Below, piece after piece: positions 1-64,000 of a stretch of 64,000 nucleotides of DNA. This stretch comes from Bugula neritina (taxonomy: Eukaryota > Animalia > Bryozoa). A model generated the notes under the pieces. That model saw only the letters and a list, made by a program, of their open reading frames with translations, made no database searches and had not been told where the DNA came from. The position numbers and the translations under genes are program-made. The stretch is taken from the NCBI GenBank assembly GCA_964035545.1, contig OZ037770.1, forward strand, positions 11,862,463 to 11,926,462. The letters run 5' to 3'. The stretch's first letter is position 1, and each line of letters starts with the position of its first letter.

Positions 1-220
1 TTTACTTATATATACTTTAATGTATTTACATATCTACATATATTTACTGTAATATAAACTTACGTGTTTGGATGTATTTACTGTAATATATTTACATATT
101 TACATGTAATGTATTATTTGTAATACAAACTTACATATTTACACATATTTACTGTGATATATTTTATCTTTGCATTTATTTACTATTAGTCATTAACATA
201 TCTATATATTGTATTTACAG
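1..220. repeat. Degenerate AT-rich minisatellite (TATTTAC-based) in a collagen A intron
   Basis: Repeated TATTTACATA / TATTTACTGTAATA units. Confidence 0.6.
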
Positions 221-339
221 AGGTTTATTTAAATGGATTTACAGTGCTTTGATAAGTTATTATATGACAAAAACATTGCATGCAATCTGAATGACAATAA
301 ATCAGCTTTCACTGTAGCCTACATTCTATGTTTGTATAG

Positions 340-1712
340 GACAAAGAGGATGGAGGGGCAATCAAGGAGTCCCGGGTCCAAAGGGAGAGGCAGGAGATAA
401 GGGCAAACCCAACACTGCCCCTGGTCCAGCAGGTCCAAGAGGAGACCTTGGACCAGCTGGTCCTATGGGCGGTCTTGGTGCTAAGGGGCCAAAGGGAAAT
501 GCCGGACCTCGTGGAAGAGTAGGTTTACAGAAATATTATTTGACTTTTACTGGTTTTAATTTTGAGAAAACTGAGCAATTATTACCTAATCATCATATAA
601 TTTAGGATTTCTTAATCTCGATACTAGCAATGTATTATGAGATAGTTTAACAAACTGAGTCAAGCACTGTGTTTGTAAATTGTTTTGTTTATATTTTATG
701 CTACTGCTTTTGTAGAGATACAGAGGAGCTAAAGGAGAACAGGGAGTTACTGGTGGAGTCGGACCACAAGGAGGTCCAGGAAGAAAAGGTGCATCACTCC
801 GAGGGCCTACTGGTAAGAAAGAAGTAACAATTTATTTAAAGTATTTTAACTTTCAGACAAATATTTCTTATGTTGTTTGCCATGTTTTCTTTCATCTTCT
901 TCACTGACAGGAAACTGCTTTTTTAAAATTACAAAAATAGAAGCTTCTTTTAACGTTTGTAGCAGAACATGAATTAGTAAAGAAACATTTTCCAGAACAA
1001 TTGTGTTGGTAGTTACGAATCTAGTTTCTTGAATATAGGTATGAAAGGTGAGATGGGAGTGCCAGGCGGTGTTGGTCCTAAAGGAGAAGTAGGACCATCT
1101 TACAGAGGTCCAGTTGGACCACCTGGACCAGCAGGCCCATGGGGACCAAGTCTGCCAGGAAAAATGGGTGAACGAGGATTAAGCTATCCTGGACCTAAAG
1201 GTAAACAAAACCAGTAGCATTACATAAACTTAATTTCCTGCTTCTACGATGCTATCATAGTGTATAAAACAACATATATTGTGAAATATTTTCTTTAAGG
1301 CCTTAAATGCTAACCTTATGGACAATTTATTTATTACTCGTCTATTTGTAGCGATCAAATTCCTAGTGGTAATATCAAATATTAAAACCTAGCAATGAAC
1401 CTTCAAAAGGGATTGTTTGGCTCTAATATATGAATAAAATTAGCGTAGCTTGTTGAGTAATTGAGATGACAACTCCAAATTAATTTTTAAAAATACTATA
1501 TTTAGTACATATCATAATATTTAGTGCAAACAATACCTGGAGCTTGATTTGTACTTTCGGCTTTGTAAAACACATTTAATTTCTATATCACAGGTCCTGC
1601 TGGTGCTCCTGGTCCACAGGGACCACGAGGACGTCCTGGAGCTACAGGTAAAAGCGGTTCCAGTTGGGGCGCACCTGCACCACAAGACTCTGGAGAGAAT
1701 CTCTACGGCTAA
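340..1712 (+). CDS. Interrupted Gly-X-Y collagen, chain A (3' part; 5' exons lie upstream of the window)
   Basis: GT-AG exons 340-518, 716-812, 1039-1200 and 1594-1712 join in frame: [18 protein letters not shown]...GPRGR|RYRGAKGEQ...[21 protein letters not shown]. Exon sizes 179/97/162 are identical to the paralog at 5779-9294. AATAAA at 1846-1851. Confidence 0.92.
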
Positions 1713-3463
1713 ATGTTAGTCTAAACACACCTACAAGGAAAACTTTATAGTCTTAAGACAGATGAGATGATGCTTACTGACTCCACACTACAGATAAAAA
1801 ATAACATTGAACAAACAAATTGTAAACCTAATCGATTTGACTATGAATAAATGTGGAGATCGATCAATTTTAACATGATGACTACTATTTGCGCCATAAC
1901 ATGCAGCATTTGCTGTTTGCATAACTATAGAGAGTATGATATAGTGGTAAAGTATTAGTCTAGCTTATTAGCTGTTTAGATGGTGCAAATTTATTGGCTT
2001 AGACAATTCTGTTTCTTGATTTTTTTCAAACTATTGATTGCCAAATTACAGCTTGATTAGTAAAGTGATTACTAGCTTGCAGTAAATATTCTTTGACATG
2101 TTGCATTCATTCTATTTCTTATAGAAGTAGATTTAAATAATTATAAAAACAACAAGGTATCTCAAAGCAGTGTTTAGTATATTGCAGCAGCAATAACTGT
2201 CCAAAAAAAAAAAATTACAATATAATAATAATTATTTTAAAATAATTTCAGTACATCATATATAAAGCTGTACAACATCATATTTTCTTCCTCTAGACAA
2301 TTGACGCTTCTTTCTGTACAGGTATGTGAAAAGTTTACTCATGTCTCTTACTAAATAGTTTGTACCATGCACTGTCTTGGTGATTTGCATTTTTATTCTC
2401 AATATTGAATACGTCTATGTTTAAAATTCATTTTTTTCCATATCTGTTATCTTACAGTAATTTGAGGTTAGATTAGTAATCAAATAAAACATTGGTAGGC
2501 AATCATTTCTGTTGCATAGAACTAATGTTTGTGAAATTTATTTTGCTACAGCATATCATAAAGAGGCGACTTAGCAAGGGGCAAGACTTTCAAGACAGAA
2601 CACAAGTAAAATACTGAAAGATTGTGCCACTGACACAGAGAGCTTCTGAGCGCAAACTATTGAAGCATAAAAGTGAGTTAATAAGTCTTGTACATCTATT
2701 TGACATAGCTCCATGAAAAGATAACTTCTTCACACTTATAGTAAAAAAGAAAACAACTTCAAAATACATGTCCTTATATACGTAGCTATTATAAAGATGA
2801 AAGCAAATTACTTTGAAACTCAGTTCAAATAGTTGCCCAACTAAGACCTTAAATTAATAGAAAAGAAATGAATTAATATCTTTGCTAAGTTAGTAATATT
2901 ATACATATAACACTACAAGATTCTTAATTATACAACATTTTTGAATATATTCATTTTTTTATCATAGATTTATTATCATATACAAAGGAGTTATTTTCTT
3001 TTGTCTTTATTCTATCATGGTGGATAATATTCTCACTTCTGACTCCATTATTATTATTATCATACTTATGGTTCTTTACACGCTAATCATTATTTTTTTA
3101 TTTTCAATAATTAACTAAGGTTGCCTCTAATGCATCATGATATATTTAGGATCAAGTATTTTGGATTTTTCCTCCAACAAGCAGTAATGAAAATACAACT
3201 CCAAAAATAGGCAAATTCAAGCAAAATCTTTTATAATCTCACACTTTTTGGTGTAACCAATTGTAGGTCTTGCTATAGATTAATGTAAAATTCACAACAA
3301 CTTTTGTCATTTTTATTGTTTCTCATAACTTTCGCTCTGGGTTGAATTTATACAGGGCCTGCTACTTAGCAATTTGTAGTGCCCCCCCCCCCCCCCATGT
3401 AATGTAGATTAAACTTTTTGTGAGCTCACTATTCAGTATTATTTTGCTTTCTTGATTTAGTCT

Positions 3464-3548
3464 GGTGGTGCAGCGCATAGGGGCTTTTTCTACACTGCTA
3501 AATGAGTTGGTGCTGCACAGGTTCAAACCCCAACCACAGACAAATTTA
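3464..3548 (+). mobile_element. tRNA-like repeat head (probable second SINE-like family)
   Basis: A-box-like TGGTGCAGCG and B-box-like GGTTCAAACC. Resembles the minus-strand element at ~21050-21132. No clean cloverleaf. Confidence 0.45.
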
Positions 3549-5778
3549 TAACATGTTCACCATTTTTTATTCCATATTTTACACATTTTTCTTGTTAATC
3601 AGATGGGTGTTGAATTGTGTTTTAGAGTAAAATGACTGATTAACCTTGCCTGTGCTGTGAAAGAAGATTTCAAAAAATAACTACAGATGACAAAACGACA
3701 ATGGTTGAAACCAAAGTCTGATGTGCATCGTAGAAAGGTAGGTAGCCCATTTCTTCTATCTAATTATAAGTATACCATTTGCACTTGGTAAAGATTATTA
3801 TTATATTTCTTTATTATTTCTTATGTGCAAAATTAGTTTATGGTTAATTTTTCAGACTTATAGATGAATTATTACTGTAGTACCTTATATAACTTAGACA
3901 TACACATTTTATATTGCAAAGCCAAAGCTTTTTCATGATAGCCTTCCATATATATTACTAATTAAAACTTCTGCAGCAATCATAATTAAAATATGTCAAA
4001 ATGAGTATAATTTTAATTTTTTTGCTATAGTGCAATATTTTATCTTAGCCTCAAATCTAACAATTTATTATAAATAATTATTAATGATCTTTTCTTGTTA
4101 AAAGTGTAAGGCCAGTTAATCTTGTTGTGCATCAATCTGTGCCTGAAAGAAAGTCTGGGGATTGATATTAATTGTAAGCAAAAAATTGAAGCTGTAAATT
4201 ATGTACAGACACGACAAAAAACACATTCCCATCTTTTTTAAACAGCCATAATAGTATATAAATAAAAAGAAGTGTTATTGAATGATGAATGTTGAAAAAA
4301 TTACAATTAATTGATTAATATTTTGCATTTAAATTATTAAATGACTAAAGAACATGTTGATGGTTGTTGCCCTAAATTTTTCTGCTGTTTCCAAATATTT
4401 TCAGTAAATTGTGAGCTTGTTTGCTCTCAGTTAAACAGTGCAGCTAGTTACAAAGTATAATTTCTGACAATACTAATAATTAATAGCATTAGTTTAATAA
4501 AACTGCAGTTACCATTATTTACAGCATTACCTATCTACTTCTGCAGCAATTAGTTTAAATTTTCAAAACTGTTAATGTACATTTTAATTAAACTAACGAG
4601 CATTAACTAAAAAATTAATTTGATTTGGTGCTAAAAATAAAATTTATGGTTTTATATCAAGTTTTAAGTTTGCAAAACAAGTTATTTTAAATAGGGAGAT
4701 TGTGAATCATAAGCATCGTAAGTCCAATGTTTTAAAATTAAACTTTTTTTAATATTCAACAATTACACAAATTGGTATTTATAAATATAAAATTTAAAAA
4801 GTCTCTTATTTAAATTTCTAAAGTTTCCAAGTGTGTACTCTTATCAGAGTACTTACAGAAACATTTTTATGTGATTATGTCATTTATTTACTTTTGTAAT
4901 AATTTATATTACTCCAATAGATTAAAGTTTTGAAAAAAATGAGTTCACAAAGATGTATGCGCTCTTGCAATATTATTGATAGGTGCCATATTTTAAGTTA
5001 TTCAAAATGTCCCTTAGCAAAAAGCAGTAGAATGCAGCTGCCATCTTGACAACTCAATCCGTGTTGCTAGGTAACAGCATAACAAATGTATTTTATCACC
5101 ATAACAAAGCAAGTCATCAAACTAACACTAATCATATCTGCATATAATTAGAATTTTGTGCATGCTTTAGAAACATGTTAGAAAACTATGGAAAATTTTA
5201 AAATAGCAAATTCTTGATTGACTCATAAATATTCTGGTTGTCTAGGTTGGTGATGAGGTATTTTTGAACATCCTCTCTTTAAACTCTTTTTACTAACCTC
5301 AATGCAAATTCCAAAAAAAAATTTGAATAGAATGCACATTTGCTATGTAAATACTTCACTATAAAAAATAGTGTTTATATATACTCCACGTTTCCATAGC
5401 ATCAAATTGATACTCGTATAGTTAACATTGCAAGATAAAATGTGTGTGGTGCCCAAATGTCTTTTTTAATTAAATTTTATGTACTATGTATTTGAGGGAA
5501 TAGTTTGAGTAAATCTGATAGCTGTGGTAAGCCATACAAAATGTACTTGACACTTATCCCACCATTCAAGTTATATCTTTGAGTACTAAAAGCCTGTTTT
5601 CAGAATTAATAAGAGTGCAGTTTAAATTTAAATGCATTTATTATTATGACCTCACAATTTCTAAAACTTTAACCTTACAAACTGTTTAGAGAAAAATTAA
5701 TTTGAATCACAATATAGACTTAAACTGAATCCTTTGACATGTTAATCTGTGGGTCTTTCTTATCAATTAGGTTTGAAG

Positions 5779-8700
5779 TTAGTGCCAAATACTGGCTGCC
5801 TTTTCGCCCTTTGGTCCAGGGTATCCTGGTGGTCCCTTAGGTCCAGGGTGGCCAGCAGCACCTAAGAAAGCAATATAAATAGATATTAGTATTAAAAAAG
5901 GCATTAAAGTAAGGATTACAGAATATTAATATAGCTAGAAATATATTTCTTTAGGTTAAATGGTCATTTCAAAATAAGTTAATAGTATTATGTGGCATAT
6001 GCATCTTGCAATATATTAATCATTATGCTAACAGTAACATGCTGAGCATGCTTATATAATAAATATCATAAAATTTTACCTTTAGGTCCAGCATAGCTGC
6101 GACCACTGTCTCCCATTGGACCTTGGTGTCCCTCTCCTTGCATACCTGGTGGTCCAGCTGGTCCTGGACGTCCAGTGTATGAATCACCCTGCTCACCCTT
6201 AGGTCCGGCGTATCCAGGTGCACCTGGATGACCTCTCATTCCTGTAAGTAGAAAAGTAATTATTATAAACTGTTATCCAATCTTGGAAGTTATTAACTCT
6301 TTGATATTCAATGGTTAAAGACTACACACACTCAAATTATAGGAGTTATTTACTCTTTTGCATTTGTTAGTTGCAGACTGCAGGAACTTGTAACGCAAAA
6401 CAATTGTGTTGTTTTACTATTTGGTTGTTGAAAAAAACCCATTTTTGGCTTCCTATCAACACTTTTTGAAGATAGTAGTAGTTGTATACCTTTTGGTCCA
6501 TAGAGAGATGCACCCATTTTTCCTTTAGGTCCAGCATATCCGGGGGCACCATCAACACCCATCATTCCCTTTGCACCTCTGTATCTCTGAAAAACAAGGA
6601 AATAAACTAATCATCATAATAAAATTTGCATTTATAAACCAGGTTCTAAAATTGTGGCTTTCAAATGAACACATTAGATTAGTAAGGAGCACATACTCTG
6701 CCTCTTGGTCCCTTGTTTCCTTTAAGGCCTTGAGCACCAGGAGCACCATTAGGTCCAGGATATCCTGCATCTCCTATCATTCCTTTAGGACCAACACCAT
6801 ATCCTGGGATACCCACGTGACCCATTTCTCCTTTTGGTCCTCTATAACCTGGGCTACCGGGATGACCTCTCTCTCCTAAAAGTTGTTATAAACATTACTA
6901 AAGTTGAACCAGAGTTTTGAAACTAGTTGAAAACTTTTATACTTAGAAGTGTACTAAAATTAACATAATGTGGTTAGAACTATTTGTTCAGCTTTTTACC
7001 TTTAGCACCATATCCATTTGGTCCATCTAGTCCTGGAGCTCCAATCATTCCACGCTCTCCCTTTGGACCTCTGTAGTTTCTTCCTCTATCTCCCTTTGGC
7101 CCTTGAGCACCTGGTACTCCTGCTGGTCCCTTGACACCGGTGGCTCCACCATGTCCGATTTCACCTTTAGGTCCTGTGCAGAAGAAAAACTTGTGTTATA
7201 GGCCTACTGCTTTTCTGCTGACAATGCATTTACTACTTAAAAGAATAGTATATGTATTATGATAGTCAAATTCACCTTGTGGTCCAGGGAAACCATGTCC
7301 GCTGTGTCCCTTTGGTCCCTTGTATCCTGGTGGACCAACATCTCCTCTCTTTCCCTTGATGGAGTGTCCATTTCTTCCTCTGTATCCCATGTCTCCTTTG
7401 GGTCCCTTTGGTCCTCTGTGTGACAATCCTCTCATACCCTTAGCTCCAGGTACACCTGGTCTACCATCATGTCCTGGCTCACCTGGAGAATGTGAAAAGA
7501 GACTTTGAGAATGTCGCTGTAGCTAGTAAATAGAATGGAATAGAATGCCCTGCAATAAGTGATAAATAGTTTACCCTTTCTGCCGTAACCTCGGTCTCCT
7601 TGCATTCCCTTGGCTCCATTGTATCCTGGGATACCATCTGGTCCCTTCATACCCTTAGGTCCACGGTAGCTCTGTGAAAAAATGCATAAGATATGTTTTC
7701 TTTTATCAAAATTATCAATAGCATTGATATTATTGTTGGTCTATTAATTATTATCACATTTGGTGCTAGATACAATATTCATGAGAGTAAACATTACATT
7801 TCCATAAATCTTGAGTGCCCAAGACGGTCCAACCCAATTATAAAGTTTCTAATGTATGGTTATGATGTAATTAGCTAGTGATTTTATGCAATATTATATT
7901 GATGATGCCAACTGTAACTTGCATAAATTAAAATAAATTATAAACATACTCTTCCTCTATCTCCTTTAGGACCTTGTCTTCCTGGAACGCCATATGGTCC
8001 CTTGTCACCAGGTTGTCCCTTAGGTCCTCGGTATCCACGTGGGCCAGGGTAGTAGTTGGCCATTCCCTTCTCACCCTTGTAGCCATTAGCTCCAGGAAGA
8101 CCTAAATAGTTACAGCTTTGACATGTATGCAACAACAATTGTGGGTAAAATTATATATTCAGAAGTTGTCTACCCAAATAAATGATGTCCAGAATTGAGG
8201 AAGTTGTTGAAGGTAAAAAAGTTTGAAAGCTATGTCAGGCAAACTTAAGAATATGATAAACAAAAACAAGTTACGGCTGCCTTGTAGTAAAAACTGCTAA
8301 ATAAACAGGCTATCACAGATTTGACTAATGATTTTACCTGGGTGTCCAATTTCACCGCGCTCTCCCTTGGTGCCACGGTAGCTGCGACCTCTGAATCCTT
8401 TCTCTCCCATCATTCCTTTGGCACCATCCATGGGTTGAAGAGCGGCACCTTGGTCTCCCATACGTCCTGGTTGTCCTGGGGGTCCAATTGGACCTTTATA
8501 ACCTTGGTCTCCCATTGGTCCTTTGGGTCCTGGTGGACCTACAATACAAAAAAAAGTGTATTGAAATGTTTTGCTCTGTTGTGTGAGTAACTCAAGAAAC
8601 TGGGTTCAAAGGGATGGGTGGTAACTTACCTGCTGGTGGTGGGTGAGTGACACCGGGATAGCCTGGTGGTCCTGGGGGTCCAGGTGGGCCGGGTGGGCAT

Positions 8701-9294
8701 GGTGTTTTGCAATGGTGAGAATAAGCACTTCTTTTAGCTCTTGAAATGGTCTAATAATAGAAATATTAATATGTTTTCAAACTGAAAATAAAATTTTGGA
8801 TGAAACAGTAGTAAGAGTACACATAGTAGAAATTGGATGCTTAAAATAATATTGATGCTTATAAGTGTACTCACTGATTCAGGCTTTACATCTGGGAGCT
8901 TGTGAAGATCAACCAACTAAAAGTTATCATAAGCATTATGTTACAACTATGGTGGATAATTAATATGCTTAGGGTTGGCTAATTGATAATGAGTAATTAA
9001 CTGAACATGGAAATGACTAATATAAAAGAGTTCAACCCAGCAACTTTACAGCTTATTGTGTGTAGTATGACTTTTGGAAGCAAAACATAAAACATTATTA
9101 ATATTATGGTTATAGTTTTACTAAGACATTTTATTACAGGCTACTTAATATGTGTTGCAGCTCACCTCAGACTCTAGAAGATCAAGTTTGTTGAGGAGGT
9201 ACGTAGCAAATATGGCACCAGAGATGACGAGGGTGGTGAATATTGTGCATGAGATTAATATAGACACGGTGGACAGTTTCTTCTCGTGAGCCAT
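5779..9294 (-). CDS. Type II transmembrane (MACIT-like / cuticle-collagen-like) interrupted collagen, chain B, 547 aa
   Basis: 12 GT-AG coding exons (minus): 9294-9166, 8916-8875, 8750-8630, 8538-8338, 8101-7950, 7671-7575, 7482-7276, 7173-7000, 6875-6697, 6586-6490, 6241-6080, 5861-5779, totalling 1644 nt in frame. Translation [80 protein letters not shown]...[15 protein letters not shown] on minus at 5637-5642. Confidence 0.93.
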
Positions 9295-9499
9295 CTTCAA
9301 AATGATTTAAAAATGACAGTTTAAAGAACCAGAATTTGGTTACTAATAACTTATAAACAGCTAGAACTTTAGTATCTTGATCAACTGTTATTCAACGGTT
9401 TTAATAAGCTGCTTATGTTTTGCTGATAAGTTTTTGTTACCTACTTTACAGATTTTCAGAAGACATAAAGTGTTTTCATGTGAAGAAGTTTGTTCTTAC

Positions 9500-9615
9500 C
9501 TTGATGAGGGATCTCTCTCTTCCTCTATGACTTCTTTCAATAGAATATGTTATTTTATATCGGCGCTAGCTCCTCCCCATCTCTTAGCTCCGCCTTCTCG
9601 AATCTCCATCAATCA
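9500..9615 (-). promoter_or_regulatory. Core promoter and non-coding first exon of collagen chain B
   Basis: On minus: TGATTGAT (9608-9615), GC-box-like GAAGGCGGAGC (9587-9597) and GGGGAGGAGC (9569-9578), TATAAAA (9553-9559), TCA initiator-like A at 9528 (31 nt after TATA), and a short exon ending AAG|gtaaga at 9500. Confidence 0.7.
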
Positions 9616-11457
9616 ACATAAATGAAATGTCAAGTGAAAATCCATTTATCACTTGGCGAAAATTCCTGTTATATGTGTCTAATTATACATTTGATATGAT
9701 ATGTGGGGATATTTTGCAAAGTGTTTTGGTAATAAAATCTGCCGGTATGTGACCTGAAACAGACAAGGAAAGAAACGTTGAAAGAGACAGTATAATTATG
9801 CATGGGGAGCCAACTCAGCATAAACTCAAGATTTCTGTGACTCCGTGTCAATGAAGTTAAATGAGTTTTGAATTGTTATATACCTTTAAGATAGAAAAAT
9901 CATTATTCAAGACGACACTGTACCATGGTAACAGACTTATTTCTGTGTGAATAATTTTGTGATCCTAAAGCTAATTCGAATTTTCAAGTGCTTGAGCTAC
10001 TTATTGGGGATTTTATATGAATTTAATTGGAATGATTTTTTCTTATCGAAACATCTATAAGTATGTGGTGCCATAGATTTTGTAGCAAATTGCTTTATTT
10101 ACTGCACTTTTTGTTTTAAATTTTGTTTTTTTCACTGCCTGGTACAGTTTGCTACTAAAGTATGTATTGAAATAAAACTCATTCACAATGTATGTCATTT
10201 TATTTTAATAACAATAAATAACTCTTCATAATGACCATATAGACAGTGTCGATGTCAAATTCTAAAAATTGATATTAGTGATAAGTGTAACATTCCATAT
10301 TTTAAAACCATATAGTAGTCACATTATAGATTTTAAAGGTATCCTGGAATGCAAAATATCTTTACTATGATCAAAGTTACTTGCTGTTTATGTTGCATGA
10401 AAGTAGTTAAACTGCAAATCTGTCAGTATACGAAACCTAACATACTACTATATTACTCCATAACTACATCACTACATAACTGCATTAACATAATGCTATA
10501 ATACTATATTGTCATGTAACTATTTTACTACAATATTACAACACATTATACAATCACCATATTACTCAGAAATTCTAGAAGAGCGTCACTGCAGCACTAG
10601 GATGTAATGTAGTTTACAGTAAAAATAAAATATGTAAAGTTTTTACTTACAAACTAAACAGCACACATGAGTATGCATTAAAGAAATAAAAGTCAACACG
10701 TATAAGGCCAGATATAAAATCTGTTTAAAGCAACATACAAGCTTATACAACAGGCTTGTTAACTGTTCACTTTAATTTTTTACTTCATAATTCAGTAATA
10801 ACGCAGCTTTATCTGAAAGTTGAGTTAAAAACATGCCGTTCTCCCCATTTAACTATAGCAAATAGCTAAAATAATAACTTTGTCTTTATAAGTAAAGTTT
10901 TCAGTTGCGATAGTTATGTGCCTTTAAGGTTTAGTAAAGCTACAAAAATAAAGCTAAGAAGGAACAGGAATTCAAAGTTGCACGTGCTTTAAACTTTATT
11001 TGGCAATTGCTTCAGCAACTTTCTCCACTCTATAGAGAGGAGAAAGTTGCTGAAGCAATTGCTTTTTGTCTTGAATATCAACTGCTGTTCTATTTTTGGC
11101 AAGAATTGCAAAAAAATTTGCATTTCTACTGTTTTCCAGCTTTTTAGATTGCACAAACTGAAACAAATCAGCAAGTCTAAAATTATCAGAACTGAAACAG
11201 TTTCCACTGATACAACATCGTCTGCCAAACTCAATTGGCAAGAAAACTTTTGAGTTTTTGCCTGGCGTAGCTTCTAAATATAACAATGAAACAATAAAGG
11301 GTGGTGAACATGCACAGCTAGTTTCAAGTTTGGCTTTTTCAAAAAAAAGGTTACGAAATACAAAGATTTCAAATAATATATGTAACCCAAGTTAGCTAAT
11401 TCATGTTGCAAATGCACACATCTATTTGATGCAGATGACATATGCAAGTTATAAAAC

Positions 11458-11532
11458 TTTTGCCCCAACTGGGATTTGAACCCAAGACCTTGGGCTTGCT
11501 GGCAGGCACCTACCATTACACAACAGGGAACA
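11458..11532 (-). mobile_element. tRNA-like fragment within a probable interspersed repeat
   Basis: Reverse complement TGTTGTGTAATGGTAGG...CTTGGGTTCAAATCCCAGTTGGGGC has a B box and T-arm (GGGTTCAAATCCC) but a degenerate A box. Confidence 0.4.
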
Positions 11533-14500
11533 CCAGGTAAACTCATTGGCTGTCTGTTTATTCTAGTCTAATAAAATTCTTATTGGAAGTATAGCAAAAC
11601 AGTAAAAGTTAGATTTTACAGAATTGATTTTATTAGCACACTGTTTTAACACTTTGATAAATGGAATGCTCTTGAAAAGCATAATAATCATTAGCTTAAA
11701 TACTAAATTGAAACATTCTCTTTTTCAAAATTGTCACCTCGTATGCATGTCCCTTTGTATGTATATTTGATCTGCGTGTACAACAACTTTAATCTATAAC
11801 TATAGTACTATAAAGCAATTAATATTATATTCAGCTCTGAGCTTAACTATTTTTCACTAAAAGGCTTGATAAGAATAAAAATAAAAATTGTCAATTTTAA
11901 AATTATGGACATTTAGAATTGATTTATTTCTATTGGTTTTTTTTTCATGAAGATTTACAATACAAATTTCAGACATGTCTTGATTATTGGGGTTGTCTCA
12001 CACGACTTAATAATTTTTTCTCATTTCTTGACATTCTAAAAGTGGCTTTAAAATACTTGGCATGTAGCTGCAGTAACAACTAAAGTACTATAATATGCTG
12101 AGTATACTTAAACTAAATGTTCGTTATTTAAAAAAAGCTGCGAATTGCAACTTCAAGGCGTGTCTCAAATTAACCTTATGATATTGTGAAATGATTTCAA
12201 CTGGTCAAAATAGCAATAGAAATTTTATTGCTTTATAAATATGATTTATTAAAGAAGATTAGTTTAATCTATTATAATGGTTTTATACAAAATAATATTA
12301 CAGGATCCTGTTTGATCTAATCTTAGTGCATGCATTCATGCGCCTTTAAATTATAATTTTGTTTGATTAGGTGTCGGTGAGCATTGAAAGGTTGCATACT
12401 ATTTTAGCTAGATGCTAACTGAATGGCAATTTTCGCCGCTGGTTTTGATAAGATTTGCACGTTAGTACTATTTAATGATACAAACTAAACACACCAAGAT
12501 GAAAAGACTTTCATAAAGCAAGAATTTCAGTCAATGCTAAAACTATGCAAATGCCAATCAAGTTATTTTCAGGCGATTTTTTAAATAAAAGAGTTATTTA
12601 TGAGATAACCATATGTCATCAGTCAAATCACAATTGTACTATAGTGTATATTTCTTTGTGTATTTTTGGAGGCTACATTTTAAAGTGGTTTAATTTAACT
12701 TAATATACTTTAATCATTAGTTTACTTCATCAATATTTGTTTAGCCTCTGTTTTGCTGCAAGATTGAGCGCCCTGACCACATGTAGGCAAGTTCCAACTG
12801 GATTAAGTAGCACTGAGTCTATTTTTGTTGGTACTTCATGCAGATGCTGCTAAATATGCAATGAAACTTATACTGAAGCATATGCATTATTGTGCGTGCC
12901 GTATTATGAACATTTGATAGGTGCTAACAAAAGCTGTTGCAAAACAAAATGGGAGCTTTTGTATAGGGGCAACTTGGGTACACAATTAATGTACAGCAGA
13001 AAAAAAGCGGAAATGCTAAAAATTTTAATGTAACAAAGTTAAAATGTAATAAAGAAAATGTATTGGCAATTTTTCTTTGAAGAAAATCATTAGGTGACCT
13101 GCCAAAGATAAAACTCTTGATATAATATATAGTCCATGGATTTAATAACTTCACTTCTAAAGTTTAAAGTTAAACGAAAAGCTATAATGCAGCTGGATTA
13201 AAGCGAATTAGACAGACATTAGTTTTCCACTTGACAGAAAGCTTCCTCGGTGTCACAAATTTAGTCTTAAAATAGTTGTGCATCTAAAGGATTAGCAAAC
13301 ATGTATAATTTTAAACTAATTTTAAGCAAGTATTAACTAAGGAAATCGGTTAAAAATGTTGATTACTATTTCTTGGTTGTGGCTCTGTGAGTCAAGACTG
13401 GCTGAGGGCATTGAGGTGCAAGTTGGTGCCAGGGTGTACTTTGGCAAGTTCAACAAGGTTTATATTTATCTAAGATGTTTTTTGTTTCGGTAGTAGAAAT
13501 AATCGTATAAGACGACGTAACCTCTTGAGATGCACATCTGGCAACCAAGTTTGATTCTGAGGAGAGTATGTCGCAACCTCTTTACTTCCAAATCGGGAAA
13601 CCTAGCTTGTTTGAAATTTAATGATAAAATATGAAAAAGTTTATAAACATTATATAACAGCTTTAAGGTAAATTAACAAAAGTACTTTGCTAGCCCTTTT
13701 TATTCATATCTTTTGAAAGACAGAGTCGTACCTTATGCTATAATCCTTAGCAAGTTAGGTGCTACATACTGGACAGGCACCTAAAGATCTTGCTTTTATA
13801 TTTTGCAATAAACTCTATATTTATTGCACACGTACTTCACGTCAACACAACCAAGTCAATACCAAATCTGTTGATGGTGAAACAGATGGCAACAGAGTTT
13901 TAAATTTCTTACCACACTTCCTTTTACGTTTTGTAAAAAGCTATGATTAAGTAAATGATCAACTGAAATAAATAGCCATGTGTAGGTAGATTGTTTAGAC
14001 AGCTTACAAATTACTTTAATTCTGTCTATACACTCTTAACAACTCTTATTTCATTGCAGACTGAAAACCGGCTAAAGATTTACCTTTTAAGTGTATGGTA
14101 CTCCAAGATACAAACTGAAGCATGCAACATTAAAATATGATTAACATTTTCTGCATTTGTAACTTATGTTTCATAGAGGCTATACAGGTGCTAGCCAACA
14201 GATATGCACGATGCATAAACTTAGCATATAGTAAAACAAGGAAATGATTTCTCTATATTGCGGACAGTAAGTGGGTGGTTAATTATTGGAAAAGATAGTT
14301 CAGTAGCAAATGTGATAAAAAACCTTTGAAGGTTGTAATGTTTTTTCTTTTAATAGTTTTTCTTCTCAACTTGCTTGTGCTTTCTTGAAACTCTTACTGT
14401 ATTTATAACAAAACAAAACATGGTGTGACAGAAGACATTTGATATAGCCAGCAGTAAAATGCTCAATAGATTAAATTTATGGTGATTTTTCAATCTATAC

Positions 14501-17500
14501 TAATAGCTTTTATCCCGAACGTTGATTTTTTACATCATATATAAACATCACTGATTAGGCAGTACTAAATAGCGACTTTTTTCGCATACTGCCAACCAAA
14601 TCTTGTAATAAACCCAACTCCTTTGAGGTAAGGCCTTACATAGCTACCATCCCTAGATGCATAAGTTAAATACTTATAAATGTCATCAGCTCTTTGGTTT
14701 CGCAATTGTAGTTCGGCAAGCACATACGATTTTTCTTTGTTTTCTTCATCAGTTTACCAGGTCCCAATATGCTACATGGGCTACGCCTACATAGATTCAT
14801 TATTTTTCATAAAAAAAGCTTACGATCAGCTTTATTCTAGGTCTAAAGTATTGAGAGACTTAGCATATATATCTAAGGCGGTTATTTAATTACTTGTGAA
14901 GGCCTAAGTCTGTATAAGATAAATTAGCTTGCATTATAACATATTAAATCAAAACTAGACTTAGGTTTGTGTATAATAATAGAAAAGTAATGAAAAGTTA
15001 GGCGGATTAAACACGTGTCACATGACATGTAATTACAGAAGTCCAGCACACGCGCCTGCTTTATTTTTATGTCAAACTAGTTGAAGCTGTAAAACTGCAA
15101 CCGCAAGATGAATGTGAACTATTTGAATGTTGACAGCGTTATTAGCCATTCATATTTTGAAGCACTACAATTTGTTTTATAATTTAATTTCATTTAAATA
15201 CTTTCATATAGAATATTGATTTTTGCTCTTAAATCAAAAGCTCAGCATAATGAGAATTATATAACTGAAAAATAGGAAATGAACTTAAATGAAGCAGAAG
15301 TTTTCAATCTAGCTATTCATAAGTTATTGCTTTATAATGATTATATATTAGAAAAAAATGAAGGCCAAAAAATTTTTAAAAAATTGAAGCGATAAACTAA
15401 TAATAAGAATTATTCTTGCTATAACGAACTTCGCTTTGACTTGGAAGGTTGCCAAAAGGTATTGCACGTTTTAGTACTTTGAGATAAAAGATAGCATCTT
15501 CTTCTTAGTATTTTATAGAGCTATGCTGCCAGTCAGCTGGCAGGCTGCTATGAAAGATGCTATCTTTGTTTAGTGTGGTAGTTGTGAATGTGGAAGTAGC
15601 ACTATTATTGAGTAATGTCTTAAACTTCCTGAGTCAGATTAACCTAATGATATGATAAGAATCCTACTAATAGCCTTTTTCCTCTCCTTCTAAGAATCAA
15701 GATGTTCATTTGTGGATCTGCATTTTTGAGTTCTCTTACACATAACACGCGACTCAGACATTGAACTGCAAATTAATTAAAACTACTTATATAAGCAAAT
15801 CTTCAATTTATAAATTATTGTTTTGTACCAACAGCTACAGTGTTATTAGTTTTCTAAATGAAACATCTGACTATAACAAATAGTTTTTTTAATTTAACTT
15901 TATGCCAATATAAAGTAAGCATGAAAGCTCTGATCAACTGTTATTGTTGTTTTCCACTGAATGTAAATTTATAATGAATCAAACTCTAAAACAACTATTA
16001 TTTTGTATCTTAAAAATAAAAATATACTTGATTCCGAGCTATTTGAATCTTTAGCACTGCCTACACTTTTAGAAAAGTGACCAGAACATGATATATTTCC
16101 AGTTTTCTGTAAAGCTGAAGTGTGCTCACCAAATTACACATTTACATAAAATTGCAGCAATATTAAATTATATCAAATCTGATCAGCTCTATAAAATACT
16201 AATTTTTGCTATGTTCTTGTATTTATAAAACTTTTTTAGCTATTGTTTTGCATCTGAGAAGCAGTTGTGAGAATTAAAAAAGAATCTGTTCTTGTACTTT
16301 TAGTTATTATAGTAATCAGTATGACTTAAGGAAACCATTGCAGGTGAGTTTGATACTTTTGGCACTACGAGACTTTATGTAGTAAGCATTTCCCTAGATC
16401 TCAGTCTAAGGTTAAGGTTCCAGGTTTTAGCAAGTCACTTTTGACAAAAAATGTTTGTTTTGTGCTCTATTCTGGTAAACCTGGTTTAATCAGAAGGCTT
16501 CACCTTACCACCCCGTAGTTAAAAGATTTGCCTAGCTTGTTTTCCAATAATTAGCTGCATATAGCTGATACATAGATGCAGGTGTAAATAACTGATCACA
16601 TGTTTCTGGCCATTGACTATCAGCATGCTCAAAAGAAAGGAAAGGTAGCAGAGTGAGAGAAAGCCATGAGCAGCATATTGCTTCATTACTGTTGAATTGA
16701 TCTAAGGCTGACTGCAGCTGGCCTTTGAACCTGTACCTAACTTAATAACTTCAACTTATATTAGACTTCTTCAGTCTTACTAAGTAACACATATAAGACA
16801 CTCCACTTTGACAGCCTGAAAAAAAGAACAATTCAGTTATATTATTGTTATATGAAAATATTATAGAACCAAAAATATTTTTGTTTATTACGAAGAAAGC
16901 TAGCCCTGGTTGAATGCCATCATATAGATTCATTTAATGACAATAAACCTTCTTGGAGTATGGTAGGGTTAAAAATGTAATCTCACAGAATATATTTGTC
17001 AGCAAACTTTTCCATTGATCTCAAAAATATATTTCAATCATATACAACTTTAGATGACACATGCCGCTAATGTAATTAATTTAAAAGTTATAGCTTCCAG
17101 CCGAGAAGCTAAAATTAGACAAAACAATGCATTAAAAATTTGTTGAGTAACATTAAACAAGAAATATTGTTGCTTCATGCCATTATATTTCATATTGGTT
17201 ACCTGGACACTATGTTCACAGTTCAACAGTTTGCCTGACTGCCACTTACCTGTTCTGCCAAGCACCTAGCAAATTAACTGCCAAGTATCTGGCAGGTAAC
17301 TTGTGCCAGGTGCATTTTGCCGATTATTCAGCTTTCAGTAAAAATCAATCAATCAATAATCAATAAAACATATGATATATTTTTATTGGTAATTTAAATT
17401 ATATATAAATTTGAATTTTAAGTGCATCCTTATGCTAATTATACGTGGACAGTTCATTTTCAGCGTTTTAGTTTTGTCACGATCTCCTCTTTAATATAAT

Positions 17501-19778
17501 TTCCTATTTTCTATCGTCAATCAGTCAATGCATTGAATGCACAGCTGTTTCCTGTCACAGAGCTTTGATAAACAAACTTCTGCCTCAAACTGAAAAGTAT
17601 AATCTAAAAGGATGTTTTGGATAGAAATAATTAAACAGAACTTTTCATATAATAATAATATTTTGCAAGTTTTTCAAACTGATGCTGCAACTTTTATGAA
17701 TTTGTTGCAAGCAATCAAGAAGTCAACCAAGAGCATTATATATTACATAATCTCTACTGAATACTACTAATAGGTTACCATGTATGTAGCTAGTAGCGCA
17801 AGTCTAGCATTATTTCATTTGTCTGCTAGTTAAGTTTAGAATCATTGTGAAAGTACAAAAAAAGTCATTATAATACCTACTCTTTAAACAATTTTTTAAT
17901 CTTTGTAAGTTCTCATCACCTGCATCCTGTTCTAATATCTTCATCAAAAGGTCTTACTTGTGGGTGTATATTATAGCTACATACTAGAAATGTTTGAATT
18001 ATATAGCTTGTTCATTTTTTCAACATCAATAAATTTTTTGCTCAAAGTCTGTTAGAAAATGCAGAATCTAAATCGATTGCAATAAATATTTTTAATGTTG
18101 TCTATTACAGCAGAAACTGTTAAAAGAGCTGTCATTTTGATTATCCGGCCACACAAGAACAAGCCGATTAGCTAGAGTTTTTTATATCATCAAGAGATTA
18201 ATTTAACCCATTTCTCATTTTTATGGCCAAATTATTTTTCATTTTATCAGCAAGGTAAGCAGATTATCTCATAACTTCTGCACATTAATCTACTGAAAAT
18301 AAACTATAAATTGCATCACATATCTTGCTTATAAACTGCTTTGATTTATCTCACCTGTCACTAATGTCTTTCATGTCTAAAATAGCATCACCTAAGGTTG
18401 TTAATGCCAGAGACAAAAACTCAGATCTAAATGATTTAAAGTAGCTTCTTTCTTAATATAAATAGATAGCTTATCATTTGATGATAAAATACTTATTATT
18501 TCGGTTAATTTTGATTTTTCCATCATTGATATATTAGGTCGGTCTATTAAAGCTAGATCTATAGACTTCTATAAAACATTCCCTGGATCATACCTGCTAT
18601 ATCTCTATCTTATTAAAATGTATTTTCATTCCATTTTACATGTACAAAAGTAACTCATTGAAATGTTTATCTTATCACAAAAGTAATTCAATACATTTGA
18701 TTTTGCAGTAGCATCTAAGCATTAGTAATAATTGTGTACAAACACCATTAATTAAATTTTTATATAATCAATGTTTGCTGTCAGTATGGAATTCAATGAG
18801 TGTGTAATTTCAGTTCATACCAAAAAGCTCTATTTAATTAGGTTTTTCATCAAACAACTTATCCAATTTAAAACTCAATCGAAAACTTTTGTATGAAAGC
18901 TATTTTTACAAAAGCTTTTGATTTTTATGTTTTGTAACAATAAAGTTCAGATAATGGGTCGTGTTACTCATCTCATCTGATAATTTGGCAGTTAATTCAA
19001 TTATTTTGTGATAAAAACTATAGTTTTCACCATTTTTGAATGCTTTAAAACATGATCTTGGCAACTGGGTTAATTAAAACTTATGACCAGTTATACAATA
19101 CAATAGTGTGTGATACTGTGTGATAGAAACCAATGCAATAAATTCTGCTATGATTCAGTGACACTCCAAAAGTGTATTTAGAATTTGGCTAAAGTATATT
19201 TTTTAATATTTAGTATTTTTTAAATATTAATCAGTTGAGTGAGTCCAGTTAAAAGAATGTATTTAAAATATATTAGAAAATTTGGTAAGTTTAAGTTATA
19301 CAGATTAGGTGGTTACCACAAAATTAATTTAAGTCCATCTTATTTAGCTCCCAAGTTCATGAGTTTTTCTGGAACTACGGTGCAATATAAAATAGTATGT
19401 GCGGAAAATTTAAATATAACTTTATGAGTAATGTACAGCTGCGACCATGTCTAGTAGAGATGATATTTGCATACAATAAAAAGCTGTTGTTATTTTGGGG
19501 AGCAATGCACTTTTAATTATTGAAATCATGTCTGTGAAATTTGAAAACACATTCCTATGATTAATTCATCAAGCATATTTGCATTTTGTCAACATTTGAC
19601 ACCCCAGTGACTGATCTTTAATTTAGTGTCTAACTTCAATAAAGTTTTGATGGCAGTTTTCTGTTTTTTTGATATGCTTTGAGAACTGGTGCTAGCTAAG
19701 GCTAATACTTATGAACCAGTTTCAAAGTCGGTATGGGCATTGCATGAATGGTATTAGCAATATTGCGTTCTAAACTAA

Positions 19779-19895
19779 TTTACTTACTTACTCATAGATG
19801 GAGTCCTGTAACAGGGCTTCATCTCATATCAGCTCACAACATCTACTCTCTTTGACACTATTGACTTCCACACTTTTCTATCTTGTGCCAGATCT
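19779..19895 (-). mobile_element. 5'-truncated non-LTR retrotransposon (RTE-like) 3' end
   Basis: Minus strand encodes DLAQDRKVWKSIVSKRVDVVS* (the A-x-DR-xx-W motif typical of RTE-clade ORF C-termini), followed by a short UTR and a (TAAG)n tail. Confidence 0.55.
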
Positions 19896-20381
19896 AAAAA
19901 TAATTGATCAAATGCATGTTAGCAAATATTTTTTTAGGTCTTTTTGACAGAATTAACCAAGAATGTTTTTCTGAACCCACTATAGGATGCTCTAGACTAA
20001 GAATGTGTCCATTATTGACCAGTAACCTTGAACAATCTGCAGTCAATAGCTAAAGTTTTCTTGCATATGGCGACTGCTAGCTGTAATCGCTAGACAAGTG
20101 GATTATAGGCATCTATATTGACTGTCTCCATATTGTCGTACATCAGTTACAGTTAATAGCTCTTGCTTATATAATTATGCTTGTAGATAAATACTTCCAT
20201 TTATAAGGAAGCATAGATTTTCATTTATGCTTTATGATCTCTGGTAGACTTGTGTAGAAGTTACAACTTAAATGTAATTTATGATTTGGATGGAATGCTT
20301 TATCATACTTAACATCTGCTTTATCGATTTTCATTGATGACGATAGTTATGATTAACATTAAACAGTTAGTAAATACCTAA

Positions 20382-20580
20382 GGGAACAGCAGTGGTCTAG
20401 TAGGTAGAAAGTTGACCTAAAGCCAAATTCATGTGTTAAAACCCTAGCAAATACCAGTGGTGATGTTAGGAAGACCATCCAGTCATAATTGCCCCTGTGC
20501 CCCCTCTGAATAAGTCCTTAGCTTGCTTTAAAAACCCTTTCCATCACTGGTTTTTTACAGAGATAGTGACTATAAACTTA
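20382..20580 (+). mobile_element. tRNA-derived SINE, family 1 (diverged copy)
   Basis: Colinear with the copies at 36277-36483 and 45111-45324: GTGGTCTAG A box, core GGTGATGTTAGGAAGACCATCCAGTCATAATTGC, 3' end ACAGAGATAGTGACTATAAAC. Confidence 0.8.
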
Positions 20581-21049
20581 AGGGAGTTAGTAAATAGCTA
20601 AAAACTAAGAGATTGAGTCAAATAAAGACACTCTCTTTACAATGCTGGTGGATTTCACTCAGTAATTTGTAGGTGTGTTGATCTGCACTGGATATAAAAG
20701 GTCTTATCGTCAACTAGCAGCAAAACAGCTGCAGACAATGTGAGCATTGCATTGGAGAAATTAAAGAGGTTTAATTGCAAATCCACTCTTAAGCTTTTAA
20801 TCCTTCATAACTTCACAGCTTCCATAAGATTATAGTTCAATTACTGAATGATTTATAGTATATCAACTATAATTATTATGGTCTTTAATATGCCAACTTT
20901 TTTTTTCTACAAAACAAAATTCAGTAATGCTACTGAGTTTTATTCATATAGAGTTTTTGTGAGTTTGCTGCTGTTATCCCTGTTATCCCTAAAAGTGTTT
21001 ATAAAGCATAAAGTAGGCTAAGGGCTTTTTTCTAAAATGAAGCAAAAGC

Positions 21050-21132
21050 AATTCTGTGTTTGCATGGTGTTGAGATTCAAACCACTGACATTATGTGTAC
21101 TGGGCCAGCATTCTAACCGCTGCACCACTGCT
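21050..21132 (-). mobile_element. tRNA-like repeat head (probable second SINE-like family)
   Basis: Reverse complement GCAGTGGTGCAGCGGTTAGAATGCTGG...GTGGTTTGAATCTC has A and B boxes with degenerate stems. Confidence 0.5.
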
Positions 21133-23130
21133 AAACATAGTCACAATTAAATATTAGTTCATACAAAAATGTACCCAATTTCCAAGGTAACCGACAATTG
21201 CTTCACAATATTCACTAGTTAAAACTTTGATATGCAGTTGTGAGGATGCTACAAAAGTGGGTGAATAATAAAGTAAAATGCAACATGGAATTCATCTACA
21301 AATTTTATTGTAGGCATGGATACAAAATGCATTGGCCATGGTTGCATAAAGTAGCCTGTTTATAGGGTCTTTTTCTCATATTATGTTTTGTCAAATGGTT
21401 TGTAGAAATAATTTATTATATTAATGTTGTTAGATCACATGGAGGCTCTTTATGTTCCCAGATAAAGTTCTGAGCAGTTTGTATATAGTATATATAGTTT
21501 TCATCTCTACATCAATCTGTTGCTTCTATGTACCTTATTGGTTACATAGGAGGTATAAATGTTCCTTTGCTTCCATTTCCAGTTCTTTTTAACTCTTTTT
21601 GACAGTTAATGGGCACTATATCAGATTTTAAAATAACTGCAAAAACTTCTAACACTTAACTATATATATATATTATAGGAAACTATATTTTTGGTTGCTT
21701 TTATTGTATGTGGTTTAAAGTGACAATTACAGTTAAAAAATAAATTTATGGATCATGGCAGTTATTGAATTTATCACCAGAAATATAAATAACTTTAACT
21801 TAATTACTATAAATAATAATGACAGTTCGACTTTATAGTTCACACCGTTTCAGTTTTGCTGCTTTGATAATTGCTTTGAAGTGCAAAACAAAACATAAAC
21901 AATCATCGGGCTTAATTATTGCAAATATCACTTCCCTTCTTTGAATAATATTTGAACTTTTATCAAAAATATAACAGCTAAGCTTGTGTTTTCATAGTTG
22001 AAAAGAAATAGTGAGCTGGGAGATCTAGCTGCTACAGCCATGACATAACTTAAAGATTAAGAGCTACAATTTAGCATTAACGAGGTCATGAGCAGTCTGA
22101 AGCTATTTTCAGAATATCACATTGGTTTGAGGCAGGCGAATGTAGAAACAGATTTTATGATCACTGCCAAAAGTCTTGCATTAAACAATTACGATATACT
22201 TAAATTTAGCAGAATAAACGGAAACATCTACAACTTTTGAAAGCTTGCTCGAAATGGTTCAGGCAAATGAAGCAATAATTATGTAACCACCTCTTGTACT
22301 TGCAGCATTAAATAATAAAACACTTTTAAAGCTTAACACATTTCAGAACAATTATTAATTCAAGTGACGTTTTCAATCATTACTAGACTATATATGAAAT
22401 AGACTTAAGCACTGATTATTTTCAAGTACTTTCACAGGAACTAAGTGTCAAAAGCAACATACAGACATAAACTAATACATAATTATATGTACAACATTTT
22501 AAAGCTAATATCACCAATAATGTACTGTAAATTATAAATGCAATTATGTATGTGTGTAGCTAAGTTCATCAATTTTAATGAGCAGTATTCTCAAATTAGG
22601 CGAAAAAAAAAAATAAAAAATATCATTTCTTTGGTGTATATATGAATAAAAACAATGCCCTTAAAATAACAATTAACCTTGCTATATATAAGGTAATGGG
22701 TGGGTGTTTTATTAGTTGTGGCCAACTTATATGAGTTCCACAAACATGCCAAACTAGGCCAGGTTATTGTTAAGCATGATTTGTGCATTCACATCCAAAA
22801 GTGACTTTGCATTAATTTTTTGTCATTTGCAAAACAAGGAAAATCCGTGCAGTTTGCGTGATTCAAACGATGCTATGCTTATGTCCTGAGTTGTTAATAA
22901 TTCTTAGAATTCTAAAATTAAGTTATTTTTAAACTATCTTGTTCTCATATTTTAGTATAGGTGGCACAAAACAGTTCTGATAACTACTTTTTCACCTGCT
23001 GGTTCAACAATAACTAAGTAAGTAAGCGTAGGGCCACACGGCGCGTGACATGCAAGAAATCACATTTAGCCCAAAAAATGGACTTCGTGAGCAGGATTTT
23101 CATATGTCTAACGTGCTGAGCCATGTTATA

Positions 23131-23137
23131 AATATAC

Positions 23138-23218
<81 letters not shown>

Positions 23219-23242
23219 TATACATATATATACATATATATA
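23131..23242. repeat. (TA)n microsatellite
   Basis: Direct inspection. Confidence 0.95.
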
Positions 23243-25884
23243 CTGATCTCAAATAAAAGCATTAGAAATATTAATGGTTATTAAAAACTGCTATTCAAAA
23301 ATATATCAACATTTCAAAAATGCATACTGTCTAATAAACAGAGGTGAATAACCTCCATGGTGTCTGTCTCTTAATCCTTCTACGCAGAAAAATGATGGAG
23401 TCATCCAATATGAAGCTACAGTCAACTTTAACCTTTCAAAAATGTCATGGCCTGATGATTAGAGCTCTTGCTGTGCATGGTTATACCAGAGATTAGACTT
23501 AATTCCAAACCAACCATTTTAAAGTTACTAGAAGTTTAACAAAAGCACTTGAAGCAATTACTCCTGGACTACTCCCTAGCAATTTTAAGCTGTTGAGGTA
23601 GAATTTATATACTTCATAAATAGAGAAGGTTAGAGCAAGTTTTGAACTTTAATAAAGGTTGCAGTACAGACAGAAAAGTGCTTTATTTGGTAATAACCTA
23701 AAGGAATAACTATTGCAGCTAATACATATACTACTGTAATAACAGTTAAGGTTTCCTGCTCAGAAGGAATAAAAAATAATTATAAAATTCCATATAAATC
23801 ATTAACATGGAAAACTTTGAAAAACAGATCTACTTTTTTAATTCATTAAGTTAGCAGTTAACAGAAAGCAAAATTTTTCGACACCTTGTATTAGCTTTTT
23901 TATTTCCTTATAGAAACAATTTGGATGAAGGTGCAATTTACGTAAGAAATTTCACGACTTTTTGCCTATAGTTATTATAATTTTGACAAAAGTTGTTGAC
24001 CTTATTGAACGTCAACAACTTAAAATCTTGAACAAACTACCTAGCCAGCTATTGAATCATTTGCACAGGTTCAGGAGTTGACGTAAATGTGGCAGTGGTG
24101 GAAGTACTACACTCTGTACTGCCTCCCTTGTGGCTCATATAATTGAATGAGAGACAAACAGATTTTCACTCTTGATTACATAGCATAGAGAGATAGGTTG
24201 AAGTTTTTGTGCATAACAATACTTCATCTACATAAATTATGATAATGTGTTGTCAGGGTATCATTGCTGTATAATAAAGAGCAATAGGTTAGTAGGTTGA
24301 ACAGATTTTATCTATACCCAACTGGTAGCATTCGTACCATGCACTCAAATAACGCATATATCTTTACCTAGGTGATTCTTATCATTCAAACGTTATTGAA
24401 TATGTAATTCTAACCGCCAGAAATTTCCTGTTTGTCATCTGTTAATAAAGAAATGGCCTACTTTGAATTGTAGCTGGATAATCGTGAATTATGTGTACAA
24501 CTTTTATATCTATTATCCGGTTGCACAGAATGACTGCAAAACCTTATATTTGATCAACTTAATTACTCCTCTTAAGTATTAATGTTGAGTTAATTATATT
24601 TAGTGACTCTGACACCAGATTATAGCATTTAGAGTGTGGGGGCAGGTTAACCACTGGCTTATAGCATTGCCATTTGTTTCTGTTTGTACATAATACAAGG
24701 TAACCCTGTTACAATGTCGATATGTAAAAGCTCTACAGTATGCTGTGTGACTAAATATTTCCTATGAAGATCAGTCATGGATTCTTTATGATAAGCGTGC
24801 AAGTATAAATATTTTACTATTGAGAAAACTTGATATATGTTTGAAGCCTTCAGTGAAACCTATAACTCCAATCCCGGATCTATAATTACTTATCCCGAGT
24901 AGATGAGTGAACTCTACGTAAAATGACATCAAATTTATGCAACACAAAGTTGGAATATTTTATTAAAAACTATTAAAATAAAATTTAGACCAGGATAACA
25001 TTTGATTTATTCAATGGTAGCTGATATAATTTTTATTGTATTATTTTAGGCTTCTTTGTTATATATTTTAAAAAATAGCAGCCATTTTCTTTTCAGAAAT
25101 AAAATCTTGATGTATGAGTTATCCAAAGTTTTAAGAAAGATGTAGTCAGTTGGAACAGATTTATTTGATTTATGACTTTAGGTGTTTTCTCATAATCATA
25201 ACTTTAAATTATCATACTGATTTATATAGGCAAGGGAATTTATTGTCATAAATTCGTGACGGGAGAAGTAATGTATAGATGTATAAGAGATAAACAGATC
25301 TTCATTTGCCTATCCTATCCTCCCTTCTAAAGGGACTAGTACATTGACATTTGGTTAGTTCCGCTTTTAAACAATTTCTGGAAGTACTTAAGTATAGCTG
25401 CTAGATTTTCTTCAATTCTTTCAAAACACATAATTTAAACACCGGCAGTGATAATTAATATTTCGAAGAAAACTGATTGAACAACCATCTATCTTTAGTC
25501 AAACCTATCAGCTCTCCTAATCTTGAAGTGATAAAAAGATTAAACTGAATAAAAGAGGGATTAACATTAAAATCCTAAATCTTTTAAAATATGTATTGAT
25601 GTCAAAAAAGTTGAGCCCACTCTTGGTTTATGTTATTTACTAGTTTTTTAACTTGTGTCACGTTTACCTTTAGACCTGCTTTCAAATAACAAGAACCTTT
25701 CATGCAACAACATGGCTATAGTATTAGTAAAGAGATTAATGATGATGTGAATAGAGAGAGTTGTGTGCTTTTATAAAACTTAGGGCATCAAAACAAGTGT
25801 ATCTAAATTTGTATTCTATCTGCCATGTGCATTAGAAACTGGTGTTCCTCTAATAAACTAAAGCAAACAGCTGTTGAAGTCTTA

Positions 25885-26185
25885 CCGCCTATTCACACTT
25901 ACCGTATCGGACGCCGTAACAGCAAATATCAGCCATTTTTAATGTGTCCACGCTGAAGTTTTCAAAGTCTGCTATTAGGTACAATCTATGACACTTCATT
26001 GAATAATTATATCCAATGAATTAACGCAAAAGTTTTTCTGTCTAATAGGAGTCTGCCGCAACTTATTTGAATCAAGCAGTGTTTGATCTTACCGTACCGC
26101 AACACCTTACAAGAAGCTCAGACATTTGTAAAAATGGCTGGTATTTGCTGTTACGGCGTACGGTACGGTAAGTCTAAATAGGGGG
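25885..26185. mobile_element. MITE, PIF/Harbinger (Tourist)-like, ~301 bp
   Basis: ~60-bp imperfect terminal inverted repeats (left CCGCCTATTCACACTTACCGTATCGGACGCCGTAACAGCAAATATCAGCCATTTTTA; right reverse complement CCCCCTATTTAGACTTACCGTACCGTACGCCGTAACAGCAAATACCAGCCATTTTTA), flanked by TTA at 25882-25884 and 26186-26188. No coding capacity. Confidence 0.85.
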
Positions 26186-29045
26186 TTAAACTAGCATTTA
26201 CTTGAAAAAAGGTCCCCAGTTAATGAGGACATGTTCTGTAGAGATTTATAGATGCTCTGTATTGAGAAATCAAATGGAAAAGATGTCTGCACAAAATCAC
26301 CACGCAGCTCTCACCATATAAAAAAGTATTAAAGTTACTAGCTTTTTTTCTAAGGGTGTTGATATTCACCTCAGAAACACCTCTCCAAAATATTTATCAG
26401 TTAGTTGCATATTCTTAGTGGTTTTTATTGCAACGGTGCCATAAATTAGCTATGGAAAGGGTCTAATTTTACCGAGCTGATACCAAGTGGCTATGCTATA
26501 AATAATAGTTTCACTAAAACTAAGATACCCTCGAGCAAATAGCCTACATTTGAATTTTTCTACAATAATATGGTGAAACTTCTTGTAGAAATTTGGCAAC
26601 ATGTAGTCCCACATTTAGAGCAAAAGCCGTTGTCAAATGGTACAACTAGTTATTTTTATCTATGATGAAAAATTTTGCTCAATAACTATTTTTAGATAAT
26701 TGCCTCATTAAAAATTATCTTCCAATAAAAAAGACCGTGGCTAAATCGTAGCTATGGTGGTAATATTTTAAACTAAATTGATATCTATAACACATTTTAA
26801 TAATTTTTCTGTGCTCACACAAATGATTCTTTTTTATTGACTTCTTTTTCACTTTATGGCATAAATTACATATAGAACCAGTGAAAAGTTCAACTTCATC
26901 ACCTCTTTGATTGTGAAAAGTTTTCAATTACTTTTATAGCGCAGAGTTAAGGAATAGAAGCTTCTAAATATGACGCCTTAAAACATTGTTAAATAAAAAA
27001 TTAACCAGGTCAGGTTGACACAGTTTAACATAAACATATAACAGAAGGCTATACAAAGAGAATAGGACTACAAGCACTATAATCGCTAATGAACTGTGAG
27101 ATGCTCATTATACGTTCCTAGACATTCTTAAACTAATTATTTCCGCATTGGTATAAACCTATACATATCTTGGCTTTTCGTTTATTTTCCCTCTTCCTCT
27201 TTTCATGTGTTGTGATAACATTCTAAGGTCATCTAAAGGTTAAGATATGCAAGGTCTTTCTTCAACTGACAGCCATTGAACGAAGCCAAAAGTTGACCAT
27301 AATTAATTGAGTTCTCCTACAAACCAATTTATTTGCCAAACATAATGAGTTCTTTGAGAGTCTTAATAATAATAATCCCTCAATTAACTAAAACATTTAT
27401 GTAAATTACACCCTACTAATAGGGATAGTTAGCCTTAATGTTTAACCATGTTCATTAGAGTTTATTTTTAAGCCTGCATATTTTCAAGGCAAATGATTGA
27501 GTGATGAGGCAAAGAAACAGTTGTTATAGTGTCTAGCAGTAGTTCAAATTTAAAACAAAAACCTTATTATACCAAAAAAAAGTTATTAGAAGTAATTTTA
27601 TCTCAAGTGATTATACATCGATAATTGATAACCAGACAAGTGATAACAATTTTCAACCAGACAACCACTCTACAAAGCTCCTTTTAATGAACTACAATTT
27701 TTTTGCAATGTTCTTTTACAAAACAAAACATCTTTTTTACCCACATATTTCAACAAGTTATGGATTTGTTTTTATAGGAAAATATCATTTTTTGCATATA
27801 ATAACTGATTACTGCAAACTGGCAATGGTTAAAGTTTTTTATAACATGTTGAACAAAATAAAAATTTCCACTATACCAAAAATGTGATATCATTTCAATA
27901 ATATGTTAATCATTAATTTGCGTTGTCAGGAAGTTTTGTGTGCGTTACAGTAAATCATGCCAGCGAAAATCCTTTCTGACGTTCATTGGCTCACGACCTG
28001 AAAACAGGTAATTTCCAGCAGCATTCTTCACGGTCTAACCTGTCAGGACTTTTTGAAGCGGATTCATTATATTCATGTGCAAGCCGGCAAAATTTTTGAC
28101 TTTGAGTGATTTGTTGTTTGAAAAATTGCATCTCACCTCTCCATTTTAGTTTTGAAAGCTTGGTATTTCAGTGTCACACCTAAATTACAGCTCTTCTAAC
28201 AAAAACAAAAGAGACTTGAAGTTATAAGAACAGGTGACAATTGCTAAAAATCATTAATTACACCTTCAGAAAGTAAGTAATGCTTTTGTCTTGTGGCAAG
28301 TTCAAACTTATCTGATCTTTACCTACTAGTCTAATTTACTGACGGACTATATAACAACTATAGTCAACACTCATCAATAGTATGTATGCATTAATAATCG
28401 CCGTGGCTGCAGTAGTTGTCATCTCTCTGTAATAAAATCAAGCAGTTGTTTTAAAATGCAATGAGTTCTTGATTTGGTTTGGTTATGTATAAATAGTCAA
28501 AATAGCTTTCAGACTATACATTTCATACATACAACATTTCTTCATCTATTAGCAAATTTTTGAATAAAAAGAAGCTTTTTACATTATAATAAGGCCAATT
28601 TCGTTACTGCAATACACAATTTAATTAGTGAAACAAAAAATATAGTGAATCAGCTTGAATTGTACAAGAATCCCATAACTGCCAGTCAGTAGCTTAAAAA
28701 CTGCCTAAAAACAGTATAATAAAAATAAGAGGAAAAACTTTGATTGCAAACAGGGTGGAAAGTTTAAAAAAAATAAATTAGGTCACCCTAATTATTTTAT
28801 AGCAAATTGTTTTGGTTAAAAAAACAATTATTACATCATTGGAGAATAAATTTACACCAAAGCAAGCTATTTAATCATTACTGAAAATTGTGCAACAAGG
28901 GATGGCATTTCCATTACTTCTGAAATATCATCAACATAATTATTTATCCGCAGAGAAGATAAAGGTGTTCACATAGCAACATAAATAAGGCCATCAATCA
29001 TATCCTAGTCAAGTTGTCATTTTGTCACTAATCAAAGTTTTTAAA

Positions 29046-29222
29046 TGATTGATTGAACCTCGAAGGCGGAGCAAAAGCATTTCCTCACACTCCACCCATC
29101 TGAAACCAAAAAAGGCGGAGCTTTACAGGTAACGGCAGAATTTAATGTGCACAAGGTGTATAAAAACTCGAACCTTTGAATCTCAAATCAGTTTCAACTC
29201 ACAGCTCATCCCAACACACAAA
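29046..29222 (+). promoter_or_regulatory. Core promoter and non-coding first exon of collagen chain C
   Basis: TGATTGAT (29046-29053), two AAGGCGGAGC GC boxes (29062-29072, 29112-29122), TATAAAA (29159-29165), initiator TCAGTT (29188-29193, A at +31 from TATA), and donor gtaagt at 29223. The acceptor lies directly before ATG 29454. Confidence 0.75.
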
Positions 29223-29453
29223 GTAAGTGGAGATCTGACTGTTAAATTGGAACTGTTTAGCAGAGCTTTTCTTAAATAGCTGTTATTTTATTACTTTAAA
29301 TCAAAGCACATTTGGTAGTAGGCAGGATTGGAATGCTTTTGATTTACATAACATAATTCTTTGGTGGTTGTCATCTTAAATTTAAATACTACTTTCTTCA
29401 AATATTGCTGCTATTTAGCTTTGTGGTTTATATACAACTTTATACAATTTTAG

Positions 29454-32400
29454 ATGAAGGGTGAAGTAGAAGTACAAAACAACAGGAATAGCCTGTGGTC
29501 TATTGGAATCGCAGTATTTGTGTTCCTTACCACATTTATCTGTGCAGTTGTCTTCTCTATCTACATCCTCAACAGAATTGATGCAGTTGAGAAAGAGGTG
29601 ATTACGGCATTTATGTTCTAGTCTTAATTTCTTAACCATTTAAAATATTCTAAAAAACATATTTTGAATTTATTTAAAGCAGCTTTTACTAGACTTTATA
29701 ACTGAAATTTTATAGTCACCTTACAAAATATTGCATAAAATATTTCATTTAAGTAGTAGATAATATAACAGCGTGTCTGTTTTAGATTGTAACCGTAAAA
29801 ATTGCAAAAGGAATAACTGGATCAGAACTTATTGAGGTAAGCATCTATATTATTATATAATGTACCATATAAATAATATAAGCTCTTACACATTTTTTAA
29901 TATAACTTGAAAACTACCTAATGTACTTAAAACTCACTTAGATATTGTAATACTTTAATGCGTGGGTAATAATTTATTGTAATATGAGAGTGATTCATTT
30001 AAAATAAAACTTGTCTATTCATTTTTATAATTATAGCATTTATACTTTAATTTACTAGACCAACACCAGAGTGAAAAGAAGCGCATCCGGATGGGGCTGT
30101 CAGACCACTTGCCCAGTCGGTCCCCCTGGACCAGCTGGCCCAAGAGGACCACAAGGGCCAAGTGCTAATGCCTGGGTTGGCAAACCAATCCCAGGTAAAT
30201 ACAAACCTAATATATTAAATTAACCAACTTTAAAATGCTGAAAGCAATAACTATTTTAAAATCTTTTTTTATAATCCTTACAGTATATTTTTGATTTGAA
30301 TTTTTTATGCTGCTGCCAATTTTAAATATTTTAAATATTTTCTGCAATAATACTAAAATATGCATGATTTTTTAAAAACACAATTAAATACGAATTTTTT
30401 GCCATAATTTTAAACTACAGATATGCTTCATTTAGAATGTTGGGGCAGAGAAATCAACTTAGGTTCTCATGTCAGCATATAGATAAATGTTGTAATAATT
30501 AATGGGAATGTACTCGATGTGAATTAATAATATATTGAAATACAACAAACGCATGCCAATTCAATTTGCAAAGAATAAATTATTTTTTGTGGTCAAAATA
30601 ATATGATAAAATCACTTCCCACATTTCCCATTGTTTGCTAGATTAATGTGATTAAGGGCATGGCATCTAATTAAAGAGTGTCTCTCACTAAATGTGAACT
30701 TTGTTTTAATAGGACCAGTAGGACCCAAGGGAGACAGAGGACTGCCAGGTCCACATGGACCAGTTGGTGTTATGGGCCAAAAGGGTCAACGTGGAGCTGA
30801 TGGCATGGGAGCACCTGGCCGACCCGGTGATAAGGGAGACCGTGGTCTACCCGGAACACCAGGATATGGTAGTGTTGGAGAGAAGGGAGACAAAGGACCA
30901 CGAGGATACTCAGGTAAAATAAGTCTTTTGATAGAATTTAAATAATGCCTATTAACATATTGCAGTGATATAAACAGTGTTACATTTTGCTAAAATAATT
31001 TCTTTATGGTGCATACTTAGTGAAGGGTTCTTTGGTATCATTTCAGGTCGTGATGGAGTTCCAGGAGCCAAGGGAGATAGAGGTGCACCATCTAAGATTC
31101 CCGGTGCACCAGGAGGTGAAGGACCAAAGGGTGACCGTGGTCCTGCTGGAAAACCTGGCTACCCAGGAGCCAAAGGTGAGCCAGGCACACCTGGTTATGG
31201 AGGCCCTGGAGCTAAGGGAGATGCCGGAAAACCTGGAGTTCCAGGCCGTGATGGTCCCAAAGGAGATAGAGGTCCTGCTCATATTGGAGCAAAGGGTCAC
31301 CCTGGTAAAGATGGCATTCCCGGATACCCAGGAGCTAAAGGTGAGCCAGGATATGGTGGACCTGGACCAAAGGGAGACCGTGGTGCTCCAGGATATGCTG
31401 GTGCCCCAGGTGTTGGCGTAAAGGGAGATATTGGCCCCGCTGGTGCTCCTGGACCTAAGGGAGATAGAGGTGGTTCATACAGAGGTCCTCCAGGACCAGC
31501 TGGAGAGAAGGGAGACAGAGGATACAATGGTGCACCCGGAATGAAGGGACCAGCTGGATACCCAGGACCAAAGGGAGAGCCAGGCAAGGATGGATATGGA
31601 GCACCAGGTGCTAAGGGAGATAAGGGACCACGTGGATATCCAGGTAAAGCAGGAGTTGGACTACCCGGTGCCAAGGGAGACCGCGGATACAATGGACTGC
31701 CAGGTGGACCAGGACCTAAGGGAGATAGAGGAGCACCAGGACATGGAAGCAATGTTCCAGGACCCAAGGGTGACAGAGGATACCCAGGCCCAATTGGCAA
31801 ACCAGGATACCCCGGAGCTAAGGGAGAACCAGGCGATGCTGGAGTTCCAGGCTATGTGAGTAGTATTTAAAATCAGTAGTTTCTGAAGCTATTTTAATGT
31901 TTCATTACTCAGCTTGTAAATATGATGATGTTACAATGATATGAATATGTGATGTGATGATAAATTCCCTTTTTAGGGAGCACCAGGAGAGAAGGGAGAA
32001 CCAGGAAAGCCAGGATACAGAGGACCACCTGGACCAGCAGGAGAACCAGGTGTAGGACTCCCAGGAGCTAAGGGAGATCGCGGATATCCAGGAAGAACTG
32101 GCCCACAAGGACCCAAGGGACATCCAGGATATGGAGCACCAGGTATGCATCTAAAGTACCACTACATTTTCCAAGTTGAACAATTCTATTGAAAATTGAA
32201 AGCTATATATTCTATGTGAAAATAATAACAATGTTTATGTGTCTAAACTTGTAGGCCCACAAGGACCCCCAGGACCAAAGGGACCAGCAGGATACGGTGC
32301 CAAAGGAGAGCCAGGTGTACCAGGATATGGCCGACCTGGAGCTAAAGGTTAGTTAAATACTCTCACAACTTTTCATCAACATCATGTTCCATAGGAAGAC

Positions 32401-32567
32401 ATAAAACAATTACTTATTTAGTGCACATAAGTATCTCTGTAAACCTTTTGTTATGTACGTCTCTCTAACACGGGCTTTGATTTTCAGGTCATCCCGGACC
32501 ACCAGGACCACCAGGCCACCCCGGCCCAGCTGGAGAGCCAGGAGCATCTAGCTCATGGAGCGGTTAA
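29454..32567 (+). CDS. Type II transmembrane (MACIT-like / cuticle-collagen-like) interrupted collagen, chain C, 559 aa
   Basis: 8 GT-AG exons: 29454-29597, 29786-29836, 30059-30194, 30713-30913, 31047-31855, 31977-32142, 32255-32347, 32488-32567, totalling 1680 nt in frame. Translation [88 protein letters not shown]...[14 protein letters not shown] at 32822-32827. Confidence 0.94.
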
Positions 32568-33778
32568 TCTCGTCACACAGTAGAACTACCCAGTTGAATG
32601 TACAAAATCACAGTCTACACCTGAACACATCAGAGTCATGTATAATGATAAGCAATGGCACCATCTCATTTTCTGCTTTGAAAACTGTCTCTGCTATCCG
32701 CATGATAATTACTTATTAAACTCTTGAACAGGATTGTGGCATATATTTTGCATATTCAACTTGGTATGGTTTAAGTTTTATGTGCACCAAGCGCTAACAT
32801 TATAAAAACACAAAAGTGACCAATAAATATGAATTTTTGCTCATTTTTTTAAGAGTGTCTTGAATATTTATTGGCTTGGGCTGGTTTCACAATTATAAGT
32901 TGACTTGAAAATATACATTTGATTATTGCTGACAGTTGAACTAGTTTAGTTGCAATGAGTTGCTGGACATCAATTCTTTGCTCTGTTTTTTTAGGTTTTA
33001 CATCTTAATGGTTACTCGAGATATAATTTTTTACAAGTTGTTGAATATGTTGTTGTTTACAATCAACTTTATAATAAAACAATTAATGTTTTATGGAGCT
33101 CGACATCTTGTCTGTCATCTTGTCTACATATAACAATAATAACTTATTAAAACTAGAAAGTAATTATTTAGCAAAGAAGAACATTATAAATTCATCGAAG
33201 CTACCATGACAAGCAATATGTGGATATAAATATTTTGTCAAAATTTTCAAAATTGTTTTCCAGCAAATTTTAGAAGATACATATATCAAAATATGCTATT
33301 TGGCAGCAAATTGACTTCATTGAATCAATTTGAAAATAGAAATTACTGAAACTAAATGGCATAATAAAAGAAAAATATTACTTAGCTGCCAAAATTAAGA
33401 CTAAGCACCAATAAAACTATATTGAAACTAAAATATTTTAGATTAATTGACATTGTGGATGGGAATTGAAAGTATTGACAGGAAATAAATCAGCAATGAT
33501 GGCTATCGTGGTGTCACAATATTAATATATCACGTATATACAGCATGGCACATGTAGCCATATTGTGATATTGTATAGATATTTAACAAACTCATGACTA
33601 CAAATTCTTATGCAAATGTTCTGAATTAGTTAGTCTTATTGTGGAATATTATGTATAATCTAATTGTAAGGGTCAGTTTGTTGTGCAAATTTTATTATAC
33701 AAATTCCAAGACCAGTTTTAGACTGCAGTATGTGTGATGTTTTTATAATGAGCTGCTAGAAGAATAAAATCATGCTTT

Positions 33779-33782
<4 letters not shown>

Positions 33783-33866
<84 letters not shown>

Positions 33867-33898
33867 TATATTTATATATATATATTTATATATATATA
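33783..33898. repeat. (TA)n microsatellite
   Basis: Direct inspection. Confidence 0.95.
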
Positions 33899-36276
33899 CT
33901 TTGTAGATACAAAAATTTAAACCAATCTACTATAAAGCTAATTGATGTTTGTCAAAATGAAAAACTAACTGCATTGGTTGACTTAAAAAATTCTGTGTGT
34001 TTAAATTTCGATTGGCTGTGTCACTATTATATCTACAAATTTGCCTTTTTGATCATCAAATTTGCGGTTTCGAGGCACTCGAGGTAGCCAAATCAAATGC
34101 TACACCGGCACACCACCCTTGCATTGCTCATCTTTTTCTGTTTTTTTAGCAAACCTACATCACTGGATTCAACTTATCTAATGCATTTATTTTAATGTGA
34201 AAAATTATCTTAAATATTACCTCCATTAAAATTGCAATTATTGAATAATAGGTATCACATTATTTCTGCAATTAGGGTTCTAAGAATATGTTTATTTTTG
34301 CTTCTTTGGCTTACAACAAAACTGCTTGATGTATTTGGCTGCGCTATTTAGTTCCTGAAAAATAATATTTGTAAAAGTCATAATCCTTTTGAAAAGTGCA
34401 AATCAAAATTATTTAATCTACAATACTAGGTTCACTCAGCTATTATAAGCAGCGCACAGTACTGGGACTTGAAATCACGTATATAACAAACTTATACATG
34501 CATGAATATTGTGTACACTGCAATTTGTAGGCCACTAGCTGTTAAGTTTGCCTTACATTTATAGCTCTGAAACTATATATATGCATGGCGCAATTACCAT
34601 AGAGTCACAAATTTAACATTCAATGAAAATACGTACTATAGTCAGTGAAGTGTAATAAAACATAATTATAGAGATTCAGATATTTGCTAATGTTAGGGCG
34701 TCTATAGAACAAGAAGAAATGCCCAAGGAGTTGTCTTTCAATAAAGCACTTGTGCATTTTCTATTGTCGGAAACACGTGATTTAAAGGGGTGGAGATAAT
34801 AATCGGGAAGAATATCCGGATGCAATACTTAACAATTTATGGGAAAAAGTAAGAAAAACTTGGTTATATAATAGTCAATTGATCATTAATGATTATAAAT
34901 TGATTCCACTCTTGTCAAACTAATGAATTTGTGGGTATGAAATCAAGCAATATATAACTTTCAAAATGATGTTAAAAATCGACCACAGTCGTAATCGAAT
35001 CATTATGATACTGATAATCATAATGATTATCATTTTGATTTTGATCATCATGAGACTGAGTATCGTTATTAATATTATTTTCCATATTCAAAGTAATTTT
35101 GATATTCAGATCGTCATTGAGATTGTCATTGACTCAATTATTGATATTTAATTTGATATTCAAAACTCAAAAGTGAGATATAACATCAATATGAATATGT
35201 TATATGTAATCACTAATTGTATGTTAATGTTAATGCTGAATTTCACTTTTGTGCTTCAGTTTGGATTTCATTTTAAATTTCAATTCGGTTGAACTTGATA
35301 ATATCTGAATAAGAATTAGAAATTCAAATAGCTGACTAATACTTAAGCTGTGATTTAGATTTTCGTTTATAATTTCTTGTTTTCATAAATTTAAATTAAA
35401 ATGATTAAAATTAGGAGATATATAATGATTTGAACACATGTGCATGCAATGATTACGATGCTGGTGATAAAACTAAAACTAAATTAGTAACTTTAATCAT
35501 TAACGAATCAGATTAATTCAAGTTATAGTACTAGTAGAGGTAAATCTAAAAGTAAATGGAATAAGGATAGTTTATTAGCTATACTGATAAATTTAAGTAT
35601 AAGAAAAGAAACTTAAATGTGGTATTGTTTATAAATTTGTTATTACAAATAAAAAGTAGTATCAATATAAATATAAATATCATTAAGTTATTAAATTAAA
35701 TTATGTTGATATTTAGTAAAATTTCAAAATTTTTACATTTTACTGCATAATAACAAAACTCTGAACTATCTGGTAATATTTGAGTATCATGGTGATGATG
35801 TAATAATTCTGTTAATCAAGATTTGCAGTCAAAATCAACTGTATTTCTAGAAAAGATTTTATCTCCTCTCGACTGTGATGTATCATATCAAGGTTATGGC
35901 CTCTTTTGTTAAATCATATGCAATATAAAGTTTAAAAAGTATTTGAGTTACTGAAACCAATTTGTGATCATTCAGACTATATCTGTCACTGTACAAGTAG
36001 TTTCTAATTTAAATACAGGTACACGACTACTCGCAACGAAATTATCTTATAAAAAGACCATTTATTTAAGTACATGTAAATATATTTTAACAACATGACC
36101 CACATATTGAAACGTTCATCATTATAGACAGCTAATTTACTAATTTATAGCAATTAATTTCAAAGTATTTCATCTTAAAAATATAAAGGATAGGTTATAG
36201 CAGTTAATGTTACTCCGTCTAGGTCGTTCTATGTCTATCTCTTCTACAGTTACTATTTAGCACCTTAAAAAAGCTC

Positions 36277-36483
36277 ACGCAAGTTTATAGTCGCTGTCTC
36301 TATGAGAAATCCCTGATGGAAAGGGTTTTTGTTAAATTGGGTTAAGGACTTTTTCAGATGAGGCACAGGAGCAATTATGACTGGATGCTCTTCCTAACAC
36401 CACCAATGGCCTTTGTCAGGTTCGAACCCATGACTTCATGTTCACTAAGCAAACGCTCTAACCCTTAGACCACGGCTACTCCT
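36277..36483 (-). mobile_element. tRNA-derived SINE, family 1 (best preserved copy)
   Basis: Reverse complement reads GGAGTAGCCGTGGTCTAAGGGTTAGAGCG (A box)...GGTTCGAACC (B box)...GGTGGTGTTAGGAAGAGCATCCAGTCATAATTGCTCCTGTGCC...CATAGAGACAGCGACTATAAACTTGCGTG. Confidence 0.85.
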
Positions 36484-39400
36484 TACTTACTACTTTTGAT
36501 AATAGTCGTGTGTGATCTGTTTTCATGCTGGCTTTAATTTTTACAAAGGAAGGCCATAGTTTGTTTCATCGTTTTTCATTTATTCCTTTTGGTATACACC
36601 TGAAGTCTTTCTACAGGGCGAGATTATTTTTAGTATCATTTCAACAGTTGATTCATTTGAATACCTTTTTATGTAAAACTTTTGTTCTCCCCTTTCTGTT
36701 TCATTAGATATCATTACATTCACTGACACATAAATTACTTTTATTTGCCTAACCTCTCAGGTATTCTACATTTGTGGTAGTTGAAAATTGGGCTGATGTT
36801 AATATCTGAATAAGTTTGCCAATAAGATTTGCTATTTTCAACTCTATGGGGTGTGCCTGTATAAATTTGTCTGATCAACTTCCTTATGTTTTATTAATTA
36901 TCCATAATTATGGATACTTAAGTTGTTGGATAGAAAATTAGGGCTCAACTGTTTTAATGTGGCTTATTTTTGGTGAAGGGTGGCGATGTTGTAAAATCAA
37001 TTTTGCTGTCATCTTAAGCAGTTTGCCAACATTCCAACGGAAAACCAATTTCCATGCAGTTGAAAACAGTTATAAAATAAATTTTTCATATTCCTAGTCA
37101 GATTAGGCTATAATTACAATATTATTAGCTGTAAGTGTGATAATTGCCTAAAATAGACTTCTTAGGGTCAAAAATTGAACGAAAATCAAAATTTGCATAG
37201 CTCATTGTGCATTGCACTTGTTTCTTAAATGTGCAGCAAGTTCCTATATAATTTTTCAAAGAACACTGAAAAACAGATTCAAGCTTTGCTTTTAATTAAG
37301 AAATATTAATTTCTAGTTTTTGATTAATTTTTCTTGCATTTATTTCTGTATTATAATGGAAATGGTCTACATGGAATTTGGTTTATTTTACGTATTCTTA
37401 CTTTTTGTAAGTGTGATGCATGTTACCACTTATTTTTCTGAGGCAAGTCTTAATGATTCTTAAATTTACTGGTCTCCTTGTTTTTATATTTTGAGACTGA
37501 AGGTGTGAGCTATAGCATTAAAAAATTCTGCAGAAATCAAGATGTACATACTACAAGTTTTTGCCTCTTTCAATATATATGTCGGCAACTTCATGGTCGT
37601 AAAATCCAAAATTTAATGGTCTGATAATGGAAATGCCTCTAATTGTTTTGAGGAACTAAAATGTTTGTCATATTTGGTATTTCTGTGTTCAAACTTTGTA
37701 TCAGAGCTTGTAGTGCCTTGTTTTATTCACTGCTTGACCTCTACACAGCTGTTTTTGTACTGATATCTATTTTTCACGTGACTGGTATTTACCAGCACTT
37801 TCTGCTCTGTTTATATTTTTAACAGTAAACTGAAAAGCTTTTTTTTCAAAGTATGTGAGAACTCAAACTCAGTTGATTCTCTTAGTCAACATATTGAAAC
37901 CTGCATTAAAGAAATTTGATGTTATTCTATTTTAGTAAATTTTCAAGTTTCATTTTCATTAGTCAATAGCCTCCAACTTGTTTAACTTCTTGAGCTAGGC
38001 TTACTATTTCCTTTTCAGCTGCTAAACGTGCTCTGATATTTCTATTATAGTAACTCATTAAGCTCATCTTTAAACAATTCAGCTGCCTATTTAGGCTAAT
38101 TGCTGCCAATACTATTATGTAATTAACTGGAATGTACCTGGCTCTCTTGCATACATCTGATCTATTATCTATTTGCTAAGCAGGTAGTCTTCTGTTAGCT
38201 ACTTTCTTTGGAGTTCAATCTATTTTCTTCTCGACTCACTTTTCCTGCATAACTAGAATAGCATAATTTTTATTTGTGATCGGTTTTGTAGTGAAGAAAT
38301 TCATCCCATTGACTATATTAAAATTACTTGTTTTAAATGGTTAGTATTGATTTTTTCGATTTCATGTTTTTCAAATTCTGGGTGTGCATACTGGTCTATA
38401 AATGAGCTTTTTAAATTTTTTTTTTTTCTTAGAACTTAACACCAAATCTGAGAAAAATCTCCAGGGCCAAGTTATAAAAGTGCAGTTATTTTTTTGTTAA
38501 TATTTGCAGTTGTTTATTCAGCTCTAATCTCTTTAACCTAGCTCAGGATCTATAATTTTCTTTATGTATGTTGTTGCCCATGTGTTGTTTAGGGGTGGTC
38601 TTAATTTTGAATTAGCACCGTTGAAGTCATATGGAATATTTTCCTTTGATCTTGAATAATGATCATGTATCGACTTCATCTGTCCCACTCATTTAATTTA
38701 TTCCTCTATTATGCTTGTACCCTGTTGGCTCATTGTTTTTTCTACTGACCCAAGTTCAACATCCGTTCAAATGGCAGTTGTCATGGTGGAGTTATAAGAG
38801 GTTTCACCAAATGACTGTATATATTTCATATAAGCTGCCAAAGTTCTTTTTGAGTCAGTGCACGTTGTCATGGCTGCCTGCAGCCCATCTCTCATTTATT
38901 TATAAAGTAATACTTCAGGAACTAAAGTCTGGCTGTCATGTTACAAGTACATTATATTATAAACTTTCAACCATACGCCTCTCAATTATTAGTTCAGCTG
39001 TAAAGAATAACAGATTTCTGTTTAATGTATTCTATCAACATGACGTCAGGTAGCTTCTGTAGTTTTTATCCTGCACTCATTCATGATCTGTAATCAACTA
39101 TTACTATACTTAGTCTGCTGATGAATTGGTGGAAGATATTTATGGCTTGCCGCAACTTATAAATCCTTATCATAAGTATCTACTTCTTGGCTGAAAATCA
39201 GTCAAGTTCAACCCAATGATTTAGTCGAGCTGAGATTTTTATTAATATGAAGCTAAATATAGCTGCTACAAAACATGGGAATTATCTTTTCCGCAAAAGA
39301 TAGATTAATCTAACTCTTACTTTCATGAATTTTTGATGTATTCAAAACTTGTTCTATTACTGCAGTTCTCATGAAAATTCATAATAGCTTTATGCAAAAA

Positions 39401-39823
39401 AAGTCAAAATATTGTGGACACAATTTTTTGCTGCTGATGTTTTATTCATAGCATATCCATCCTACCCCTTGATGCTTGCATTTATATCCCTTGATGCGGA
39501 ATACTGCAGTATTATATATATGTACCGTATATGTGTGTATGTATGTATATATGTATGTGTATGATTTAAAAATCAAACTGTTATAAAATATTTTTAAATG
39601 AAGTTATAAATTTCTATCACTGTAGTCTGACTCTCACTCATGTTTAGAATGAGTATAGTAGCAATCATAGCCTATGACTTTTCCCTAGTCTTCGGACTTT
39701 ACTTTCTGATTAACAATTTATTATACAACTCTTGTAGGTCAATATTTCGAAGACAGTCAATATTTGATATTTAACGCCTAAACTCTCGCCTGAAAATGTG
39801 GTGAAGACAACTTCCAACTCACG

Positions 39824-42800
39824 ATGGGTAAGATGACACAACGTTATTGAATATTTGGTGCCATTCTTGATCTGTCGAAATTATAAATAATCTTTATATT
39901 GTGGAAGCATCTTGTATGTATATTTGGTTTGCAGTACTTGCTTGTGTTGAATTGTAAATACGATTTAGATGCCTTTTCTATGCATGTTACACGTTCACCT
40001 TCCTCCATACTTACTATAGCTTACTGCCACTTGTTCTGATTGTCCAGCTCTCTTATTACAGTATCTTTATACATCTGGACCCCCACGTTGTTGTTCTTTG
40101 CCCCTTGCATTATCACCCAGTGCTGTTTTTAATATCATTTTCTGTTCTAGCTCTCACTTATATGTCCAGTATCGTCCACTCTCTCTTCTGTTTCCTAACT
40201 TTTTAACTGTCTTTTATTTCACTCAAACAATTTTATTGTAAACTCATCTGTTTATTAACAATTAGACCTGGGATGTTTGACTCTCTATGTAGGATGGAGC
40301 TGCAAGCTGTACAGGAACAACGAGTTTGTCACTTTCTTATTCTCTGTGTGTTTCAGCTCCACGTGATGATGACAAGGCACTGCTCGATGCTGCCAGGGAG
40401 AGAGCTGAGATAGTACAGAGATATATCATAGTAAGTGTCATGGGTATATCATAGTAAGTATATCATAGTAAGCATCATGGGTATATCATAGTAAGTATAT
40501 CATAGTAAGTATATCATAGTAAGTGTCATGGGTATATCATAGTAAGTATATCATAGTAAGTATATTATAGTAAGTATATCATAGTAAGTGTCATGGGTAT
40601 ATCATAGTAAGTATATCATAGTAAGTATATTATAGTAAGTATGTCATAAGTAAGTATTGTGAGTATATCATAGTAAGTATATCATAGTAAGTGTCATGGG
40701 TATATCATAGTTAGTATATCATAGTAGGTATCATGGGTATATCATAAGTAAGTGTCGTGAGTATATCATTAGTAAGTATCATTAGTGTATCATAGTAGGT
40801 ATCGTAATTATCTCGTGGTAAGTATTGTAAGTATGTTTTCATAGAGATGAATGGATGTTAGTTTTAAGTTTTCTCTATCAATTAACTTCTGGACTAGTAA
40901 TGTTTATGGGCTATGGTGGACTCTAATGGGAACCACTCCCACTGTTAGGGTCTCTACTCCCAGGGATTAGTGGACAGTTATTCAAAGTCTACCTGTACAC
41001 TAATCAGTTGTAATTAATTCAATTCCTTGTAACACTTTTTTGTCCAGAATAGTTGTGATCACTTTCGGTGCATATGAGTTTAACTTACCACTAGTTAGTT
41101 CTTTGCGTGCAACCTTCAAAGGTTACGTCACTTTTACCGAGTTAATAACATTCAATACCAGCATTTGAAAGTCAATTTTATGGTAATTTATTACAACATA
41201 GAGTTCATTCTTTTTCCAATTTAGGTCTGCTGGAGTTAGTATTTGTTGCAATGCCACAAATATGTTTATCCTAATCCTCCTGTGGACTTAGAAAGAGCTT
41301 TTGGTTCATCTTTTTAATCTTGACACTTCTCCAAGGATTACTGCTTGAATCATAAGCTGATGTTTTGAAATTACTAACAGATTATGTCTGCTCTCTCCTT
41401 CTAAAGCCAGTCACTGTGCTGCAGCTAATAGTTCTGGAATAATACCTGAGACAAAACCTGTCTGAGGTTGTTTACTGCAAAGTTGTCACCACCTGTCAGC
41501 TGTACTCTAATATATTACCAACACCATCTGAAGATTTCCTCCTCACTTGGATTTGGAAATACAACTGGCTCCATATGCATTTGTTTACTTGTTGAAATTA
41601 CTTTCATCTCCCTACTTAGTAGACAAAATGTTCAGTGTCTGTCTGTTTGTCTCGTTGCAGGGTCGCGACCCCAGCGCTGCCATAGACGAATGGGAGGACC
41701 CAGCCTTTGAGGTCTACCATACTACTGACAGATACGGCTTCATACAGTAAGGCTACTCCCAACACGTCATTGTCTCTCTACTTGGACATAATCTGACCTT
41801 GACATTGGGGCTGATAAAAAATATTAATAATGAGATCACAGTCAGAGAGAAGCTATTATCTCAAATAGGTTTTGAGTTGCATGTTTTTGAGTTGTGTTTT
41901 GGCAAGCAGATGCCAGACTGAAACTCGTCTGCATAGAGCCAGTTGGATCCTATGAATTATGACATGCATGCTCTTCATGTAGTCGGGCACACTTTGGGGC
42001 ACTTGCCATAGCCTGTCACACGGCCTGCTGCTCACAGCAGCTTGCATGCAGCAGTAGAGTGACAGATCAGTGTGGCATTGGGATAAAGGCCTTTCCAGCT
42101 GCTCCATCATGGCTGTTGTAATTGATAATTTATTCATATCTCGTTTGGAGAATTGTCATTGGTCGACTGAGGTGTCCATTTCAGACCCTGTCTGACAATG
42201 TTTGGTGTATTTCATTTGTTGCAGGTGCCAAATTGTAATAAAAATAGTCATCATTGTCCATTTATAACTTCTAACCTCATTTCAGCTATTCTGAAATTCT
42301 GCCAAATTTCTAAGAATTCAAATGGCTGAAATAAGTGTTTGCCTGTTTCTAAGTATAAAATTCAAAGCAAGATATCAACAATTTGGAAATAAACTTGAAA
42401 CGAGTCTCCGGATTTCATCACCTCATAACTGTATTAATAAATCTAATTGTTTATCAGTTTCAGTCTTTTAGTTGATTGGTTAGTTATCAGATAGTTGGAT
42501 AGCATCAGTATATTTATAGCTGCCATACGCTAGACCCAGTCTCCAATCTAATGATGTAGGACCTCAGCTATACCTACAACCTCCAACCTGTTACAGTGCA
42601 CTTTTATCTCCTCTAAAATACTTCTGTTTGAGCCAATCAACTTGACCTATTATGCTGTCTGCTTATTAGTCATACACATCATTATGCAGATGTGAACTTT
42701 TTACATATTCAAATTACGCCATGCAAAGGGAGGGGTGATGGCTAATAGATGCATCTTGTGCGTTTAACATATTCTGTGATATATTTAGTTTCAGTGACTT

Positions 42801-45800
42801 GAACACCGTGTGGATATTTTATACAAGCAGTGATTTAAATACTCAATGAATATCAACGCCCTGTGGTGGTTTTTACTTTGCATACAAAAATTAGTATGCA
42901 TTTGTTTATGAATTTTCTCAACGCATTAAGTTTGCCTCTTTTTTGTAAATTATGATTTATTACAGCATATGTAATGTAGTTGCAAGTACTTCTTAGATGT
43001 TTATTATCCAGTTTTAAAAAAACACAAATTTAGAAAGCAAGGCTTAAAATTAAATGAGAGTGTTTCCTCTATTCTCTTTATGAACTGATAGTGTTACTAG
43101 CTGCTTGTAGAGGTCAGTTGCAAATCCTAAAAATGCTGCCTTTTTTATCTAGCGACAGCAATCTCTCCAAAGAGAGAGATGACGCTGAGAAAATTGCCAA
43201 GGAGGTGGAGCGAACGGATAAGTGGAAGAAGATGTACAAGAATTGGGACAAGTCATTTGACGGAGACCATCCATCTGTAAGTCTCTGAGATGGCAGGCCA
43301 GTAGACTGCTGCTGTCTGGCTATTTACCCTGCTGCCTGTGAATAGCAGCATTACTTTGTGCGGCTCTAGGTATCTCGTGTTGATCATGGTTGATTGATTT
43401 ATTACACATCACAGACATGAAAACATTTTGGGAAATTTAGTGTAAATATCGGCCATAGTAAGTAGATAGGAACAAAATAAAAAAAAATCAGAACTCTGTT
43501 GCATTATTAAAAATATAAGATCATTTAAAGTAAGTACAAGCTGTCGTAAAAAGCTATCTCTGCCCTATGCTCCTCTATATTTGATGATTCGATATCGTCT
43601 TAACTTGCTAAGTTTATTCCGTAATATTTTACTTTTATCAGATAGAAAGTCATTTAAAAGATAAATGGAAAGCAGATTTTGAGTTACACCCAGATGTTTG
43701 TAAGATAAACAAAACACTGTAGCAAATATGTTCAGTTAATTGTAATTTTTGATGTAAGGAAATGAAACTGGGGTGGGGATTTCTAGCATCAGTAGATAAT
43801 CTACTCCATTCATTTCCTCTTCACTAAAACCTGATTATTCGCCGCCGCAGCTGGTGGCTTTTGCTCGCCCAATGTATGAATTTATGACTCAGTCGGAATT
43901 ATCCCCTCCCTAGTTGACATAGACTTCATAGCAGTGGCTATAAAGTATGTTGTATTTTATTGTAAAGTGATGGCCTAAGTTTTGTTCTTGATTTAAATGT
44001 TGGAGATTGCGTTGGAGTTTGTTATTCTTCACGCCTAAAAGTCTTCCGTAATATCTGCACCGCTATTGGCTGATGTCGCCTGAATAATAATAGAACAGAG
44101 AAAGGCGTGGCACTGCTTTATTATTATAATTAGATAGCAAAAACTAAACTCTTTTGTCATTGATGTCATCTTTTTGGTTCTTTGAACGGCGACCGAATTA
44201 TCCAGACACCTGAAGTTCTAATCTACATCAAGGTGCAGGGTAACCACATACAGGGCTTAGCAAAACACAGAAATGTCACTTTTGATGCCTTATATGTAAC
44301 TACTGGTCACTTAAAACACTCATAAAATGGATCCATTGAATAAAATAGTATTCATAGCATAGCAGTGGACAAATGCAAAATAATTTATAATAATTTATGC
44401 TACTACTCAGTAGGTTGTGTGTTTGCATTGAATTTGCTTGCCTCAAAATAAGATGTCGTGGCGTCTTGTGCTAGCTTTTTATGATAATATGTTTTAATAG
44501 AATTCAATATTAATTGAAACTTCAAACTATTTTTCTCAAGTTTATTTTTGAAATAGTTTTATGTTAAAAATTTAAGATCGGCTTTAGAATGTTGAAAGAT
44601 TGGAAATTCTTATCAAAATTAAAAAATTCAAAAAAAAATGGATGAAAATGGCGTTCCTAACCATTTAAACGATTATTTAGCAGTAATTAATTGTCCTGCT
44701 AAACAGTAAAGCACATGTTTGAAGCTGTATTTTTTAATCAACTTGTTTTTAAAGAACTTTGTTGTGGTTGTCTTCCCATTTCTAGAAAGGGGAGAAGCTA
44801 AGAGCTAGAGTGTGGAAGGGGATACCCGACCAGTGGCGCGGTGAGATCTGGAAGAAGTTACTACACATAGAAGAGCTCAAGGCGACACACCAAGATGTCT
44901 ACGAGAAGATGTTAACTCGTGCTCTCACCACATCTCCTGATATTAGACAGATTGACTTAGATGTTAACAGAACATATAGAAATCATATAATGTTTAGAGA
45001 GAGATACGGTATAAAGTGAGTTGAATATAGTCTGAGTATAAATACAGTAGGTAGGGAGATACAGTATAAAGTGAGTTGGATATAGTCTGAGTATATATAT
45101 GCAGTAGGTAAGGAGCGACCGTGGTCTAGGGGTTAGAGCATTTGCCTTAAGTATGCACGAAGTAATGGGTTTGAGCCCCGACAGAGGCCATTGGTGATGT
45201 TAAGAAAAGCAACTAGTCATAATTGCTCCTGTGCCACATATGAATAAGTCCTTAGCTCAATTTAACAAAAAATACCTTCCACCAGGGGTTTCTCACAGAG
45301 ATAGTAACTAGAAACTCGTGTGAGATATAAATGCTGCAGGTAAAAAGTTACGGTTTTGGAGAATTCAGTATAAACTGAGTATCTAGCAGGTTCACCGTCT
45401 GCATTCTAATAACCCAACTATTCTTACCTTTCAGACAAAAGCATCTATTCCACGTATTAGCTGCCTACTCTATGTACAACACTGAGGTTGGCTACTGTCA
45501 GGGCATGTCGCAGATAGCTGCGCTATTGTTGATGTACATGGACGAGGAAGAAGCTTTCTGGTGCTTATCACAACTACTCACAAACAAGAAACACGCCATG
45601 CATGGTTAGTGCCTCTTCACCCCCCCCCCTCTCTTATTACATTACACCCACAGTTTTCTCAGTCTAAGCTCCGTCAAGGGAGCTAGCATAATACCCGCCG
45701 TCCATAACTTAGTGCAATAGTCGGTTCCTTATGCTAAATATCGCATCTTAAAATTAACTTAACAAGTATCAACATATTTATTAGCATTGATTTTAGGTTA

Positions 45801-48800
45801 GCTGTTGGAATTATATTTTCATATTCACCTGGAAATTTCCTGCTCCCTATATTTCATGCGATTATTCCGGAAATCTATTTGGCACAACTGCAGGTTTAAT
45901 TTTATACCCCCAACGAGTTTTTGCATTACATTCGACTGCTTTGCCAGAAGTTGGCGAAATATAATGCCTTTTTAACTCAAATATACCTAGGCTAATTCTA
46001 CTTCTCAGATCTCCAGGGCAGGAAATGTGTGGGAATAATTCTCTCTGCTCGAATAGTCTGAACCTTCCATGGTGCCAGCCATTTTGTCATCCTGACATTG
46101 CCAGTTCACAATTTTCTTTGCGTTTGGCTCTTGGTATCTCTTCCACCATGTCTCCACCATTCTATACACACCGAGTTTTTTTACTGCTCGGTAAATTATC
46201 TACGTCTCACTTCAAAGATTCCTCATTAAAATTAAAAAGGATTTTTTCAATTTTTCAATTTGGTTTGACAGAATCATCCGCGTGCCAACATCATTTATTG
46301 TGAAGATGTGGTCTCCCATTTTGAAATTGGATAATAATTGCTTAAATTGCCATGCGTTTAATTCAGCAAACTACTTATAGTTGTTTTTACTGAAATGTCT
46401 ACAATAAATCATTCATTGTCTCTGATAGCAATTTATCTTAGTTTGATTAAATTGTACGATACGATTGCATTCACCGTGATGTATTGTTGCTATGCTTCGG
46501 TAGCAACTAAACAATGTGTCAGTTTAAGCGTGCCAACCACTTTGGCATACCCGCTTTCAAGTGCCACCCTGTGCTACCTGGTACGATTTCTGTCAACTCT
46601 TACCTTCCATGTTTATAGATGGTTGGTGTCGTTATTGATGAGTTTGGCATCTGAACTTCTGAAACAATGCGGCTTTATGGTTGAGTGTGCGCGCTGCATT
46701 CCTTTCCATATTTTTAATTATCATGTAAATGTATTATAGAACTCATTATTTTGTAAAAAAAAATGATTTCATCGATAATGGATTTTCTGAGAATGTGTTT
46801 TTCCTAGTTTTTTTAATCTCTGAAAATAGTGCAATGCCAACCTCTGCTTCCTCGTTCTGCTGTTAGGGTTTTGCGTCAGTCCCTCTAGTTAGCCTCTAAC
46901 CAACATAATACACACTGTCTAGCCATGACATACATTATCCTTATCTTCAATATACATGATTTTCTCACACTAATCATTATAATCTGCCATAATATGGATT
47001 ATTTTCTTGTGAGTTTGACAGTTGCTCCAACTTGCCTTTTTTTCTCTGTTCTTGCTGCTTATTGGTCAACATCTCCAGTTTACATACTCTGCTCTTGCTG
47101 CTCATTGGTTAACATCTCCAGTTTGGCATTACATCTAGATTCTTAAAAGAACTGTTGAAATATTAAACTAGTTGATATTTACGCTGATCAAGCCTGTTTA
47201 TAATTAAATAAAAAAATTGAGCATTTGTTTGCAACAAAAGATAGGTTGTTATATTTGTTTTATAGTGTTTTTATTTATTCCAGTGTCTGTGTAGTTTGTC
47301 AGCTGGTTATTGTGTAGCCCTAGCTCAGCGTTTCCAGTTTGCAATACTCTGTTGTGTCCCTCCTATACATGCTAGACTACTCTAAAGCTACAGGTACCCT
47401 ACTATAGCCTGATTATCTCTGTAAAACTCAATCCTTGTGTGTTTCCAGGACTGTTCATACCCGGTTTTCCCAAGCTGATGAGGTTTCAGTCTCACTTTGA
47501 GCTAGTCATCAAGAAATTTATGCCCAAAATCTATAAGTTTATGGTAAGTCTATAACTTTTTACATTGTTCTCCATCTGTGGATGACAGCTCAGTTCAAAT
47601 AAACTTTTAATAGCATATTTACGATTATATTTGTTGTTATCTGCTCAATTGTACATGTGGCATTTGGGTATACAACTCCAAATTCGCACGCACTTTATTA
47701 TCTTGTCCTATACTCCACTCATTCCATATAATAATATCATATTCTAGGTATTATACATAGTAATATAATATTATTTATTATTAAATGATTATGTAACATT
47801 ATACTCCACTCATTCTATATAGTAATTTACTTTACTCATCCTATATAATAATATTATACGCTACTCTTTCTATATAGTAACTTACTTTACTCATCCTATA
47901 TAATAATATTATACGCTACTCTTTCTATATAGTAACTTACTTTACTCATCCTATATAATAATATTTTACGCTACTCTTTCTATATAATAATATACGATAT
48001 TATATTAATGAGAGATCAACAACAAGCATCTCTAGGTTTCACTGTGCTCAACGTGACTTGTTGTTATATAAACTACAGCGTGTAGTCGTGCTGTGAGTGA
48101 CCTTGACACTGCTCTGTGTTTTAGAATGCAAACATGATACCTCCTAGTCTTTATGCCATCAAGTGGTTCATGCAGTGTTTCTTAGACAGGGTAAGTTTGA
48201 CCTTGAGTATCTTATTCTCTCCCAGCTCTTATGTAACATAAATATTGAATATACATCAAGATTCAGCTGTTTGTACACTCAACTTCAATATTATCTGCTA
48301 AATTTACAACCTGCAAGTTTGATTGGTGCACATGTAACTGTATTTTTATGTTACTTTGATAATTAGCTAGTGCGTGTATTGCTTAGTGTGCTTGTATCAC
48401 TTTGGCATGTGTGCATTACTATAGTACATGTAATTACTGTGGCCTGCATATAATACCATAGTGTACACATTGCTGAGCTCTATATACTGTACTTCACCAG
48501 GTTTGCAATTGTTGTAATGAGGTGTATATTTTATAGACGCCATTTCCTTTAACTCTTCGCCTCTGGGACATCTACATGTTGGAAGGGGAAAGAATTTTAA
48601 TACCAATGGCCTTCACCGTGTTCAAAGTGCATAAAAGTAAGTCTTTCACTTTGTGTACATAATTATATTCTCTAAATATCTGGCAATCAATTTTTATACC
48701 ATTCGAATATCAGGAAAACCATTTCTGTTATATAGGAACAAATTTCTCCGTGAATGCATTTATGCGCTAGTGAATATGTAATTGTTTTGTGCTTCATTCG

Positions 48801-51800
48801 TGGAGCTAGCTACTATTTTTGTTAGTAGGTTTTCAGCTTTCTCAAGAATAAACATTGCTGTAAATTCACTGTTGCTACATGATGCCCATTCAGTTATTTC
48901 CATTGGCATTTATAATCGGGAGTTTTGCTCTCCATGCCTAATTCCAGCTTGTTAAAACTTTATTTTACATATTTTATAAGTTATGGTGTAATAGTTGTAA
49001 AGCATTGTTGGTGTGCCATTTAATAACTAATTTGACATCATGCCATGTCATAGTTTAGTCCAGGAAAATGTTTCTTACCACTAGTAGGGTGGCTCAAAAC
49101 TGTAGTATGTTTTTGTAATTTGGAGTTGTCCTTTTTATTAGAGAAGCTATTGAAGATGCAAATGGAACAATTTGTCAACTTTCTTCAACACGAATTAGAA
49201 AAAGATTTTGGTTTAGAGGATGATGCAGTCGTTTTAGAGCTCAATGTAAGTTTGCATTCACCTCTCTGATACCTAACCCTGCAGGTAAACTTGCTCTGTA
49301 CAGGTAAGGGCATGGCAGCTTTAATGACAAATTTTTAATATTTTTTTTATCGATAATTTGCTTGAAAACACACTTGCATAAATTCAATTGTATAAATTAG
49401 TTTGTTTCAATGGTAAACAAGTATACCCTGTTTGATACGAATAGGCTAGTCTGTTTGTAAAATGCTGTAATATGAGTTGCCTCCTCCTGTATATAGCTTA
49501 AGATCTGTCTCGTGCATCATAGGCTGTGGTCCTTGACTTGAGGCGGGCACGGGTTGAACTGCCTCCTCCCCCATCAGACCCCCTGGAAGAGGTTCCTAAG
49601 ACTCACTTCGGCAGCGTCACGTACCCTACAGAGGAGGAGCTGATAAAGCGACAGCAATCCCAGATACACATCAATGACGAGCCGACGGTTAGTCGAACTG
49701 AATATCTCACTCTCCTCGCTGTCAGTTTGTTTTACAGGAAACTCAGGACAAGGCTTGTTAGTTTACGTCAATAGAACGAGGATTGGTAGATGGTAGACTC
49801 GGAATGTTTCTTTCTGTTGTGGAATGACTGGGTTTCTCAAAGTAGTCTAGAATAAAGCATGGTTTGCTTGAAACTTGCTGCCACGCTGCTTCGACCTTCA
49901 CCGCTGCCTCGGCATCACTGCAGATTTCCTGGTTTATTTCTTTGGACTGCTTTGGGTGGACATATATGCACTTTTGATAATATTTGATGTGTGACGTTTT
50001 GAGCACTTTTATTAAGTGGTGTGCACAATTGTAGCCTTTTGTCGTAGTGTTGCATTAAACATTCTCACCGAAATTATATATTGCAGTTGTTTCACAACTC
50101 CTTTCATAAAATACTGTACTACTCTCACGTTGGTTGAAAACTTCTTTGATTTGAGAGAAAAATGGACAAAGTTACTTTATTATTATTGCAATAGTTTATA
50201 CCATCATTGTTATAGCAGCTGCTTTCATACAAAATATTGCAGTCTGGTATTAGTTGAGAATTTCTCGATTTTTGTAGGAAAATTGACAAAGTAACTTCAA
50301 AGTTTCCCTGTGACATTTGGGTCTGAGAAGTTCTGTAGTATTCTCTCTCAACTCGTGTCTTTCTCATTGACCTCTTGCTCTGTTTTATAGGTACTTACTA
50401 GCTGTTTGTCAGCGGAACTCAGTGCGGAGTACACCACCATCTTCTGACAGCCGCTGCCGGTGTCAGTATTACTGCTTTTGTTGTTTCATTTGTTCACCTT
50501 ATTATTCTAGAGGTGTGTCAGTTCACTCGGTAGAAGTGCACCGATACCTCTGTTCTCACCTGGCACCGCTACTCTAGCAATTCTTACAGCACGCTATAGT
50601 ACATGATTTCTTTTGCCAGCTTGTTACATCGGATCCTATTGGTTAACTAATGCCTTGCCGTATATCACTGTCTGTACTGTACTGGTACATTCAATGCTTG
50701 GTTCAAACATGTGTAAACTACTCATGTTCCAATCTAGGTTCCAGTCTCCTACAACCTAGAAGTGAACTGGACAGATCTGTATTCGTTCTTTTCGGAGGTT
50801 TTTATCTTTTAGTCTCTTCAAATCTCTCATTCTACTTTAACTGTTGTAGAGTTTAGTATTCATACGCTTGTTCTGACTCCAACTTGCTGCAACCTTCCAG
50901 TTCTAAATTAAAGGCTTTTTTCAATTACTGTCATTTTCATATCTGAAAGTTTTACAAAACAAGATGTTGTTTGTGAATTGCATGATTTAGTTTGCTGCTG
51001 GTTGTTATATACCATGTGTTGTTCTTTGTAGGCCGTCAAAATGACAGAATTAGGTTTTATGGGGGATTATTATGTTCTAATCTAGTAACATAGTCAGCTA
51101 AGATGGGTTCATTCATTTTGCCTTCTCCAATTGTGATGCCAAATGTTTCATTGATTAATGATCGTACCATGACTGGTGTATGTTCAACTTGCGATGTTGC
51201 TTTAACCATATTGAGCAGCTTTGAGACTTCCCAAGGACAGCAGAGTTTAAAATTAGAGCTTTTGTTTGCAGCTGCAAGTTGTAATATAGATTTGTCTATT
51301 CACGCAATATCAGCATTTCTCAAAGTTGCACTCCTATGTTCTTTGATTTCTGTGTATCTGACATTGAATTGTGTCTTCTTGTAAATATATGTCTAGTTCC
51401 AACTAACTTTCCCATCTTCTAATGCAAAATTGAATGTTATTCAGTAATATTTTTAGATAAATAATTTAGAGTTATCCTTCCTTTCCTTGTTGTTGGATTA
51501 TGGACTTATGTTTCCCTACTGTGTATAACTTCCGAAACATGTGCTCTTTAACTACTTGTCATGTATGTTTCTCTCACTTAAGCATGCCACATCTATCTCT
51601 ATATTGGTTGTGTTGTATTTCATCTTCAGACATTGCCTGTAAACACTACTAAAACTATTGCGTGACGAAAGGTAATGTCGGTAAGGTGCAGTCTACTACG
51701 TGATTTACTATAACCCCTAATATTATAATCAGCAGTGATACTTTCTTTCTTTCTATATTTCTAATTCTTTGTGCGTGTTGTATTTATCATTTTGTTGATG

Positions 51801-54373
51801 GCGTTGATCTCAGTAATTTTGATCATCTATGAGTTAGAATTTATGGGATGATTCCATATATGTTATAAGTGGATGAATTTGTTGTGAAACAAAAACTTCG
51901 TTCAATTTTTCAGTATTTCAAATATATAATATATTCTATTTTTCAATAAACCTTGTTGAAAGAACACACAAGTTAAGTGAAATCGAATCACATGAAATTC
52001 TAACTCATTGACTATAATTATCGACTAAATTTATCTTTGCTTCATCACTATCACAACATTGTAATTATCAACCAATCAATTCTCTCCACAGTGCTGTTAC
52101 ATATCAGCCAATCAGTGTTTCTTTTACACTCGACCAATCAGCATATTCAACCCTATTGCATCTTTTAGGAGTTATCTCTCTTCACTTCTGCACACATTCT
52201 GTTTGCATGATCTCACCACACTGTGCTTAGCCTGCACTGGAAATTCTATGCACTAACATTGCGTGTGTTTGTATTATACGCTAACACTGATTGTTACATT
52301 TAACATGCTAACATTGTGTTTAACTGTACAGTGATGCTAACACTGAATGTTGTTTGCCCCTGTGTTGTGTGCTCCCTGTATTTATTATCGTATTAGTGTG
52401 CCATTAACCCAACATAAAATCTACAAGCACTTGCCGTAACATGTCGTAGGATTACATTCTGTCTGTCAGCTTGTGTGTGCCACTGGCTATCTCATGTCAT
52501 ATTAGTTTGCTCTAGCCCCAGCGGTTTGTAATCATTATTATTTTCTTGTGTAGTCAAGAAGGAGGAGGCTGGTTTGAATTGTTTTGTGAGCACCTTTTAG
52601 TCTTGTTTAGAATTTAAAAACAAATTTTTTATTAATTTTTTCAATTTGATTTGTGTTCTGTGGTGCTTTTATTTTATTAAATCTAATATTAATGTGAATA
52701 TTTTTATTCAAATTTGGATCAATTTCTCTTCACCCAACGATAATTCAGTAGAAATTTTGTAATCATTTAACATTTTTTGGTAATTTGCAAAACTTGCATT
52801 TAGTACTAGAGTTAAGTTGGAAGTTGGTTGTCTTCTCTTTAATAACTGTAAAGTTAGACAACTCCTAGCTGTTTGCTAATATCACCATGGTTACTAATAC
52901 ATGTTGTAATTGCAGAAAGAGAATGGCATGTCAAGAAACAACTCCACTAAAGTGCCAAAACACCTCGTATCAAATGACAGTTTCCGAAGTATTTACGACA
53001 ATCATCCCATCAGCGAGAATTCTGACTTGCCAGTTCCACCAGTTGACTACGACCTTGACCGAAGTTACAGGAGGAAACCTACCGTAGCTGCTCGACACCG
53101 CAGTGAGTCATCCAGCAGCAACAGACTGAGTGTCCAATCAGCTGCCTCCGTCCGTAGCGACCATCTGAACGCTGCGGACATGAGGCCGATGTCGAGTGAG
53201 CTTCCCTTTGTAGAGTCAGCGACCTCTAGGCAGCAGTCTATTGACAGTGCTGTCAGCGCAGAGTTAGACATCGCTGTGTTGAAGCTGGACTTGTCCGAAG
53301 AGGACGAGGAGGTCATTAAACCCGATCTGCCGCCGAGGAATAAGACTACTGATTCGTTCTTCGAAACCGAGTTGGAGAAGACTCTAGACGAGCCTGCCCG
53401 GAGTTCAAGGTCGGCTAGTAAGTCACCTGACATTGAAACGGCTAACTCTTCTTCTCACATGTACGTGAGGTCTGCCGGGTTTAGGGGCCGCACTATGTCT
53501 CCCCCTGGTGCTAGGAACAGAACTCAGACTACAGACATCCAGCTGTCACCTACTCAGACTATCGAAGGACTCAACTCTAAGCCTGTGATCCCTAAACCGT
53601 CACCTAGGCCTTCGAATATACCTCTCAAGTCTTCAGTGGACTACGGGAGAGCATCAGCTGGCTACGAGAGAGGAGATGTGGAAATACCCATCACCCACCT
53701 ACCAGCTGGCAAGGTGCCTCGCAGTAATGGTTCCATACCAGTGCCCACTCGTCTCAACCAGTCTCCTGTTAGTCCAGTAAACTCTTCTAGTGGAGGTACA
53801 AGGTCGGGCTCTCGTAAGACACCCCCTTCTAAAAGTCCTCGGCCTTTTCCGGTTCCCCGCAGCAATATACCTGTGATGCAGAGCTCTAGTGTGAGAAGTA
53901 ACGCAACTCCTGTTAGCTCGGGTTTACATCTTGTGTCTCCGACTAAACCCGCAGTCTCTCCTCAATATACTCGGCCATTTGCAATATCTCCTCACTACGC
54001 CAGGCCCTCCCCCTCCTCTCAGCCCACCTCGCCGCAGTATGGCAAGCAAGTGTTTCACACCTTTGGTGGGCGAGGCAGACAAAACCACCGCACACCCCCT
54101 CCATCGGTGACGAGCTCGGCTACTCAAGGTCGTCGTTCTGTCGACAATCTAGCCAGCGGAGCCGACGGAATTCGAAGTCCTCCTGTATCCAGTCTGAGGT
54201 CTCCTCGTTACATCTCCGTCACCCCTCGGCCCCAGCTCCCTCTGTCAGCCGGCAACAGGACGTTCTATGTAGTAGCTGACCCCTCGAACTCCCGGCAGAT
54301 GCCTAATAAAACACCATCTAGGTACGACTTCAACGAAGATGATAAGAGCACTCAGAAGCCAGTATTTCTCTGA
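39824..54373 (+). CDS. USP6NL: USP6 N-terminal-like protein / RN-tre, TBC-domain Rab GTPase-activating protein (~891 aa)
   Basis: Exons 39824-39827, 40357-40430, 41661-41746, 43153-43276, 44786-45015, 45435-45604, 47449-47543, 48125-48190, 48537-48636, 49142-49245, 49523-49687 and 52916-54373 (2676 nt, in frame). Motifs [47 protein letters not shown] (Arg finger), [10 protein letters not shown] (Gln finger), [13 protein letters not shown] and [11 protein letters not shown] match USP6NL/RN-tre as I recall it. Long Ser/Pro-rich disordered C-terminus. Extra small exons between 49688 and 52915 are possible. Confidence 0.92.
40421..40835 (+). repeat. Minisatellite built from an exon/5' splice-site junction (units TATATCATAGTAAG +/- TGTCATGGG)
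   Basis: Roughly two dozen 14-23-bp units, starting at the end of USP6NL exon 40357-40430. Confidence 0.9.
45001..45112 (+). repeat. ~55-bp tandem duplication spanning a splice donor
   Basis: GAGATACGGTATAAA|GTGAGTTGAATATAGTCTGAGTATAAATACAGTAGGTAG at 45001 is repeated at 45056. Confidence 0.85.
45111..45324 (+). mobile_element. tRNA-derived SINE, family 1, inside a USP6NL intron
   Basis: GGAGCGACCGTGGTCTAGGGGTTAGAGC...GGGTTTGAGCCC...TAGTCATAATTGCTCCTGTGCC...CACAGAGATAGTAACTAGAAACTCGTG, colinear with the other two copies. Confidence 0.85.
47821..47985. repeat. 55-bp intronic tandem repeat x3 (with degenerate flanking copies)
   Basis: AGTAACTTACTTTACTCATCCTATATAATAATATTATACGCTACTCTTTCTATAT starts at 47821, 47876 and 47931. 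Confidence 0.9.
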
Positions 54374-55757
54374 TGGGAACATTTAATAAATTATTTTAGA
54401 CGTGTGATACTCGTTATAAGACTCACTATATTGATTTGTATCTGACACATCATTGCATTATTTATAATTAAGTAAAATAATAATATTATTTTACTTGTGC
54501 ATATAACTTTAATGGAATTCAACATTTACCAATAGTTTGCATTTATCCCTTATTTATAAACAAAGAAGAATGTTCTATTTTGTTATTTTGACTAGTTAAT
54601 CAGCTCAGATTGTCTTGTAGATAAATATTATTTTCATTACTGAAGCAATAATTTTAGTTACATAATTGTATAACACAAGAATAGTTCAGGTGATATTCAG
54701 TTACTCAACTTTTTTAAAACTGGATATATGTTTTTTAACATGCCTGGCTGGTGTTTATTTTATTTTGTGATTCTTCACACTGTATATAATGACCTCAAGC
54801 TGCTGCTACATAAACACTATGATTGTTACATAATATTTTATCTCAATTCTATAAGTATGTGATTGTTGTCTCCCTTAGTTTATATTCTTGTGTCCTAATA
54901 CACGTGTGTAGTGACGTCACGTTACAGTGCTTGTGTTTGACCATGCATTCTTTTAGCTAACATTTTTATCATAATTACAAGTAGTATATTATATATTGAC
55001 TAGAGTATCCATTGGTACACCTACGTGCTGTAAGTAAGTATAAGTATACTATACAACTCACTATTATAGCTGCTTGAGGCGAACATTACAGTAATTTTAA
55101 CAAAAATAAATAACAAACTTCATGCATGGAAAGTTTGCCTTTCTGCAAAGTATTTATTGTGCAAAAATCATGGCTTGAAAATCTAGTAATCAAATAGAAT
55201 AGAATACACAGTCATAATACAGCAATACATACTATATTCTTCACCATTTGATTTCTTGAAATATATGAAGTTTATGGTTACCTAATAAGAAACGTGTCAT
55301 TATATTGAGCAAATGTGAAAAATTGCATGCATGGCCTATTTTCAGCCTACGATACTCAAAACATACAACTGTACAGCAAGAGGCGTATAAGGGAATACAT
55401 AATGTAAGGGAAGGACAACTGCTAATAAAAATACTGTATGAATAGCTTATTAATTTATATCAATAACAAACATCAATTTAGTGAAAAAGTTAAAGCTTAG
55501 GAAAATAAAAGGACCACACCATGTATTGATTGAGCAAAAAAATAAAAATAGAAACTGTTTTATTAGTTTTTGTTACATATCAGGACTAGCCAATGTCCTC
55601 GATCTGTGTGCAATTTGTCTAAGCTGTTATTTTGAAATCGAAAACAGACACCATACAAGTTTACAGCGAATGAAAAGCCTTTTTAAGCCAATTCATTAGA
55701 CATAAAACAGCCATAAAATATACTCGCCAACGCTCTCTATATGCAACTTGCCCTGAG

Positions 55758-58455
55758 CTAAATTACGTATGGTGATCGAATCTGTAGATGCTGAGGCATG
55801 TGTGGGTTTGCAGTAGCATTCCTTAGATTAAGATTCTTGTTTACTTTGTTGACGGGATGTAGTTTAGTAGAAGAATCTCGTGCAGTGGCGTAACGTCTAA
55901 CTCTTACGTCTAAGGGCTTCTCGGTGTAACCTGTAGAAAGTTTATATCCATACAGGTGTATTCTGCAGCATAAGAATTCAAGGTCGAAACTTAATTAGCT
56001 ATGTAATTATTATTCTAATTTTATTTTATGTTTTTCTGTGAATTAATTTTACTTTATCTCCAAAGTTTTTTAATTTCTCAAAGGAATGTTTTAAAATTAA
56101 ATGTATTTAGAAAGTAAATCTGAACAGTTACTGGAATATTTTATAATTCATATCCGAAAAGGGGGCATATTTATAGAATTATAACTAATGGCTAATGTCA
56201 AGGACTACTTCACAACAGTTATGATTGGCTACTTGCATGGCTTGGCTCTATTAAGTTATAAAAAAATTATATGAATACTACAATTAGATATTATAATATT
56301 ATTTTACCTAGACTCTGCATAGATATGAATACTTTACCTAGACTGTAAGTATATATGAATACTTTACCTAAACTGTACGTATAATGGATACGTTACCTAG
56401 ACTGTACGTAGATAAATAATCGGATATGTTTTTCTCTTTTTCTAATTTAGCTTGTCGCTCAGCTACCTCATTCTTCAAACCCCAGTTCGTTGGATCAGCT
56501 GTTCAAAAACAAACAAAAATTTGTCATCATATTTCTACAGTTCATTACTCACATATCTACAGTTCATTACTCATATATCAACAGTTCATCACATGCATTA
56601 CTTTCATATCAACAGTTCATCATATTATACATAATTCACATTAAAACAATTAATCTTAACTTGTGCTCAGAAAGACTCTACAAAGTTGGAGACAATAAGG
56701 TCACCCCCAAGCTTCTAGTTATTACAAATCTAGAATCTGAGGCCAACACAGGAACACACCTTGTAACGGATGGTCTATTTTCTCTGGCACCCAAGTCATG
56801 CTCTTGGAATCCCAAGACCGAACTGGCGGAAACTTCTGACCATCTGGACGAACTCTGCGGTTGTAATATTCATCGTAGAGGGAAATCATGTTATTGCTGT
56901 ATGCTTTGCCATGGTGACCAAATAACAAATCTTTAGGTAATCCTGCAATTCAAGAGAAAATCAATATAATGATTTGCCTTTGTTTAGTATATAAAGTTCA
57001 TTATTACAACTGACACATTTCTGATAATAAAAGTAGTTGAGGTGAGTGGCATACTTTGTATTGAATAATTCACATTGTATCACACCACTTGCAAAGTGTA
57101 TAATACTATTTAGAATTCCAACTATATTACTAATTTAACTTTTACATTACCTGATAAACTGACAGCTCAAGTAGTGACACAGTATGTATAGAGAAATAAA
57201 AGATAATAAAGTACTAGTTATTATTGAACAATATAATACAATACGCAGCTAATATACCAGAATTTTAATAACATAATGATAATAGTATAGTAATATGATA
57301 AAATGAAATGCCAAATGAAAGTTTTTGTAATTATCTAAAAATCAGGAACAATTTATTTTGGTTGCTTTTCTGTAGAAATAATAAATTACATTTCACATGT
57401 TAGAAAATACAATTATGCTTAGGTGCAACATTTACAACTTTTACTAATTTAGGCAAATAACCGCAAGGTTCTATAACATTCATTTAGTTATTTAATTAAA
57501 AACCAACCTTTATTGGCGAGGAAGGCATTTTTTCTAATTTCTACGTCTGGCCGAGCATCTGTATGAAACTTGTAATCTCTACGATGTGTGGAGTTGTGTT
57601 GCTGAGGGGTTCTTTCAAACTGAAACATCAATTAAAATATTTTCAGTGAAAAAAAATGAATAGCAAAGGTTATTGCAGCGTCATGATTCTACAGTAGTGT
57701 AACGGTTAGCAGGCTAGTTGGCAAGTTAAAAGCCTGGGAAGGGGGGGGCAGCTATTTACTGTAATTCAATCAAAATCAACAACATTAGTATCAGTAATAT
57801 AATAATTTAGTAAAAGTAATACTTACATTAAAATTATTACTTTAACTCGTTATCTGTAGTGTTATACTCGAATTTCCTACATGCACCCATGTGTTTTACA
57901 TATTGTTCTGTTTCCGTTGTTCTATTTATAATGAGTAAGCAAACCTTAATCACAAATTAACTAGTAGGTAAAATTGTTTGCCATCCCATTGCATCTGCCT
58001 GAATTCAATAGCAGTATTTACAAAAATATACTACTTCAGATAAAGTTTAAAATTTACTGTTTATGCCCCAGATAAAGCACATTGTCTATATCTAATTATC
58101 TATGTTTCTATATCCAAATGTATATTCCATTGACTTATCAATATTTAAACTCTAGATGCAATTATAATTTTCAATTGTACCTAATCCAACTAAAATTTCT
58201 ACATTTTGTCTCACAATGAATAAAAACATTCAGTTAGTGACATAACTATAACTCCTATCTTTTAAAAGATGTAAAACACTGATCACTATATGTTTTCATT
58301 CACCTGCTGCTCATGTCACTTTGACTCACCTGCTTTCTCTCTTCATACCAGTTCCCTATCAGCACCTTGTTATCAAATCTCTGCTCTATTCTCCACCCTG
58401 GTAGGTTCCACTTAAGCGGATCTTGCATTGCACCAATAGCTGGAAGGCTAGCCAT
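55758..58455 (-). CDS. CFAP107: Cilia- and flagella-associated protein 107 (C1orf158) microtubule inner protein, 231 aa
   Basis: Exons (minus) 58455-58330, 57619-57508, 56942-56760, 56498-56397 and 55930-55758 (696 nt, in frame). Translation MASLPAIGAMQDPLKWNLPGWRIEQRFDNKVLIGNWYEERKQF...GLPKDLLFGHHG...ISLYDEYYNR...PPVRSWDSKSMTWVPEKIDHPLQADPTNWGL. The KVLxGNWxEER, ISxYDxxYNR, WxPEKxDxP and PTNxGL motifs match C1orf158 as I recall it. Confidence 0.85.
56303..56411 (-). repeat. ~30-bp tandem repeat x4 containing the CFAP107 exon-4 donor
   Basis: Minus strand TACGTACAGTCTAG|GTAACG, ...CAGTTTAGGTAAAG, ...CAGTCTAGGTAAAG, ...GAGTCTAGGTAAAA. Confidence 0.85.
56530..56625. repeat. ~22-bp intronic tandem repeat (ACAGTTCATTACTCACATATCT-like)
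   Basis: About four degenerate copies of ACAGTTCAT...CATATC in the CFAP107 intron. Confidence 0.7.
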
Positions 58456-58581
58456 CTTTGTCTTAGTAGTAGATTACCTAGCTGTCAGCCGAGCTGCACT
58501 AACATTGACACTTGCCTTAGTAGCACTGGCTAGCACCTGCTATTGTTATACGCTGCGTTTTACTGTACCGATTATGTTATG

Positions 58582-58594
58582 GTAACCTAGCAAC
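58582..58594. promoter_or_regulatory. RFX X-box in the CFAP107 promoter
   Basis: GTAACCTAGCAAC fits the X-box consensus GTNRCC(N0-3)RGYAAC and lies ~127 bp upstream of the ATG of a ciliary gene. Confidence 0.75.
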
Positions 58595-59627
58595 GGCACT
58601 GGGCATGCGTGCACTTATTCATTGAGAAAATTCTAATTTGGAGCAGACAACTTCTTCAACAATAACTGCACGCAAAAACAAACCTATAGTGTGATGACCA
58701 TAGCCACGTCAACTCAAACTTTTTCAATATGATATATAAACATTATAACGCAAGTGTATAAAAACTTGCAACACTTTCAGTTAAGATTTATTTTAATAGA
58801 AATAAACTTTAGCAAAGAAAGGCAAATACAACAATATTTTAGTTTTCACCTTTGATAGTTATGTTGAATTTATTCAAAAGTTGCCTGTACAAATTATGAA
58901 ATCATCTACATATTATTATTATGCATTCATTTGGATGGTATTTTAAATAACTAAATATTGCTATAATATGCATGCCTGCTTAAGATCTTGCATCACACAA
59001 CAACTTTTTTTTACGAAATGAGATTTTATTATAAGTTTATTAAAAATAGCATTACTAAATTATTACAAAATAGAAGCATATATATCATCATCAACTGTTG
59101 CAAAGAGTTCTGAATGAAAAAAGTACCAAAATAGTGACAGATTCCAAAAGAAAAAAATTGAGCCACAAACTATAAGCTGTAAAAGAAAAAGCTCAATCAG
59201 CAAAACTAGCTATTGATTTATGAAGCAAACAGTTACAGCAACTGGAAAGTTACGTATAGGCGAAGTTACTATGCTTCTTGTTGTACCACATGCTCTGCAA
59301 ATATTTGCTAAGAATTCTGCATTCAGCATGAGATTCAAATTGTTTGCAAGCTTGAATACATCAGCCAACTCAAAGATATAGCTTAATGTTGACAAAGTTA
59401 AAAATTTATAAGACAGTTTATTAATCATAGCAACCTATAGATTGGATGAATTCTAATATCATGTAGCATGTTTGCTCGGTTACAACATTGTAGAGAAAAA
59501 AGAATCAATGGCACAAATTTAGAATTGTTTTCCTAAAAATATATGAGAAGTTTGAGCACAAAATTAATTGGGTGTCATAGTGTGGGAGGCACCCAAACCA
59601 CCCTGTCTCTGTTAGGAAGATACATTG

Positions 59628-62521
<2,894 letters not shown>

Positions 62522-64000
62522 CTTGTATGCTTACTAAGTAACTAACATCAACAACTAGTGTACGTCAGGTGGTATATTTTTATATCGAATGCTGACTCGC
62601 TAATCAATATTCTAAGTAAACAACTGAAAGGGCCTTTGTTTTGCGTGAAGTGGACATTCAACTTTTCTACAGGGCGTTGAAGAACGTTTATGTAATTTGT
62701 ACTGTAAAAGCCCAAATACACACACTACACGCAAACTCCATAAAAAGAATAAGTTATAACACACAATAAATGTACATATTTAGCAAGTATATTTGCGCGT
62801 ATGTTTGCATGTATATTTAGTTAAAATAAAATTTGAGTCTCTTTCGAGAGAGAAAGGGGTATGTATGGCGAACTTCAAAAACGTGCTTTTCCATTTCAGG
62901 CAACTACAGTTAGATGTGCTACAAACTCCATTTGAAATGACTGAATGCCAACAACTACTTTGTAGTAATTATGTAACAGTCAACTTTATTCATTGTTTTA
63001 CAATGCCGTGACAAGTTATGTGAATTAATCTCCTCCTTTAGTTTACATCCAAGTGTCAAAGGTTACTGTCTTGTCACTGAACAAAGTACAGCGAATAGTT
63101 AATTATATTTAATATAATTTAGAATATTCGTTCAACTTTGTCTATTCAAAACTGCAAGCAGATAAAACAAAGTATCACTTAGTTACTGAACTTTTCACAA
63201 CATTCAATGCACTTCACAGAGCAATGTACTTGTGAAGGCATAAAATATATTGTAGGGCAAACGAAGTAAAATAATTACCCCACTGTAATCAAACCTCAAA
63301 CCTACAAACTTACAAGCCAACTTGCTACTTCTTACACTATAGGGGCTTTGATAGAATCTCAACCCAACAAACTATATTACAAAATAATATAAAATGTATT
63401 AAATATTAAACCTACTCTTTAAATTATAATATCATTATAATGTTAACATGAATAAGAAAATTAAAATTTTTCAAATTTGCTATAATTATTTTTTATGCAA
63501 CTTGTAAAGAAACTATAGTGCATAAATGCAAAGTTTTGCCTCTCAAAAACAACTTGATAGGAAATATAAATATCTGTTTGAAGTCAGAAATCTTGCGAGA
63601 GCTCATAATAAGTTATAGCTTACAATGAAATAAACTTGAACAGCTAACACAAACAATTGAGTTTGATAGTTTCTGAAAATTCAAGGATCCATTTTTAAAA
63701 GTTTTCAAATCTGCCTGACCAACATTTATTTCAAATCAAAATTTAATCCAATATAGAAAAAGTTGAAACAATTGATTATAGAATGAAAACTGGTAATTAC
63801 CTTTTAGGAATATATTTATAGTATTGTTACATATAGATTCATCTCCCCTGGTACAAAGTTGATGCCATCATGTTCTATTGCATGATTATTTTATAGCAGT
63901 TATTATGTTTAGTAAGCAACCAATTTCACTAGTTAACGCTAATGTTTTGTAGCAAGTTTAAATCTTGAAACTTTTTCAAATTTACCATAAATGCAGAAAT

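Follow-up and report, generated by a model that had tools for sequence, protein, structure and literature searches.

Results

Organization of the collagen gene cluster

Three complete collagen genes (A, B and C) were delineated by Gly-X-Y scans and splice modelling in Bugula neritina, and every junction is GT-AG. Genes B and C lie head-to-head, 20 kb apart, in the window, the 64,000-nucleotide stretch of contig OZ037770.1 that was analyzed. Gene A starts 4.3 kb upstream of the window and encodes a protein of 558 residues. The genes and their main elements are listed below in window positions, except where contig coordinates are indicated.

Contig coordinates 11858143-11862369, plus strand: seven exons of chain A located 5' of the window (GT-AG model)
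Contig coordinates 11858143-11858268, plus strand: chain A transmembrane (TM) exon
Contig coordinates 11859665-11859821, plus strand: chain A exon containing RVKR and CPASCP
340-518, 716-812, 1039-1200 and 1594-1712, plus strand: last four exons of chain A, stop codon included (GT-AG model)
9294..5779, minus strand: chain B gene, 11 exons, 533 aa (GT-AG junctions, all with polypyrimidine tracts)
9276-9193, minus strand: chain B membrane helix (hydropathy scan)
9201-9166, minus strand: chain B juxtamembrane heptad motif, continuous with the membrane helix
8741-8730, minus strand: chain B putative proprotein-convertase site, RAKR
8711-8655, minus strand: chain B C-x3-C-P knot and starter block, after RAKR
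7355..7369, minus strand: chain B interruption #7 (GHSIK), helix residue 188
29454..32567, plus strand: chain C gene, 7 exons, 542 aa (splice modelling)
29493-29570, plus strand: chain C TM segment
29562-29597, plus strand: chain C juxtamembrane motif
30068-30079, plus strand: chain C putative RVKR site
30098-30154, plus strand: chain C knot and starter block
31409..31423, plus strand: chain C interruption #7 (GVGVK), helix residue 188

The exon lengths are 126, 157, 201, 152, 100, 207, 177, 179, 97, 162 and 119 nt in gene A; 129, 121, 201, 152, 97, 207, 174, 179, 97, 162 and 83 nt in gene B; and 144, 136, 201, 809, 166, 93 and 80 nt in gene C. Whole-genome queries with the TM exon, exon 2 or B's exon 6 matched A, B and C only, and the TM exon of A is the sole close relative of that of B. 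The family in this genome consists of A, B and C alone. Database queries were made with single exons, and spliced proteins were joined only for the register analysis. An Rfam scan of the window gave no matches, and a Pfam scan of the other open reading frames in the window gave no convincing ones.

Architecture of the chains

Every chain begins with a short, predicted cytosolic tail, which leads into a membrane helix and a two-heptad juxtamembrane motif; an R-x-K-R sequence and a C-x3-C-P knot come next, then a GPP-rich starter block, the long helix and a brief tail that contains a single Trp. The proteins are 533-560 residues long and have a main helix of 441 residues (~147 triplets), which matches PF01391 (E=2e-30) and contains 16-18 interruptions per chain. 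A single hydrophobic stretch of 24-28 residues follows an N-terminal tail of 5-20 residues that bears Lys/Arg, and no second hydrophobic segment is present. A type II transmembrane topology, which is a criterion for the MACITs (collagen types XIII, XXIII and XXV, together with Caenorhabditis elegans COL-99; PMC4678570), is predicted.

By pattern, hydrophobic residues occupy positions 2, 6, 9 and 13 of the 13-residue juxtamembrane motif in all chains. The motif is directly followed by R-x-K-R in every chain and in every homologue found, in agreement with the membrane anchor and shedding site predicted by the initial annotation. A putative furin site of the form R-x-K/A-R is recognizable as a sequence motif in all chains, and an RxxR site, the C-x3-C-P knot and the starter block occur together in 7/7 chains examined. 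The C-type chain of a second organism, described below, has RTAR, the site reported for human collagen XXIII (PMC4678570). No cysteine is found downstream of the N-terminal knot in any chain. The stop codon lies 5-15 residues past the last triplet, and the Trp in the tail is one to a few residues from the C-terminal end in six of the seven full-length chains and ~13 residues from it in chain A. A C-terminal domain is absent from every chain and homologue found.

Helix register of A, B and C

Chains B and C have helices of the same length (441 residues each, from the start of exon 3 to before the last triplet), as originally claimed. Their exon sums also agree exactly as described (201=201; 152+97+207+174+179=809; 97+162=166+93=259), and all 16 B/C interruptions are located at identical positions or one triplet apart. 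The two chains share the Gly-phase series 0,2,1,2,1,0,2,1,0,2,1,2,1,0,2,1,0 and a non-glycine identity of 0.21. The interruption units are five residues long in both chains and are mostly G-x-G-x-x in C and mostly G-x-x-x-x in B.

Chain A, whose visible part had been placed on the same register, keeps the overall pattern, with interruption #7 at helix residue 188 as in B and C. It deviates from this pattern through one extra final triplet and two insertions of a single residue each, the first at about helix residues 133-148 and the second at GPASLEK, close to residue 232. When its 5' part was recovered, the helix was found to be 446+3 residues long instead of equal to those of B and C, and the exon sum is 815 nt versus 809 nt in B and C. 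Register conservation alone is also expected of homotrimers that pack side by side.

Homologous genes in other organisms

A second animal (environmental contigs L006/L079) has a B-type gene, X, and a C-type gene, C', which are arranged head-to-head and separated by 4.9 kb. The exons of X (129, 403, 249, 207, 174, 179, 97 and 245 nt) and C' (144, 340, 657+152=809 and 339 nt) give sums identical to those of B and C. In both organisms, the B-type and C-type helices are equal in length at ~20% non-glycine identity, and type-specific one-triplet offsets at interruptions #5, #8 and #10 are retained. The third gene of the second organism, Y, is acidic, truncated and unlike chain A in kind, and the two organisms do not share a conserved third gene.

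Interruption #7 is located at helix residue 188 in the three B. neritina chains and one triplet earlier, at 185, in X, C' and Y; in all six chains it is an unambiguous G-x-x-x-x unit within a single exon. A change at the same site and in the same direction would occur by chance with a probability of ~1/32 if each type underwent one independent change, and this covariation of break positions represents one event in two organisms. The C-type chain of a third organism lacks interruption #7, and that of a fourth has a shifted #8; judged from these sequences, helix length is not inviolable. The longest contig of the third organism extends 2.2 kb upstream of its C-type TM exon, and no collagen gene was found in this stretch. 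Conservation of the C-type TM exon extends to four further organisms, and the C-type TM/coil module is near-invariant across five. Orthologue searches with the 270-aa exon of C, one an exhaustive representative search and the other word-indexed, yielded nothing beyond generic long collagens or an unrelated protein and were uninformative because collagen composition swamps both. A search of the ESM Atlas gave weak type IV-like clusters, with CO4A1/CO4A2 fragments nearest.

The common register could be explained if the genes are ordinary diverged paralogues that operate in separate tissues or stages, with purifying selection against non-triplet indels holding the register and the shared motifs being left over from duplication. 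A non-triplet indel is deleterious in any collagen helix, and breaks would therefore stay put after duplication. The two-residue offset of A, the variation of C-type orthologues at #7 and #8 and the lack of conservation of the third gene are all in line with this explanation. However, triplet indels would be free, yet in two organisms no length difference at all separates the B-type from the C-type helix, and one and the same break has shifted, within a single lineage, in both types. We consider this explanation improbable.

Divergence of the putative association module and charge pairing

Between A and B, dS is saturated throughout, and dN is 0.09 in the TM plus coil, 0.02 in the knot plus starter block and 0.42-0.59 in the helix. 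The membrane helix and heptad segment of B is 86% identical to that of A at saturated dS, and 20/36 of its residues are identical in gene X. B-type and C-type TM/coil modules share 14/36 residues. By these substitution rates, the association module (TM/coil, knot and starter block) is under selection, and chain A appears to be a later B-type duplicate.

Net charge ranges from +14 to +43 in the full-length chains, which are all basic and, therefore, do not exhibit acid/base complementarity; charge complementarity between chains was rejected because each of A, B and C is strongly basic. When all 27 trimer registers were scored by a simple scheme of axial and lateral charge pairs, heterotrimers were not separated from homotrimers, and C was the best-scoring homotrimer among the three chains. 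In-register axial Lys/Arg-to-Asp/Glu pairs that are conserved in the two organisms number 5/13 for the B-type chain with itself and 11/19 and 12/16 for the B-type with the C-type chain. The self-pairing K-G-D/E motifs of the C-type chain are conserved in 17 of 22 cases.

These data bear on a second alternative, in which B-type chains, C-type chains and A each form homotrimers. The same cells would secrete these distinct molecules, which would align laterally and in register within a single supramolecular lattice. Fibrillar collagens provide a precedent for length matching by packing, as the types that make up mixed fibrils have helices of one length. Lateral co-packing explains the equal lengths, the concerted #7 shift, the gene adjacency and a shared promoter module (see below) equally well, and the one-triplet offsets at #5, #8 and #10 would be flawless inside homotrimers. 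Moreover, the C-type chains have plentiful conserved self-pairing motifs, and the type-specific TM/coil modules may sort the chains into homotrimers. The B-type chain, however, has few conserved pairs with itself and many with the C-type chain, and the association modules of A and B are near-identical and could hardly avoid mixing if co-expressed. Separate homotrimers in a common lattice are, in our view, a credible arrangement with a probability below even.

Promoter elements

Promoters with TATA boxes were located upstream of B and C.

9615-9586, minus strand: B promoter, TGATTGAT, 11 nt, AAGGCGGAGCT (pattern search)
9561-9551, minus strand: B TATA box, promoter ~300 nt upstream of the ATG
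29046-29072, plus strand: C promoter, TGATTGAT, 9 nt, AAGGCGGAGC (pattern search)
29112-29122, plus strand: second, exact AAGGCGGAGCT of C
29158-29167, plus strand: C TATA box, promoter ~300 nt upstream of the ATG

AAGGCGGAGCT is sense-oriented and lies 5-45 nt upstream of the TATA box for all three genes. This 11-mer was rejected as a general promoter motif, as ~40% of 20 sampled genomic copies are a dispersed repeat and some are coding. The composite TGATTGAT-N9-11-AAGGCGGAGC, with 18 specified bases, has exactly two copies in 216 Mb, those of B and C. The elements common to B and C point to shared regulation at most and not to co-assembly, and they may have been inherited from an ancestral gene. 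The retention of this genome-unique module in B and C, despite saturated synonymous sites even for the younger A/B pair, is a further argument against ordinary paralogues that diverged in separate tissues.

Discussion

To which collagen family do these chains belong? The initial annotation had recognized no described collagen type, and several features place the chains outside the MACITs, the nematode cuticle collagens and type IV collagen. As judged from sequence features, they constitute a small, old, undescribed family of collagens predicted to be type II membrane-anchored and protease-released, a variant of the furin-shed transmembrane collagens.

The chains resemble MACITs in their predicted type II orientation, short cytosolic tail, putative membrane-adjacent coil, adjoining candidate furin-type site and interrupted collagenous ectodomain; an interrupted triple-helical ectodomain, which these chains have, is itself a MACIT criterion. 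Their C-terminal Trp recalls the W(H/N/Q)K end of MACITs (PMC4678570). However, the third criterion for MACIT identification is a conserved C-terminal motif with two cysteines (PMC4678570), which is absent here and sets the chains apart by published criteria. MACITs contain 3-7 COL domains split by NC domains, whereas these chains have a single long helix in which the register slips by one residue 16 times, and a C-x3-C knot and GPP starter block are located downstream of the putative cleavage site. MACITs are homotrimeric (collagen XIII), have not been found in Annelida or Mollusca and are encoded by one gene per invertebrate genome (PMC4678570), in contrast to the two or three clustered chain types observed here.

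The chains share with nematode cuticle collagens an N-terminal membrane helix, R-x-x-R, cysteines, a short Gly-X-Y block, a short break and an interrupted main block, as well as predicted release by a proprotein convertase and a high tyrosine content. Nematode cuticle collagens undergo tyrosine cross-linking, and the chains, being tyrosine-rich, may therefore also be cross-linked. Nematode cuticle collagens are ~300 aa long and have cysteine clusters that flank the main Gly-X-Y block at either end, whereas here the helix is approximately three times longer, the C-terminal cysteine cluster is absent and three genes are present versus more than 150. The Pfam Col_cuticle_N model (PF01484) scored at best 13.9 bits (E=0.06; cut-off, 23.5) for one of six TM exons and did not match the rest.

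In common with type IV alpha1/alpha2 pairs, two old chain types are arranged head-to-head, and many short interruptions occur at matching positions with lengths or kinds that differ between chains. Unlike type IV, the precursor is predicted to be membrane-anchored, the two genes are separated by 20 kb (4.9 kb in the second organism) without a compact bidirectional promoter, and the 7S and NC1 (C4) domains are absent, with exon translations matching only PF01391 in Pfam. Type IV collagen, which served the initial annotation as its analogy for a heterotrimer, is heterotrimeric; a heterotrimer is a proposal for the present chains.

The initial annotation proposed co-assembly of A, B and C into one trimer. 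An obligatory A/B/C trimer is not supported, because A is two residues off register and appears to be a later B-type duplicate and because the third gene of the second organism is acidic and truncated. The co-assembly idea is better applied to B-type and C-type chains, for which it is plausible because of the conserved head-to-head pair, the concerted #7 shift, the promoter module unique to B and C and the standing of A as a later duplicate. Mixed trimers of B-type and C-type chains are, on this indirect evidence, the most likely arrangement, although our confidence stops slightly short of even. The basic charge of all full-length chains, the self-pairing of the C-type chain and the differing TM/coil modules weigh against a mixed trimer, and the module differences could equally enforce separate homotrimers.

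In the mixed-trimer model, each chain would be inserted with its short N-terminal tail in the cytosol, and the membrane helix, which runs into the two-heptad juxtamembrane coil, would gather three chains at the membrane. The GPP-rich starter block, locked by the C-x3-C disulfide knot, would then nucleate N-to-C folding into a very basic rod of ~126 nm, in which the register slips by one residue at 16 fixed places, many of which contain tyrosine. A furin-type convertase, cutting at the R-x-K-R that separates coil from knot, would set the knotted rod free into the pericellular or cuticular matrix, where it may be cross-linked through tyrosine. B-type and C-type chains would represent two ancient chain types encoded by head-to-head genes with a shared promoter module, and chain A could stand in for B in some trimers. 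We tentatively propose, at a somewhat lower level of confidence than an even chance would warrant, that these chains form an obligate heterotrimer, which would be a first among transmembrane collagens. In this reading, the conserved TM-plus-coil helices would choose the partner chains and set their register at the membrane. The combination of paired genes with an interrupted heterotrimer, as in the COL4A1/COL4A2 collagen of basement membranes, would then have arisen independently here, and the furin-shed rod would be cross-linked into the bryozoan apical or pericellular matrix.

Partner-chain choice in collagens is understood chiefly for C-terminal domains. To our knowledge, the known transmembrane collagens, including the MACITs and collagen XVII, are treated as homotrimers, and bryozoan matrix proteins are almost unstudied. 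If the proposal is true, the B-type and C-type chains would provide a natural system for chain selection by transmembrane and juxtamembrane helices and would show how G-x-G and G-x-x-x-x-G breaks fit opposite each other. They would also serve as a model for matrix building by shed collagen in lophotrochozoans and would fill a gap, given that MACIT-like collagens have been reported missing from annelids and molluscs (PMC4678570).

Gene models and chain architecture

The AT-rich, eukaryotic DNA of the window (G000:C6:11862463-11926462 of the 216-Mb genome) carries three collagen genes, and a six-frame Gly-X-Y scan of the other 31 kb found nothing similar. Complete gene models were built from flanking open frames and splice sites, with GT-AG at every junction. 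Seven exons missing from chain A were recovered from the 20 kb upstream; its membrane exon lies 4.3 kb before the window. A and B stand tail-to-tail, 4.1 kb apart, and B and C stand head-to-head, 20.2 kb apart.

Collagen genes of Bugula neritina (window coordinates)
Extends past the left window edge: chain A gene, 558 aa
9294 to 5779, minus strand: chain B gene, 11 exons, 533 aa
29454 to 32567, plus strand: chain C gene, 7 exons, 542 aa

Each chain begins with a tail of 5-20 residues that includes basic ones, one hydrophobic helix and a juxtamembrane motif (12 residues in A, 13 in C), which has a two-heptad hydrophobic pattern. An R-x-K-R site lies 4-6 residues past this motif and is followed by a variable linker, C-x3-C-P, a four-triplet GPP-rich block, a break of 8-13 residues and the main helix. 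The C-terminal tail (5-15 residues) contains one Trp, which is found near the C-terminus of all full-length chains, 1-4 residues from the end in six and ~13 in chain A. Pfam matched the collagen repeat only. The topology, cleavage, folding direction and cross-linking of the chains are predicted from the sequence.

Elsewhere in the window, a Ser- and Pro-rich open frame of 487 aa (52910-54373, plus strand) has no Pfam match and probably represents a large exon from a disordered protein. Long TA-rich microsatellites at 23014-23262, 33779-33900 and 60739-61137 give (IY)n when translated in several frames. The stretch from the B promoter to the C promoter (9620-29040, ~19 kb) contains no ORF above 100 aa and no collagen-like frame; this spacer may contain regulatory DNA or repeats. 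Its equivalent on the homologous metagenome contig L006 measures only 4.9 kb.

Helix register

The initial annotation matched the exon sums of B and C, and its arithmetic proved correct on recount in the finished models. From the start of exon 3 to the last triplet, which is not counted, both chains span 441 residues and share an identical Gly-phase series with 16 interruptions each; their non-glycine identity is only 0.21. The interruptions start at helix residues 30, 50, 79, 116, 145/142, 168, 188, 211/208, 249, 272/269, 298, 335, 361, 387, 404 and 415. Most units have five residues (G-Y/V-G-x-x in C, G-x-x-Y/x-x in B), and two, in B and C alike, have seven. Chain A has the intron positions of B and the same break series, but it is one residue longer around 133-148, gains a further residue within a new break, GPASLEK, and ends with one triplet more; the same register proposed for it is thus only approximate. 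Tyr occupies 7-11 of the 16-17 breaks per Bugula chain; in the homologues the count is 9-12 of 15-16. With units read by eye, each of the six full-length chains compared has a Tyr at breaks #2, #4, #9, #12, #14 and #16. All three helices carry a strong positive net charge (+44, +43 and +25).

Family size and homologues

Homology queries were single exons. The B membrane exon, C exon 2 and B exon 6 matched only A, B and C genome-wide, with lower matches being generic collagen. Many dispersed paralogues, which would have spoken against the initial proposal, are therefore not a feature of this genome. Searches of large protein libraries with the 270-aa exon of C were swamped by generic collagens, and true homologues were recovered by a back-translated scan of metagenome contigs. 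The protein-language-model clusters nearest to this large exon (window 31046-31855, plus strand) are CO4A1/CO4A2 fragments (score 0.94, few shared features), a weak proximity that agrees with its many short interruptions.

L006, extended to 18.9 kb as contig L079 (GC 46%), carries three genes of a second organism, of which X and C' stand head-to-head, 4.9 kb apart.

Collagen genes of the second organism (L006/L079)
Gene X: B-type; exons of 129, 403, 249, 207, 174, 179, 97 and 245 nt; sums equal those of B, with some introns lost
Gene C': C-type; exons of 144, 340, 657+152=809 and 339 nt
L079:13134-15957, minus strand: gene Y, B-type-derived, tail-to-tail with C'

Gene Y combines a membrane exon of the B type with an RNKR site, a CGRPCP knot and an acidic helix (net -23). 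Two independent assemblies agree that its frame ends at break #11 (GYPPY, then stop), which leaves two readings of Y, a shortened acidic chain and a pseudogene of recent origin. Contigs L023, L024, L072 and L074 hold a C-type gene of another organism (one scaffold is named BRYA16-1), and L008 and L009 hold a partial one. Two more C-type membrane exons were found as small ORFs.

Promoters

Upstream of A, B and C, the 11-mer AAGGCGGAGCT stands in sense orientation at 947, 302 and 342 nt from the respective ATG, with a TATA box 5-45 nt downstream of it in each gene. It has 81 exact copies genome-wide. About 40% of 20 sampled copies lie within a dispersed repeat, which inflates the genome-wide count, and some are coding; given such copies, AAGGCGGAGCT was rejected as a common promoter element. 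Genome-wide, the composite TGATTGAT-N9-11-AAGGCGGAGC has exactly two occurrences, one at B and one at C, which makes shared regulation of these two genes likely.

The repeat carrying AAGGCGGAGCT spans at least 110 bp, is possibly transposon-derived and was found at G000:C1:621092-621236 and at least seven other sites (L057, L058, L060, L063, L065, L067, L068, L069). At C1:621 kb, two matches on opposite strands are separated by 134 bp, and the fetched loci overlap with identical context; the pair may be one copy and a nearby second match rather than two inverted copies. At L052 (G000:C3:14245432-14248242, minus strand), AAGGCGGAGCT precedes CCAAT, with a TATA box 52 nt further on; this layout is promoter-like, as at the three collagen genes.

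Possible co-assembly of the chains

Do the B-type and C-type chains form one trimer? Their helices are exactly equal in length in both organisms, and the type-specific one-triplet offsets at breaks #5, #8 and #10 are kept in both. Break #7 is the sole break that differs between B and X and between C and C'. It lies at residue 188 in A (GASLR), B (GHSIK) and C (GVGVK) and at residue 185 in X (GYALF), C' (GIVVP) and Y (GMVT...), with five triplets after break #6 in the former versus four in the latter, all inside single exons. Independent shifts would coincide in site and direction with a chance of ~1/32. The concerted shift is suggestive only, because it is a single event in two organisms. Break positions also drift, #7 being absent from one C-type chain and #8 moved in another.

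The A/B duplication is old, with dS at saturation throughout; dN is 0.09 in the membrane-plus-coil part, 0.02 in the knot-plus-starter part and 0.42-0.59 in the helix. The C-type membrane/coil exon shows almost no variation across five organisms, in contrast to the cytosolic tails. The dN contrast and this invariance mark the N-terminal module as the most constrained part, as would be expected of a chain-association and nucleation device.

These features suit mixed B-type/C-type trimers, to which we assign somewhat less than an even chance. However, equal length, the concerted shift, the constrained N-terminal module and shared promoters would also be expected of separate homotrimers co-packed side by side in register. 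Further points against mixed trimers are the self-sufficient look of the C-type chains, membrane/coil modules that differ between types (14/36 identical) and the lack of charge complementarity in Bugula, where none of A, B and C is acidic. Conserved in-register axial pairs of Lys/Arg(Y) with Asp/Glu(X), counted between the two organisms, number 5/13 for B-type with itself, 11/19 and 12/16 for B-type with C-type and 17/22 for C-type with itself; this contrast is weak support for co-assembly, as the C-type is just the better conserved of the two. We regard co-packed homotrimers as somewhat less probable than mixed trimers, and an unrelated use of the genes as unlikely.

An obligatory A/B/C trimer found no support. 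Non-glycine identity is higher between A and B (0.355) than between B and X (0.287), and A has two extra residues; chain A thus looks like a B-type duplicate of later date and not like a third chain of ancestral origin. Y, the third gene of the second organism, differs in kind. A partnership of B-type and C-type chains is plausible.

Relation to known collagens

Membrane-anchored collagens (MACITs: XIII, XXIII, XXV) are defined by three criteria: a type II topology, interruptions in the ectodomain and, at the C-terminus, a conserved two-cysteine motif ending W(H/N/Q)K (PMC4678570). The A/B/C family shares the predicted topology and the interrupted ectodomain but lacks the cysteine motif, its terminal Trp being reminiscent of the MACIT ending. 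Nematode cuticle collagens resemble it in part order and convertase processing (PMC10538796); however, Col_cuticle_N is below threshold in the family, which also has a helix of three times the length and lacks a cysteine cluster at the C-terminus. Type IV collagen has only the logic of paired genes and matched interruptions in common with it. Our literature search found no paper describing this family. We rate A, B and C as a putative new form of furin-shed transmembrane collagen.
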